Assembly: GCA_963752475.1 (NCBI GenBank)
Contig: CAVVYR010000007.1
Span: forward strand, 384,001 to 448,000
Direction of reading: 5' to 3'
Length of the DNA: 64,000 nt
Source of the DNA: an uncultured Chloroflexia bacterium
Lineage (GTDB): Bacteria; Chloroflexota; Limnocylindria; Limnocylindrales; CSP1-4
Below the pieces are notes generated by a model, which was not told the origin of the DNA, did not search any database, and saw nothing but the letters and a program-made list of their open reading frames with translations. The position numbers and the translations under genes are program-made. The first letter of the stretch is position 1, and the number at the start of each line of letters is the position of its first letter. Positions 1 to 64,000 of this stretch are shown piece by piece.

Positions 1-855
1 GGCGCTGCCCCCGGCGCCCTCCCAGTAGGTGTCACCCTGGAGGTCGGAGGTGTACCAGGTGTGGCGCCCGGCCGCGGTGTGCATCTCCGCCGAGGCCGGC
101 TGGCAGTGGTCGGCGTAGGTGACCAGATGGGTCTCCTTGTTCCAGTCGGCGAAGTCCGCAGCCACCTTGGGGTCCCACTTGGTGGGGTACCGGTCCATGA
201 CGATGGTGTCGCCGACGCTGGGGATACCGTCGAGGTCGGAATCGACGAGCTTGCTGATGAGCACGTCACCGACGCCGAAGGCCTTGTTCCCGTCCAGGTC
301 GGCGTAGGCCACGATGAGGTCCTTGGGTACTGGCTCCACCGGCACCACCGGCGGCTCGCAGCGGGCCTTTGGACCCGTGCCCACACCCTGGATGCAGCGG
401 TCGATACCGACCCCGCCGTGGAGGCGGTCGTTGCCGCCCTGGCCGAAGAGCACATCTGGTCCCGGGCCGCCCGCGAGAAGGTCGCCGTGCAGCCCGCCCA
501 TGAGTCGGTCGACCCCACCGCCGCCGAAGAGGCGGTCGGCACCGGCCTGTCCGGCGATGCGGTCGTGGCCGGCCTGGCCCGCGACGCGGTCGTTGCCCGG
601 GCCGGCGCAGATGATGTCGTTGCCACCACGGCCGACGATGATGTCGGCCCCGCCCTTGGCCACGATGACGTCACGCTTGGCCGTGCCCTTGAGGACGTCG
701 GCCTTGTCGGTGCCCACGATGGTGGCTCTGTGGCCCATGCACTTGGGCTTCTTGGCCGCGGCAGCGGGTGCGGCGATGGCGGCGATCGCGAGTGCCGCGG
801 CCAGGGCCGCACTGACGAGGATGGTGGATGTCCGCTGACCGCTGCGCGCCATCAT
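1..855 (-). CDS. Secreted protein with hemolysin-type (RTX) Ca-binding Gly-rich nonapeptide repeats, 3' end outside window
   Basis: Manual translation: MMARSGQRTSTILVSAALAAALAIAAIAAPAAA (signal peptide) KKPKCMGHRATIVGTDKADVLKGT then GGNDII/GPGNDRV/GGGVDRL/GGNDRL repeats; AGGGGG upstream; not in ORF track because there is no stop in the window. Confidence 0.85.
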   Translation of the reverse strand, partial: MMARSGQRTSTILVSAALAAALAIAAIAAPAAAAKKPKCMGHRATIVGTDKADVLKGTAKRDVIVAKGGADIIVGRGGNDIICAGPGNDRVAGQAGHDRIAGQAGADRLFGGGGVDRLMGGLHGDLLAGGPGPDVLFGQGGNDRLHGGVGIDRCIQGVGTGPKARCEPPVVPVEPVPKDLIVAYADLDGNKAFGVGDVLISKLVDSDLDGIPSVGDTIVMDRYPTKWDPKVAADFADWNKETHLVTYADHCQPASAEMHTAAGRHTWYTSDLQGDTYWEGAGGSA

Positions 856-1041
856 GAGCGACCCCCTACGTGCCGGATCACCCAGTGCCATCGGGAACGG
901 CCGGCGCGACCACTCTGGAGGCGATCCTGGCTTCCGATTATGCGCCACGCGGCAAAGGGAGCACCGCTCGACCTCGTTTGACGAGAGGTGAATGATTCTC
1001 TTGTTCGCGATCGTCTAGTGGTCGTGATGGGAGGCATCGAA

Positions 1042-1608
1042 GTGCTGGGCAACCAGCTCCGGGACTCGACCGTGGAAGGGGTACGCGACGCGACGTCTCA
1101 GGACGCCGCGCGCGAGGCCGCCTTCCATCGTCTGGTCGATGAGCATCTCGATCGGGCCTACCGACTGGCTGCCGTCGTGCTGCATGACAGGACCGAGGCG
1201 CAGGATGCCGTCCATGATGCGTTCCTGACCGCTTGGCGCAAGTACGACTCACTGCGCGATGCGTCCCGCTTCGAGGCCTGGTTCGATCGCATCGTGGTCA
1301 ATACCTGCCGCGACCGGATGCGCCATGCCCGCCGGCTCCAAGTCCGTGACATCTCGATCGGACCCGACGTCCCGGGTGTCGACACGACCGGATCGATCCC
1401 CGACGAGCTCATCATCCAGCGCGCGTTGCGGCAGCTGGGACCCGACGATCGCATCGTGCTCGCCCTGCGCTTCTACCGCGACATGAAGGTGGACGACATC
1501 GCCACGGCCATGGGCATCCGGCCGCGCGCGGCGACCTCGCGCCTGCATCGGGCGCTCGAGCGGCTGCGCCACATCCTCGATGAAGACCAGACGGAGGCCA
1601 CGAGATGA
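1042..1608 (+). CDS. ECF RNA polymerase sigma factor
   Basis: Region 2 (AQDAVHDAFLTAW...FEAWFDRIVVNTCRD) and region 4 (LRFYRDMKVDDIATAMG...SRLHRAL); GGAGG then GTG at 1042 (ORF track starts at 988). Confidence 0.92.
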   Translation: MLGNQLRDSTVEGVRDATSQDAAREAAFHRLVDEHLDRAYRLAAVVLHDRTEAQDAVHDAFLTAWRKYDSLRDASRFEAWFDRIVVNTCRDRMRHARRLQVRDISIGPDVPGVDTTGSIPDELIIQRALRQLGPDDRIVLALRFYRDMKVDDIATAMGIRPRAATSRLHRALERLRHILDEDQTEATR

Positions 1609-2343
1609 ACGAGCGCGGCCTCGAGACCCGGCTTCGCGACACCTATCGCACCGAAGCCGCACAGGCAGACCCGGGTGCGCTCGTCGAGCGCGTGCATTCC
1701 ATCCCCGCCATGGCTGAGCCGGAGCGCCGGCGCTGGTGGCATCGCTTTCGGTCCGACGCGACGCGACACGTCGGGCCCGGCGGGACACAGATAAGAGGAG
1801 CAGGAAACATGTTGACTGCAACACGCATCGCCGCGGTGGTCGCCGCCATCGCCTTGGGTTCCACATTCCTGGCGGTCCAGGTCGGGGTGCCGGATGACGG
1901 CGCACCGGCACCCGGGGCGTCTTCCGGTGAGGCCTGGGTCACGGTGACCGGGACGCAGAGCCTCGGCGGTGCCAGCGGAGGATCGGTGGTCGGGCGCAAC
2001 ACGCGACATGAGCGACCCTCGTCTCGAAGGCGAGGTCCGCATCACCTACGAAGAGGGTATGTCCTCGGTCGACGATTCCGGGCTCAACTCCACGCTCTGG
2101 AGCTTGGTCACGATCACGAACGACGACGGCTCCTGGCATGGGCCATCGATAGGGTTCGTCGACGAGAGCGGAGTGCATCACCACTTCGGCTGGTACGAGG
2201 GCGCCGGCGACTACGAAGGGCTGGTCTTCCTCGAGCAGCTGACTGAGGAACTGGCCAGTGCCGGCATGGACCTCGATATCGCCGGGCTTGTCTACGAGGG
2301 TGAGCTTCCGCCGTTGGTCCTCCCGGCACCGGCCACCGACTGA
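1605..2343 (+). CDS. Putative membrane-anchored anti-sigma factor, apparent frameshift near 1995
   Basis: Overlaps the sigma stop (ATGA); charged N-terminus, one hydrophobic segment, extracellular part continues in ORF 1969..2343. Confidence 0.6.
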
Positions 2344-2411
2344 CGATCCAGATCTCATCGACTCCTCCTGGTCGGGCCTCGGTGGCGCCTGAGCCGCCGG
2401 GGCTCCTCCCG

Positions 2412-3171
2412 TCAGTCGTGTCGGCTGACCAGGGCCTTCGTCAGCTCGGTGCCATCGGCGGTGCTGATGCGGCAGGCCACCTGCGTGTCGCTGACACGCC
2501 AGCTACTGACTTCGATGGGGGTACCGGGCAGCGCCGGCAGTACGTAGCCGATGCGATAGCAGTCCGCCCTCTCGAGCCGTTGGTCCTCGGGCAGCCGGCC
2601 GATCCCGTCTTCGATCATGTCCACGTAGGCGGCATTGTTCATGTGCCGCATCGGGTCCACGTCCAGCGGGCGGACGCGGGTCGAGAGCTTCGCCGGTTCG
2701 ACCTCAGGCTCGGGCAGCGTGATCCTGTCGCGCGCGAACTGGGTGTCGACCGAGAAGTAGTGAGCGATCTCCTCGGGCACCTTGGCGGGCCGGCCTTCGA
2801 CGGTCAGGAGCACCCAGTCGGTATCGACCGTGGCCATCAGGCCGTCGCCCCCACGTCCATCCTCCGAGCCGATACGCCGAACCTCAGTGTGCCGCCGCGC
2901 CCACACGTGCCGCCAGCCGATGACCTGCGTGCTGATCGAGAGCACGTCGCCGTAGGTGATCGGCTGCATCAGCGAGACATGCACGTTTCGCACGAGCCAG
3001 TTCATGCCTCGGGTCCCGTACCAGGCCGCGGTCGAAACCGGCCTCGGTGCTGTGCCGCCAGGCCATGTCCTGGGCGTAGCGCAGCAGGCCCGATGGGCGC
3101 AGCCATCCATCCGCGTCGGCCTCGTCGAAGCGAACGCGGTACTCATGCTCGATGCGGAGCCTGGGTTCCAT
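2412..3171 (-). CDS. Acyl-ACP/acyl-CoA thioesterase (double hotdog), apparent frameshift near 3025
   Basis: YRVRFDEAD...LLRYAQD N-terminus (ORF 2884..3675 frame) joined to VRPLDVDPMRHMNNAAY (ORF 2412 frame). Confidence 0.85.
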
Positions 3172-3258
3172 GCCTCGAGTGTATGGCGGATCGCGCCGAT
3201 GCCACGTTGTCGGCGATTCGACAGCCACGCGCGGTGCCGTTCCCGTACGATGCCGTCC

Positions 3259-6200
3259 GTGGATTGCCGGTCCTGTGGCACGGCTCTGACCGCAGGCGCG
3301 CGTTTCTGTGCGTCCTGTGGTGCGCCCGTGTCTGCCGGATGTGGCGGCTGCGGTGCCGAGCTGCCGCAGGGCGCGCGCTTCTGCCCGGCCTGTGGCGCCG
3401 CCGCCGACGAGGTAGCACCACCCTCCGATGAGGTCCGCACGGTGACCATCAGCGGCACTCGCGATCCTGGCCGTGAGCGCAAGCTGGCCACGCTCCTCTT
3501 CGCCGACATCGTCGACTTCACCGCGCTCAACGAGGCACAGGACCCCGAGCTCGTCTCCGGGCTCGTAGGCGCCACCTTCGAGCGCCTCGCACGCGAGGTC
3601 GAACGCTACGAGGGCACCATCGAGAAGTTCGCCGGCGATGCCATCCTCGCGGTCTTCGGCGTGCCCGCCACCCACGAGGACGACCCCGAGCGTGCCGTCC
3701 GAGCCGCGCTCGAGATGCAGTCGGTGGCGCAGACCATGGCCTCGGACGCGCGCGGGGGGCCGGCCCTCAAGCTACGCATCGGCGTCGAGACCGGTGAAGT
3801 CCTCGTCGACCGCGCACGCGCTGCTTCCGAGCGCGACCTGTTCGTCACGGGCGACGCGGTCAACGTGGCGTCCCGGCTACAGGACGTGGCCCAGCCGGGC
3901 ACCGTCGTGGTCGGCCCATCGACGTATGCCGCCACCCGCGAATCGGTCGACTTCGACGAGCTGGAGCCGCAGGAGCTCAAGGGCAAGAAGTGCTCGGTCG
4001 CGGCCTGGCGCGCGGTCTCGGTCAGGTCCGGCCGCGGTGGTCGGCACACGCGCTTGGGCATGGAGTCGCCGATGGTCGGTCGGGCCAGTGAGCTGACGCT
4101 GCTGAAGGAGACCGTGCGCCGGACCATCGAGGATGGCCGACCACATCTCGTGACCGTCATCGGCGGCGCCGGCGTGGGCAAGAGCCGGCTCGCCTGGGAG
4201 CTGGAGAAGTACCTCGATGGCCTGCCCGAGCGCTACGTCTGGCGCAAGGGCCGCTGTGTGGCCTATTCGAGCGCCAGCTTTGGGCCCATCGCCGAGGTCG
4301 CCAAGACCGACGCCCGCATCCTCGATGACGACCCACCGACGGTGGCCCGAGGCAAGCTGGCCACCCGCCTGCGCGAGCTCGACCTCGGTGCCGACGAAGT
4401 TGCGGTGCGCGATGCACTCGAGGCCGTGCTGGCCATCGGCGACGATCGCGAGCGGGCCCGGGAGGTGCTGTTCGAAGCCTGGCGTCGCTACTTCGCCGCC
4501 ATCTCCCGCGTGGCGCCGCTCGTGCTCGTCGTGGAGGACCTGCATTGGGCCGACGAGGGCGTCCTCGGTTTCCTCGACTTCCTCGCTCGCTGGGGTGAGG
4601 GCCCCATGGTCATCCTCGGACTCGCCCGTCACGAGCTGCTCGAATCGCACGCCAGCTGGGGCGGGGGACTGCGCAACGCCTCCACCATCGAGCTCGAACC
4701 ACTTGCTCGTGACGAGGCCTCGGCGCTGATGGAAGGGCTCCTCGATGGAGGTGTGCCGCCGGTGCTGGGCGAGCGCATCACCGCGCTGACCGAAGGCAAT
4801 CCGCTGTTCGCTGAGGAGATGGTGCGAATGCTCGTGGACCGCGGGACGCTGCGCTTCAACGATGGCCGTTGGCAGCTCGCGCGGCCGGTCGATGAGGTCG
4901 AGATCCCGAGCTCCGTGCAGGCCGTGCTGGCCGCCCGGCTCGATGCACTGCCGGAGAACGAGAAGCGGGTGGCGCAGGACGCCGCGGTCATCGGCCGGGT
5001 CTTCTGGGATCAGCTGGTGGCGCACATCGCGCGCGACGACGTCGACAAGACCAGCGAGCGCATCCGCCGCCTCCGCGTCAAGGACCTCGTCGTGCCGCGC
5101 GAGCCGTCGTCGATGACCGGGGCGGCCGAGTTCGGTTTCCGTCACGTGCTCATCCGCGACGTGGCCTACGAGTCGCTGCCCAAACGTGACCGTGCCGCAC
5201 TCCATCGCGAGATCGGCGAGTGGGCCGAGCGCGAGCTGGCAGACCGGCTCGATGAGTTCGCCGAGCTCGTCGCCAGCCACTTCGCCGCGGCCGTGGCCTA
5301 CGAGGAGGAGTTCGACCTCGTGGGTGGACCGCGACTGCAGGGACTTCGAGTCCAGGCCCGAGACGCGGCCATCCGCGCCGCCCGCCGCGCCTGGTCCATG
5401 AGCCAGTCGGGTGAAGCCAGTCGCTGGCTGCGCCTGGCCATGGAGCTGGCCTGGAAGACCGATCTGCCGGCGCGCCAGGTCGCGGCACTGGCGCTCGAAT
5501 ACGACGAGATCGCCTTCATGGTCGGCGGTGAGACCGAACAGGTCACCATCGCGCGGCGCGCGCTCGAGGCCATGGAGGCGCTGCCGGACCTGGCAGCGGA
5601 CGACCGGGACACGATCTCGCTGCTGCGCAACATGAAGGGCGCCTCGCAGTTCCACGCCGGCGATGTCGATGGCTCCAGACAGACGCTGCGGAAGGCGCTC
5701 GAGGCCCTGGGCGAGGGCCCGCCCACGAGCGTGCGGGCGCACCTCAAGGCCACTCTCGGCTGGACCTACTGGCGGGCCGGACCGGTGGATGAGGCCGTGC
5801 CCCTGTTGGAGGAAGCCGTGGCCGAAGCCGAGGCGGTCGACGACGCCCAGACCTTGCGCTGGGCCAGCCACGACTTGGGCGTGGCGCTGGGCATGCTCGG
5901 CGACCACGATGCCGCGGTCACCCGGGTGGAAGAATCGATGCGGCTGGCTCGGGAGGCCGGCGACCTGAACCTCGTCATGCGCTGCTACATCAACCTGCCG
6001 GCGATGTGCTCGGCTCGGGGCGATGACATCCGGCCGTTGGTCGAGATGGCCATCGATGGCATCGGCCACGCCCGTCGAGCTGCGGCCGGCAGCGTCGTCT
6101 GTTGGCTGGCCGGCAATGTCTCCGGCTTCCTGCGGGAGCTGGGCCGTCTCGACGAGGCCCTTGACTACGCCGACGAAGCCGTGGTCACGACCGAGGCCCA

Positions 6201-6840
6201 CGTGCCCGGGAACCTGGCCATGACTCTGTCAGACCGGGCCTCCCTGCATCGCCTTCGTGGCGAGTTGCCAGCGGCGCGCAGGGACGAGTCGCGGGTCGCG
6301 GAGCTCGATCTGGCGGTCGAGCCGCAAGTCAAGGCGCACCATCTCTTCGCCCGCGTCGCGGAACGGTGGGCGAGCGATCCGAAGGGCGCGCTGGGCATGC
6401 TGGCGGACTCCATATCGGCCGAGCCGGATTCGATCGATGAGCACGGCAAGATCGCCCTCTGGTACGCCCGTGGCAGCCTCCGTCTCGGTGATGATGACGG
6501 TGTGGCCTGGGCGGTCTCGATCGCGGAGGCCTTCAGTGACCGGTCCACGTCTAGCCAGCTCGCCCAACGTGACTGGATCGCTGGGCTCTCCGACGGCTCC
6601 AGGGGGCGCACCGTGGAGGCCGCCGCACAGGGACTCGAGGAGTTGGGGCTGCTCACCGCGGCCGCCGATGCGTGGGCAGATGCCGCGCTCCTGGCCGCCA
6701 GGGCCGGCCGCAAGTCGGCCGCGCTGGATCACGCCCTGGCCATCACCGAGCGCATCGGCATGCACCCGTTGCTGGGTCCGTTGCCCGAGACGCGCTGGTT
6801 GGAGCCCGCCGCCGCGACCGCCACCTCGACGCGCGAGTAG
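3259..6840 (+). CDS. Double zinc ribbon + class III adenylate/guanylate cyclase + AAA/STAND ATPase + TPR protein
   Basis: Four CxxC motifs; [25 protein letters not shown]; Walker A GGAGVGKS; VVEDLHWAD; helical repeat C-terminus. Start GTG 3259 or ATG 3250. Confidence 0.92.
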
Positions 6841-6858
6841 CCCATCCCACGCTCCGGC

Positions 6859-6888
6859 TTGACATAGTGGGTCGGTCTGACATACAGT
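6859..6888 (+). promoter_or_regulatory. Sigma70-type promoter of groESL
   Basis: TTGACA-N18-TACAGT directly upstream of CIRCE. Confidence 0.75.
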
Positions 6889-6889
6889 T

Positions 6890-6916
6890 CTGGCACTCTC
6901 CACTCGAGAGTGCTAA
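6890..6916 (+). promoter_or_regulatory. CIRCE element (HrcA operator)
   Basis: CTGGCACTC-N9-GAGTGCTAA vs consensus TTAGCACTC-N9-GAGTGCTAA, upstream of groES. Confidence 0.95.
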
Positions 6917-7007
6917 TCAGTAAGCGATGCGGGCCGACCGGGCGCTCGGGACACCGGAAGCCAGCCCCCCGCCGCGAGAGAACACACAACACCAGGAGGG
7001 AATCGCG

Positions 7008-7310
7008 TTGGCGACTGCCACCAAGCTCCGCCCCCTCGGCGACCGCGTCGTCGTCCAGCCCATGGCCCGCGAGGAGATGACCTCCAGCGGCATCGTCCTG
7101 CCGGACACCGCCAACAAGGAGAAGCCGCAGGAAGGCGAGATCATCGCCGCCGGCCCCGGTCGTCTCGAAGATGGCGAACGTGAGCCGATGGACGTCAAGG
7201 TGGGGGACAAGGTCCTCTACGCCAAGTACGCCGGTACCGAGTTCAAGATCGGCGACGAAGAGCTGCTGATCATCAGCCAGAAGGACATCCTCGCCGTCGT
7301 CGAGGGCTAG
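7008..7310 (+). CDS. groES: Co-chaperonin GroES
   Basis: [11 protein letters not shown]...[16 protein letters not shown]...KYAGTE; AGGAGG then TTG start. Confidence 0.97.
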
Positions 7311-7329
7311 GCCGCACACACGCACGTAA

Positions 7330-9006
<1,677 letters not shown>

Positions 9007-9055
9007 TCGATAGCCGCTGGCCAGTCGTCGGCCAGCCTTCATACCCAACGCCGGG

Positions 9056-9084
9056 GAGCCCGGGCCATGAGGCCTGGGCTCTTC
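9056..9084. terminator. Stem-loop between convergent genes
   Basis: GAGCCCGGGCC-ATGA-GGCCTGGGCTC. Confidence 0.6.
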
Positions 9085-9161
9085 AATTCCGGGCCTGACG
9101 CTGGGAGGTCAGTCAGCGAGCCGCCTTCGTGGTCGAAGGACCGCGGCTCGGTGTCGACGGG

Positions 9162-9794
9162 TCATCGCTTCCTGAGCACGAGCCTCACGCTCACGTTGTC
9201 GAAGAAGACATCGCAGTCGGTTCCCGCTGTGCCCGTGCCCTTGAGGGTGACCCGGAGCGAGCGCGTGCCCGACGGTACGGCCGCGAAGCGCTTGAGCTTG
9301 CGCATCTTGCCGCTGGTGTCAGTGACGGCCTTCGTCGCCGCCTGGCCGATCACGCGACCGGCTCGGTCGAAGTACCAGATGATCATCCGGCCCGAGTCCC
9401 CGTCGCTGCTGTTGGAGCCGATGCGCACGGTGAGCCTCAAGTTCAGACGCCCACGGTCGATGAGCCGGTTGCGCCCGTTGATCGGGATCTTCTGGTGGGC
9501 CATCGAACCCGCCGTATCGCGGCCGCAGTAGAAGAGGTTCCGTTCGCCGAAGCTGGCCCGAGATTCGGCCCGGCTCGGTAATCCGGGGCTGCCGTACCTC
9601 ACGGCCGTCATGGTGGAGGTGGTCCTCCAGCCTGGGATGCGGACGACCTTGCCGCTCCCGGCCCGCGCCTGTTCTGCGCCCGAGTCCCACGAGATGTTGG
9701 AGTTGAGCGGAGTCCTGGCCGCCCCGTCCACTGCCTCTGCGCCGAGCGCCAGACAGAGCATGGCCGCTACCGCGGCGACCCACAGCCTATGCAT
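9162..9794 (-). CDS. Secreted hypothetical protein, probable galactose-binding-like beta-sandwich
   Basis: Signal peptide; VPSGTRSLRVTL...FFDNVSV C-terminus; AAGGGGG RBS. Confidence 0.7.
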   Translation of the reverse strand: MHRLWVAAVAAMLCLALGAEAVDGAARTPLNSNISWDSGAEQARAGSGKVVRIPGWRTTSTMTAVRYGSPGLPSRAESRASFGERNLFYCGRDTAGSMAHQKIPINGRNRLIDRGRLNLRLTVRIGSNSSDGDSGRMIIWYFDRAGRVIGQAATKAVTDTSGKMRKLKRFAAVPSGTRSLRVTLKGTGTAGTDCDVFFDNVSVRLVLRKR

Positions 9795-9973
9795 GGCATC
9801 CCCCTTGCATGCGCGGGCCGGGTTCGCCAGTGGCTCGGCGCGGTCCAGGCGGCCATGGTTGCGGACCGGGCGTCATCACCTCCCGTTATCTACAATTCTC
9901 TCGCGGCCGTCCATCAAGGTCGCGTGAGCGGCTCACGGGTCACCGTGTGTGGCTGGGTCGGTGTCTCCGAGCG

Positions 9974-10717
9974 CTAGCGTGGGCAGGCCGGCGACGGGCG
10001 GCTGCCCGGCTGGCTGATCGTGCGCGTGAGTACGCTCGGACGTGCACGTCCGTCATCGGTAGCCCATCGCGCCAGTCTCGCGATGTTGCGATCGCGGCCG
10101 AGGACGGCGACATAGACGGTCGGGGTCTTGAGCGTCCGCCCGGCGACCTTCAGTTGCCGGCAGCGTGTGGCCGGTTCGAGGAAGCGGAGGTTCGCCCGGC
10201 GGTCGGCATTCCGGTAGCAGACTTCGCTCGTGGGCATCCCGCCGATCCAGTACGAGACCCCGGGTCTTCCGGTTGCGCATCGGCGACCCTTGGTCACGCC
10301 GGCATCCTTGCGTCGCTTCTCGAAGACCCGATCGGCCGGTCCGCCGTCGAGGAGGTAGTAGGCCATATCCCGGACCACCCGAGCGGCAGGACGACACTGG
10401 ACCGCAGCGACGGTGCCGGGCGGGAGAGCCGAACGCCTGGGGACGCACGTTCGACGGATCCTCTTGGGGATCATCCGGAGCAGCATCTTCTCGGACGGGC
10501 GGAACGAGGCAGCTGGGATGAGGGCAGAGCCGTGGAAGGCCACGGCCATGTCACTGGCGCCGGTGACGCGCGCTCCTTCCGTATCAGATGTCTCGGCGGC
10601 ACCAAGCGCCGGCGACGCCGCGACCGGTGCCGCGACCATCACGACGGCGACCGCGATCGCAGTCACCCAAGAGGTCCGTTCGCTAGATCTCATCGTCAGC
10701 CTCTCCGTCTTCATCAT
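9974..10717 (-). CDS. Secreted hypothetical Cys-containing basic protein
   Basis: Hydrophobic N-terminal segment, several Cys, coding-like codon use. Confidence 0.65.
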   Translation of the reverse strand: MMKTERLTMRSSERTSWVTAIAVAVVMVAAPVAASPALGAAETSDTEGARVTGASDMAVAFHGSALIPAASFRPSEKMLLRMIPKRIRRTCVPRRSALPPGTVAAVQCRPAARVVRDMAYYLLDGGPADRVFEKRRKDAGVTKGRRCATGRPGVSYWIGGMPTSEVCYRNADRRANLRFLEPATRCRQLKVAGRTLKTPTVYVAVLGRDRNIARLARWATDDGRARPSVLTRTISQPGSRPSPACPR

Positions 10718-10855
10718 GAGGTTACGCCGCAGGCGTCCAACCGTATCGACCTACTCATCCACCCGACCCAGGGTGGCGTTGTGACGACGCCGCGAGGCCT
10801 GCGGTGACAGAGCCAGAGACCCGCCCTTGGTCGAACGGGCCTCTCGCGAACGTCG

Positions 10856-11302
10856 CTACGGGTGGGCCGAGACCTTGGCCTCGGCGAGCGTCTTGAAGTC
10901 AGCGATCGAGTTGCGGTGGTTCCGCTCGATCCAGCCCTTGCTTACGAAGTCCTTGATGAATCCCGGCACCCTGCCCGGGATCTCGAAGTCGGAGTCGATG
11001 GTGAACTTGGTCGCATCTCCATCAGGCTCGAACCGGAAGTACGCGTCCATCGGGCCGTCGTCGGTGTGCTCGTGGATGAGCCGCCGCGGCTCGACCTCGA
11101 CGATCTCCTGGGTCGTCTTCAGCTCGGAGCCCATGAGCCGCACGATCGAGGTGTACGACGTCCCGACCTTGTCCACCGGCCCGCTGAAGTCCGAGAACTC
11201 GCCTCGCGGCATCCAGTCGTGCCAGCGCGATGTGTCGCAGTAGAACTCCCAGACCTGCTCGACGGGTGCCTCGATCCGGACCTCCTGATGCATGTGCTGC
11301 AT
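10856..11302 (-). CDS. SRPBCC/polyketide cyclase family protein
   Basis: VRIEAPVEQVWEF.CD.SRW..WMP pattern; AAAGGGAG RBS. Confidence 0.88.
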   Translation of the reverse strand: MQHMHQEVRIEAPVEQVWEFYCDTSRWHDWMPRGEFSDFSGPVDKVGTSYTSIVRLMGSELKTTQEIVEVEPRRLIHEHTDDGPMDAYFRFEPDGDATKFTIDSDFEIPGRVPGFIKDFVSKGWIERNHRNSIADFKTLAEAKVSAHP

Positions 11303-11447
11303 CTTCTACTCCCTTTGCTCGGCGGGCCGGGTTCGCCAGTGGCTCGGAGCGGCTCAGGCGGCCAACGTACGCGAGTCGCGCCTCATCGCCTCCCGCTATC
11401 CATGATTCTCTCGCGGGCGTCCACCACTTCCGTTGGTCCGGCTGCGT

Positions 11448-12239
11448 CTACCGCTTCGGATGCAGATGGTGGGCGAGGAACGCGTCCCACAGAGCGCGCG
11501 GCTCATCGAGCGCGCAGATGTCCATGTGCCCCGCCGGAAGCTCTGCGTAGGTATGCTCGACCGCCGCTTCGGATAGCGCGGCGACGAGGTTCCGGGCCAT
11601 CTCGACGGGAACGCCCTCGTCGTGGGTCCCGTGGACGACGAGAAAGGGCACGGTCTGATCGTCGACCTGATGAGCGGGCGAAGCCTGACGCCAGACCTGC
11701 GGAAGCTCCTCGACCGTCCCGCCGAGCCAAGCGCCGACCGTGCGCCGCAGCCCGGCATCCGGATACGGGACCAGGAGGTCGGTGTCGCCGGACATGGTCA
11801 CGACGCAGTCCACCCGACTCGAGATACCGGTCGGTCTCGCATCCGAGTCGGTCGGTGAGTCGGTGACACCCAGGAGGCTGGCGAGGTGCCCGCCGGATGA
11901 GTGGCCCATGGCGCAGACCCGAGCAGGGTCGACCCCGAGCTCGGCAGCGTGGGCGCGGACCCAGCGGACCGCACGGCGGGCATCCTCCAACTGCGTCGGC
12001 CATGGGTTCTCACCGGTCGCCTCGTCGAACAACCGGTAGCCGGCCATGAAGGTCACGTAGCCCTGCTCAGCCAGCGGCTCGGCCCAGTCCATGTCCTGGA
12101 GCGGCGTCCCGCCGGTCGGGCCACCGCCGTGGAACAGGACGACCGCCGGTCGCGGTTCGGAGTGAGTCACCGGCTCGACCACGTGGATCACCTGCCTGAG
12201 ACGATCGTCCTCTCCGTAGGCGAAGCCTCTTTCCGACAT
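11448..12239 (-). CDS. Alpha/beta hydrolase (HSL-like esterase)
   Basis: HGGG oxyanion motif, GHSSG nucleophile, HGTHD Asp, AGH His. Confidence 0.9.
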   Translation of the reverse strand: MSERGFAYGEDDRLRQVIHVVEPVTHSEPRPAVVLFHGGGPTGGTPLQDMDWAEPLAEQGYVTFMAGYRLFDEATGENPWPTQLEDARRAVRWVRAHAAELGVDPARVCAMGHSSGGHLASLLGVTDSPTDSDARPTGISSRVDCVVTMSGDTDLLVPYPDAGLRRTVGAWLGGTVEELPQVWRQASPAHQVDDQTVPFLVVHGTHDEGVPVEMARNLVAALSEAAVEHTYAELPAGHMDICALDEPRALWDAFLAHHLHPKR

Positions 12240-12371
12240 CGGTGCGGTCACGTACCTGCCCCCCACGGAGTCGTGTCATGGTCATGAGACACGAGCATTG
12301 TCTCGCGGGCAGCAAGCGCCGACGGCTGCGCCGTGGGCAGTTTCTGTGCGCCCGGGGTAGGCTCCGTTCCG

Positions 12372-13757
12372 ATGAGCCGAGTCGTCATCCCCGAGCGCCC
12401 CAGCGCCCGGCGGGCCATCAGCCTTGCCCTGTCCCTGGGCCTGCTGGCGTCCGCCGTCACCACCTCCGTCGCAGCGCAGGACCTGCCGCTGTGCGACAGC
12501 GGACGTGTGAGCGAGTGCGTCCTGCCTGCCTGGTCCGGATCGCCCGTGGGTGACGTCCCCAGCCTGTTCGGCGAGGTCGACGGCGTGAGCTGGATCGAGG
12601 ATGACCGGGGCGATGCACCGGAGGACGGGCTCGACATCCTCGGTGTGGGCGTCGGGCGCGTGTCGATCGACGAGCCGGCTGATGTCCGCGGCGCGGACGG
12701 GCTGCTCAAACAGGGCAAGGCCAAGAAGGCCGTGCCATCGGGCGAGGGCATCCTCGTGCGCGTGCTGCTCGACAAGGCGCCCAGCGACGTGGCCGGCGGT
12801 CATGCCAGCGTCCACCTCGCGACCGACGTCGACGGTTCGCGCAGCAACAACGTTCCGGCCGGTATCGCCCGGCCGGACTACCCCTTCGCCGGTACCGAGA
12901 ACGTCTACTCGCTGACGTGGGCCTCGACCACGGGCAAGACGAAGCTGCACGCGAGCGACCTGGCCAAGGCCTGGTACAAGGACAGCACGCCCTTCGCCGC
13001 CAGCTGGGCCGAGACGACCGTGCTCGACTTCCTGTTGGCGCCCAAGTCGTTCGGCGACGACTTCCGCGTCATCACGCACGCTGACGGCGAACAGGGTGGC
13101 TACGACACCGTGAGCTGGGGTCCGGCCGATGTGCCGACCGATGGCACCGTCGGGCTCGTCCCCGTCTGTCACGAGGCCTCGATCTCGGCCGAACCGTTCA
13201 TCATCGGTCGCCTCAAGGAGGGCGGCCAGACCGTGCGTGATGTGGAGGCTCAGGCATCGTGGCGCGGCGGCGCGAGGATCCCGGTGGTCCAAGACATCCG
13301 GCCAGCCCTCGAGGCCTTCATCACCGCCAACGACGAGGACGGAGACGGGCGCGTCGGAGTCCGAACCTGGGTCAACCTCTTCGAGGACGGCATCGTGCTG
13401 CGTCAGCGGCCGGACCTGGAGATCGCCCTTGATGGCGACGAGGTCATCATGGCGCTCGAGCTCGGCCTGACGCGACGCGGCTACAACGTCCTGCGTGACT
13501 TCGAGCCAGCATCGACGGGCGACGACCGGCTCGACGACTGGATCGAGCGCGCCACCGATGCCCTGCGTGTGACCATGCCACCGTTCCGCCTGAACAAGAA
13601 GAGTGGGCTGCTCGTGGGGGAGGGCATCGGTTCCTGCGTCCCCTGGATCGCGATGCCGGTGGAGCCGGAGCCCGAGCCACAGCCGACGTCGGAGGCCTCC
13701 AGCCTGCCCGAGGACTCGATCGCCCCGACCGAGGATGGTGCTGCACTCAGCTCCTGA
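12372..13757 (+). CDS. Secreted hypothetical protein
   Basis: Signal peptide ending VAA-QD; acidic; Pro/Glu-rich tail; TAGGCT 8 nt before ATG. Confidence 0.75.
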   Translation: MSRVVIPERPSARRAISLALSLGLLASAVTTSVAAQDLPLCDSGRVSECVLPAWSGSPVGDVPSLFGEVDGVSWIEDDRGDAPEDGLDILGVGVGRVSIDEPADVRGADGLLKQGKAKKAVPSGEGILVRVLLDKAPSDVAGGHASVHLATDVDGSRSNNVPAGIARPDYPFAGTENVYSLTWASTTGKTKLHASDLAKAWYKDSTPFAASWAETTVLDFLLAPKSFGDDFRVITHADGEQGGYDTVSWGPADVPTDGTVGLVPVCHEASISAEPFIIGRLKEGGQTVRDVEAQASWRGGARIPVVQDIRPALEAFITANDEDGDGRVGVRTWVNLFEDGIVLRQRPDLEIALDGDEVIMALELGLTRRGYNVLRDFEPASTGDDRLDDWIERATDALRVTMPPFRLNKKSGLLVGEGIGSCVPWIAMPVEPEPEPQPTSEASSLPEDSIAPTEDGAALSS

Positions 13758-13789
13758 GCGCAGCCCGAACACTCTCTAGACTGTCCCGA

Positions 13790-14416
13790 ATGACCAGCGG
13801 TTGGATCCACCTCATCACGGGCTGCATGTTCAGCGGCAAGACCGACGAGATGCTGCGCCTCATCCGGCGCGCGGAGATCGCCGGGCGACGCGTGCTGCTG
13901 GTCCGACCCGCGGTCGATGACCGAACCACGGCAGGTGCCGTCGAGTCACGGTCGGGTGTGACCTGGCGAGCGGAGTCGGTCGCCGATAGCAGTGAGATCC
14001 CGCCGCTCGTGAGCTCCGAGCGCGCGTCGGTCGTGGCCATCGACGAGGCGCAGTTCTTCGACGAGGGCCTGCCCGAGATCGCGGAGCTGCTGGCCGCGGA
14101 GGGGCGTTCGGTACTCGTGAGTGGCCTCGACCAGGATTTCCTGGGCCGGCCCTTCAACTCGATGCCCACGCTGCTGGCCTTGGCCGACCAGGTCACCAAG
14201 CTCACCGCCATCTGCACCGTCTGTGGCGCCGAAGCGACCCGCACCCAGCGCATGGTCGGCGGTCGGCCGGCTGCGGCCGATGACCCGCTCATCGTGGTGG
14301 GTGGCATGAACGACGACCGCTACGAGGCTCGCTGCCGGTCACACCACGTCATCGGCACCGCTCGAGGCGCGACATCGTCCCCCATCTGGGAGAACCTCCC
14401 CACCGCCTACGAGTAG
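13790..14416 (+). CDS. tdk: Thymidine kinase
   Basis: GCMFSGKT, IDEAQF, GLDQDF...PF, KLTAICTVCG, YEARCR. Confidence 0.97.
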   Translation: MTSGWIHLITGCMFSGKTDEMLRLIRRAEIAGRRVLLVRPAVDDRTTAGAVESRSGVTWRAESVADSSEIPPLVSSERASVVAIDEAQFFDEGLPEIAELLAAEGRSVLVSGLDQDFLGRPFNSMPTLLALADQVTKLTAICTVCGAEATRTQRMVGGRPAAADDPLIVVGGMNDDRYEARCRSHHVIGTARGATSSPIWENLPTAYE

Positions 14417-14597
14417 CCGCCGAGTCGTATCAGGGGTTCGCCGACGAGACGAACCACACCGCATCGGTCCCGAACGCACCCCCCCGGACAGTCGGTGCCC
14501 CCAATGGGCTAGGACCGTTGGGCGAGTGGTAACCGGGGCTGACGAACGGCAGAGTATGTCCACGACGGCGGACCACCGCCTGACCGGAGGTACAGAC

Positions 14598-15050
14598 ATG
14601 AAGAACCGCTCTAGCGGGATCGCAATCCTGGCGTTCAGCTCGGTGCTGATCGGCATCTACTGCCAGTTCGCGGCTGTCGCACTCATCCTCACCGGCTCCG
14701 TCTTCAGTGCCAGTGGATCGGTGTACGCGGGATTCGCGCTCATCATCGGCTCGCTGTTCTTCGGCTTGACCTTCGCCGCCTACTTCCTGGCCTATGGCTT
14801 CTGGACCCGCAAGGACTGGTCCTGGGCCGGTGGCATCGCCCTCGTCATCACGCTCGTCGTCGCGAGCATGGCGCTCTCGGTCCTCTCGACCAACTTCACC
14901 TCGACGGTCCTGCCGCTGGCAGCCGCTGTCGCCGGCGTCTGGTACCTCAACCGCGCCGAGATCAAGGCGGAGCTGACGGGCACCGAGGTGGCGAACCAGC
15001 GCACCGTCAACGTCGCGGACACCTTCGAGGCCGCCGAACCCGCCCACTAG
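14598..15050 (+). CDS. Hypothetical membrane protein (about 4 TM)
   Basis: GGAGG RBS, four hydrophobic segments. Confidence 0.75.
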   Translation: MKNRSSGIAILAFSSVLIGIYCQFAAVALILTGSVFSASGSVYAGFALIIGSLFFGLTFAAYFLAYGFWTRKDWSWAGGIALVITLVVASMALSVLSTNFTSTVLPLAAAVAGVWYLNRAEIKAELTGTEVANQRTVNVADTFEAAEPAH

Positions 15051-15097
15051 GGCGCTCGCCGGGCCCTCACTCCGGGCGGGCCCGAACAGACGCAACG

Positions 15098-15129
15098 AAC
15101 GGCCGTGGCCCCGTGCCACGGCCGTTTCT
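15098..15129 (+). terminator. Intrinsic terminator
   Basis: AACGGCCGTGGC-CCCGT-GCCACGGCCGTT followed by TCT. Confidence 0.7.
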
Positions 15130-15164
15130 GATGCCTTCCGCCGACGGCCCTAGAATCGGGCTCC

Positions 15165-17951
15165 GTGCCCAAGCCCAACGACCCCCAAGCCCCCACCACC
15201 GACGGCTTCTTCGCGCCCCACGAGCTTGCGCCGCCGCCCGTCGACGATGCTGCTCCACCTCCGTCGGCCCCGCCGCCCGCTGACGGACTCGACATCGACA
15301 TCGACGCCGCTGGGGCCGCCCCCAGGGCAGCTGCTCCGGCCCCCGAACCCGGCGACGACGCCGAGTGGTTCTCGATGGTCGCCGCCACCGCCGGCGAATC
15401 GGCTCCAGCCCGAACGACTCCATCGTCCGAGGACGCGACGAAGCGCGAGGCCGAAGCCAGGAAGCTGGCCAAGTCCATCGTCAAGCGCCTGAACCCCGAG
15501 CAGGCCCGCGCGGTGTCCACGACCGACGGCCCGCTGCTCATCCTGGCAGGTGCCGGCTCGGGCAAGACCCGCGTGCTGGCCCACCGCATCGCCTACCTCG
15601 TCGGCGTCGAGGGCGTGAAGCCATGGCAGATCCTGGCCGTGACCTTCACCAACAAGGCCGCGGCCGAGATGCGTGAGCGCATCCTCGCGCTCGTCGGCGA
15701 CGACGGGGCCAAGGTCGCGATGGGTACGTTCCATGCGCTGTGTGCCCGCGTCCTGCGCCGCGACGGTGCGGCCATCGGCATCGACCCCCGCTTCGCCATC
15801 TACGACACCGATGACCAGACCGGTATCGTCAAGGCCGTCCTCCGAGACCTCGAGCTGCAGGGCACCGGTGAGCTTCGCCCGGCGGCCGTGCTCAGCGCCA
15901 TCAGCCGCTGGAAGAACGACATGGTCACGCCCGCCGAGGCCGACGACGAGGCCCGCGGCTACCTCGAGAGCCAGTACGCCACGGCCTACGCCCGCTACTC
16001 CCGGCGACTCAAGGCTGCCAACGCGCTCGATTTCGACGATCTGCTCATCGAGGCCGTGCGGCTGTTCGAGGAAGCACCGGCGGTGCTGGCCCACTACCAG
16101 CAGCGCTGGCGCTACCTCCACATCGACGAGTACCAGGACACGAACCGGGCCCAATACCTGTGGGTCAAGTCCCTCGCGCGGGAGCACCGCAACCTCGCGG
16201 TCGTGGGCGACGACGACCAGTCGATCTACAGCTGGCGTGGCGCCGACCTGCGCAACATCCTCGACTTCGAGGCCGACTACCCCGAAGCCACGGTGGTGAA
16301 GCTGGAGCAGAACTATCGTTCCACCCAGCTCATCCTCGACGCCGCTCATGCGGTCGTGGAGCGCAACGAGGACCGCAAGGACAAGAAGCTCTGGACCGAC
16401 AACCCGCGCGGCCAGCTCATCGAGCGCTTCGAGGCCGACCGTGAGGACGAGGAGGCCGAGTGGGTCGCGCGCCAGGTCGAGGCGCTCGCGGCAGGGCGGG
16501 GGAGTGCCGGCTCGATCCTCGCGCGGAGGGCCGACGACGGCGACGACGAGGAGTACCGCCTCCAGGACATCGCGGTCATGTATCGCACCAACGCCCAGAG
16601 CCGCGCCATCGAGGAAGCGTTCCTGCGATACGGCCTGCGCTACCAGCTCGTCGGCGGCACACGCTTCTACCAGCGGCGCGAGATCAAGGACGCGTTGGCC
16701 TATCTGCGCTGCCTGCGCAACGACCACGACGTGGCCGCCTTCGAGCGCGTCATCAACGTGCCGCCACGAGGCATCGGCCAGAAGTCGCTCGAACGCTTGC
16801 GAACGCTGGCGGAGGACCGTGACTCGGACTACTGGGGCGCACTGGGGGCCGTGGTCGAGGGTGCTGCTGAGTTGAACAGCCGCGCCCGCAACGCGTTCAC
16901 CGGCTTCCACACGATCATCACGAAGCTGCGCGCGCGCGTGGGCCTGCTGCCGCTGCCTGAGCTGCTCGACACGGTACTGGAGGAGAGTGGCTACCGGGCC
17001 ATGCTCATGGACGGCTCGCAGGATGGCGAGGACCGCTGGGGCAACCTCATCGAGCTGCGCGAGGTGGTGGACCGCTACGGTGATCTCGATCCCATCGACG
17101 CGCTCGACCGACTGCTCGAGGAGACGGCCCTGGTGGCGGACCAGGATGCCTACACCGGCGATGCCGACAAGGTCACGCTCATCACGCTGCACGCGGCCAA
17201 GGGCCTCGAGTTCGACGTCGTCTTCATCTCCGGGCTCGAGGAAGGCGTCTTCCCCCACGCCCGAGCGCTCGACGATCCGCGTCAGATGGAGGAGGAGCGC
17301 CGGCTCGCCTACGTCGGGCTCACCCGTGCCCGCAAGCGGCTCTACCTCACCCACGCCGCACAGCGCGCGACTTGGGGTCGGTCGGGTTTCAGCGTGCCAA
17401 GTCGTTTCCTCATCGAGATCCCCGAGGGCCTGATGCACGGCCCGCGCCTGGTCTCGCGTGACGAGGACGATGACCAGCGGCCCTATGACGAACGCATGGA
17501 GGGCTACGACCTTGGGGCGGTCATCGGGCGTCGTGCGGGCGAGTCTCGCCTCGTCGGTCGTGCGCCGGTGGGACCCAAGGGCGGCAAGCGGCTGCCGCCG
17601 GGTGGCGGCTACACGCCCACGCCCGGAGCACCGCGGGCTGGCCAGACCTTCCGCGCCTCGCGGGACCTCGCCGCTCGGCGCGAGGCCTACTACGGCCGGC
17701 CGCCCGAGGATGAGACCGTCGACGAGCCGGCAGCGCCAGCGGCCGACGAATGGCGCCTGCCGCCGGAGACCCAGGTTCCGGGCGAGCATCGCTACAAGGA
17801 CGGCCAGAAGGTCCGCCACCAGATCTTCGGTGAGGGCCAGGTCGTATCGTCGAAGCTGACGCGCGACGACGAAGAAGTCACGGTCGCCTTCCCCAAGCAG
17901 GGCATCAAGAAACTGATGGCCAGCCTTGCTAACCTTGAGGTGTCAGGCTGA
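15165..17951 (+). CDS. pcrA: ATP-dependent DNA helicase PcrA/UvrD
   Basis: AGAGSGKT, VTFTNKAA, IDEYQD, GDDDQSIY, LEQNYRS, HAAKGLEF, EERRLAYVGLTRA; C-terminal Tudor-like domain. Confidence 0.97.
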   Translation: MPKPNDPQAPTTDGFFAPHELAPPPVDDAAPPPSAPPPADGLDIDIDAAGAAPRAAAPAPEPGDDAEWFSMVAATAGESAPARTTPSSEDATKREAEARKLAKSIVKRLNPEQARAVSTTDGPLLILAGAGSGKTRVLAHRIAYLVGVEGVKPWQILAVTFTNKAAAEMRERILALVGDDGAKVAMGTFHALCARVLRRDGAAIGIDPRFAIYDTDDQTGIVKAVLRDLELQGTGELRPAAVLSAISRWKNDMVTPAEADDEARGYLESQYATAYARYSRRLKAANALDFDDLLIEAVRLFEEAPAVLAHYQQRWRYLHIDEYQDTNRAQYLWVKSLAREHRNLAVVGDDDQSIYSWRGADLRNILDFEADYPEATVVKLEQNYRSTQLILDAAHAVVERNEDRKDKKLWTDNPRGQLIERFEADREDEEAEWVARQVEALAAGRGSAGSILARRADDGDDEEYRLQDIAVMYRTNAQSRAIEEAFLRYGLRYQLVGGTRFYQRREIKDALAYLRCLRNDHDVAAFERVINVPPRGIGQKSLERLRTLAEDRDSDYWGALGAVVEGAAELNSRARNAFTGFHTIITKLRARVGLLPLPELLDTVLEESGYRAMLMDGSQDGEDRWGNLIELREVVDRYGDLDPIDALDRLLEETALVADQDAYTGDADKVTLITLHAAKGLEFDVVFISGLEEGVFPHARALDDPRQMEEERRLAYVGLTRARKRLYLTHAAQRATWGRSGFSVPSRFLIEIPEGLMHGPRLVSRDEDDDQRPYDERMEGYDLGAVIGRRAGESRLVGRAPVGPKGGKRLPPGGGYTPTPGAPRAGQTFRASRDLAARREAYYGRPPEDETVDEPAAPAADEWRLPPETQVPGEHRYKDGQKVRHQIFGEGQVVSSKLTRDDEEVTVAFPKQGIKKLMASLANLEVSG

Positions 17952-17992
17952 CTTGACAGCGGCTGGCCGGATCCACGAGCCGGGGAGAGATC

Positions 17993-18940
17993 ATGACCGA
18001 CGTCGAGCAGCTGCTCGTCTGTAGCGACCTGCGCAAGGCCTTCGGCGAACGCACAGCCGTCGACGGCGTCAGCTTCCACATCGGGCGTGGCGAGACCTAC
18101 GGCCTGCTCGGGCCCAACGGCGCGGGCAAGACCACCAGCATCTCCATGATCTGCGGCTTGCTGGAGCGCGATGGCGGGACGGTCACCGTGGCCGGGCGGT
18201 CGCTTGATGTGTCGGCTGTGGATGCCAAGTCGGCCATCGGCTACGTGCCCCAGGACCTGGCCATCTATCCCGACCTCTCGGCCCGCGAGAACCTGCGCTT
18301 CTTCGGCAAGCTGCAGCGGCTGTCGGGCAAGGCGCTCGATGAGCGCGTGGACGCGGTGCTCGAGCTGACCGGCCTGGCCGAGCGTGCCGACGACAAGACC
18401 GACGACTACTCGGGCGGCATGAAGCGCAGGCTCAACATCGGCATCGGCCTGCTGCACGAGCCTCAGCTGCTGGTCCTCGACGAGCCCACCGTGGGCGTCG
18501 ACCCCCAGAGCCGCAACGCCATCCTCGAAGCCGTCGACGGGCTACGCGCCGAAGGCATGTCCATCCTCTACACCACGCACTACATGGAAGAGGCCGAGCG
18601 TCTCTGCGACCGCATCGCCATCATCGACGAGGGCGTGATCCTGGCCGAGGGCACCCGGCGTCAGCTGGTCGATCTGGTCGGACAGCTCGACCGCGTCAGC
18701 CTGACGGTGACCGGCGACCTACCGGCAGCGACCCAGGCGCTCACGGGTATCGAGCGCGTGCAGGCCGCGACATCGAGCGAAGGCGCCATCGAGATCACCG
18801 CGGAGGGCGCACGCACCTTGCTGCCGGAGATCATCCGCGTGGCGGCCAACGCGGGCGTCGAGATCAAGTCGGTGGAGGTCGTCGAACCGGATCTGGAGGC
18901 TGTCTTCCTGCACCTCACCGGCAAGGCCCTCAGGGACTAG
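17993..18940 (+). CDS. ABC-2 exporter ATP-binding protein
   Basis: GPNGAGKT, YSGGMKRR, LDEPT. Confidence 0.95.
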   Translation: MTDVEQLLVCSDLRKAFGERTAVDGVSFHIGRGETYGLLGPNGAGKTTSISMICGLLERDGGTVTVAGRSLDVSAVDAKSAIGYVPQDLAIYPDLSARENLRFFGKLQRLSGKALDERVDAVLELTGLAERADDKTDDYSGGMKRRLNIGIGLLHEPQLLVLDEPTVGVDPQSRNAILEAVDGLRAEGMSILYTTHYMEEAERLCDRIAIIDEGVILAEGTRRQLVDLVGQLDRVSLTVTGDLPAATQALTGIERVQAATSSEGAIEITAEGARTLLPEIIRVAANAGVEIKSVEVVEPDLEAVFLHLTGKALRD

Positions 18941-18949
18941 GCCACGTCC

Positions 18950-20127
18950 GTGCGCGCTGCCCTCGACATCGCCCTCAAGGACCTCAAGCAGAAGGTCCGT
19001 GACCGCTCCGCGCTGCTCATCAGCATCGTCGCCCCGTTCGTGCTGGCGGCGTTGTTCTCGATGATCCTCGGCGGCCTCGACGAGGACTTCAACGCCAGCT
19101 GGGGCTACGTCGACCTCGATGGCGGCGAGATCGCCGCGGCCTTCGAGGAGGGACCACTCGGTGGCATGGAGGCCGCCGGCATCGTGGATGTCAGTCGCTA
19201 CTCCGATGCCGAGGGTGCGCGGGCAGCCATCGAGGCCGGCGAGATCGATACGGCCATCGTCGTACCGGAAGGCTTCAGTGAGGCCACCATGGCGGGCGCC
19301 GGCAGCACGGTCGAGCTGCTCGCCGACGCCGATGCCGTCATCAGCAGCCAGGTCGCCCGCTCGGTCCTCTCGGGCTTCGCCAGCCAGATCGACGCCGTCG
19401 GGCTCTCGGTAGCGACGGCGCTCATCGCCGAGGGCAGCCTGCCCGACGCCGAGACGACCGCCGCCTTGACCGAGCTCGCGACCGCCACCACCGACCCCAT
19501 CACCATCGTCGACCTCGCGGTGGCTGACCGTACGGCTGGATGGGCCACCTACTACGCCGCCGCGATGGCCATCCTCTTCGTCTTCCTCGCGGCCCAGTTC
19601 GGCATCGTCAGCATCCATGCCGAGCGGCGCACCAAGACGCTCGCACGCATGCTCGCCTCACCCGTGGCGTGGTGGTCCATCCTGGCCGGCAAGATCATCG
19701 TCTCGATGGTGCTCGCACTCGTCTCGATGGGTGTGATCATCATCGGCACCAGCCTGCTGCTCGGAGCCGAGTGGGGCGATCCCGTGGCGCTTGTCGTGCT
19801 GGTGCTGGCGTCGGCGTTGGCCGCGACCGGCATCTCGCTGCTCACCGTGGCCTTCACCCGGAACGAGGAGCAGGCCGGCTCGGCCATCGCCATCGTCTCG
19901 CTCACGCTGGCTGTGCTCGGAGGTGCGTTCTTCCCGGCGAACCAGGGTCCCGAGCTGCTGTCCGTGCTCAGTCAGCTGACGCCTCACGCATGGTTCCTGA
20001 CGGCTATCGATGACATCTCCACCGGCGGCGACATCACCTCATCGGTCAGCTCGGTCGCGGTGCTCGCGACCATCGGCCTGGTGACCGGCGGGTTGGGCCT
20101 GCTCCGCGCCAAGCGGATGGTGTTCGC

Positions 20128-20131
<4 letters not shown>
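18950..20131 (+). CDS. ABC-2 exporter permease
   Basis: One N-terminal TM, large extracellular loop, multiple C-terminal TM; in operon with ATPase. Confidence 0.92.
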
Positions 20132-23402
<3,271 letters not shown>

Positions 23403-23430
23403 GCCCACGCAGGCTCGGTATCCTTGGCCC

Positions 23431-23736
23431 GTGGCCACACTCTCCCGTCGCGACGTCGAACACGTCGCTCACCTCGCACGCCTCGGGTTGACCGAAGAGG
23501 AAGTGACCGAGTTGGAAGGCCAGCTCAACCACATCCTCGAGCAGTTCGCCGTGCTCTCCGAGCTCGACACCGAGGCCATCCCGCCGACCGCCCGCGTCAT
23601 CGAGTTGGAGAACGTCCTCCGCGACGATGCTGTGCGTCCGGGATTCGAGCGCGAGACCGCGCTGGCCAATGCGCCCGAGCGGACCGACGAGCACTTCGTG
23701 GTGCCGGCCGTGCTCGACACCGAGAGCGACGGCTAG
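23431..23736 (+). CDS. gatC: Asp/Glu-tRNA amidotransferase subunit C
   Basis: [10 protein letters not shown]...NVLRDD...LANAP...FVVPAV. Confidence 0.95.
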
Positions 23737-23739
23737 CCG

Positions 23740-25308
23740 GTGACCAGCGATCGGGCGCTGACGCGCCTGCATGCCCACGAGATGGTCGACCGCCTGCGGG
23801 CCGGAGACGTCAGCAGCGTCGAGTTGCTCGAAGCCCATCTCGCGTCCATCGCTGCGACCGATACGGCGATCCATGCCTGGCTCGCCGTCGACGACGGACC
23901 GGCCCGGTCAGCGGCCGAGGCTGCCGATGGGCGGCTCGCTGCCGCGCGTGCCGAGGGTCCGGAGGCGCTCGCGACGCTCCCGCCGCTGCTGGGTGTCCCG
24001 GTCGGTCTCAAGGATCTCGTCCTCGCCCGCGGTCGCCAGGCGACGGCCGGCAGCCGCATCCTCGAGGGCTTTGCCTCGCCCTATGACGCACACATCGTGG
24101 AGCGGCTCGATGCGGCCGGCGCCGTCATCGTGGGCAAGACCAACATGGACGAGTTCGCCATGGGTTCGTCCACCGAGCACTCCGGCTATGGACCGACAGC
24201 CAACCCGTGGGACCTCGCGCGCGTGCCCGGTGGGTCGTCCGGCGGCTCTGCCGCCGCGGTCGCCGCCTTCCACGTGCCCGTGGCCATCGGCACCGATACC
24301 GGTGGCTCCATCCGCCAGCCAGCCTCGCTGACCGGCACCGTCGGCATCAAGCCCACGTACGGACGCGTCAGCCGCTACGGCATCATCGCCTTCGCTTCGT
24401 CGCTCGACCAGGTCGGGCCCTTCGGGCGCGACGTGCGTGACGCGGCCCTGTTGCTGGGCGCGGTCGCCGGTCACGACGAGCGCGACTCCACGTCCGCGCC
24501 GCTCGAGGTGCCTGATTTCGCGGGGGCCCTGCCAGCCGGCGGCGACGAGGCCGCGGCCGGCTTGCACGGTGTGCGCCTGGGTCTGCCCCGCCAGTACTTC
24601 GTCGAGGGCATGGAGCCGGGCGTCGAGTCTCGCGTGCGTGAGGCGGTCGCGGCACTCGAGGGTGCCGGTGCTGAGATCGTCGAAGTCGAGATGCCGCACA
24701 CCGACTACGGCCTCGCGACCTACTACATCGTGGCTCCGGCCGAGGCTTCGGCCAACCTCGCCCGGTACGACGGCATCCGCTTCGGTCATGCCGTTCGGGA
24801 CGGCGACGTCATCGCCAACTACAAGTCGACGCGCGACACCGGCTTCGGGCCGGAGGTCAAGCGCCGGCTGATGCTGGGCACCTACGCGCTCTCGGCCGGC
24901 TACCGAGATGCCTACTACATCAAGGCCCAGAAGGTGCGCACGCTCATCAAGGGCGACTTCGATACTGCCTTCGAACAGGTCGATGCACTCGTCGCGCCGG
25001 TGAGCCCGTCGGTCGCATTCCCTCTCGGCGAGCGGCTCGACGACCCCGTGGCCATGTACCTGATGGATGCCTGCACGCTGCCGGTCAGCGTCGCCGGGCT
25101 GCCCGGACTCTCGGTCCCTGCCGGCCTTTCCGAGGGCCTGCCCGTCGGGCTACAGCTCATCGGCAAGGCCTGGGACGAGGCCCGACTGCTACAGCTCGGG
25201 CGCGCCTATGAAGCCATCACCGCGACGGCCGATTGGCGCAGGCTCGAACCCGCGGCCCTCGATCGGGCTGCCGATCCGTCCATGGGGGCACCCACGCGCG
25301 GCGCCTAG
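23740..25308 (+). CDS. gatA: Asp/Glu-tRNA amidotransferase subunit A
   Basis: [43 protein letters not shown]. Confidence 0.97.
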
Positions 25309-25314
25309 GCTCGA

Positions 25315-26355
25315 CTAGACGGTCTTGGGGCCGTCGTCGTCCGCCCTGGGCTCCGGCTCAGGCTCCGCTTCAGGCTCAGGCTCAGGCTCCGCTTCGGGCT
25401 CCGGCTCAGGCTCCGGCTCAGGCTCCGCTTCGGGCTCCGGCTCAGGCTCAGGCTCCGCTTCGGGCTCCGGCTCAGGCTCAGGCTCGACCACGAGTGCCGG
25501 CTCGGTGACCGGCGTCGGCGCGCTCACAGGCTCAGCCTCGGGTTCGGGCAAGCCCGGTTCGACCTCAGGCTCCGGCTGCAGCGCCGCGGGTTCAGGCTCG
25601 GGCTCCGCCGAAATCGGTTCAGCCTCAGGCACAGGCTCCGGCGTAACGGGCTTGGGTGCCGCAGCCACGGCGGGCGCAGGCTCCGGCGTCGGCTCGGCCA
25701 CAGGCGGCGCAGGCGTCGGGGCGACCGGCTGCTGCTCATCAGGCTCATCGACGATCTTGCCGTCGGCGCGCATAGAGGCTTCGTTGGTGCCGCCCTTGAC
25801 CACGAAGCCCTCGGCGAGCTCGGTCAGGGGGTTGCCGGTCCGGATGGCTTCCTTGGCGTCCATCACGGCCTTCTTGAACTGCAGTCCGTCGAGCAGCTGG
25901 CGATACTCCTCGTTGGCTGTGTCCGAGGCCGTATAGAGGACCAGGTCGGCATAGCCGAAGAAGCGTCCCAACGTCGATTCCGTGAGCGCGACGTCGGTGA
26001 TCTGCTCGATCGATGAGTCGATCGATGTCCTCCGCAGCACGCCCTCCATGCGCAGGGCGCGCCGGTTGGTGAGCACGTAGTGACGGCTGTCCCAGCGGAT
26101 GAGGTCGACGGGCAGCCACACGATGGTGACCAGGAAGAGGATGACCACGACCCACCGGATGAGATCGTTGATGAAGCTGAAGAACTGGTCGTCGTTGAAC
26201 TCGAAGATGCTGTTCAGCGCCAGCAGGCCAAGGCCGATGAGCCCGACGACGATCGGGCGCAAGGCGAAGCGGACGGCCGCCATCCAGTGCTGGCGGGTGT
26301 CGATGAGCACGACCTCAGTCGTACCGAGGAGATCCTTCAAGTGCGATGAGGCCAC
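25315..26355 (-). CDS. Membrane protein with bacterial PH (bPH_2) domain and Glu-Pro tail
   Basis: RQHW, two TM, YVLTNRR...[10 protein letters not shown]; C-terminal (EP)n; start uncertain. Confidence 0.85.
25349..25485 (-). repeat. 6-bp-based coding tandem repeat (EPEPEA)
   Basis: Iterated GGCTCA/GGCTCC units. Confidence 0.9.
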
Positions 26356-26479
26356 AGCGCCTTCATCCTCCAAGTTGCTAGGCGAGGGTTGATGCGCGTA
26401 GTGTCCCACACGCCGTCGCGCGGCGGGCCTCGCCTATACTCTCATCCACCCATCTGCTACCGCTCGACCAGAGGCCGAG

Positions 26480-27658
26480 ATGACCATCGAACCGACGACT
26501 CGTTCGCGTCTGTCCCAGCGCGTCAAGGACGTGCCGCCCAGCGGCATCCGCAAGTTCTTCGACGTGCTGGCATCGATGCCGGACGTGATCAGCCTGGGCG
26601 TCGGTGAGCCAGACTTCGACACGCCCCGCGTCGTCGTCGAGGCGGGCGTGGAGGCACTGCGCTCCGGGCGCACGCACTACACCAGCAACTACGGCACGCT
26701 CGAGCTGCGTGAGGCCCTGAGCAGCCACCTGCAGCGCCGGTACGAGGTGGCCTACGACCCGGCCACCGAGATGGTCATCACCGTCGGCGCCTCGGAGGCG
26801 TTGGCGGTCACGTTGGCGGCGCTCATCGATCCTGGAGACGAGGTCGTGGTCGCGGAGCCCACGTACGTGGCCTACGTGCCGGACATCATCTTCAGCGGTG
26901 GCCAGCCGGTCTTCGTGCCCTGCAGCCCGAGCGATGGCTGGCAGCTGGATCCCGACGCGGTCGAGGCCGCCATCACGCCACGCACCAAGGCCATCTTCCT
27001 GGGCTTCCCCAACAACCCCACCGGAGCCGTCCTCGACCCCGATCGCATCCGGGCCATCGCGGAGGTAGCGGAGCGTCACGACCTCCTCGTCATCAGCGAC
27101 GAGATCTATGACCGGCTCGTCTATGGCGGTCATCAGCACGAGGCCTTCAGTGCGCTGCCGGGCATGCGTGATCGGACGGTCCTGCTCGGCGGCTTCTCCA
27201 AGTCATACGCCATGACCGGCTGGCGCGTGGGCTACGCGTGTGCGCCCGCGGACCTGCTCGACGGCATCGTCAAGATCCACCAGTACATCATCATGTCGGC
27301 GCCGACGGTGGCCCAGGACGCGGCTCTCGCGGGCCTGCAGAAGGCGGATGCGGATGTCGCGCGCATGGTCGCCGAGTACGATCGGCGCCGGCGGCTATTC
27401 GTCGACGGCCTGAACCGCATCGGGCTGGCCACGGTCGAGCCCCGCGGCGCGTTCTACGCCTTCCCGGACATCGGCGCCACCGGCCTCTCGAGCGCGGAGT
27501 TCGCGGAGCGACTGCTGCGCGAGCAGGAGGTCGCGATCATCCCCGGAGACGCCTTCGGCGCCAGCGGTGAAGGCTACGTGCGAGCGTCGATCGCGACCTC
27601 GTACGGGAAGCTGGAGGAAGCCCTCGTCCGTATCGAGCGCTTCGTCGGTAGCCTCTGA
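26480..27658 (+). CDS. PLP-dependent aminotransferase class I/II
   Basis: LGVGEPDF, PNNPTG, SDEIY, GFSKSYAMTGWRVG. Confidence 0.95.
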   Translation: MTIEPTTRSRLSQRVKDVPPSGIRKFFDVLASMPDVISLGVGEPDFDTPRVVVEAGVEALRSGRTHYTSNYGTLELREALSSHLQRRYEVAYDPATEMVITVGASEALAVTLAALIDPGDEVVVAEPTYVAYVPDIIFSGGQPVFVPCSPSDGWQLDPDAVEAAITPRTKAIFLGFPNNPTGAVLDPDRIRAIAEVAERHDLLVISDEIYDRLVYGGHQHEAFSALPGMRDRTVLLGGFSKSYAMTGWRVGYACAPADLLDGIVKIHQYIIMSAPTVAQDAALAGLQKADADVARMVAEYDRRRRLFVDGLNRIGLATVEPRGAFYAFPDIGATGLSSAEFAERLLREQEVAIIPGDAFGASGEGYVRASIATSYGKLEEALVRIERFVGSL

Positions 27659-29136
27659 TGGGGGCGACAGCAGCGGTCGCCGCCGACGCCACCTACGAGC
27701 CGGTCATCGGCATCGAGATCCACGTCGAGCTCAAGACCGCCTCGAAGATGTTCTGCGGCTGTTCGGGCGACATCTCTGATGCCCCACCCAACGAGCTGAC
27801 CTGTCCGGTGTGTCTGGCCATGCCCGGAGCGCTGCCGGTCATCAACCGCGAGGCGGTGCGACACGTGCTCGCGGTCGGCATCGCCATCGGTGCGACCACG
27901 CCCGACGTCACCCGCTGGGATCGCAAGAACTACTTCTACCCGGACCTGCCCAAGGGCTACCAGATCAGCCAGTACGAGCTGCCGCTGGCGGCGCGCGGCT
28001 CGCTCACGGTGGAGACATCGCACGGGCCCGAGACGGTCGGCATCACGCGCGCGCACCTCGAAGAGGACACCGCCCGCTCCCAGCACACGCGCCTCGGCGA
28101 CCGCCCCGTCAGCCTGCTCGATTTCGACCGCTCCGGCGTGCCCCTGCTCGAGATCGTGACCGACCCCGTCATCCACGATGCCGAGACCGCGCGTCGATAC
28201 GCGGAGGAGCTGCGCCTGCTGCTGGTGACCATCGGCGCTTCGGACGCGGCCATGGAGAGCGGCCAGATGCGCGTGGAGGCCAATGTCTCGTTGCGGCCTG
28301 TTGGCACGGAGCCCTTCGGCACGCGCGTCGAGGTCAAGAACATGAACTCGTTCCGCTCGGTCGAGCGCGCTATCGACTTCGAGATCGCTCGCCAGGAGGC
28401 AGCGCTGCGGGCGGGTGAACCGCTCATCCAGGAGACCCGCGGCTGGGATGACGACCGAGGCGTGACGTATCACATGCGCACCAAGGAGACCTCGGACGAC
28501 TACCGTTACTTCCCTGATCCCGACCTGCCGCCGCTGCACGTCGACGCGGCCTGGCTCGAGGAGATCGCCGCCGGGCTGCCCGAGCTGCCCGCGGCTCGCC
28601 GCGCGCGCTACGAGGAGGAGTTGGGCCTCTCCGCCTACGACGCTGACGTGCTCGTGGCCGATGCCGGCGCCAGCGCGGTCTTCGAGGCTGCGCGTGCGGC
28701 CGACCCGACGCTGCCGCCGAAGAAGCTTTCCAATTGGGTCAGCGGCGAGTACCTGCGGCTGGCCAAGGGCGAGGAGGAGGGCGTCGATGTCGGTCGCATC
28801 GACGGTCAGCAGCTGGCCGCGCTCGTGCGCCTCGTCGAGGATGGCCAGATCAGCGGCACCAACGCCAAGGAGGTCCTGCTGCGGGTCGGTCGCGACGGTC
28901 GACCAGTGGCCGACATCGTGGCCCAGTCGGGCTTCAAGCAGATCAGCGACACCGGTGCGCTGCAGGCGGCCGTCGACGAGGTCATCGCCGACAACCCCGC
29001 AGCCGTAGCCGATATCCGCGCTGGTGAGAAGAAGGCCATCGGATTCCTCACCGGTCAGATCATGAAGAAGACGCGAGGTCAGGCCAACGCCGGCGTCGTG
29101 CAGCAGCTCATCCGCGAGAGCCTGGAGGTCGAGTAG
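27658..29136 (+). CDS. gatB: Asp/Glu-tRNA amidotransferase subunit B
   Basis: IGIEIHVEL, RKNYFYPDLPKGYQISQ, VEVKNMNSF, DYRYFPDPDL. Confidence 0.98.
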   Translation: MGATAAVAADATYEPVIGIEIHVELKTASKMFCGCSGDISDAPPNELTCPVCLAMPGALPVINREAVRHVLAVGIAIGATTPDVTRWDRKNYFYPDLPKGYQISQYELPLAARGSLTVETSHGPETVGITRAHLEEDTARSQHTRLGDRPVSLLDFDRSGVPLLEIVTDPVIHDAETARRYAEELRLLLVTIGASDAAMESGQMRVEANVSLRPVGTEPFGTRVEVKNMNSFRSVERAIDFEIARQEAALRAGEPLIQETRGWDDDRGVTYHMRTKETSDDYRYFPDPDLPPLHVDAAWLEEIAAGLPELPAARRARYEEELGLSAYDADVLVADAGASAVFEAARAADPTLPPKKLSNWVSGEYLRLAKGEEEGVDVGRIDGQQLAALVRLVEDGQISGTNAKEVLLRVGRDGRPVADIVAQSGFKQISDTGALQAAVDEVIADNPAAVADIRAGEKKAIGFLTGQIMKKTRGQANAGVVQQLIRESLEVE

Positions 29137-29141
29137 GGGAG

Positions 29142-29423
29142 ATGGAAGCACTCAGCCTCGTGCTCATCGCCGGCGGCATCGTGGCCATCATCGTGGCCGC
29201 GTCGCAGATGCGTGGTCCGCTCGCTACGGTCCGCCGGCTCGACGAGACCCAGGCCAACATCGATCGCTACGAGTCCTGGCGCGGCAAGCAGACCGGTCCG
29301 CAGGCCGATGGACCGACCGGCGCCGATGTCATGCGCGCGCAGATGCGCCAGCGCCTGATCGTCTGGGGTGTCGTCGCGGGTGCGGGCGTGGTCTCGATCT
29401 TCGTGGGGCTGATCGCCGCCTAG
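29142..29423 (+). CDS. Small 2-TM hypothetical protein
   Basis: Hydrophobic N- and C-termini, directly after gatB. Confidence 0.7.
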   Translation: MEALSLVLIAGGIVAIIVAASQMRGPLATVRRLDETQANIDRYESWRGKQTGPQADGPTGADVMRAQMRQRLIVWGVVAGAGVVSIFVGLIAA

Positions 29424-29454
29424 GCTCGCCTCGGCTCGAGGCGGAGAGTCGACG

Positions 29455-30687
29455 TCAATCGGCCGCGACTTCCTCGACGGCGGCGGTGAAGGGCTCGTCG
29501 GGGTCGTTGATGAAGACGCCGCAGCCGTCCGGACAGGCCTCCACCTGACCGGTCTGGATGGCGAGCTCCGCCTCCGCGTAGAAGTCGTTGGTGTCGACGC
29601 GCTTGGTCGAGGACAGGCGCCACTCATCGGTGATACCAACGCCGCCACCCTGGAGGTCGAAGGTCGTGACCGACGGGTTGCTGCCCTGCGAGAAGAAGAA
29701 CATCGCTTCCTCGACGGCCCGAGCCACGTCCGTGGTGATGGAAGCCATCACGCACTCATCGTCGAGATCAGGACGGGCGGCAGTGATGTCCATGCCGGTG
29801 CCGATGACCTTGACGCCGGCTTCGCAGGCCGCCTCGACCATGCCCATCGTCGCGCCGCGACCCACCGGCAACAGCACCGTCGGCTGGTGCACGTCGAGGA
29901 AGGCCTCGGCGAACGTCTTGGCGCTGGCCTCGTCGCTGAATCCGCCGACCTCGTCCTCGGAGATGTAGCCGAGCTCGATCTCGATCTCCGGCTCGACGCT
30001 GCGGGCGCCGTTCACGAACCCGGTGATGTAGCGGTCGCATGCTATGCAGTCGAAGCTGCCGGTGATGATGCCCAGCGAGCCTCCGCGGCTTTCGCGTGCA
30101 GCCACGACACCGGCGAGGTAGGCGGCTTCCTCTACCGCGAACTCGATGGCCGCATAGTTCCCGGGCATCGTGCCCTCGGCGCCGAGGCATTGACGCGTGA
30201 GGTCAGGCTGGCCGTTCTCGTCGAGACAGGGCAACGGCTGGTCGAGGTCGACGATGGTGGTTTCGGGATTGGCGCGGGCGATGCCCACGTTGGCCTTCCA
30301 GTCGCCGCCGGAGATGATCATGAGCCGAGGATTGAGCTCGCCCGCGAGATCGAGGGCCGCCTGGGTGATCGCGTCGGTCTCCGCGAAGGGGTCCGATGAG
30401 ATGAAACCGCCGGGCGCCGCCCCCTTCTTGGAGTCCTTCTTGGGCTGCTCGGGGGCGCTCGTCTTGCCGCCGAGCTGGTCCTGGTAGCCGCGCGCCGCGC
30501 GAAGGACGAGAGCATTGAGGTCGGCGTCATCGAGGGCACTAGTAAGGACGGCGGTCAGCAGGCTCGGACCCGCTTCGTTCGGGAAGCGCGTGTCGATCCC
30601 CGGCGTCTGGCCCACGACCACGCTGGAGGCAGCCAGCGTCAGGGCCGTCGCGGCGGTGATGGCTCGGAGCACGGGGTAGGCGCGCAT
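29455..30687 (-). CDS. Divergent BMP-family substrate-binding protein
   Basis: AYLAGVVAA, YITGFVNGA, ACEAGVKVIG; signal peptide; GAAAGGGA RBS. Confidence 0.8.
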   Translation of the reverse strand: MRAYPVLRAITAATALTLAASSVVVGQTPGIDTRFPNEAGPSLLTAVLTSALDDADLNALVLRAARGYQDQLGGKTSAPEQPKKDSKKGAAPGGFISSDPFAETDAITQAALDLAGELNPRLMIISGGDWKANVGIARANPETTIVDLDQPLPCLDENGQPDLTRQCLGAEGTMPGNYAAIEFAVEEAAYLAGVVAARESRGGSLGIITGSFDCIACDRYITGFVNGARSVEPEIEIELGYISEDEVGGFSDEASAKTFAEAFLDVHQPTVLLPVGRGATMGMVEAACEAGVKVIGTGMDITAARPDLDDECVMASITTDVARAVEEAMFFFSQGSNPSVTTFDLQGGGVGITDEWRLSSTKRVDTNDFYAEAELAIQTGQVEACPDGCGVFINDPDEPFTAAVEEVAAD

Positions 30688-30880
30688 GGGATCCCTTTCT
30701 CGGCAGGCTCGTCGACGACGACTGCATGGTACGAGCGATGGGCGCTCTGTGCTGCAGGACCATCGGGGCGGCCGCCTGTCGGACCTTCGTGCGGTCCGGT
30801 GGGGTCTGGTACGGTCCGGCGGCGCGTCGCGGCTGTTGCGGTCGGACGCGGCTGGGCCCGAACACCTTGCCTGGGTGTAG

Positions 30881-31354
30881 CTACTCGTGGATGTACCGGT
30901 GCAGCACGGCCGTGCAGCGATCCATGACCACGTCGAGCCCACCCGCGTGTGCGATGCGGACCGCCTCGGCTGAGATCACGCCCTGCTGCAGCCACAGCGC
31001 ACCGCTGTCGGTGGCCACAGCGGAACGGGCGATGGCCGGCGTGTACTCGGGGCGGCGGAAGACATCCACGATGTCGAACGGCCCCGTCGCGGCCACTGCC
31101 ATCTCGAGCGACGGATATGCGGCCGATCCGTGGACCTCGCTGATCTTGGGGTTGACCGGCACACACTCGTAGCCCTGGTCGAGCAGGTAGCGCAGGACCG
31201 AGTTCGAGGCCCGCCACGGCAGCGCCGAGGCGCCCACGACCGCGATGCGTCGAGCGTCCCGCAGCAGCTCGATTGCCTCCGCATCGCTCAGCAGCGGCAG
31301 CGCGTCGTTCGGTGGCTCGTCGAACAACTCGATGGCGCGGCGTTCGGGTTCCAT
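30881..31354 (-). CDS. CoA-binding protein (YccU-like)
   Basis: IAVVGAS, PVNP, DIVDVFR, LWLQQG, VVMDRC. Confidence 0.93.
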   Translation of the reverse strand: MEPERRAIELFDEPPNDALPLLSDAEAIELLRDARRIAVVGASALPWRASNSVLRYLLDQGYECVPVNPKISEVHGSAAYPSLEMAVAATGPFDIVDVFRRPEYTPAIARSAVATDSGALWLQQGVISAEAVRIAHAGGLDVVMDRCTAVLHRYIHE

Positions 31355-31417
31355 GACCATCAGGCTAGCGCCGCACCCAGATCAGCGTCGTGACCGACAT
31401 CGCACACGTTGCCGTCG

Positions 31418-32494
31418 CTACGAAGCGCTCTCTCGTTCGTACGGTTTGCCCACCGCCGCGGGGGCCACGCTCCGGCCGACGGCGCCGGCGAGGATGACGA
31501 TGGTCACGAGGTACGGCAAGGCCGCCCAGAACTGGTTGGGCACCGCGGTCAGGATGTCGCCCAGCTCACCCGTCGGCGGGATCGTGCGCAGCGCGATGCT
31601 GAGCGAGCTCGCGCCGGCGAAGAGCAGGGCAGCGCCGAACGCGCCCAGCGGCATCCAGCGCCCGAAGATGAGGGCGGCGAGGGCGATGAAGCCGCGCCCC
31701 GCGGTCATGTTCGCCTGGAAGGAGTTGCCGAAATCGAGCGTGAACCAGGCGCCCGCGAGTCCCGCGAAGATGCCGCCAAGGATGACGTTGCGATAGCGCA
31801 GCTTGATGACATCGATGCCCACCGTCTCGGCTGCCTTGGGGTGTTCACCCACCGACCGGGTACGGAGACCCCAGCGGGACCGGAAGAGCAGGATCTGCAG
31901 CACGATCGCGAGGATGATCACGCTCATCGTGATCGGCCCGTGGTTCAGGAACATGTTGAAGATCCAACCCACGAAGGGCAGATCGGTCAGGAATTCGGGC
32001 GGGGTGTACGGGGTGAACTTGCCCGCCGAGATCGGCGCGGTGCGGCTGATGATGATGATGAGATAGCCGGTCACGCCGAGGGCCACGATGTTGATGACGA
32101 CGCCACTGATGATCTGGTCGGCCTTGACCGTGATCGACAGCCAGGCGTGAACCGCCGACACGACCATGCCGGTGACGATGGCTGCCAGCACGCCGATGAC
32201 GAGGGCCGGTGTCGCGCCGAAGAGGAAGTCGGCCGTGGGCTGGTCGGGGAAGGCCTGCACGACCAGGATGGCGACGAACCAGCCTGCGAAGGCCGATGAG
32301 ATCATCATGCCTTCGATGCCGATGTTGACCACGCCGGAGCGCTCGTTCATGAAGCCGCAGTAGGAGCCCAAGGCGATCGGCGCCGCCAGCGCGAGGATGA
32401 CCGCGCCGTTGAGCGTAAGCACCTGGATCATGTAGTCGGCCAACTGGAAGACGATGCCCAGGATGGGGATGTCGAACAGGGGCGTCAGATCCAC
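31418..32494 (-). CDS. Nucleoside/sugar ABC transporter permease
   Basis: ERSGVVNIGIEG, RSVGEHPKAAETVG, AGRGFIALAALIFG. Confidence 0.93.
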   Translation of the reverse strand: MDLTPLFDIPILGIVFQLADYMIQVLTLNGAVILALAAPIALGSYCGFMNERSGVVNIGIEGMMISSAFAGWFVAILVVQAFPDQPTADFLFGATPALVIGVLAAIVTGMVVSAVHAWLSITVKADQIISGVVINIVALGVTGYLIIIISRTAPISAGKFTPYTPPEFLTDLPFVGWIFNMFLNHGPITMSVIILAIVLQILLFRSRWGLRTRSVGEHPKAAETVGIDVIKLRYRNVILGGIFAGLAGAWFTLDFGNSFQANMTAGRGFIALAALIFGRWMPLGAFGAALLFAGASSLSIALRTIPPTGELGDILTAVPNQFWAALPYLVTIVILAGAVGRSVAPAAVGKPYERESAS

Positions 32495-32504
32495 GGCTGA
32501 CTCC

Positions 32505-33686
32505 TCACGAACCCGAGGCGGACGATCCGCCGTAGCTGCTGGTGACCGTCTTGAGCTCGTCCACCTCGACGCCCTGATCGCCGCGGATGCGGAAGACCCA
32601 GCGCACGATGAGGTCGGCGGCCAGGAAGAAGAGGATGACGCCCTGGAGGATATCGACCATCTGGATGGGCACGCCGGCCTGGATCTGCATCAGCGGGGCA
32701 CCGGCGCGGAGCGCGCCCAGCAGGATGCCGCCGAAGAGGATGCCGAACGGGTTGGCACGACCGAGGAGCGCGACGGTGATGGCGTCGAACCCGACGGTGG
32801 TGGCGTACGTCGCGGGCAGGTTGCCCTGCACGCCCAGGATCTCGATGGCGCCGGCGAGCCCGGCCAGCAGACCGGCGGCGGCCATCGTGCCCGAGATCAG
32901 CAGCTTCGGCCGCATGCCCGCGTAGCGGGCAGCGTCGGGGTTGGCACCGACCGTCCGGACTTCGAAGCCGATGGTGGTGCGGTAGAGGATCCACCAGGTG
33001 ATGGGCACCGCGATGAAGGCGATGAGCACACCCAGGTGCAGCTCACGGCTGCCGAAGGCCAGGAACGGCAGGGCTGCGTTGCCGACCTCCGCCGTCCGCG
33101 CGAATGTCGCCGTGGAGTCGCGCAAGGGCCCGGTCACGGCCCAGGAGACGATGGCCAGGGCCACGTAGTTGAGCATGATCGTGACCACGACCTCGTGGGC
33201 CCCGGTGTTGGCCTTCAGCCAGCCGGGGATGAAGCCGTAGGCCGCGCCGGCAACGACGCCGCCCAGCAGGGCCAGCGGGACGGCGACAAAGGGAGACGCC
33301 TCGGCCAGGAGGACCGCCACCGTGACGGCACCCAGAGCGCCCATCAGGAACTGACCCTGCGCGCCGATGTTGAAGAGTCCGGCCTTGAAGCCGATACCCA
33401 CCGCCAGGCCAGCCAGGATGTACGGCGTGGCGCGGACAAGCGTGTCGATGACGCCATTGAGGCCCAGGAACTCGATAGAGAAGGGGCTGAGCGAGATGGC
33501 GATGCCGGTGGCGCCCTGGATGAGCGCGAGGTAGGCATCGACCCACAGCCACGGGTCGAAGCTGCCAGTGATGATGGGGCTGGTCAGCACCATGATCACC
33601 GCACCCACCATGAAGGCGAGCAGCACTGCGCCCGCGGTGATGGCGAGCTGAGCACGCAGCGAGCGGCTGAGCAGCCTGTTGATCAT
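32505..33686 (-). CDS. Nucleoside/sugar ABC transporter permease
   Basis: GLFNIGAQGQ, HEVVVTIMLNY, GFDAITVALLG. Confidence 0.93.
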   Translation of the reverse strand: MINRLLSRSLRAQLAITAGAVLLAFMVGAVIMVLTSPIITGSFDPWLWVDAYLALIQGATGIAISLSPFSIEFLGLNGVIDTLVRATPYILAGLAVGIGFKAGLFNIGAQGQFLMGALGAVTVAVLLAEASPFVAVPLALLGGVVAGAAYGFIPGWLKANTGAHEVVVTIMLNYVALAIVSWAVTGPLRDSTATFARTAEVGNAALPFLAFGSRELHLGVLIAFIAVPITWWILYRTTIGFEVRTVGANPDAARYAGMRPKLLISGTMAAAGLLAGLAGAIEILGVQGNLPATYATTVGFDAITVALLGRANPFGILFGGILLGALRAGAPLMQIQAGVPIQMVDILQGVILFFLAADLIVRWVFRIRGDQGVEVDELKTVTSSYGGSSASGS

Positions 33687-35266
33687 GAGGCGGCCCCTTG
33701 GCTGGACGTGCCCTCCGCACGCCCACCGGTCGCCATGAGCAGGCCGACCTCCTCCTTGTTGGCCGTACGGCCGTCGACCACGGCCACGAGCTTGCCGCGG
33801 TACATGACCGCGATGCGGTCGGAGAGCTCGAGCACCTCGTCAAGCTCGGCGCTCACGAGCAGGACGGCTGTCCCCGCGTCACGTTTGTCGATGACCTGCC
33901 TGTGGATGAACTCGATGCTGCCCACGTCGAGGCCACGGGTAGGCTGATCCAGCACGAGCAGCTTGAGCTCGCGATCGAACTCGCGCGCGACGATCAGCTT
34001 CTGCTGGTTGCCACCCGAGAGCGTGCCGGCAGTGACGGTCGCAGCCGGCGTGCGCACGTCGTATTGCGCGATGGCCTCATCCGCTCGCTTCGCGATGGCA
34101 CCCTCGTCGCGGATCACGCCGCGTGAGTACGGCTCCATGTAGTAGTCGGTCAGGACCGCGTTGTCGGTGATCGGGAACGACAGCACCAGCCCGAAGCGGT
34201 GCCGATCGGCCGGGACATAGGCCACGTTCTTGCCGTGCAGGTCACGCGTGCCGTCGCTGGTCACGTCCTCACCATCGAGCATGATGGTGCCGGACCGTGG
34301 CTGGCGCAGGCCGGTGATGGCCTCGACGAGCTCGTCCTGTCCATTGCCCGCGACGCCGGCGATGCCGAGGATCTCGCCGGCGCGGACCTCCAGGCTCACG
34401 CCGTCCACGACATCACCGCCGTGACCTCCGGCCACGCGCAGGTCCTCGACCTGGAGCATGGGCTCCGCAGGGTGACTCTCACCGCGATCGACCGTCAGCT
34501 GGACCTCGCGACCCACCATCAACTCGGCCAGATCGTCCTCGTCGGTCTCGCTGGGAATGCGGCTGCCGACGACCTTGCCCCGTCGGATGACGGTGATGCG
34601 GTCGGCGATCTCAAGGACCTCGTACAGCTTGTGGCTGATGAAGATGATGCTGTGGCCCTCGGAGGCGAGCCGTCGCAGGACGGCGAAGATCTCGACGGTC
34701 TCCTGTGGGGTCAGCACGGCCGTGGGCTCGTCGAGCACCAGGATCCGGGCTTCGCGGTACAGCGCCTTGAGGATCTCGACGCGCTGCTGCCAGCCGACCG
34801 AGAGGTCGCCCACCTTCTGGTTCGGGTCGAGCTCGAAGCCGAAGCGTTGGCCCAGCTCGATGATGCGGCGGTTGGCCTCGCCCCTGTCGAGGAAGATGCG
34901 GTCGCGCATGGCTTCCTTGCCCAGGAGCACGTTGTCCGCGACGGTCAGGACGGGCACGAGCATGAAGTGCTGGTGGACCATGCTGATGCCTCGGTCGATG
35001 GCGTCGGTGGGATCGGCGATCTCGACGACCTCGCCGTCGAGCAGGATCTGCCCCTCGTCCGGCTTGGCCAGACCGTAGAGCACGTTCATGAGGGTCGACT
35101 TGCCCGCGCCGTTCTCACCCAGCAGGGCGTGGATCTCTCCAGGCTTGATCTCGAGGTCGATGCCGTCGTTGGCGACGACGCCGGGATAGCGCTTGGTGAT
35201 CCCGCGCATCTCGAGCGCAGGCGCCGTGACCTTCGCCGGTGGCAGGTCCGCTGATGGGGCCGTCAC
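33683..35266 (-). CDS. Nucleoside/sugar ABC transporter ATP-binding protein (two NBDs)
   Basis: GENGAGKS, LDEPTAVL, LSGGNQQK, QPTRGLD; GGAGG before GTG 35266. Confidence 0.95.
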   Translation of the reverse strand: MTAPSADLPPAKVTAPALEMRGITKRYPGVVANDGIDLEIKPGEIHALLGENGAGKSTLMNVLYGLAKPDEGQILLDGEVVEIADPTDAIDRGISMVHQHFMLVPVLTVADNVLLGKEAMRDRIFLDRGEANRRIIELGQRFGFELDPNQKVGDLSVGWQQRVEILKALYREARILVLDEPTAVLTPQETVEIFAVLRRLASEGHSIIFISHKLYEVLEIADRITVIRRGKVVGSRIPSETDEDDLAELMVGREVQLTVDRGESHPAEPMLQVEDLRVAGGHGGDVVDGVSLEVRAGEILGIAGVAGNGQDELVEAITGLRQPRSGTIMLDGEDVTSDGTRDLHGKNVAYVPADRHRFGLVLSFPITDNAVLTDYYMEPYSRGVIRDEGAIAKRADEAIAQYDVRTPAATVTAGTLSGGNQQKLIVAREFDRELKLLVLDQPTRGLDVGSIEFIHRQVIDKRDAGTAVLLVSAELDEVLELSDRIAVMYRGKLVAVVDGRTANKEEVGLLMATGGRAEGTSSQGAAS

Positions 35267-35315
35267 GTCGTTCTGGCCTCCCTGGTCGGGTCCCTCATAT
35301 GAGTCGCTATCGTCG

Positions 35316-35357
35316 AACTGGGTGCTTGGTGGTGCCAACTGAGTGCTTGGTGGTGCC
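35316..35357. repeat. Tandem 21-bp direct repeat, possible operator
   Basis: AACTGGGTGCTTGGTGGTGCC / AACTGAGTGCTTGGTGGTGCC, intergenic. Confidence 0.75.
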
Positions 35358-35422
35358 TAAGAGTAGCGGGCCGACCTACCGGCCGGCCCGCTGACTCGAC
35401 ATATCGAGGACTTACCTGTGGG

Positions 35423-36487
35423 CTACGGAAGCGTCTGGACGCACAGGCCCACGTCGTTCGTCTCGCAGGGCTGGATGGAGCCGTCCACGATACCGGCCTC
35501 GGCGGCCGCGATGGCTTCGCGGGTCTCGTCGCTGATGAGGTCCTCGAACTCGTGGAACGAGGACAGGCCCACGTCTCCGGTGTCAAGTCCGAGGACGTTG
35601 ATGCCCGGGCTGGGGTTGCCCTCGACGATCGAGACGATGGCGTCGTTCACGTTCTTGGAGAGCTTCTTCTCAGCGCTCACGATGGTGCACTCAGCGGTCT
35701 CGGGGGTGGAGATGTACTGGTCGACGTCCACGCCGATGGCCTTGATGCCGGCGTCGCAGGCGGCCTGCAGCACGCCGTTGCCGGTGAGGCCGGCGACCTG
35801 GAACACGACGTCGATATCGGGGTCCTGCGCCAGCAGCTGCTGCGTGAAGGTGGCGCCGCCGGCCGGATCGGCGAACGCGGCTGCATCCGCTGCCTCGGAG
35901 ACGTAGGCGACCGTGACGTCGATGTCGGGGTTGACCGAGAGCGCGCCGTTGGCGTAGCCCTCGATGTAGTTCACGACGGGCGGGATGACCGCGGTGCCAC
36001 CGACGGTGGCGATGTGGCCCGTCTCGCTGAGCGACGCCGCGACGACGCCGGCAAGATAACCCGGTTCCGCCTCGCGCCAGTAGATGCCGATGTAGTTCTC
36101 GCTCTCGGGCGGCGGTCCCTGGTCGACACCGACGAACCAGATGTCGGGGTTGGCCTCGGCGGCCTTGAGGGTGTCCTCGCCAGCGGCGAAGCCGACGGTC
36201 ACGATGATGTCGTAGTCCTGGTCGACGAACGCCTGGATGTTGGGCGCGATGTCAGCGGACGCTTGGCTGATGGCGTACTGCGGCTCGCCTGCGCCCACGG
36301 CCTCGGCGCCTGTCTGCGTGCCTTCCCACGAGTACTGGTTGAAGTTGCGGTCGTTGATCGTCCCGACGTCCGTGACGAGACCGATCTTCAGGTCGGAGCC
36401 GTCCTGGGCCGCGACGACGGCTGCGCCCGCGAGGGCTCCGGTGGCCGCCAGCGTGAGCGCCAGGGTTGCGGTAGTGAACCTGCGCAT
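35423..36487 (-). CDS. BMP-family ABC substrate-binding protein (purine nucleoside type)
   Basis: INDRNFNQYSWEG, GYLAGVVAA, FQVAGLTGNG, IGVDVDQ; GAGGAGG RBS. Confidence 0.93.
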   Translation of the reverse strand: MRRFTTATLALTLAATGALAGAAVVAAQDGSDLKIGLVTDVGTINDRNFNQYSWEGTQTGAEAVGAGEPQYAISQASADIAPNIQAFVDQDYDIIVTVGFAAGEDTLKAAEANPDIWFVGVDQGPPPESENYIGIYWREAEPGYLAGVVAASLSETGHIATVGGTAVIPPVVNYIEGYANGALSVNPDIDVTVAYVSEAADAAAFADPAGGATFTQQLLAQDPDIDVVFQVAGLTGNGVLQAACDAGIKAIGVDVDQYISTPETAECTIVSAEKKLSKNVNDAIVSIVEGNPSPGINVLGLDTGDVGLSSFHEFEDLISDETREAIAAAEAGIVDGSIQPCETNDVGLCVQTLP

Positions 36488-36648
36488 GCATTCCTCCTCT
36501 GGTCCGAGACGCCTGCACAAGCACGCCCGGACGTGTCTATCCGTCCTACACCACACCGTGGGGACGGGCACTGCTGGCATCGTACCGCCTCTTGTCCGGG
36601 CATGGAAGGAGAACACGCGGGACGACAATCGCGGCTGGAAGCGGAGGC

Positions 36649-38241
36649 CTACCCGCGGGTCACGCGGACCTGGTCGATGCCAGCCTCGACCATGGCGTTG
36701 GTGCCGGCATCCACAGCCTCGATCTCGATGGCCAGGCGCTGTCCTGTGAACGCGCGTGGGATGGCCTTGTCGAGTGAGCGCCAGACCGGGCGGTGCTTGC
36801 GACCGTTGCCACTGACCTTGTGCAGCACCTTGACCCGTTTGCCCTTGGTATCCACCAGTCGGACGGCCAGGCCGTCGTTTGCTCGCGCTTTGGCACTCAG
36901 GCCCACCCAGTAGCGCAGCTTGACCCGGCCCTTGCCGTTGGCCGGGACGGTGAAGTACGGCGAGCGGATGGTGGTGCTGCCGCCGTCCACGTCGTGCCCC
37001 GGCTGGCGCCCGGTGACGAGCACCGCTTGACCCGATGCCGCCGAGCCCAGCTGGAACGCGTCCTTTAGCGGGTCGCCCCGCTGCCAGCGGCCGTCGCCGG
37101 CGGTATCGGTGCCCCGCGCGTTGACCATCCAGCCCCGGGCCAGCTCGAAGTCATCGTAGAGCGGACCACAGTAGGTCTTGACGGCCTTGGCCCCCAGCGC
37201 CGCGTACGGGCAGACCGCGCGGGCCATGAGATAGAGGACCGCTTCGCGGTTGCGGCTGGTCTCGCGGGCGATGACCTCGTCGGGCGGATACCAATGGGCG
37301 GGTGTGCCGCCGCCCCTCGGGTACAGCTCGAAGGTGAACGAGAAGATGCGATGGCGCGCGTACATCCAGTCGATCATGTCGCCATCGCTTGGATAGAGCG
37401 CACTGGACTGCTTCGCCCGATAGCCGTTGGTGCGGGCCATCGTCCTGCCCATCGTTCGAAACGTGGCGAGGTCGACCGCGGTCATGTCGGGCGGGAGGTC
37501 CTTGTGCGTGTAGGCATACGGCCAGAGCACGAGCTTGCCGGCGGTATGGAACGTGATGTGCGTGCGGATGCGCTGTTTGCCGTTCAGCACGCGGCTGTTG
37601 ACGAAGTCGCGCACGGCTCGGACCTCCGGCGCCGACCAGGCCCTGGGGCCGCGGTAGTCGAATGCGTTCGGCCGGCCGGATGAGCCGCCGCAGCACCCGA
37701 ACCTGTAGCCGTAGTTGCGGTTGAGGTCCGTTCCCACGTTGCTCGTGCCCGGCGTGGGTTGGCGGTTCTTCCGCCACGAGCGGTAGGGCGCGCCGGTGAG
37801 GTCGTGCTGCAGGCCGTCGGGATTGACCATGAAGACGATCCAGGTGCGGCGCTTGTCGACGAGGCTCGTGATGCGCTTGCCCAGCGGGGACTTCTTGCCG
37901 TAGTTGCTCGTCAGCAGGTCGAGGATGTAGATGGGCATCTCGGCACTCAGGTGCTCACGAGCGTGATGGAGCCCATCGAAGAGCACCTCTGGCTCGCCTT
38001 CGTCGGTGCCCACGTTGTCGCTGATCTCCGCGGCCCACAGCTTGCGGCCCTGGTAGCTCTGCCCGATGGAGAAGACGCGCACGATGCCCGGGTGCCTGGC
38101 GGCGACCCGCTGGATGTGGCTGACCATCTCCGGGTACGAGTGGTAGCCCGAATCCTTGGCTGGATACGAGGCGCCGAGGACGGGCAGCGCAGCGCTGAGG
38201 AGCACGGCCAGGGCGATGGCGATGGTCAGGGCGGAACGCAT
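36649..38241 (-). CDS. Secreted M14 zinc carboxypeptidase (carboxypeptidase T-like) with C-terminal beta domain
   Basis: HHARE, NPDG, WRKNR, DLNRN, TFH, FELYP; signal peptide. Confidence 0.92.
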
Positions 38242-38582
38242 CGATGCAGATGGTAGAGGGTCGCTCAGGTATGGGTGGTGGTACTGGTCCGCGACCCGCC
38301 GTCGGTCCTGTGTGCGGTCCGTGGTAGTGGTGTGCGGTTCGGGCCGCTGGCGTGGACTCGGCGATCCAACGAGTGGTGACACCCGACACCGCACATGGCC
38401 GATTGGTACTAGTACCGCTTGCCAAAGGTCATGTCGATGGGTGACTATCGGCGACCTGCGGCATAGGCCGTGGATGGCCGGATTCATCCCGGCGTACTTA
38501 TTCACTCCGAGCGGAGTAGGTATCTATCGGCGAACGGGACCCAGAGGCGAAATCGTGGGTCCGAACCGAAGGAGAGGCATCG

Positions 38583-41500
38583 ATGTACTCGACCAAGCGT
38601 CGTGGCAAGGGCACCGCGTTCCTTGCCGTCCTGCAGTCACTACTACTACTGACCGCGCTGGTGCTGGTGCCAGCATCAGCCATCGCCCAGGACGGCCACC
38701 ACTCCCAGGTCGACCTGGCCGAGGACATCGTCAAGGCCAACGCCGATCACCCCAAGGGCAGCCTCGGGGACCGCGGATTCAAGCTCCGCCTCTTCCCCCA
38801 GCAGCCCAAGGTCGCGGTCGGCGGCAAGGTCGTCGTGTCCGCCTGGGTCTGCCCCGGCTGGGACAAGACCCCCTTCGGCGGCCCCAAGGGTGACGGCAAG
38901 CCCGGTGGCGATGACACCTGCAAGCCGATCAAGGCCGAGTGGTCCGTCGAGGGCCCTGCCACGCTCGCCAACCACAAGGCCCTCAAGACCCGCCTCGTGC
39001 TCAATGCCGACGGTGCCGTCCGCCTCACGGCCGAAGTCGATGACCTCAAGCAGTCCACGAAGATCACCGTCAAGGGGACGGCCGCCAAGAACCGCGGCTC
39101 CGATGCCGCCGCGATCGTGAAGAAGGCCGCCCAGAAGGAGGCCAAGGCCGCCAAGGTCAAGGCCCAGAAGGCCGCCGCCAGGCAGGCCGCCGCCGAGCAG
39201 GCCGCGCCGCCGAGCAGGCCGCTGCCGAGCAGGCCGCTGCTGCCCAGGCCGCTGCTGCTGCTGCCAAGCCGGCCGCCCCCGCCGCCGAGCCCGCGCAGGT
39301 CGCCTCTCCTGCCGCCGAGCCCGCCGTCGAAGCGCCCATCATCGAAGAGCCCGCCGCCGAGGAGCCCGCCCAGGCCCCGGTGGAGGAATCCGTCCCGGCC
39401 GAGGAGCCCGCTGAAGAGCCGGCCGCCGAGGAGCCCGAGCCGCCGAGGAGCCTGCGGCCGAGGAGCCCAATGCCGACGAGCCCGAGGCCGAGGAGCCCGC
39501 TGCCGAGGAGCCCATGCCGAAGAGCCCGGCCGCCGAGGAGCCCGCGGCCGAGGAGCCCGCTGAGGCCCCGGCCGCCGAGGAGCCCGCTGCCGAGGAGCCC
39601 GCTGAAGAGCCCGAGCCGACGAGCAGCCCGCTGCCGAGGAGCCTGCTGAAGAGCCCGCCGCCGAGGAGGAGCAGCCCGCTGCCGAGGAGCCAGCGAGCCC
39701 GCCGCCGAGGAGGAGAGCCCGCCGCCGAGGAGGAGAGCCCGCCGCCGAGGAGGAGCAGCCCGCCGCCGAGGAGGAGAGCCCGCCGCCGAGGAGGAGCAGC
39801 CCGCCGCCGAGGAGGAGAGCCCGCCGCCGAGGAGGAGCAGCCCGCCGCCGAGGAGGAGAGCCCGCCGCCGAGGAGGAGCAGCCCGCCGCCGAAGAGCCTG
39901 CCGCCGAGGAGCCTGCTGCCGAGGAGCCCATCGAGGCCCCGGCTGAAGAGCCCGCTGCCGAGGCCCCGGCCGCTGAAGAGCCCGCCGCCAAGGAGCCCAA
40001 GGCTCAGGCTGCAGCTCAGGCCGTCACCGTCCAGGCTGATCCCCTGCAGATCGGAACGGCTGGCCTCACCAGCCTCGCCATCGACGCCAAGCTCGCGAAC
40101 CACACGAGCGCAGAGAACAACGGCGGAAGCAACGCCGAGAACTGCATCCGCTATACCCCGATCCCGAACGCGGCCCCCAACCAGACCGAGACGACCTGGG
40201 TCGATGCCAACAGCAACCCCGACACCGCCTGGACCGCCCACGGTCGGTACACGGTCCCGAACCAGCAGGGATCGGTCTGCCCACCGGACCCGTCCATCAA
40301 TCTGGACGAGCAAAGCTCCATCGGTTTCACGCCCGCTGCCTATGCGCCCAACGATGTCCCCACGGGTAGCCCCTTCCTGCTCGGTAGGTTCACGCATGAC
40401 AACAACGTCATCACCGGTGTTGACAGCCTTTACACGGGTGACCTGAAGATTCGCCTCACCGCCGACAACACGAGCACCCTCACCTACAACTGGGGCTTCA
40501 ACGAGACAAACAACTACCCCAACAGTGGCGTCTGCGAGTTCGGCAACGAGCCGTGCGCGGACAAGACCTGGTTCAACAACACCATCGACGACACGACCAT
40601 CACTAGTGGTGGTATCCCGTACCAGTTGGTGATCATCGGCTTCAGGAGCGACGTTGATGGCAGCTGCCCCGGGACGCCGTCCGGCACTCCCACCGACAAC
40701 TGGTGGACCGCCGAGGACACGACCAGCTACGGCTGCCTGTACGCCGAGCTGACAGAGAAGCGCGCCCTCAAGATCGTCAAGGAGGTCCTCGGCGCTCCGG
40801 CGCCCAACAAGGGCTTCCCCTTCACCTCCAGCAGTTCCTTCGGCACCGACAGCCCGTGGGACAGCAGCAACGGTGGCAAGACGCTCAAGGACGACGGAGT
40901 CAACGACTCCTGGGGTCCGAAGACGTTCCTCTCGACCGAAGAGGACGTGACGATCACCGAGAGCATCCCGAATGGCTGGATCCTCAAGGACGTCGTCTGC
41001 TCGGACAAGTACACGACCTACACCCAGGGCACCCACTACACCCTGAATAAGGGTACGGGCAAGCTCGTCCTGAACAACATCCCCGAGTCCAACAAGGCAG
41101 ACGCGCTGATGGTGACGTGTACCTTCAAGAACGAGCGCGATAGTGGCACCATCATCGTCAAGAAGAAGGCCGTCCCGGACGACGGTACGCCCTTCACGTT
41201 CGATCCGTCATGGAACAGCGAGCCGAACTTCAACCTGTTCCACAACGACAGCAAGACCTTCACCGACCTGCCCGCTGGCGTGGAGTACTCGGTCTCCGAG
41301 ATCAACATCCCCACCCACTGGGTCCTGACCAAGGTGGAGTGCAAGCAGGGCGAGCAGGTCCTGGCCGACGAGAACGGCGAGGCCTTCGAGCTGAAGCCCG
41401 GCGAGACCGTCACCTGCACCTTCACCAACAAGAAGGCCAGCATCGACATCGAGAAGGCCACCAACGGCGCCGACGCCGACAGCCCCACCGGACCCTTCAT

Positions 41501-44500
41501 CGCGGTGGGCAACCCGGTCAACTGGACCTATGAGGTCGAGAACACCGGCAACGTCGCGCTCACCAACGTGTCCGTCACCGACGACCAGGGTGTGACGGTG
41601 ACCTGCCCGCAGGACACGCTCGCCGCCGGCGAGTCGATGACCTGCACCGCCAACGGCACGGCCACGGCCGGCCAGTACGACAACCTCGGCACCGCCACCG
41701 GCACCCCGCCGGCCGGCCCGCCCGTCGACGATGAGTACCGAGCCACTACTTCGGCGCGGACGCCAGCATCGACATCGAGAAGGCCACCAACGGCGCCGAC
41801 GCCGACAGCCCCACCGGACCCTTCATCGCGGTGGGTGACCCGGTCAACTGGACCTATGAGGTCGAGAACACCGGCAACGTCGCGCTCACCAACGTGTCCG
41901 TCACCGACGACCAGGGTGTGACGGTGACCTGCCCGCAGGACACGCTCGCCGCCGGCGAGTCGATGACCTGCACCGCCAACGGCACGGCCACGGCCGGCCA
42001 GTACGACAACCTCGGCACCGCCACCGGCACCCCGCCGGCCGGCCCGCCCGTCGACGATGAGGATCCGAGCCACTACTTCGGCGCGGACGCCAGCATCGAC
42101 ATCGAGAAGGCCACCAACGGCGCCGACGCCGACAGCCCCACCGGACCCTTCATCGCGGTGGGTGACCCGGTCAACTGGACCTATGAGGTCGAGAACACCG
42201 GCAACGTCGCGCTCACCAACGTGTCCGTCACCGACGACCAGGGTGTGACGGTGACCTGCCCGCAGGACACGCTCGCCGCCGGCGAGTCGATGACCTGCAC
42301 CGCCAACGGCACGGCCACGGCCGGCCAGTACGACAACCTCGGCACCGCCACCGGCACCCCGCCGGCCGGCCCGCCCGTCGACGATGAGGATCCGAGCCAC
42401 TACTTCGGCGCGGACGCCAGCATCGACATCGAGAAGGCCACCAACGGCGCCGACGCCGACAGCCCCACCGGACCCTTCATCGCGGTGGGTGACCCGGTCA
42501 ACTGGGAATACGAGGTCACCAACGACGGCAACGTCGACCTCACCGACGTGGAGGTCACCGACAGCGACGTGGCCGCCAGCGCCATCGACTGCGGTGCTCC
42601 CGACAACGACAACGTCATCGAGAGCCTGGCGGTGGGCCAGACCGTGACCTGTGAGGCCACGGGCACGGCCACGGCCGGCCAGTACGACAACCTCGGCACC
42701 GCCACCGGCACCCCGCCGGCCGGCCCGCCCGTCGACGATGAGGATCCGAGCCACTACTTCGGCGCGGACGCCAGCATCGACATCGAGAAGGCCACCAACG
42801 GCGCCGACGCCGACAGCCCCACCGGACCCTTCATCGCGGTGGGTGCCACGGTCACCTGGGAATACGAGGTCACCAACGACGGCAACGTCGACCTCACCGA
42901 CGTGGAGGTCACCGACAGCGACGTGGCCGCCAGCGCCATCGACTGCGGTGCTCCCGACAACGACAACGTCATCGAGAGCCTGGCGGTGGGCCAGACCGTG
43001 ACCTGTGAGGCCACGGGCACGGCCACGGCCGGCCAGTACGACAACCTCGGCACCGCCACCGGCACCCCGCCGGCCGGCCCGCCCGTCGACGATGAGGATC
43101 CGAGCCACTACTTCGGCGCGGACGCCAGCATCGACATCGAGAAGGCCACCAACGGCGCCGACGCCGACAGCCCCACCGGACCCTTCATCGCGGTGGGCAA
43201 CCCGGTCAACTGGACCTATGAGGTCGAGAACACCGGCAACGTCGCGCTCACCAACGTGTCCGTCACCGACGACCAGGGTGTGACGGTGACCTGCCCGCAG
43301 GACACGCTCGCCGCCGGCGAGTCGATGACCTGCACCGCCAACGGCACGGCCACGGCCGGCCAGTACGACAACCTCGGCACCGCCACCGGCACCCCGCCGG
43401 CCGGCCCGCCCGTCGACGATGAGGATCCGAGCCACTACTTCGGCGCGGACGCCAGCATCGACATCGAGAAGGCCACCAACGGCGCCGACGCCGACAGCCC
43501 CACCGGACCCTTCATCGCGGTGGGTGACCCGGTCAACTGGACCTATGAGGTCGAGAACACCGGCAACGTCGCGCTCACCAACGTGTCCGTCACCGACGAC
43601 CAGGGTGTGACGGTGACCTGCCCGCAGGACACGCTCGCCGCCGGCGAGTCGATGACCTGCACCGCCAACGGCACGGCCACGGCCGGCCAGTACGACAACC
43701 TCGGCACCGCCACCGGCACCCCGCCGGCCGGCCCGCCCGTCGACGATGAGGATCCGAGCCACTACTTCGGCGCGGACGCCAGCATCGACATCGAGAAGGC
43801 CACCAACGGCGCCGACGCCGACAGCCCCACCGGACCCTTCATCGCGGTGGGTGACCCGGTCAACTGGGAATACGAGGTCACCAACGACGGCAACGTCGAC
43901 CTCACCGACGTGGAGGTCACCGACAGCGACGTGGCCGCCAGCGCCATCGACTGCGGTGCTCCCGACAACGACAACGTCATCGAGAGCCTGGCGGTGGGCC
44001 AGACCGTGACCTGTGAGGCCACGGGCACGGCCACGGCCGGCCAGTACGACAACCTCGGCACCGCCACCGGCACCCCGCCGGCCGGCCCGCCCGTCGACGA
44101 TGAGGATCCGAGCCACTACTTCGGCGCGGACGCCAGCATCGACATCGAGAAGGCCACCAACGGCGCCGACGCCGACAGCCCCACCGGACCCTTCATCGCG
44201 GTGGGCAACCCGGTCAACTGGACCTATGAGGTCGAGAACACCGGCAACGTCGCGCTCACCAACGTGTCCGTCACCGACGACCAGGGTGTGACGGTGACCT
44301 GCCCGCAGGACACGCTCGCCGCCGGCGAGTCGATGACCTGCACCGCCAACGGCACGGCCACGGCCGGCCAGTACGACAACCTCGGCACCGCCACCGGCAC
44401 CCCGCCGGCCGGCCCGCCCGTCGACGATGAGGATCCGAGCCACTACTTCGGCGCGGACGCCAGCATCGACATCGAGAAGGCCACCAACGGCGCCGACGCC

Positions 44501-46682
44501 GACAGCCCCACCGGACCCTTCATCGCGGTGGGTGACCCGGTCAACTGGACCTATGAGGTCGAGAACACCGGCAACGTCGCGCTCACCAACGTGTCCGTCA
44601 CCGACGACCAGGGTGTGACGGTGACCTGCCCGCAGGACACGCTCGCCGCCGGCGAGTCGATGACCTGCACCGCCAACGGCACGGCCACGGCCGGCCAGTA
44701 CGACAACCTCGGCACCGCCACCGGCACCCCGCCGGCCGGCCCGCCCGTCGACGATGAGGATCCGAGCCACTACTTCGGCGCGGACGCCAGCATCGACATC
44801 GAGAAGGCCACCAACGGCGCCGACGCCGACAGCCCCACCGGACCCTTCATCGCGGTGGGCAGCACCGTCAACTGGACCTATGAGGTCGAGAACACCGGCA
44901 ACGTCGCGCTCACCAACGTGTCCGTCACCGACGACCAGGGTGTGACGGTGACCTGCCCGCAGGACACGCTCGCCGCCGGCGAGTCGATGACCTGCACCGC
45001 CAACGGCACGGCCACGGCCGGCCAGTACGACAACCTCGGCACCGCCACCGGCACCCCGCCGGCCGGCCCGCCCGTCGACGATGAGGATCCGAGCCACTAC
45101 TTCGGCGCGGACGCCAGCATCGACATCGAGAAGGCCACCAACGGCGCCGACGCCGACAGCCCCACCGGACCCTTCATCGCGGTGGGTGACCCGGTCAACT
45201 GGACCTATGAGGTCGAGAACACCGGCAACGTCGCGCTCACCAACGTGTCCGTCACCGACGACCAGGGTGTGACGGTGACCTGCCCGCAGGACACGCTCGC
45301 CGCCGGCGAGTCGATGACCTGCACCGCCAACGGCACGGCCACGGCCGGCCAGTACGACAACCTCGGCACCGCCACCGGCACCCCGCCGGCCGGCCCGCCC
45401 GTCGACGATGACGATCCGAGCCACTACTTCGGCGCGGACGCCAGCATCGACATCGAGAAGGCCACCAACGGCGCCGACGCCGACAGCCCCACCGGACCCT
45501 TCATCGCGGTGGGCAGCACCGTCAACTGGGCCTACATCGTCACCAACACCGGCAACGTCGCCCTGAGCGACGTGACCGTCACCGACGACGAGCTGGCCCC
45601 CACTGATATCGTGTGCGACGGCTCCGACGACAACGTCATCCCGTCCCTGTTGCCGGGCGCCAGTGCGAACTGCGCGGCCACCGGCACCGCCGTGGCCGGC
45701 CAGTACGACAACATCGGCACCGCCACCGGCACCCCGCCGGCCGGCGACCCGCCGACCGATGACCGATCCGAGCCACTACTTCGGTGCCGTGCCCGGCATC
45801 GACATCCAGAAGGCCACCAACGGCCAGGACGCCGACGCCCCGACCGGACCGGTCGTGGCCGTGGGTGATCCCATCACCTGGACCTACGTGGTCACCAACA
45901 CCGGCAACGTCGCCCTGAGCGACGTGACCGTCACCGACAACAAGCTTGCCGCCAGCGCCATCGCGTGCGACGGCAGTGGCACCAACGTCATCGCGTCCCT
46001 GGCGCCGAAGGCGTCCGTGACCTGCAAGGCCACGGGTACCGCCGTCGCGGGCCAGTACGCCAACACGGGCTCCGCCACCGGCACGCCGCCGGAGGGTGAG
46101 CCACCGGCGGACTCCGACCCGAGCCACTACTTCGGTGCCGCTCCCGGCATCGACATCGAGAAGTCCACCAATGGCTTCGACGCCGACAACCCGACGGGTC
46201 CGGGCGTGCAGGTCGGTGAGTCCATCACCTGGACCTATGAGGTCACCAACACCGGCAACGTCACGCTCACCGGCGTGACCGTCACCGACGACCAGGGTGT
46301 GGTGGTCTCCTGTCCGAAGAGCACGCTCGTCGCCGGCGAGTCGATGACCTGCACCGCGAGCGGTACGGCCACGGCCGGCCAGTACGTCAACACCGGCACC
46401 GCCACCGGCACCCCGCCGGTCGGCGTGGCCCCGAGCGACAGCGACAAGAGCCACTACTTCGGCATCGAGGTCGAGGTCGAGTCCACCCCGCTCCCGACCG
46501 AGTCCCTGAAGCCCACGGACATGCTGTTCACGACCGACACCATCGGTCCGGCCGATGACGGCGATCCCATGGGTGCCCTGTTCAACTGGGCCCTCTGGCT
46601 CGCGCTCAGTGCGCTGCTCATCGTGGGCACCGCCGCGATCATCCGCCGCGAGCGCTACGCGGAGGTCAAGACCCGCCGCTAG
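38583..46682 (+). CDS. Giant surface adhesin-like protein copy 1 (15 Ig-like DUF11/DUF7507-type repeats), several apparent frameshifts
   Basis: Signal peptide; shared N-terminal domain; Ala/Glu/Pro stalk; THDN-containing domain; two SpaA/prealbumin-like domains (CTFKN, CTFTN); repeats; C-terminal TM plus basic tail. Frame breaks near 39200-39900, 41735, 45762. Confidence 0.85.
41436..46460 (+). repeat. 15 coding tandem units of 327 bp (type A) or about 350 bp (types B-E)
   Basis: Units start near 41436, 41762, 42089, 42416, 42770, 43124, 43451, 43778, 44132, 44459, 44786, 45113, 45440, 45795, 46146. Confidence 0.93.
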
Positions 46683-46713
46683 CACCCACGGTCGATCCCA
46701 GACCGCATCCACC

Positions 46714-46755
46714 ACGAAGGCCGGGCTCGGAGAGGGGCCCGGCCTTCGTCTCTGT
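46714..46755 (+). terminator. Terminator hairpin after adhesin copy 1
   Basis: ACGAAGGCCGGGCTC...GGGCCCGGCCTTCGT-CTCTGT. Confidence 0.75.
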
Positions 46756-47071
46756 CCGGCCCGGGGTCGGAGGAGGGAGCTACGGGCGGCGGACAGTCGC
46801 CGTCTGCGGTGCATGCCGGGCTGTGAAGAACGGTGAGGTCGCGCCTCGCCACGACGTTGTGGAACGGTGCTAGTGCGCACCGCATATGGCCGATTGGTAC
46901 TAGGACCGCTTGCCAAAGGTCATGGCGAGAGTGAGACTTAGCCTTCGCGGCTCAGGCCGTGGATGGCCGGATTCATCCCGGCGTACTTATTCACTCCGAG
47001 CGGAGTAGGTATCTATCGGCGAACGGGACCCAGAGGCGAAATCGTGGGTCCGAACCGAAGGAGAGGCATCG

Positions 47072-50000
47072 ATGTACTCGACCAAGCGTCGTGGCAAGGG
47101 CACCGCGTTCCTTGCCGTCCTGCAGTCACTACTACTACTGACCGCGCTGGTGCTGGTGCCAGCATCAGCCATCGCCCAGGACGGCCACCACTCCCAGGTC
47201 GACCTGGCCGAGGACATCGTCAAGGCCAACGCCGATCACCCCAAGGGCAGCCTCGGGGACCGCGGATTCAAGCTCCGCCTGTTCCCCCAGCAGCCCAAGG
47301 TCGCGGTCGGCGGCAAGGTCGTCGTGTCCGCCTGGGTCTGCCCCGGCTGGGACAAGACCCCCTTCGGCGGCCCCAAGGGTGACGGCAAGCCCGGTGGCGA
47401 TGACACCTGCAAGCCGATCAAGGCCGAGTGGTCCGTCGAGGGCCCTGCCACGCTCGCCAACCACAAGGCCCTCAAGACCCGCCTCGTGCTCAATGCCGAC
47501 GGTGCCGTCCGCCTCACGGCCGAAGTCGATGACCTCAAGCAGTCCACGAAGATCACCGTCAAGGGGACGGCCGCCAAGAACCGCGGCTCCGATGCCGCCG
47601 CGATCGTGAAGAAGGCCGCCCAGAAGGAGGCCAAGGCCGCCAAGGTCAAGGCCCAGAAGGCCGCCGCCAGGCAGGCCGCCGCCAGGCAGGCCGCTGCCGC
47701 CGAGCAGGCCGCTGCTGAGCAGGCCGCTGCTGCCCAGGCCGCTGCTGCTGCTGCCAAGCCGGCCGCCCCCGCCGCCGAGCCCGCGCAGGTCGCCTCTCCT
47801 GCTGCCGAGCCCGCCGTCGAAGCACCCATCAACGAAGAGCCCGCCGCCGAGGAGCCCGCCCAGGCCCCGGTGGAGGACTCCGTCCCGGCCGAGGAGCCTG
47901 CTGAAGCGCCGGCCGCCGAAGAGCCCAAGAGCGAAGAGCCTGCGGCCGACGAGCCCAAGGCCGACGAGCCCAAGGCCGAAGAGCCTGCGGCCGAGGAGCC
48001 CAAGGCCGACGAGCCCAAGGCCGAAGAGCCTGCGGCCGAGGAGCCCGCAGAGGCCCCGGTGGAGGAATCTGTCCCTGAGGCTCCCGCCGAAGAGCCCAAG
48101 AACGAGCAGCCCGCCGCCGAGGAGGAGCAGCCCGCCGCCGAGGAGGAGCAGCCCGCCGCCGAGGAGAGCAGGGCCGCCGAGCAGCCCGCCGCCGAGGAGG
48201 AGCAGCCCGCCGCCGAGGAGGAGCAGCCCGCCGCCGAGGAGGAGCAGCCCGCCGCCGAGGAGGAGCAGCCCGCCGCCGAGGAGGAGCAGCCCGCCGCCGA
48301 GGAGGAGCAGCCCGCCGCCGAGGAGGAGCAGCCCGCCGCCGAGGAGGAGCAGCCCGCCGCCGAGGAGGAGCAGCCCGCCGCCGAGGAGGAGCAGCCCGCC
48401 GCCGAGGAGGAGCAGCCCGCCGCCGAGGAGGAGCAGCCCGCCGCCGAGGAGGAGCAGCCCGCCGCCGAGGAGGAGCAGCCCGCCGCCGAAGAGCCTGCCG
48501 CCGAGGAGCCTGCTGCCGAGGAGCCCATCGAGGCCCCGGCTGAAGAGCCCGCTGCCGAGGCCCCGGCCGCTGAAGAGCCCGCCGCCAAGGAGCCCAAGGC
48601 TCAGGCTGCAGCTCAGGCCGTCACCGTCCAGGCTGATCCCCTGCAGATCGGAACGGCTGGCCTCACCAGCCTCGCCATCGACGCCAAGCTCGCGAACCAC
48701 ACGAGCGCAGAGAACAACGGCGGAAGCAACGCCGAGAACTGCATCCGCTATACCCCGATCCCGAACGCGGCCCCCAACCAGACCGAGACGACCTGGGTCG
48801 ATGCCAACAGCAACCCCGACACCGCCTGGACCGCCCACGGTCGGTACACGGTCCCGAACCAGCAGGGATCGGTCTGCCCACCGGACCCGTCCATCAATCT
48901 GGACGAGCAAAGCTCCATCGGTTTCACGCCCGCTGCCTATGCGCCCAACGATGTCCCCACGGGTAGCCCCTTCCTGCTCGGTAGGTTCACGCATGACAAC
49001 AACGTCATCACCGGTGTTGACAGCCTTTACACGGGTGACCTGAAGATTCGCCTCACCGCCGACAACACGAGCACCCTCACCTACAACTGGGGCTTCAACG
49101 AGACAAACAACTACCCCAACAGTGGCGTCTGCGAGTTCGGCAACGAGCCGTGCGCGGACAAGACCTGGTTCAACAACACCATCGACGACACGACCATCAC
49201 TAGTGGTGGTATCCCGTACCAGTTGGTGATCATCGGCTTCAGGAGCGACGTTGATGGCAGCTGCCCCGGGACGCCGTCCGGCACTCCCACCGACAACTGG
49301 TGGACCGCCGAGGACACGACCAGCTACGGCTGCCTGTACGCCGAGCTGACAGAGAAGCGCGCCCTCAAGATCGTCAAGGAGGTCCTCGGCGCTCCGGCGC
49401 CCAACAAGGGCTTCCCCTTCACCTCCAGCAGTTCCTTCGGCACCGACAGCCCGTGGGACAGCAGCAACGGTGGCAAGACGCTCAAGGACGACGGAGTCAA
49501 CGACTCCTGGGGTCCGAAGACGTTCCTCTCGACCGAAGAGGACGTGACGATCACCGAGAGCATCCCGAATGGCTGGATCCTCAAGGACGTCGTCTGCTCG
49601 GACAAGTACACGACCTACACCCAGGGCACCCACTACACCCTGAATAAGGGTACGGGCAAGCTCGTCCTGAACAACATCCCCGAGTCCAACAAGGCAGACG
49701 CGCTGATGGTGACGTGTACCTTCAAGAACGAGCGCGATAGTGGCACCATCATCGTCAAGAAGAAGGCCGTCCCGGACGACGGTACGCCCTTCACGTTCGA
49801 TCCGTCATGGAACAGCGAGCCGAACTTCAACCTGTTCCACAACGACAGCAAGACCTTCACCGACCTGCCCGCTGGCGTGGAGTACTCGGTCTCCGAGATC
49901 AACATCCCCACCCACTGGGTCCTGACCAAGGTGGAGTGCAAGCAGGGCGAGCAGGTCCTGGCCGACGAGAACGGCGAGGCCTTCGAGCTGAAGCCCGGCG

Positions 50001-53000
50001 AGACCGTCACCTGCACCTTCACCAACAAGAAGGCCAGCATCGACATCGAGAAGGCCACCAACGGCGCCGACGCCGACAGCCCCACCGGACCCTTCATCGC
50101 GGTGGGCAACCCGGTCAACTGGACCTATGAGGTCGAGAACACCGGCAACGTCGCGCTCACCAACGTGTCCGTCACCGACGACCAGGGTGTGACGGTGACC
50201 TGCCCGCAGGACACGCTCGCCGCCGGCGAGTCGATGACCTGCACCGCCAACGGCACGGCCACGGCCGGCCAGTACGACAACCTCGGCACCGCCACCGGCA
50301 CCCCGCCGGCCGGCCCGCCCGTCGACGATGAGGACCCGAGCCACTACTTCGGCGCGGACGCCAGCATCGACATCGAGAAGGCCACCAACGGCGCCGACGC
50401 CGACAGCCCCACCGGACCCTTCATCGCGGTGGGTGACCCGGTCAACTGGACCTATGAGGTCGAGAACACCGGCAACGTCGCGCTCACCAACGTGTCCGTC
50501 ACCGACGACCAGGGTGTGACGGTGACCTGCCCGCAGGACACGCTCGCCGCCGGCGAGTCGATGACCTGCACCGCCAACGGCACGGCCACGGCCGGCCAGT
50601 ACGACAACCTCGGCACCGCCACCGGCACCCCGCCGGCCGGCCCGCCCGTCGACGATGAGGATCCGAGCCACTACTTCGGCGCGGACGCCAGCATCGACAT
50701 CGAGAAGGCCACCAACGGCGCCGACGCCGACAGCCCCACCGGACCCTTCATCGCGGTGGGTGACCCGGTCAACTGGACCTATGAGGTCGAGAACACCGGC
50801 AACGTCGCGCTCACCAACGTGTCCGTCACCGACGACCAGGGTGTGACGGTGACCTGCCCGCAGGACACGCTCGCCGCCGGCGAGTCGATGACCTGCACCG
50901 CCAACGGCACGGCCACGGCCGGCCAGTACGACAACCTCGGCACCGCCACCGGCACCCCGCCGGCCGGCCCGCCCGTCGACGATGAGGATCCGAGCCACTA
51001 CTTCGGCGCGGACGCCAGCATCGACATCGAGAAGGCCACCAACGGCGCCGACGCCGACAGCCCCACCGGACCCTTCATCGCGGTGGGTGACCCGGTCAAC
51101 TGGACCTATGAGGTCGAGAACACCGGCAACGTCGCGCTCACCAACGTGTCCGTCACCGACGACCAGGGTGTGACGGTGACCTGCCCGCAGGACACGCTCG
51201 CCGCCGGCGAGTCGATGACCTGCACCGCCAACGGCACGGCCACGGCCGGCCAGTACGACAACCTCGGCACCGCCACCGGCACCCCGCCGGCCGGCCCGCC
51301 CGTCGACGATGAGGATCCGAGCCACTACTTCGGCGCGGACGCCAGCATCGACATCGAGAAGGCCACCAACGGCGCCGACGCCGACAGCCCCACCGGACCC
51401 TTCATCGCGGTGGGTGACCCGGTCAACTGGACCTATGAGGTCGAGAACACCGGCAACGTCGCGCTCACCAACGTGTCCGTCACCGACGACCAGGGTGTGA
51501 CGGTGACCTGCCCGCAGGACACGCTCGCCGCCGGCGAGTCGATGACCTGCACCGCCAACGGCACGGCCACGGCCGGCCAGTACGACAACCTCGGCACCGC
51601 CACCGGCACCCCGCCGGCCGGCCCGCCCGTCGACGATGAGGATCCGAGCCACTACTTCGGCGCGGACGCCAGCATCGACATCGAGAAGGCCACCAACGGC
51701 GCCGACGCCGACAGCCCCACCGGACCCTTCATCGCGGTGGGTGACCCGGTCAACTGGACCTATGAGGTCGAGAACACCGGCAACGTCGCGCTCACCAACG
51801 TGTCCGTCACCGACGACCAGGGTGTGACGGTGACCTGCCCGCAGGACACGCTCGCCGCCGGCGAGTCGATGACCTGCACCGCCAACGGCACGGCCACGGC
51901 CGGCCAGTACGACAACCTCGGCACCGCCACCGGCACCCCGCCGGCCGGCCCGCCCGTCGACGATGAGGATCCGAGCCACTACTTCGGCGCGGACGCCAGC
52001 ATCGACATCGAGAAGTCCACCAACGGCAGTGACGCCGACACGCCCGACCGGACCCTTCATCGCCGTCGGCAGCACCGTCAACTGGGCCTACATCGTCACC
52101 AACACCGGCAACGTCGTCCTGAACGACGTGACCGTCACCGACGACAAGCTCGCCGACAGCGCCATCGACTGCGGCGACGGCACCAACGTCATCGCGTCCC
52201 TGCTGCCGGGCGCCAGTGCGAACTGCACGGCCACCGGCACCGCCGAGGCCGGCCAGTACGCCAACACCGGCTCCGTCATCGGCACCCCGCCCGGCGAGGG
52301 CGAGCCGCCGACCGACACCGATCCGAGCCACTACTTCGGTGCCGTGCCCGGCATCGACATCGAGAAGGCCACCAACGGCCAGGACGCCGACGCCCCGACC
52401 GGACCGGTCGTGGCCGTGGGTGATCCCATCACCTGGACCTACGTGGTCACCAACACCGGCAACGTCGCCCTGAGCGACGTGACCGTCACCGACAACAAGC
52501 TCGCCGCCAGCGCCATCGTGTGCGACGGCAGTGGCACCAACGTCATCGCGTCCCTGGCGCCGAACGCGTCCGTGACCTGCACGGCCACGGGCACCGCCGT
52601 CGCGGGCCAGTACGCCAACACGGGCTCGGCCACCGGCACGCCGCCCGAGGGCGAGCCAGCCGGCGGACTCCGACCCGAGCCACTACTTCGGTGCCGCTCC
52701 CGGCATCGACATCGAGAAGCTCACCAACGGCTTCGACGCCGACAACCCGACCGGTCCGGGCGTGCAGGTCGGTGAGCCCATCACCTGGACCTATGAGGTC
52801 ACCAACACCGGCAACGTCACGCTCACCGGCGTGACCGTCACCGACGACCAGGGTGTGGTGGTCTCCTGTCCGAAGAGCACGCTCGTCGCCGGCGAATCGA
52901 TGACCTGTACCGCGAGCGGTACGGCCACGGCCGGCCAGTACGTCAACACCGGCACCGCCACCGGCACCCCGCCGGTCGGCGTGGCCCCGAGCGACAGCGA

Positions 53001-53238
53001 CAAGAGCCACTACTTCGGCATCGAGGTCGAGGTCGAGTCCACCCCGCTCCCGACCGAGTCCCTGAAGCCCACGGACATGCTGTTCACGACCGACACCATC
53101 GGTCCGGCCGATGACGGCGATCCCATGGGTGCCCTGTTCAACTGGGCCCTCTGGCTCGCGCTCAGCGCGCTGCTCATCGTGGGCACCGCCGCGATCATCC
53201 GCCGCGAGCGCTACGCGGAGGTCAAGACCCGCCGCTAG
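47072..53238 (+). CDS. Giant surface adhesin-like protein copy 2 (9 Ig-like repeats), frameshifts near 52045 and 52658
   Basis: ORFs 47072..52423, 51963..52775 and 52762..53238 join into the same architecture as copy 1; AAGGAGAGG RBS. Confidence 0.9.
48104..48490 (+). repeat. 21-bp coding VNTR (EQPAAEE, about 18 units)
   Basis: GAGCAGCCCGCCGCCGAGGAG iterated; shorter degenerate counterpart at ~39650-39890. Confidence 0.93.
50033..53016 (+). repeat. 9 coding tandem units (six 327-bp type A plus three divergent terminal units)
   Basis: 327-bp periodicity seen in shadow ORFs at 50328, 50655, 50982, 51309, 51636, 51963. Confidence 0.93.
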
Positions 53239-53269
53239 CACCCACGGTCGATCCCAGACCGCATCCACC

Positions 53270-53311
53270 ACGAAGGCCGGGCTCGGAGAGGGGCCCGGCC
53301 TTCGTCTCTGT
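53270..53311. terminator. Terminator hairpin between adhesin copy 2 and the convergent sortase-like gene
   Basis: Same hairpin as 46714-46755. Confidence 0.75.
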
Positions 53312-53338
53312 CCGGCGCCTGGCGGTCGGGGGAGGGAG

Positions 53339-54207
53339 CTACGGGCGGCGGACGATGTAGACGGCTACGACGGTGGCGCCGAGAAGGATCGCGCCACTGC
53401 CGAGTACCAGCGCCATGGCGTCGAGCTCCTCTTGGGGCTCGGTCACCGGCGCGGCCGTCGCCGCTGCCTGCCGGTTCGCGTTGTTGCTCGCGTTCCTGTT
53501 CTTGTTGCCCTTGGCCTTCGCTGTCGGTGCCGGGGGCGGCTGCCAGCAGGCACGTGGCTTGGGCCTCCGGCCGTGGCTCGTCGGTCCACGCAGCATCGAT
53601 GAGCCGGCCCGCGACCATCAGGCGTGGCGAGGCGCCGGTCGTGCCGGTGCTCGTCTGGAGCACGACCCGTTGCTGGCGCTCATTCGGTCGGTCCGCGATG
53701 TCGTAGTCGAAGGCCACGTCGACCTCGGAGATGCGGTAGGTCAGGAGTCGGCCGTCGCGCAGCTGCAGCTTGATGAGCTTGCCCATCAGCTCGGTCCGCC
53801 CGGACGCGAAGTAGCTCTCGGTCAGGGGCAGGAGCATGCCCGGTTGGGCGTGACCGTAGAGCCAGGCCGTCCCGGGCTGCCCCGGCAGCACCAGCTCCTG
53901 CTCCCTGGAGGTCAGGTACTGGGCCACATCGCAGAGCGGATAGCCGGCGGGGTTGCCGGCGACCTTCCGCCCTTCCCACACGACCGGCAGGTCGATGTCG
54001 AAGTAGGGGACTCGTACGCGTACTGGCCGCGAGCCCTCGTCGAGAGGCACCGGCCGGGCCGTGGGAGTGGTGGGGTCTTCCTGGGCGGCCGCATCGGATC
54101 CCGGGAGTCCGAGCGTCAGCATGCACGGCAAGACCGAGCGTGGACACGACCGTGAGGATCCGCCGCGCGCTCGACGCTGTGGCTGCTGACCGAGGGAAGG
54201 TGAGCAT
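53339..54207 (-). CDS. Sortase-fold protein (class F-like) with Ser at the catalytic Cys position, frameshifts near 54120 and 53565
   Basis: PVRVRVPYFDIDLPVV, PGQPGTAWLYGHA, DGRLLTYRI, VVLQTSTG...PRLMVAG; N-terminal hydrophobic segment; C-terminal TM plus RRP. Confidence 0.75.
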
Positions 54208-54420
54208 CGCCAGACGCTAGCACTCCATCGAGGTTCGCTCACCGGGCCGGCTGACGGTCAGATGCCGGTACTTCCGCCTTCTGGCTGCTCCGGTCTGTTC
54301 GCGTAGGGCAGTCTCGGTCGGCAGGCGGCCTCGCGCCGCCGCGTGGTGACAACTGTCAACGCTCGCTATACTCACCGCGGACCCGCGTCAAGTCGTCGTG
54401 GCGCAGCGGAGGGAGATCGC

Positions 54421-55500
54421 TTGCAGGACCCTGCCCAGCGGATGGATACGCGTCCGCGCGTGGCAGTCATCGAGGATGATGCCGCGGTCAGACGTGTCCT
54501 GAGCCGCATCCTTGATGACGCCGGCTATGCCGTCATCGCCGCCCCCGACGGTGAGCTCGGCCTGCGCGTGGTCAAGGAGCACCACCCGGACATGCTCATC
54601 CTCGACCTGACCTTGCCACGCATGGACGGCCTCGAGATCTGCCGCCGGCTGCGTGCCGACAGCCGCACCGTGGCGCTGCCCATCATCGTCCTTACCGCGC
54701 ACACTTCGACCAGCGACATGGTGGCCGCGCTCGATGCCGGCGCCGACGACTTCGTGACCAAGCCCTTCCAGCAGGTCGAGCTCCTGGCGCGCCTGCGCAG
54801 CTCGTTCCGCACGCGTGAGGTCATCCGCCGCATGGAGCAGGCGCACGACATCGTCGTGGCCCTGGCCAACGCGGTCGAAGCCAAGGACCTCGGGCTCAAG
54901 GATCACTGCCGCTACCTGGCCTACCGCTCCGCGCGCCTCGCCGCCTACGTCGGCCTGCGGGACGGCGAGCTGGAGGGCGTGGCCTACGGCGCGCTGCTCC
55001 ACGACATCGGCAAGATCGGCATCAGCGAGCACGTGTTGCACAAGCCCGGGCCGCTCACCGACGACGAGTTCCGCGTCATGCGCGAACACCCCGAGATCGG
55101 CGAGCGCATCTGCGATCCGTTGCGCATGTCGCGCGACTTCACACCCATCATCCGCCACCACCACGAGCGCTGGGACGGTACGGGCTACCCCGACGGCCTG
55201 AAGGGGGAGGCCATCCCGCTCGGAGCCCGTATCGTGGCCCTCGCCGATGCCTTCGACGCCATCGTCCGCGGCCGCCCGTACCGCGCCGCCCGCACGGTCG
55301 AGGAAGCGTTCGATGAGCTGCGCAAGCACTCGGGGGGCCAGTTCGACCCGGGCCTGGTTCCGCTCTTCATCGAAGAGACGGACCGTGATGGCGCCGGCAT
55401 CGCCCCCAGCGTGGAGTTGCCGCGCGTGGCCCTGTTGGCCCAGGAAGCGCCGATCGTGACGGGCGCGCCAAGTGGAGCCGCGCCCGCCCGCGTCGCCTGA
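54421..55500 (+). CDS. Response regulator with HD-GYP phosphodiesterase domain (RpfG-like)
   Basis: Receiver IEDD/ILDLTLP/FVTKPF; LLHDIGKIG; HHERWDGTGYP; DAFDA...RPY; start TTG 54421 or ATG 54442. Confidence 0.95.
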   Translation: MQDPAQRMDTRPRVAVIEDDAAVRRVLSRILDDAGYAVIAAPDGELGLRVVKEHHPDMLILDLTLPRMDGLEICRRLRADSRTVALPIIVLTAHTSTSDMVAALDAGADDFVTKPFQQVELLARLRSSFRTREVIRRMEQAHDIVVALANAVEAKDLGLKDHCRYLAYRSARLAAYVGLRDGELEGVAYGALLHDIGKIGISEHVLHKPGPLTDDEFRVMREHPEIGERICDPLRMSRDFTPIIRHHHERWDGTGYPDGLKGEAIPLGARIVALADAFDAIVRGRPYRAARTVEEAFDELRKHSGGQFDPGLVPLFIEETDRDGAGIAPSVELPRVALLAQEAPIVTGAPSGAAPARVA

Positions 55501-55525
55501 CCCGTCGCGCTCGGAAGCGAGCCGG

Positions 55526-56311
55526 ATGACCGACACCCAGCTTCCGCCAAGCCGCATCCGCTACCACGCGGTCCGGCTCGTGCTGAAGGCCGTGACCAGC
55601 GCCTACGTGCGCACCCGTGTGGTCGGCGCCGAGCGTATCCCCGAGTCGGGCCCGTACATCATCTGCTTCAACCACCCTTCGTGGCTGGACCCGGTCTTCT
55701 TCGCGGCCTACTGGCCCGACCCCGATCGCGACCTCTACATCTTCGGGCCGCGCGAACAGGACATGAGCACTGGCGTGCGCAATGCGCTCATCACCTGGAC
55801 CCGCCGCGGCGTGCCCTTCCAGCCCGAGGCCCAGGACGTCGTCGACACCACCCGTCGTGCGGTGGGGGTGCTCAGGACCGGCGCCTGCCTGGCCATCGCG
55901 GGGGAGGGGCGCTTGAGCGACCACGAAGGCCGCATCCTTCCGCTGGAGACGGGCCTCGCGCACTTCGCCAAGATGGCCACGGCCCCGATCCTGCCCGTTG
56001 CCGTCATCGGGACCCGCTGGATCTCGTTCGGCAGCCGGGTGACACTGCGCGTCGGAGAGGCCGTCTACCCCGATGACTACGCCGGCGGCAGGTCTGGCGC
56101 TCGCGACATGACCGACGAGGTCGAACGTCGTCTCGGGGCCCTGCTGGAGGGCGTCGAGGAGCGCGAACCGCCCGGCTGGCTGGGACGCACCATCTCAGAG
56201 GCTTTCAACGACCGACCCTGGCTGGACGAGGAGCCCGGACGGAGCGCTAGTCGGCGGCTACCTGCGCTTGTCGAGGACCACGATGGCGTCGAGCCAGACG
56301 GTCGTGCCTGA
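55526..56311 (+). CDS. Lysophospholipid acyltransferase (PlsC family)
   Basis: NHPSWLD, AGEGR, PILPV; true stop may be near 56250. Confidence 0.88.
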   Translation: MTDTQLPPSRIRYHAVRLVLKAVTSAYVRTRVVGAERIPESGPYIICFNHPSWLDPVFFAAYWPDPDRDLYIFGPREQDMSTGVRNALITWTRRGVPFQPEAQDVVDTTRRAVGVLRTGACLAIAGEGRLSDHEGRILPLETGLAHFAKMATAPILPVAVIGTRWISFGSRVTLRVGEAVYPDDYAGGRSGARDMTDEVERRLGALLEGVEEREPPGWLGRTISEAFNDRPWLDEEPGRSASRRLPALVEDHDGVEPDGRA

Positions 56312-59300
56312 CGGACTTGCCACTCGCCGTGCCGGTCGCACGGAGTTTGACCACGTGCTTGCCCTTCGAGACATTGCGCACGTAGACGATGCGCCGGTCA
56401 TCGGGCTCGGCTGGCGTAGAGGTCGATGGTGTCGACGTGCTTGCCGTCCACGATGACCTTGACGCGACCACCGGTCGGCCCACGGCGGACGACGACCGCG
56501 AACTGCTGGCCCTTGAACGAGACCTTCGCCTGTGCGCCCCGTCGAGGACGTCCGTGCGAGGCGTCTTTCCGAGCGCGTCCTTGTTCCTCGTCGCCTTCCA
56601 CGAACCGCGGAGCTTCACGTTCTTCGAGCTGCGACGGCAGATCGATGGTCCGCAGCTTGGGGCTGATCGACTTCCTGCTGGTCGTTTCCGGCGACGGTCC
56701 TTCGCGGGGCCGTGGACCGAGCAGCCCGCTCGGGCCACGGGGGCGCCGGCGGTCACGAGAGGACCCTTGCCGGTCTTGGTGGCCATGACCTTGCGGCCAC
56801 AGATGACTCGGACCGCCGCGTTCTTCAGCCCTGAGCGCCCGTCCTTGGCGCTGATCGTGGCCTTGATCGGCACGCGCTTGCCGGACGCGGCCACGCGGCC
56901 GCCCTGGCGGATGCTGAGGCGCGGGCGGGTCAGCTTCGGCTTCGTCTTGTCGAGCTTGATGCCGTCGCGCAGGATCGGCGACTTGACCTTGTTCGGAGCG
57001 CGCAGCTGCATGCGCACGTCGTAGTTGCCCTGGCGCCGGCCGAGCTTGACGTTGAACCGCTTCTTGTAGGGCATCCACTTGGTGAACTTGCCCTTGCCGA
57101 CGGCGTAGCGCACCTGGACCCCGTCGAATCCGCGCAGGTCGGCCTGCACGGTCCTCGATCCCGGTCCAGGCCGCGCCCTTCTTGAGCTTCATCTGCCGCG
57201 AGAGCTCCAGGTTCAGCTGGCCCAGGCCGGCCGAGTACACGTTCCCGTCGAGCTTGACGCCGCCGTCGAACCTGGCGAGGCCCCACTGCCAGAACGTCCA
57301 GTCGCTCCAGCCGTTCGGCAGGATCATCGTGTCGCACTCCCAGCAGGCGACCCAGAGCGGGTAGGTGCCGAAGCCGCCCGGCGCGCCGACCACCTTCTCC
57401 CACATGTAGCGGCTGGTGTAGATCATCGGATACCGGCCGGTCTGCCGATAGAGCTCGTCGAGCATGGCGTGGAGGCGTGCCTTGGCCTGGGCCTTGTTGG
57501 GGGTCCCGAGCGACGTGAGCGTCTCGACGTCGACCACCAGCGGCAGCAGCCGGTTGAGCCCGCTGGTCTTGCGCACGATCGACAGGAAGTGCTGCGCCTG
57601 TTTCGTGCCGTCGACCCGGTAGTCGAAGAAGTGGTAGGCCCCGGCGAGCAGGCCTGCAGCGCGTGCGTCGGAGGTGTGCTGCTGGAACGTGTTGTCGACG
57701 AACGACGTGCCCTGGGTCGCCTTGGAGAAGACGAAGCGCTGGTCCTGGGCTCGGAGCGCCTTGAAGTCGGGCAGGCCGTTCCAGTGGCTCACGTCCAGCC
57801 CCAGGATGCCATCCGGGGTGGACCAGGGCGGCGGCTCCGGCGTCGGCGTCGGCGTCGGTTCTGGCTCGACGATGTAGCCATCTCCGTCGGGTCCGGTGTC
57901 GTCGCCGGGCGGGGTGTCCTCGACGTCCGCGACGCCGAAGGCAGCCGCCAAGTCGAGACGCCCGATGGCCATGTTCGTGGCAGCGGCGCTCGTCGAGAGC
58001 CGGCCGGCAACGTTGTTCGAGGTGATCCCGTCGGCGATCAGCAGGGCGGCAGCGCCGGCGACCTGAGCCGCGGCGGCCGAGGTGCCCCTGATCGTGCGGT
58101 TGGTGCCGCCGGGGTTCAGCGCCGTGATGTCCACGCCCGGCGCCGCGATGTAGGCGCTTGGACCGTCGTCGCTCCAGAGCGCCACCACGTCGTCCTTCCG
58201 CGTGGCGGCGACGCCGATGACGCCGGGGTACGCCGCCGGATAGGTCGGCGTGGTCACACCTTCGTTGCCCACGGACGCCACCACGACGATGCCGGCGGCC
58301 ATCGCGAGGTCGATCTGGTCCTTGAGTGCAGTCGACCTGTTCGGACCGCTGAACGCCATGAGGATGACGTCGACGTTCGCTGCCATGGCTGTGCCGATCG
58401 CGGCGATGATGTCCGCGTCGTAGCCCACACCGTCGGCACCGATAGCCGTGATCGGCAGGACCGAGACATTGGTCCAGGCGACACCGGCAATGTCCCGTGC
58501 GTTGTTCGTGTTCGCGGCCATGATGGTGGCCATCCACGTGCCGTGGCCGTGAGGGTCGCTGCTCGTACCGATAGCCTTGCCGGCAAGGTCCTCGAGCGCG
58601 GTATCGACGCCCGTGTCGATGATCGCCACAGTGGCGCTGCTACTGAATGTCTTGACTCCGTGCAGGGCCTCCCAGCCGATGTGTGGGAGGTGCCACTGGT
58701 TCTCGTAGAGCGGGTCGTTGGAAGCAGCGTTGACGGTCCGGGCGTAGTTGCGATCGACACTCCTGACGGCGGGATCGGCCTTGAGGCGATCGATGACCTT
58801 GGCGCGGTCCTTCCTGGGGACGTCAACGACCTGCATGTCGAGCCGGCCGATGGCCTTGTCGTTGCCGGCTCCTGCGGTCGTGATGGCGCCTGCTCGCTTG
58901 GCGTTTCCGGTGCCGGACTTGAAAGTGACGATGTACTCGTCGGTCGGACCGAGGTCGGCTGTCGAGGGCGTGCTCTGAGGCTCCGGCGTAGGCTCGCCAC
59001 TGGGCTGCGGGGTCCCCGGCTCTGGCGTCGGCGCGGGCTGTGCTTCTGGGGTCGTCGTCACCGTTTCGACCACATCCGGCTCCTCCGACGGGTCGTCTTC
59101 GGGTTCGACGGTCCCCGATTCGATCGTGGGCTCCGGTTCGTCGGGCGCGGCCGACGCCACTTCCGGCTCGACCGACGCTTCGGGCGTGTCGGGACCGGCC
59201 GATGCCGCTTCCGGCTCGACCGTTTCGGTCACGGCTGCCGATGCCGTCGGCTTCGGCTCGTCGGGAACCGCTGGCACCTCGGTGCCTGGCGCCACGGCAG

Positions 59301-60477
59301 CGAGGCCTTCGTCGCCCGGTTCCTCGGTAGCGGGCTCTGCGGTGGTGGTCTCCTCGGCCAGGGGCTCCTCGCTCGGCTCCGCGGTCGGTCCTTCGGTTTC
59401 GGACTCCTCGGCCCTCGGCGTCTCGGCCGCAGGGTCCGTGCTGGGCTCCTCGGTCGCAGATGCCTCGGGCGCAGTCTCCACGGGTTCCTCAGCAGCGGGC
59501 TCCTTCGGCAGGGGCTCGTCAGCGGCCGGGGCGGCGGCAGCGGCAGCAGCTTCGGCGGTGCTCGCGGCCTTGGCGGCAGCGGCAGCGGCCTTGGCGGCCT
59601 GCTCGGCGGCGGCCTGCCTGGCGGCGGCCTTCTGGGCCTTGACCTTGGCGGCCTTGGCCTCCTTCTGGGCGGCCTTCTTCACGATCGCGGCGGCATCGGA
59701 GCCGCGGTTCTTGGCGGCCGTCTCCTTGACGGTGATCTTCGTGGACTGCTTGAGGTCATCGACTTCGGCCGTGAGGCGGACGGCACCGTCGGCATTGAGC
59801 ACGAGGCGGGTCTTGAGGGCCTTGTGGTTGGCGAGCGTGGCAGGGCCCTCGACGGACCACTCGGCCTTGATCGGCTTGCAGGTGTCATCGCCACCGGGCT
59901 TGCCGTCACCCTTGGGGCCGCCGAAGGGGGTCTTGTCCCAGCCGGGGCAGACCCAGGCGGACACGACGACCTTGCCGCCGACCGCGACCTTGGGCTGCTG
60001 GGGGAAGAGGCGGAGCTTGAATCCGCGGTCCCCGAGGCTGCCCTTGGGGTGATCGGCGTTGGCCTTGACGATGTCCTCGGCCAGGTCGACCTGGGAGTGG
60101 TGGCCGTCCTGGGCGAGCAGGGGCGCGAAGCCTGTGCTGCCTGCCACGAGGACGAGGGACACGAGCAGGGCCATGAACGCGTGGACTCGCGGCGTACGCA
60201 GCCACCGCCGAGCCTCGCGCAAGCGGGAAGCCCGTCCTCGACCAACCTGCGGCGTCTCGATGTGAGTCCGATCAGGGGGTGCTCCGTGCGGCGTCTCGCC
60301 GGTGCCTTCGCCACGGAGCGCCTGGTGCGCCAAGGCCACATCGGAGGCTCGGGGCACGCGCCGACCCGAGGCAGGCTGAAGCGGAGCCTCGGAGGCGTGG
60401 GACAGCGAGCGCGACACGCGCGTGGGCAACAAGCATGCCCTCCCTTCGGTCCAGCCCTCAGGGTCACGGCTGGGCAT
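56258..60477 (-). CDS. Secreted multidomain protein: shared N-terminal domain, Glu/Pro stalk, S8 subtilase, GH25 muramidase, C-terminal beta domain; frameshifts in the last 900 bp
   Basis: IIDTG, HGHGT, GNEG, GTSAA; GLDVSHWNG, KATQG, AYHFF, VVDVE, PMIYT, FWQW; reconstructed end TVWLDAIVVLDKRR*; start uncertain (60477, ~60432 or 60174). Confidence 0.87.
59594..60115 (-). repeat. Inverted third copy of the ~520-bp N-terminal cassette (others at 38684-39200 and 47173-47690)
   Basis: Encodes AQDGHHSQVDLAEDIVK...KAAARQAAAEQAA in all three genes. Confidence 0.95.
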
Positions 60478-60630
60478 CGACGGCGAGTGTACGACACCTT
60501 GTCGTGTTTCACACCCGGCGTGCTCGTGGCTGCACCTGCCGCTGTTGACTCAGCGCACCAGCCGGATCAGCGCCGCGCGCAAGCACTCGCGCGCGGCGCG
60601 CCACTCCACGCACCGGCTACCATGCCTCTC

Positions 60631-63600
60631 GTGCCCATCGCTCCCAATGATTTCGTCCATCTGCACGTCCACTCCGAGTTCAGCTTGCTCGATGGGCTCG
60701 GCCGCATCAACGACCTCGTCAGTGAAGCCTCGGCGCACGGATTCGACGCCCTCGCGCTGACCGACCACGGCTCCCTGTACGGCGCCATGGCCTTCTACCA
60801 GGCCTGCAAGAAGAAGCAGATCAAGCCGATCATCGGCGTCGAGGCCTACGTCGCGCGCAAGTCGATGTACGACCGTGAAGGACGTTCGGAGCAGAACTAC
60901 ACGCACATCACGCTCTGGGCCCAGGACTGGGGCGGCTACCAGAACCTCTGCCGCATCATCACCGAGGCCCACCTCGACGGCTACTACTACAAGCCGCGCC
61001 TCGACCGCCAGCTCCTGAACAAGTACCGCCAGGGCATCCTCGCCGGTTCCGCCTGTCTGGGCGGCGAGATCGCCAAGCTCCTCGAGGTCGACGACTTCGA
61101 GCGTGCGCGCAAGGTCGTCGGCGAGTACCGCGACATCCTCGGCCCGGAGGGCTTCTGGCTGGAGATGATGGACGACGGCCTCAAAGAGCAACAGGCGTTG
61201 AACCCCAAGCTCCTGCGCCTGAGCCAGGAGACCGGCGCCGGTGTCGTCGCCACCCACGACCTCCACTACGTGCGCCAGGACCAGCACGAGGCGCACGACG
61301 CGCTGCTCTGCATCGGCACGGGCAGCAACCTCGACACGCCCAACCGGCTGCGGTTCGAGTCGGATCAGTTCTACCTCAAGACCGCGGCGGAGATGGAGCA
61401 GCTCTTCAGGGACGTGCCGGAGGCCATCGCCAACAGCAAGCGCATCGCGGAGATGACCGACCTCCAGATCACCTTCGGCGAGCTGCGCCTGCCGCACTTC
61501 CCGGTGCCCGATGGCCACTCGGTCGAGTCATGGCTGCGCGAGGAGTGCGAGCGCGGGCTTCGGCAGCGCTACGGCGAGATCACCGACGTGCTCCAGGAGC
61601 GCCTCGACTACGAGCTGGGGATCATCATCTCGATGGGCTATGCCGCCTACTTCCTGATCGTGGCCGATTTCGTGCGCTACGCCAAGGACGAGGGCATCGC
61701 CACCACCTGCCGAGGCTCCGCGCCGGGCTCGATCGTGACCTACACGCTGGGCATCACGCCGGTCGACCCTATCCACTACGGCCTGCCCTTCGAGCGGTTC
61801 CTCAACCCCGACCGCGTGACGATGCCCGACATCGATGTCGACTTCGAAGACGCCCGTCGCGACGAGGTCATCAACTACGTCACGCGCAAGTACGGCCAGG
61901 ACCACGTGGCTCAGATCATCACCTTCGGCACGATGCTGGCCAAGGCCGCCATCCGTGACGTTGGCCGCGTCATGGGCTACGGCTACGGCGAGGTGGACCG
62001 CATCGCCAAGGCCGTCCCGGACCAGCTCGGCATCACGCTCGACGAGGCCCTGGTCCAGGCGCCGCCCCTGCGCGAGATGTACGAGGGCGACCAGGGCATC
62101 CACAAGATGATCGACATCGCCAAGCAGCTGGAGGGTGTGGCCCGCAACGCCTCCACGCACGCTGCCGGCATCGTCATCAGCCGCGAGCCACTGACCGAGC
62201 TCATGCCGCTGCAGCGCGCGACCAACAGCGAAGCCCTCATGACCCAGTACGAGATGCACGGGGTCGAGGCGCTGGGCCTGCTGAAGTTCGACTTCCTGGG
62301 TCTCTCGAACCTGACCATCCTGCGCCAGGCGGTCGACCTCATCCGCGATCACGCCGGCGTCGATATCGACCTCGACGAGATCCCGCTCGACGACGCCAAG
62401 ACGTTCAAGCTCCTGAGCCAGGGCGAAACGACCGGCGTGTTCCAGCTGGAGTCGGCGGGCATGCGCCGCTACATCAAGGAGTTGCGGCCGACGTCGGTCT
62501 ACGACCTCGCGGCCATGGTGGCGCTCTTCCGCCCCGGCCCCATGGACAACATCCCCGCCTACATCCGCCGCAAGCATGGGCAGGAGAAGGTCAGCTATCC
62601 GCACCCCCTGCTCGAGCCGTACCTGGAGAAGACCTACGGGATCTTCGTCTACCAGGAGGACATCATGTCCGCGGCCATCGCCCTCGGTGGCTTCACCGGC
62701 CCGGAGGCGGACACGCTCGGCTACGCCATCCGCAAGAAGAAGTCGGACGTGCTCCAGGCGCAGAAGGAGAAGTTCTTCCGCCAGGCCGCCGAGCGCGGCA
62801 TCGAAGCCGGCGTCATCGAGTCCATCTTCAAGGCCTTCGAGCCCTTCGAGCGCTACGGCTTCAACAAGGCCCATGCCACCTGCTACGGCCTCATCGCCTA
62901 CCAGACCGCGTATCTGAAGGCCAACTACCCGGTCGAGTACATGACCAGCGTGCTCACCGCCTTCCGGGACAAGACCGAGAAGGTCGCCGGTGCCATCGCC
63001 GAGTGCAACCGCCTGGGCATCGAGGTGCTGGGACCGGACGTCCGCAACAGCTTCGTCGACTTCACCGTCGAGGGCGACTCCATCCGCTTCGGGCTGCTGG
63101 CGGTCAAGAACGTGGGCGAGAACGCGATCAAGTCGATCATCGCCGCGCGCGAGGACGGTGGCGAGTTCGGTTCGCTGGCGGACCTCTGCGCCCGGGTCGA
63201 CCTGCGGCTCGTCAACAAGCGCGTGATGGAGGCGCTCATCAAGGTCAACGCCCTCGCCTTCCTGGGGCATCCCGCGCAGCTGATGGCCGGGCTCGACGAG
63301 GCCATGGCCTACGGCCAGGCGCAGGCGCGCGACCGAGTGACCGGCCAGGGCTCGCTGTTCGACATGCTCGGCTCAGCGGAGGACTCGGGCCTCACGCAGC
63401 GGCTGCCGACGGTGACCGAGGCGCCCTCGCGCGAGCGGCTGCGCTGGGAGAAGGAGCTCCTGGGGTTGTACCTCTCCGACCATCCGCTGAGCGAGCTGGC
63501 CGAGGAGATGGGTGGCTACGTCAACACCTGGACCGGCGACATCGGGGCCGACCTCGACCAGGAGCGCGTGGTCGTGGGCGGCATGGCCGTGGGCATCCGG

Positions 63601-64000
63601 CGTGTCATCACGCGCAACAAGGAGTCGATGGCGGTCGTGACCCTGGAGGACATGCAGGGCTCGACCGACGTCGTCATCTTCCCGCGCACGTATGCCGAGG
63701 CCGGTGTGGCCGAGAAGCTGACCGACGACGCGGTGCTGCTGGTCGCCGGTCGGGTCGATCACAAGGGCGACGAGACCGTCGTGTTGGCCGATTCGGTCTG
63801 GACCTGGGATGAGGCCACCGAAAAGGGCGTGTCCGTCTTTGGCCAGGAGGTCGCGGCAGGTGACCGAGGGCGCGGCCGCCGGAGGCGCAATGGCAACGGC
63901 CGGGGCAGGGGAGGCGCCGGCAACGGTTCGAACGGGAGGAGTGCACCTGGCGGTGCCGCCCCCACGGCCGAGGCGCCCAAACCGGCCGAGACGCTGGTCA
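60631..64000 (+). CDS. dnaE: DNA polymerase III alpha subunit, 3' end outside window
   Basis: Manual translation: FVHLHVHSEFSLLDG, TDHG, RGSAPGS, FERFLNPDRVTMPDIDVDF, KFDFLGL, YGFNKAH. Confidence 0.98.
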   Translation, partial: MPIAPNDFVHLHVHSEFSLLDGLGRINDLVSEASAHGFDALALTDHGSLYGAMAFYQACKKKQIKPIIGVEAYVARKSMYDREGRSEQNYTHITLWAQDWGGYQNLCRIITEAHLDGYYYKPRLDRQLLNKYRQGILAGSACLGGEIAKLLEVDDFERARKVVGEYRDILGPEGFWLEMMDDGLKEQQALNPKLLRLSQETGAGVVATHDLHYVRQDQHEAHDALLCIGTGSNLDTPNRLRFESDQFYLKTAAEMEQLFRDVPEAIANSKRIAEMTDLQITFGELRLPHFPVPDGHSVESWLREECERGLRQRYGEITDVLQERLDYELGIIISMGYAAYFLIVADFVRYAKDEGIATTCRGSAPGSIVTYTLGITPVDPIHYGLPFERFLNPDRVTMPDIDVDFEDARRDEVINYVTRKYGQDHVAQIITFGTMLAKAAIRDVGRVMGYGYGEVDRIAKAVPDQLGITLDEALVQAPPLREMYEGDQGIHKMIDIAKQLEGVARNASTHAAGIVISREPLTELMPLQRATNSEALMTQYEMHGVEALGLLKFDFLGLSNLTILRQAVDLIRDHAGVDIDLDEIPLDDAKTFKLLSQGETTGVFQLESAGMRRYIKELRPTSVYDLAAMVALFRPGPMDNIPAYIRRKHGQEKVSYPHPLLEPYLEKTYGIFVYQEDIMSAAIALGGFTGPEADTLGYAIRKKKSDVLQAQKEKFFRQAAERGIEAGVIESIFKAFEPFERYGFNKAHATCYGLIAYQTAYLKANYPVEYMTSVLTAFRDKTEKVAGAIAECNRLGIEVLGPDVRNSFVDFTVEGDSIRFGLLAVKNVGENAIKSIIAAREDGGEFGSLADLCARVDLRLVNKRVMEALIKVNALAFLGHPAQLMAGLDEAMAYGQAQARDRVTGQGSLFDMLGSAEDSGLTQRLPTVTEAPSRERLRWEKELLGLYLSDHPLSELAEEMGGYVNTWTGDIGADLDQERVVVGGMAVGIRRVITRNKESMAVVTLEDMQGSTDVVIFPRTYAEAGVAEKLTDDAVLLVAGRVDHKGDETVVLADSVWTWDEATEKGVSVFGQEVAAGDRGRGRRRRNGNGRGRGGAGNGSNGRSAPGGAAPTAEAPKPAETLV

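Follow-up and report, generated by a model that had tools for sequence, protein, structure and literature searches.

The inverted repeat that links two adhesin genes and a protease-muramidase gene in this 64,000-nt stretch of DNA (the window) was probably left behind by a recent gene conversion in one direction, in which the cassette of an adhesin gene replaced the paralogous domain of the protease-muramidase gene (gene C). Donor, recipient, ancestral state and 5' breakpoint can be read from relatives, and the event would amount to domain capture between otherwise unrelated secreted proteins. The original prediction favored an inversion switch and named, as its alternative, a module kept uniform by gene conversion; our results fit that alternative, and the relatives add a direction, from adhesin to hydrolase.

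The repeat, its genes and its domain

As predicted, the window holds three near-identical copies of one cassette, one of them inverted, and by BLASTN these are the only full copies in the 4.25-Mb assembly, with none outside the window. The copies in adhesin genes A and B each pair with the inverted copy in gene C as arms of 523 nt (38683-39205 with 59594-60116, spacing 20,388 nt; 47172-47694 with 59594-60116, spacing 11,899 nt). A and C differ at one of 523 positions, a Gly/Glu codon (GGG/GAG) that follows gene type, with Gly in A and B and Glu in C, and B has, in addition, a synonymous change at position 47281 and two further differences, at 47684-47685, so that the G/E and synonymous changes first noticed by eye are both present. 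Identity in C was expected to begin at the signal-peptidase site A-QD, and its onset lies 5 nt 5' of the Q codon; the signal peptide and upstream DNA of C are, as described, unrelated to those of the adhesins, the two leaders sharing only a 12-aa local match. The features are as follows.

38387..46794, + strand: duplication unit A, with promoter-like block, adhesin gene A and terminator hairpin (BLASTN of A against B, segment identity)
38387..38582, + strand: promoter-like block and leader of A, ACACC..ATGGCC....GGTACT with Shine-Dalgarno-like GGAGAGG (alignment with 10 relatives, genome pattern scan)
38583..46682, + strand: gene A, adhesin, with 35-aa signal peptide, cassette, acidic Pro/Glu/Ala linker and choice-of-anchor-K head; the rest of the body has SpaA-like domains, DUF7507/DUF11 repeats and a membrane tail
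38683..39205, + strand: cassette copy A, 523 bp; Ig-like domain 38766-39071
46795..46877, + strand: unique spacer at the A-B junction, which occurs in contigs of public runs X1-X4
46878-47071, + strand: the same promoter-like block, 5' of B
47072..53238, + strand: gene B, a tandem duplicate of A whose stalk has fewer repeats
47172..47694, + strand: cassette copy B; Ig-like domain 47255-47560
53235..54242, - strand: sortase-fold gene (Pfam Sortase, E 2.7e-6), inside the segment that an inversion would flip
54343..55500, + strand: gene with response regulator receiver and HD domain
55472..56311, + strand: acyltransferase gene
56250..60432, - strand: gene C, subtilase-GH25 fusion, start (TTG near 60432) and end approximate; its N terminus is an extended leader of ~107 aa ending in a signal peptide, then cassette, then acidic linker, and its C-terminal region is basic and broken by indels
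57810 to ~57235, - strand: GH25 muramidase of C
58623, 58551 and 58086, - strand: Asp, His and Ser motifs of the S8 subtilase of C
59324..59593, - strand: first ~90 residues of the C linker, acidic, adhesin-like, diverged
59594..60116, - strand: cassette copy C, the putative converted tract; Ig-like domain 59728-60033
60117..60493, - strand: ancestral upstream region of C, with CGTACACT box (60493-60486), GGAGGGCA (60443-60436), PRASDVAL motif and signal peptide

A and B are tandem duplicates of one entire sortase-linked adhesin gene, together with its promoter (38387-46794 and 46878-53353), and the description of the bodies as completely different therefore stands for C and fails for A against B. 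Their identity is patchy: the first 98 aligned bases hold 19 substitutions and the following 700 hold 1, the linker differs at 10-24%, and the head region has none over 1,876 aligned bases. The junction spacer between A and B is spanned by a 744-nt public-run contig that is ~93-94% identical. Because the identity is patchy and the junction occurs in a contig ~6-7% diverged, A and B likely homogenize each other patchwise by gene conversion; repeated homogenization was not seen in other species, and the patchy identity and older junction fit it for A and B. All three reading frames (A, B and C) are broken by 1-bp indels, which are likely long-read errors, since X1 contigs lack several such bases in C. 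A promoter-like block is conserved 5' of A, of B and of C, in each case outside the B-C segment, and the word promoter is based on this conservation, as a sigma-70 scan found no promoter 5' of A. Rfam gave no match in 36000-64000 at E 1, and a riboswitch-like reading of the adhesin leader was dropped, the consensus fold of 12 sequences being weak (-5.8 kcal/mol) with no favorable covariation term.

The cassette spans ~174 codons (30 K+R against 18 D+E) in which an acidic N-terminal stretch is followed by a two-Cys domain and then by basic Ala/Lys sequence; the domain recognized originally is thus present, at ~102 aa rather than the ~130 aa assigned to it. For this domain, prediction gives an Ig fold of the Big_2-like type with a two-Cys loop: its model is a seven-strand beta sandwich (pLDDT 90.7) with LigA as top structural match (Z 10.0, rmsd 2.7, 82 aligned), SbsC (Z 8.7) and Big_2-CBM56 (Z 8.4) also match, the best Foldseek E is 0.002, and Big_2 clusters appear among its Atlas look-alikes. 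The domain had been called unrecognized, which holds for Pfam, as the window copy matches no family at E 0.1 and does not reach the gathering cut-off of Big_2 (PF02368), and no longer holds for its predicted fold. The seven-strand sandwich is the trait it is predicted to share with Leptospira LigA, SbsC domains 4-5 and Big_2-CBM56; in contrast to Big_2, two invariant Cys frame an insert of ~25 residues with a PG-x-DD motif, a match to Big_2 is seen in only 2 of 24 members (best E 0.0005), and the domain, which occurs in 23 of 49 genomes from the genus and seven times in the window's own, did not turn up outside that one genus among the genera searched. Together, these domains form a Big_2-like subfamily that is restricted to the genus and has no Pfam model. 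Most likely the domain is a basic Ig module that binds the envelope or acts as a spacer at the mature N terminus, interchangeable among secreted proteins, with the binding role suggested by fold and charge. Close relatives of the cassette were absent from JGI metagenome contigs and GTDB genome contigs, the body of C recurs in metagenomes at three distant loci only, and a protein collection returned the window's own protein alone at E 1e-100 among the best 7,993 candidates scored. Sixteen sequencing runs with a low share of words were left aside as evidence on habitat.

Relatives and the direction of copying

The locus is syntenic in 20 relatives, in the order M14 peptidase, adhesin, sortase, HD-response regulator, acyltransferase and GH25 gene, and its orientation is that of the window in all 16 with both flanks on one contig. 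The domain stands at the mature N terminus of the syntenic adhesin in 20/20 loci, on bodies that vary, and ahead of GH25, together with an S8 protease, at 3 of the 19 loci where GH25 is seen, being absent from the other 16. In those three relatives, Ig domain and protease are inserted directly after the A-Q-D codons of the GH25 gene, and the C-type domain is 31%, 32% and 43% identical in amino acids to the adhesin domain of the same genome (about 55-61% between the two types at the DNA level). The window's C domain departs from this pattern, being 53% identical to adhesin domains of three relatives and 40-46% identical to the C-type domains, and no close C-type domain exists among the seven domain matches of the genome. 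A tree places it among adhesin domains (90/86), apart from C-type domains; the branches that carry the direction (90/86 and 90/91) are not starred, and a one-clade tree test gave p-AU 0.365 with identical rows left free.

The near-identical stretch is flanked by an unrelated leader and a diverged linker, and the recipient's flanks, the C leader and the S8-GH25 body, are orthologous to those of the three relatives that have their own diverged domain; the region 60117..60493 corresponds to the GH25-gene leader of relatives, with 40% identity over 81 aa and 49% over 67 aa. Since C keeps its ancestral promoter block and leader yet carries the adhesin's domain, copying likely ran from adhesin to C, a direction that rests mainly on leader orthology and percent identity. 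It appears non-reciprocal, as A, B and the two further proteins with this sequence type of cassette, P0004 from another assembly and P0154 from a near relative, all keep the adhesin-type cassette. Identity of this kind is absent elsewhere: among 35 within-genome domain pairs from 12 relatives, 34 show 55-68% identity and share no exact run longer than 16 nt, the sole identical pair belongs to a tandem repeat within a single reading frame, and identical domains in separate genes of one genome were thus not found among these pairs. No second assembly of the window's species with gene C was found.

These observations make it likely that the ancestor of gene C carried its own paralogous Ig domain at the same place, and we propose that RecA-type strand invasion, for which a recA product is present in the genome, started in the short A-Q-D homology. 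The cassette would then have been copied in frame and without crossover, with low-complexity Ala/Lys/Gln repeats as the end point of copying. The start of the acidic linker was probably brought in as well, by an older and longer transfer: the first 90 residues of the C linker do not align to the linkers of C orthologues, and their alignment to adhesin linkers beats all 300 shuffles, although periodic low-complexity linkers exceed shuffles easily, making a remnant of such a transfer possible. The case as a whole suggests that the conserved A-Q-D codons, at the junction with the signal peptide, are an in-frame entry point, used once for the entry of Ig domain and S8 protease into the GH25 gene and again for the Ig swap. 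In principle RecA could also flip the 12 or 20 kb lying between the arms, though rarely, and such an inversion would be a side effect and not a programmed switch.

Alternative explanations

The inversion switch first proposed would need no recombinase: RecA crossover within the 523-bp arms would flip 12 or 20 kb, and the adhesin and S8-GH25 bodies would trade promoters and leaders (the 35-aa signal peptide and the ~107-aa extended leader) in frame. The geometry permits this, with identical, in-frame, inverted arms and RecA available, the upstream regions are unrelated so that a swap would alter regulation, and surface genes do vary in the population, as in P0004, from another assembly, in which the same signal peptide, cassette and tail carry a VWA-SpaA body. 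We nevertheless consider such a switch quite improbable. A, B and C each keep a conserved promoter-like block and none resembles a silent cassette, the window has the ancestral orientation seen in 16/16 relatives, and no relative has identical arms, an outcome that the original prediction had named among those that would refute it. The adhesin signal peptide is present in both P0004 and P0154, and the adhesin linker in P0004; the Gly/Glu marker stays with gene type, and after a B-C flip the second adhesin copy would remain under its own promoter. The bin contains alternative contigs for other variable loci and none with a swapped junction; public runs were compared as contigs, which cannot phase a 523-bp repeat. 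Look-alike genes on contigs C6, C2 and C3 were rejected as a second cassette system, since they represent one locus on alternative contigs (97.7-99.4% over 9-20 kb), and joints in X1 contigs were set aside as other organisms or repeats, their sides having 20-37 letters. The absence of a recombinase from the window extends to its whole contig, C7: serine resolvase/invertase PF00239 has no match in the genome (88.8% complete), and the matches to PF00589 (three), PF07508 (one, weak) and PF02371 (eight), that is, including tyrosine and IS110-family recombinases, lie on other contigs. An uncontrolled scan for short recombination sites turned up nothing beyond 7-bp palindromic stems, which lie close to the 5' ends and are missing near the 3' ends, and GC skew along C7 gave no clear signal. 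With a promoter-like block on each gene, no invertase and no identity in relatives, the proposed switch is unsupported. We give an equally small chance to the idea that conversion itself created a young RecA switch toggling adhesin and protease-muramidase between two promoters and export leaders, which, if true, would couple attachment to wall remodeling in a sub-population of a free-living Chloroflexota bacterium.

It is also possible, if unlikely, that the hydrolase was given, and keeps, the exact adhesin domain for the sake of the identity itself, which might, for instance, let it dock on the adhesin or on an envelope ligand common to both and so direct wall remodeling to sites of adhesin display. 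The tract starts from the predicted cleavage site and spans the whole folded domain and the basic stretch, the adjacent linker has diverged and the cassette has not, and the domain keeps its position at the adhesin N terminus in 20/20 loci while bodies vary. However, synonymous sites are identical as well and the sole A-C difference is non-synonymous, which argues for copying of DNA rather than selection on the protein; moreover, the C domain has diverged in three relatives and is missing ahead of GH25 in 16, and the cassette drifts to 77% identity in P0154, a near relative's adhesin with the adhesin signal peptide. An assembly or polishing artifact, in which copies were collapsed or mis-joined in an error-prone, strain-mixed long-read bin, is suggested by the many 1-bp indels, the alternative contigs of the same loci, 5.83% contamination and the A/B identity over 1.9 kb, which could come from polishing. 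We regard it as very improbable, as the copies have private differences and lie deep within a 672-kb contig, the C-type domain is only about 55-61% DNA-identical to adhesin domains, too far for a polisher to overwrite, and contigs of four public runs contain the A-B junction. An X1 contig also joins the C leader to the first 24 cassette bases, which is below our 31-base bridging rule, and X1 may be the window's own sample. In X1 contigs, depth rises from near 6 on the C flanks to 12.5 on the A/B leader and to 18-25 in part of the cassette; summed contig depth is no copy number, and two cassette bins gave 9.0 and 12.7.

Comparison with known systems

A literature search found no paper pairing 'Limnocylindr' with 'adhesin'. 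The sap genes of Campylobacter fetus resemble the present case in that conserved 5' regions are inverted and inversion by homology is geometrically possible. In C. fetus, the cassettes other than the one at the promoter are reported to be promoterless. As the cited accounts describe it, sap comprises eight or nine cassettes among which inversion moves the promoter (PMC3971579), with near-identical 5' regions, divergent bodies and opposite orientations (PMC3971579, PMC1950947, PMC5634654). In contrast, the window has only two different bodies, with differing signal peptides and an identity not common to relatives, a promoter-like block appears to precede every gene with none inside the B-C segment, and the 20 syntenic loci have no identical arms. 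The vpma/Xer1 system of Mycoplasma agalactiae is described as using short recombination sites and a dedicated recombinase (PMC5634654); as in such shufflons and invertons, inverted surface-protein genes could exchange 5' parts here, but the homology is 523 bp and the contig has no recombinase.

A close parallel is babA/babB/babC of Helicobacter pylori, where chimeras are reported to arise by gene conversion (PMC4552749). There, as here, paralogous adhesin genes at separate loci with their own upstream regions exchange 5' segments through intragenomic recombination and chimeric genes result, with no dedicated recombinase invoked (PMC4552749). The bab paralogues are described as alike over their full length, whereas our donor and recipient, an adhesin and a protease-muramidase, share one domain; the copied part is a mature N-terminal domain and not a phase-variable CT tract, and the present case is seen in one genome, that of a non-pathogen. 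Gene conversion itself is well known, and this case looks like familiar reshuffling of surface genes rather than a switch.

Three genes and their shared cassette

A repeat search resolved the three near-identical N-terminal tracts of the original prediction, one of them inverted, as 523-nt arms in two adhesin-like genes (A and B) and a facing predicted subtilase-GH25 gene (C).

Features of the locus (window coordinates)
38583-46682, + strand: gene A, adhesin; signal peptide, cassette, acidic linker, choice-of-anchor-K head, SpaA-like domains, DUF7507/DUF11 repeats, membrane tail
47072-53238, + strand: gene B, tandem copy of A, same domain order
After B: sortase-fold gene, receiver-HD gene, acyltransferase gene, then C
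Minus strand: gene C; leader, cassette, acidic linker, S8 subtilase, GH25 muramidase
38683-39205 (A) and 59594-60116 (C): inverted 523-nt arms, 20,388 nt between them
47172-47694 (B) and 59594-60116 (C): inverted 523-nt arms, 11,899 nt between them

A single base, in a Gly/Glu codon, separates the cassettes of A and C; that of B carries one synonymous change of its own, and two differences lie close to its 3' end. Identity between C and the adhesins begins 5 nt 5' of the Q codon, in agreement with the proposed onset at the predicted signal-peptidase site (A-QD), and the proposed genome-wide count came to three full copies, all inside the window (assembly of 4.25 Mb in 38 contigs, 88.8% complete, 5.83% contamination). 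The one run containing most sampled words was a freshwater sediment metagenome. The 1-bp indels in the reading frames of A, B, and C are likely read errors, since three of these bases in the tail of C are missing from contigs of X1, a public run that may be the window's source sample.

A and B are one adhesin gene duplicated in tandem together with its upstream region. The conserved upstream block and 170-nt leader (38387-38582 and 46878-47071) differ chiefly at one hairpin (38434-38464); leader folding gave z scores of -3.4 (A) and -1.9 (B), with no Rfam match and a weak consensus structure. Stalk repeats (41400-46460 and 50000-53000; units 327 and 354 bp long, in many cases 99-100% identical) differ in number and order between A and B, and the same genome has a 650-bp direct repeat, 100% identical and 5.4 kb apart (G000 C6:419579-420228 and 424981-425630). 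Sortases carry a TLxTC motif, at whose position the sortase-fold protein (53235-54242, - strand) has LQTS; LQTSTG is common to the sortase-fold proteins of all six relatives checked.

A predicted Ig-like domain

A profile built from 24 copies of the cassette-encoded domain found it in 23 of the 49 genomes of the genus and, at E 1e-8 with the best 16 candidates per genome scored, in 3 of 301 genomes sampled from the class, all 3 in this genus. Structure prediction gave a beta sandwich (pLDDT 90.7), which matched LigA of Leptospira best (Z 10.0, rmsd 2.7, 82 aligned), followed by SbsC and then Big_2-CBM56; Foldseek returned no match at E 0.001. Two of the 24 profile members have weak Pfam Big_2 matches, and the domain is N-terminal in adhesins and S8 proteases and C-terminal in other proteins. 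Together, these matches, scores, and placements suggest a module that behaves as Big_2-type yet falls below the Pfam cut-off. The original suggestion of an unrecognized module holds in that the window's copy has no Big_2 match in Pfam, but not for its fold, which is predicted to be Big_2-like. Two invariant cysteines flank a PG-x-DD loop. The cassette is basic (30 K+R versus 18 D+E) and adjoins a strongly acidic linker, and its putative role is envelope binding or spacing. A second large surface protein in this genome (C6:753198 onward; C2, C3) bears a diverged domain copy, and both linker and body differ among its alternative contigs, which suggests variation between strains.

The locus in related genomes

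The syntenic locus was retrieved from 20 genomes of the genus, and in all 16 whose two flanks lie on a single contig its orientation matched that of the window. The GH25 gene was identified at 19 loci, and the domain and S8 subtilase precede it in 3 of these (G005, G067, and G009); in the stand-alone GH25 genes whose starts were read (five), the leader and signal peptide are followed by a Pro/Thr linker and then GH25. The domains of the three fused genes are 57-86% identical among themselves but 31-43% identical to the adhesin domain of their own genome. The upstream box, PRASDVAL motif, and signal peptide of C are orthologous to those of these fused genes, while in a tree its cassette groups with adhesin domains (90/86; branches not starred), apart from C-type domains. 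Within 12 relatives, 34 of 35 within-genome domain pairs are 55-68% identical and the sole identical pair is a tandem repeat inside one reading frame, so cassette identity across different genes is, judging from these sequences, peculiar to this genome among those examined.

Whether fused or stand-alone, the GH25 genes keep an extended leader of about 100 aa (60117-60432, - strand, in the window), in which a conserved PRASDVAL motif precedes the signal peptide. All three fused loci (L045, L046, and L031) have an insertion 5' of the C orthologue, a helix-turn-helix-like gene of some 220 aa, that the window lacks at this place. Tandem adhesin pairs also occur here in two relatives (L033, G034:C6; L048-L049, G065:C6), the two G065 domains being 62% identical, and in L055 (G024:C4:93620-94160) sortase gene and adhesin share a strand, opposite to other syntenic loci. 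GH25 orthologues (70-81% identity) were found in sequence records labelled Chloroflexia, Anaerolineae, or Candidatus Limnocylindrales.

Origin of the shared cassette

Our results indicate a real, lineage-specific domain capture, probably by ectopic gene conversion; this fits the proposed gene-conversion reading, as the C orthologues of three relatives have their own diverged domain while the leader of C is orthologous to theirs. A shared module held under selection is an unlikely explanation. An active switch inverting DNA through the cassette arms, as in the C. fetus sap genes, is, on indirect evidence, quite improbable: the arm geometry permits an in-frame swap and the genome encodes RecA, but A, B, and C each have their own promoter-like block (called on sequence conservation), the arms are absent from the relatives examined, and the bin has alternative contigs for other variable loci yet none with a swapped junction. 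The window indeed lacks a recombinase, as had been noted; no resolvase/invertase was found in the genome, and tyrosine, large-serine, and IS110-family recombinase matches sit on other contigs. An assembly artefact is very improbable, as contigs from four runs contain the A-B junction and a 520-nt X1 contig spans the leader of C with one difference, ending 24 bases into the cassette, short of the bridging rule. X1 depth was about 6 over unique flanks, 12.5 over the A/B leader, 18-25 over part of the cassette, and 9-13 in other cassette bins, and is not a copy number.

Exchange by conversion may have recurred. A and B differ patchily: the first 98 aligned bases hold 19 substitutions and the following 700 hold 1, the linker has many, and the head has none across 1,876 bases. 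Since one 744-nt contig among those carrying the A-B junction is about 93-94% identical across it, the duplication likely predates its coding identity. The C linker is acidic (net charge -48, versus +8 and +16 in two orthologues), and alignment of its initial 90 residues to adhesin linkers scored higher than all 300 shuffles, a test that periodic repeats weaken; this would fit an older, longer transfer followed by fresh conversion. Gly in A and B likely postdates the last exchange with C, since Glu occupies that codon both in C and in P0154, the adhesin of a near relative. P0004, from another assembly, has a VWA-SpaA body joined to the signal peptide, cassette, and tail found here, which shows that strains have exchanged bodies at the adhesin locus. 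Conversion of this kind is already known from the H. pylori bab genes (PMC4552749).

Follow-up and report, generated by a model that had tools for sequence, protein, structure and literature searches.

A candidate serine-type sortase encoded beside giant adhesins with PxT(D/N)-type tails in Limnocylindria

Sortases are the textbook cysteine transpeptidases; to our knowledge all known members have a catalytic cysteine, and replacing it in the laboratory yields an inactive enzyme. The locus described here raises the question of whether a protein of this kind could sort surface proteins with a serine at the position of that cysteine. It lies in a 64,000-nucleotide stretch of DNA from an uncultured member of the Limnocylindria (Chloroflexota), which we refer to as the window. 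Two tandem adhesin genes are followed there by a convergent gene for a sortase homologue, whose features are collected in Table 1.

Table 1. Features of the enzyme gene and of the two adhesin genes in the window
Feature	Position	Strand	Basis or remark
Adhesin 1, tandem paralogue of adhesin 2	38583..46682	(+)	Broken into at least five frames
Adhesin 1 tail	46488..46679	(+)	KPTDML 46509-46526, helix 46587-46643
Adhesin 2	47072..53238	(+)	ORFs, domain searches; broken into at least three frames
Adhesin 2 tail	53044..53235	(+)	KPTDML 53065-53082, spacer, helix 53143-53199, then RRERYAEVKTRR
Ser-type sortase homologue, long type	53339..54207	(-)	ORFs, sequence, Pfam Sortase, fold, intact homologues
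Enzyme's own C-terminal membrane helix and RRP	53342..53416	(-)	Sequence; kept in the long type
Invariant Cys of PRACW, after strand 8	53546..53548	(-)	Third frame in the window; Cys in 50/50 rows
Second single-base insertion (~53565), splits domain from PRACW, linker and helix	53558..53568	(-)	Sequence, four relatives
Arg codon CGC (SPRL), start of strand 8	53622..53624	(-)	hhalign, model, alignment A3
Ser codon AGC, position of the sortase catalytic Cys (LQTS versus TLxTC)	53649..53651	(-)	hhalign, model strand, conservation
His codon CAC (LYGHAQPGM), end of strand 4	53850..53852	(-)	hhalign, model, alignment A3
Invariant Cys of GYPLCDVA	53931..53933	(-)	Cys in 50/50 rows
First single-base insertion (~54123), splits signal peptide from domain	54118..54128	(-)	Base absent in four relatives

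Layout and fold of the enzyme

Intact homologues of this long type of enzyme are 280-290 residues in length and carry, all in one frame, a signal peptide, a sortase-fold domain, a linker of ~45 residues, a C-terminal membrane helix and RRP. In the window the corresponding 869 bases do not form one open frame. The signal peptide, starting at the ATG at 54207, is in a first frame, the sortase domain in a second (ORF 53235-54242), and RACW, the C-terminal helix and RRP in a third (ORF 53339-53596), because of two single-base insertions. These are the only indels of a length not a multiple of three that set the gene of the window apart from its four nearest relatives, each being an extra base in the window. 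Related contigs from other samples, on which the read-level check rests and of which the best run shares 27% of sampled words, also have one base fewer at ~54125 and at ~53560. A sequence-only reading of this DNA had placed a sortase-like gene here; its location and motifs stand, while the gene cannot be read in a single frame in this assembly. The same reading had called the enzyme's C-terminal helix and basic tail atypical, which does not hold, since class C sortases carry a C-terminal membrane helix as well. A match of this helix to the NCBIfam model GVDTG_CTERM (13.5 bits against a cut-off of 29) was taken as noise.

The frame with the domain matches Pfam Sortase (PF04203) with 27.6 bits (cut-off 26.6, E 2.7e-6) over profile positions 2-124 of 125, and the enzyme scored 30.1 bits in the genome scan. 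The margin above the cut-off is small, and a Kelch-fused paralogue, at 25.1 bits, falls under it. None of the NCBIfam sortase class models (A-F, GN) came near its cut-off, the best being class_F_sortase with 17.6 bits against 166; other family members gave 17.3 and 20.9 bits or no match. Querying solved structures by sequence gave no match for the window frame alone, and for the family profile only Bacillus anthracis SrtA at E 0.41. A search of the Atlas gave sortase-domain clusters, mostly from Chloroflexota. Alignment by hhalign with the same genome's own Cys sortase reached a probability of 95.8% (E 6.6e-9), and at the level of sequence the likeness to sortases goes beyond chance. We have used an AlphaFold model of an intact homologue (P0003, 85% identical, pLDDT 81) for structural comparison. 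Foldseek found 128 PDB matches at E <= 0.001, all of them sortases among the matches listed, and VIA-align reached Z >= 8 for 129 chains, with Z 14.5 and an rmsd of 2.5 A over 129 residues for Streptococcus pyogenes SrtA. On this evidence the enzyme has a sortase fold, as the sequence-only reading had supposed.

A conserved serine at the nucleophile position

On the minus strand the domain reads ...GYPLCDVAQ...LYGHAQPGM...VVLQTSTGTTGASPRLMVAGRL..., and hhalign pairs its YGHAQPG, LQTS and SPRL with YGHAREG, LQTC and SPRF of the genome's Cys sortase, so that the serine falls on the cysteine of LTLQTC. The positions of His, Ser, Arg and of two Cys were assigned from secondary structure together with alignment. 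In the model, H124 ends strand 117-124, S191 ends strand 7 (184-191) and R200 starts strand 200-212. The codon positions confirm the sites at which the sequence-only reading had seen a His in LYGHA, a Ser in LQTS and an Arg in SPRL.

The serine is a property of the family. Alignment A3, of 50 diverse members, has His, Q189 and T190 in all 50, S191 in 49 and Lys or Arg at position 200 in 47 (K 45, R 2; the remaining three are V 2, Q 1); the Arg of the window thus stands where most members have Lys and the f3 forms have Glu. G193, beside the serine, is kept too. Among 150 cluster representatives, 116 of the 131 rows that hold a residue at the nucleophile position have Ser. At the level of gene copies Ser is found in 112 of 114, encoded by AGC (100), AGT (8) or TCN (4); the other two copies have Arg, and TGC or TGT occurs in none. 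Subfamilies holding the invariant His and Ser are only 26-40% identical. The Ser-type family fills the class Limnocylindria, and the nearest homologues outside it have L.TC, i.e. they keep the cysteine. Related contigs covering the Ser codon do not differ there among the rows listed. Because serine recurs at such frequency in diverse homologues and in gene copies, and cysteine in no copy, the AGC codon is not a read error, and the LQTS singled out from one sequence proves to be conserved. This conservation favours catalysis by the serine over an inactive partner. Against it, a Ser-His pair in which no acidic third residue is apparent forms a weaker nucleophile than the Cys/His of sortases.

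The two cysteines that the sequence-only reading had pointed out elsewhere in the protein, in YPLCD and RACW, are both at these motifs and invariant, and from their conservation they probably pair as a disulfide. Subfamilies that lack both retain the serine. A relocated Cys nucleophile (C97 or C225) was ruled out: members of family f4, which keep the His, TLQTSTG with its Ser, and the Arg of PR(F/Y), are free of Cys throughout the final 185 residues of their reading frame, the part that contains the domain. In a quick tree, those Ser forms that lack the Cys pair are placed among Cys sortases; the switch from Cys to Ser may therefore have arisen more than once.

Adhesin tails and their pairing with the enzyme

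Adhesin 2 consists of a signal peptide, an N-terminal module shared with adhesin 1, PAAEE-type low-complexity repeats, a choice-of-anchor K domain, many DUF7507/DUF11 repeats and a tail. The first 600 bases of the two adhesin genes are identical, both proteins starting with MYSTKRRGKGTAFLAVLQSLLLLTALVLVPASAIAQ (signal peptide judged by eye), and so are their last 64 residues, PLPTESLKPTDMLFTTDTIGPADDGDPMGALFNWALWLALSALLIVGTAAIIRRERYAEVKTRR. Relatives of adhesin 2 are single open frames of 1349-2469 residues that end in the tail. The tail is built of KPTDML, ~21 residues, a membrane helix and a basic stretch, and at its C-terminal end reads WALWLALSALLIVGTAAII followed by RRERYAEVKTRR and the stop codon; the adhesins thus have at their extreme C-terminus the hydrophobic helix and basic stretch of a sorting signal. 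Classical sorting signals have a shorter spacer between motif and helix than the ~21 residues seen here. The sequence-only reading had described the tail of both adhesins as LPTESLKPTD before a spacer and hydrophobic segment. KPTD, spacer and helix are indeed present in both adhesins; LPTES is not conserved in relatives.

All 11 tails that were aligned, in contrast, have PTDML unchanged, in agreement with the proposed conservation of a PTD motif among tail-bearing proteins. The signal has the consensus [KP][PSE]T[DN][MT]L and is of the PxT(D/N) type. The forms found with the long type of enzyme are KPTDML, PPTDML, KPTNML, PSTDML, PSTDTL, PPTDTL and PETNTL, and those beside other enzyme clades are SPATDT, SPSTDT and LPETDT (with flanks, for example, QPPTDMLLVTD, SLKPTDMLFTTD and SPATDTL). 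LPXTG is absent among all tail motif forms seen. Both LPxTD and an NPQTN-type motif serve as sortase signals in other systems, according to excerpts of PMC9210967 and PMC8225981, respectively.

To follow the pairing we counted tails in 61 related genomes. They occur in 16 of the 17 genomes with the long, C-terminally anchored enzyme type and in 0 of the 44 others, so that the suspected genome-wide co-occurrence is borne out for the long type; in the sole long-type genome without a tail the enzyme gene is on a 2.5-kb contig. In each of the 16 tail genomes a tail sits at a distance of ~80-650 bp from the gene of the enzyme; 15 of these pairs are convergent and one is co-directional, and adjacency is still kept where the orientation has changed (G024). 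Eight further tails are unlinked, all of them in genomes with the enzyme. Among long-type loci from species genomes, 20 of 21 have a tail gene. All 21 have common flanking genes, a response regulator of 84-95% identity flanking 19, and because the loci are syntenic their adjacency counts as about one lineage.

Other enzyme clades have cargo of their own. In one (L072, L076, L080, L086 and L096) a small secreted protein ending SP(A/S)TDT-helix-RRR is encoded upstream, and at L070 an unrelated small secreted protein alongside ends LPETDT-helix-basic; together their tails have the form (L/S)PxTDT-helix-RRR. The PxTD cargo beside these two clades represents independent repeats of the pairing. Among short-type loci, only 6 of 58 have adjacent PxTD cargo. 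A complex prediction for the enzyme domain (A1, 55-232) with the tail (A2, 1-36) scored 0.02 against a mark of 0.32 and weighs neither for nor against binding.

Could another enzyme process the tails? In five tail-bearing genomes Pfam Sortase matches nothing but genes of the Ser family, and an orthologue of the genome's own Cys sortase occurs in only 8 of the 61 genomes, with a distribution that does not follow that of the tails. We therefore ruled out this sortase as the tail processor; a Cys sortase is not needed for the tails. A search of this genome (88.8% complete) for Exosortase_EpsH gave no match, and neither an exosortase nor an archaeosortase was found in it.

Proposed mechanism, alternatives and known systems

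We propose, with a probability of roughly 0.55, that the gene encodes a dedicated sorting enzyme of sortase fold in which Ser takes the place of the catalytic Cys, and that it has as cargo the DUF7507 adhesins next to it, together with one or two proteins encoded elsewhere. From the observed fold, the conserved His, Ser and Arg/Lys in their places, and a three-part tail that co-occurs with the enzyme and adjoins it, we infer cleavage, its site, the nucleophile and the acceptor as follows. The adhesins would be exported via their N-terminal signal peptides, and their C-terminal helix, with the basic RRERYAEVKTRR behind it, would keep them in the membrane. The enzyme, tethered by its own helix on the linker, would bind (L/Q)(K/P)PT-D-M-L ~21 residues outside the membrane. 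The Ser, activated by the His and helped by Arg/Lys, would attack the bond after Thr, by analogy with the T-G bond of LPXTG and the T-N bond of NPQTN, and form an ester acyl-enzyme, which could be resolved by an envelope amine, so that the adhesin is covalently anchored, or by water, so that it is released. More tentatively, and at somewhat less than even odds, the whole Limnocylindria clade with the Cys-to-Ser replacement may still consist of sorting transpeptidases that act on PxT(D/N)-type signals through an ester acyl-enzyme; no serine sortase would have been known from nature before them.

With cargo and Ser-His chemistry unchanged, the active enzyme might instead be a hydrolase that cuts the tail for release or maturation and ligates nothing to the envelope. 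The evidence linking enzyme and tail fits such an enzyme equally well, water could resolve the ester, and simple release would be possible because the cut site is ~21 residues from the membrane. Nevertheless, known enzymes of the sortase fold are transpeptidases and large repeat adhesins usually stay on the surface, and we consider a hydrolase unlikely. More doubtful still is a pseudoenzyme of sortase fold, which would leave the PxTD tail uncut and bind it in the role of chaperone, receptor or retention factor. The absence of the catalytic Cys, the variation among K, R and E at position 200 and the lack of an identified acidic partner for the His would agree with this; however, His and Ser are invariant across such divergent subfamilies and across both Ser codon families, and Q189, T190 and G193 are kept with them, a pattern expected of an active site rather than of a relic.

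It is very improbable that tail and enzyme have no functional link, with adjacency inherited through synteny and the tail a simple membrane anchor that has a conserved juxtamembrane stretch. The flanking genes common to 21 of 21 long-type loci and the close kinship of the tail-bearing genomes would be expected in that case, but unlinked tails are confined to genomes with the enzyme, adjacency outlives the orientation change in G024, PxTD tails on two unrelated cargo families adjoin two other enzyme clades, and the motif resembles the sortase motifs in excerpts of PMC8225981 and PMC9210967. A different question is whether the system is dead in this organism. The enzyme gene and both adhesin genes would then be pseudogenes, and their insertions and frame breaks real. 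The two single-base insertions, seen against four relatives as well as related contigs, and the many frame breaks in the adhesin genes and the neighbouring S8/GH25 gene would fit. On the other hand, both insertions are within short G/C runs, there is no premature stop and no large deletion, and the same genes are broken, though at different sites, in other few-contig assemblies (G005, G015, G021, G024, G031, L040, L049 and L050) and intact in other assemblies, a pattern that looks like indel error. We think a dead system rather unlikely; the two insertions and the adhesin frame breaks are probably assembly errors.

The sorting-enzyme reading suggests a new, serine-based route for fixing proteins to the bacterial surface. 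If it is true, the sortase fold supports a second nucleophile in a large natural clade, a switch of the same kind as those in other protease clans and between penicillin-binding proteins and L,D-transpeptidases. PxT(D/N)(M/T) would then join the signals used for surface-protein prediction, the display of giant adhesins by uncultured Limnocylindria would be explained, and a thiol-free protein-ligation enzyme with a new recognition motif might become available. The claim is directly testable with the soluble domain and short peptides. A literature search, with most subscription journals outside its reach, turned up neither a serine sortase nor any description of sortases in Limnocylindria.

With sortases at large (PF04203, classes A-F) the family shares the eight-stranded barrel, the His at the end of strand 4, (T)LxT before the nucleophile, in most members an Arg/Lys at the start of strand 8, an extracytoplasmic, membrane-tethered location, and cargo with a motif, a helix and a basic tail. 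It differs in having Ser for Cys, an invariant Cys pair outside the active site and a motif that ends in D/N-(M/T) instead of G. Class C (pilus) sortases likewise combine an N-terminal signal peptide with a C-terminal membrane helix and are encoded beside their substrates; unlike them, our family has no lid motif that we could see, has Ser for Cys, and its adhesins show no sign of polymerisation. The class B sortase with NPQTN cargo, as far as excerpts of PMC8225981 describe it, likewise serves one or a few cargo proteins from neighbouring genes and has a motif with PxT followed by N or D, but SrtB uses Cys, its cargo is of other types, and in the lineage of the window the genes are convergent and not one operon. 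Finally, exosortase/PEP-CTERM, archaeosortase/PGF-CTERM, rhombosortase/GlyGly-CTERM and myxosortase/MYXO-CTERM systems have the same C-terminal arrangement of signature motif, helix and basic tail, and the link to their enzymes was recognised through co-occurrence and adjacency, the logic set out in excerpts of PMC11980579; in contrast to the Limnocylindria family, those enzymes are polytopic membrane proteins of unrelated folds.

The adhesin locus and its enzyme gene

Two tandem paralogous genes for giant surface proteins (38583-53238, +) are followed in the window, whose G+C is 67-70%, by a convergent enzyme gene. Both adhesins start with a signal peptide and a common N-terminal module, the first 600 bases of the two genes being identical. 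This module is followed in each by low-complexity repeats of the PAAEE type, a choice-of-anchor K domain scoring 49.5 bits against a cut-off of 30, and numerous DUF7507/DUF11 repeats. Each ends in the same tail: KPTDML, then a spacer rich in Gly and Asp (about 21 residues), then a hydrophobic helix and RRERYAEVKTRR. The two genes are a tandem duplication and differ in repeat number. A nearby gene encodes a large Peptidase_S8/Glyco_hydro_25 protein, also secreted, that opens with the N-terminal module of the adhesins (DGHHSQVDLAEDIVKANADHPKG...).

Features of the adhesin locus in the window
Feature	Position	Strand	Remarks
Adhesin 1 gene	38583-46682	+	at least five frames
Tail of adhesin 1	46488-46679	+	64 residues, same as adhesin 2
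Adhesin 2 gene	47072-53238	+	at least three frames
Tail of adhesin 2	53044-53235	+	64 residues, same as adhesin 1
Enzyme gene	53339-54207	-	three frames
Signal peptide MLTFPRSAATASSARRILTVVSTLGLAVHADA	start 54207	-	first frame of enzyme gene
Sortase-like domain	within 53339-54207	-	second frame of enzyme gene
PRACW, linker, helix and RRP	within 53339-54207	-	third frame of enzyme gene
Response regulator with HD_5 domain	54343-55500	+	divergent from enzyme gene
Peptidase_S8/Glyco_hydro_25 gene	56398-60477, with 56247-57149	-	

The enzyme gene had been read from sequence alone as a gene with sortase motifs and a C-terminal transmembrane segment. These parts are all present, but they do not share a single open frame. 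In intact homologues of 280-290 residues the signal peptide, domain and C-terminal part share one frame. Compared with the four closest loci, the window's gene has extra single bases near 54123 and near 53565, its remaining indels being of 15, 15 and 9 bases, and related contigs from two other samples are each one base shorter at these sites. The Peptidase_S8/Glyco_hydro_25 gene is frame-broken too, since its C-terminal part runs on in another frame. In other few-contig assemblies the adhesin, Peptidase_S8/Glyco_hydro_25 and enzyme genes are broken at other positions, and in many more they are intact; the best-matching sequencing run covers at most 27% of sampled words. From these comparisons, the frame breaks in all these genes are probably assembly indels.

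Fold, nucleophile position and spread of the enzyme family

The enzyme folds like a sortase, and Ser occupies the position of the nucleophile. The Pfam Sortase profile matches it at 27.6 bits (cut-off 26.6) over positions 2-124 of 125. An intact homologue, P0003, 85% identical to the domain of the window's enzyme, gave a structure model with pLDDT 81, built on a 32-sequence alignment. Foldseek returned 128 PDB matches to this model at E <= 0.001, sortases throughout among the matches listed, and VIA-align gave Z >= 8 for 129 chains (S. pyogenes SrtA: Z 14.5, rmsd 2.5 Å, 129 residues). The model places His124 at the end of strand 117-124, Ser191 at the end of strand 184-191 and Arg200 at the start of strand 200-212, where sortases have their His, Cys and Arg. 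The same genome encodes an ordinary Cys sortase of 299 aa on contig C1 (NCBIfam sortase_fam, 48 bits, cut-off 39), with which the enzyme family aligns at a probability of 95.8% (E 6.6e-9), pairing YGHAQPG with YGHAREG, LQTS with LQTC and SPRL with SPRF.

LQTSTG was found in the first 11 of 11 homologues read. An exhaustive search yielded 212 cluster representatives at E <= 0.001; in the alignment of the best 150, where many rows are fragments, 131 rows have a residue at the nucleophile position, which is Ser in 116 and Cys in 3. Among 50 diverse members this position is Ser in 49 and Pro in one, while His, Gln189, Thr190 and both Cys of the pair GYPxCDVA/PRxC are present in all 50; position 200 is Lys in 45, Arg in 2 and another residue in 3. 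Family copies in fetched loci, some of which may come from the same genomes, have Ser in 112 of 114 and Cys in none, the Ser codons being AGC (100), AGT (8), TCC (2), TCT (1) and TCG (1). The sortase-like domain with Ser at the nucleophile position, put forward in the sequence-only reading, is borne out; LQTS is retained in homologues, which that reading had proposed to check, and on this conservation Ser is a family trait. The two remaining copies (loci L003-L115) have Arg, encoded by CGC, one base from AGC; possible explanations are errors, dead copies or a variant form. The Cys pair would most simply be a disulfide fixing the C-terminal extension.

A scan of species genomes gave at least 577 confirmed stretches. 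The best 80 of these (79 distinct loci) are nearly all titled Chloroflexota, mostly Limnocylindrales or Limnocylindria, the exceptions being one titled Candidatus Dormiibacterota and one titled uncultured Firmicutes. The family model matches 67 of 401 sampled phylum genomes, weaker scores including Cys sortases; the 67 include the unpublished genome G330, which enters no other result. Within the window's class, Limnocylindria, matching genomes make up 23/23, 4/4, 15/16 and 2/2 of families f1 to f4. Fetched f3 and f4 members have TLQTS(Q/T)G, fetched nearest homologues from other classes have L.TC...DPR, and the two share the His motif YAHA(Q/R)xGMF. The f3 and f4 forms are missing the Cys pair, and f3 forms have Glu at the Arg/Lys position. 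A relocated Cys nucleophile is ruled out in f4, because two members are free of Cys over the final 185 residues of their frame, the part that contains the domain. In a quick tree, f3 (L116-L118) and f4 (L121-L122) forms group with Cys sortases and not with the main Ser family; the switch from Cys to Ser may have occurred more than once, or the root may lie elsewhere.

Two architectures occur. Long-type proteins, among them the window's enzyme, carry a signal peptide and a C-terminal helix. Those of the short type stop just past the second Cys, and at the N-terminus they have an anchor, a lipobox or a fused domain. The window's genome has a second member of 567 aa (L035:5254-6957, +; contig C6, about 446.3-448.0 kb). 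Its signal peptide is followed by an N-terminal region containing Kelch motifs and by a Ser-type domain that ends in PRACG, and it has no C-terminal helix. This Kelch-fused type is nested inside the long-type clade in the quick tree.

The tail signal and its link to the enzyme

By tblastn the window's genome holds four tails, those of the two adhesins and two on unlinked genes (contigs C4 and C6), the C6 gene encoding a further DUF7507 protein. The 11 tails aligned all share P-T-D-M-L and several residues of the helix; motif variants are KPTDML, PPTDML, KPTNML, PSTDML, PSTDTL, PPTDTL and PETNTL. The suggested co-occurrence of a PTD tail with the Ser enzyme is supported: the long-type enzyme is present in 17 of 61 related genomes; tails occur in 16 of them and in none of the other 44. 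In the single exception the enzyme gene lies on a 2.5-kb contig. All 16 have a tail that ends within about 80-650 bp of the enzyme gene, in convergent orientation in 15; in the other, G024, the two genes share a strand, with the tail gene upstream. Another eight tails belong to unlinked genes (two in the window's genome and one each in G009, G010, G013, G014, G021 and G022). At species-genome loci, which partly overlap the 61 genomes, a tail gene is found at 20 of 21 long-type loci, the missing one at a contig end, and the tail model gave no match at 58 short-type loci. These comparisons show a conserved tail signal whose presence tracks that of the enzyme across genomes. A 328-aa open frame on C4 (35048-36034, +) ends ...SAPATEILTGGDLRSEGEGPGLVGNP, helix, TRLIQRD, and may represent a PxTE variant of the signal.

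These counts come from kin genomes. All 21 long-type loci are syntenic, with response regulator and acyltransferase genes in each, so their adjacency amounts to about one lineage. The regulator, the one with the HD_5 domain, stands at the same place in all 21 (64-95% identity), and in 19 its identity is 84-95%. Evidence beyond one lineage is that unlinked tails are confined to enzyme-carrying genomes, that adjacency is kept in G024 despite the changed orientation, and that a pairing with PxTD cargo recurs elsewhere in the enzyme family. In a short-type clade (L072, L076, L080, L086, L096) a small secreted protein without a Pfam match is encoded directly upstream on the same strand and ends in HIYNFExSP(A/S)TDT, about 12 residues, a helix (out of frame in L080) and RRR. 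At L070 an unrelated small secreted Glu-rich protein (4986-5717, +) ends in LPETDT, followed after 6 residues by a helix and a basic tail. Both enzyme groups fall outside the long-type clade (support 100) in the quick tree, so three unrelated cargo families with PxTD stand beside three enzyme lineages; among short-type loci such a neighbour occurs in these 6 of 58 only. A single residue sets the L070 motif apart from the classical LPETG, and the gene of this protein overlaps the beginning of the Ser-type enzyme gene.

Another sorting enzyme might instead process the tails. Orthologues of the C1 Cys sortase (E <= 1e-36) occur in 8 of the 61 genomes, two of them without tails, and in five tail-bearing genomes (G001, G008, G010, G014, G027), two of which reach 90% completeness or more in 3-10 contigs, the sole Pfam Sortase matches are Ser-family genes. 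A Cys sortase is therefore not required for the tails. A search of the window's genome for exosortase-type proteins gave no match.

Proposed mechanism and comparison with cysteine sortases

With the fold, residue positions, conservation and genomic link of the enzyme established, we infer the chemical steps as follows. In the tail motif Pro lies two or one residues ahead of Thr, which is followed by D or N. Known sortase signals have the same form: NPQTN is the class B signal according to a passage of PMC8225981, and a passage of PMC9210967 includes LPxTD among the sortase anchor motifs searched for. This likeness leads us to propose that the tethered enzyme would cut the tail after Thr, with Ser as nucleophile and His as base, and that the adhesin would then be handed to an envelope amine or released.

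The full-text literature searched, with subscription journals mostly outside it, gave no report of serine sortases or of sortases in Limnocylindria; in some public records, members are annotated as "class F sortase", "sortase domain-containing protein" or "hypothetical protein". Unlike cysteine sortases, the Ser family is without the defining catalytic Cys, and it falls below the cut-off of every NCBIfam sortase class model, so we keep it apart from the cysteine sortases. It is homologous to sortases, and it probably works like them.
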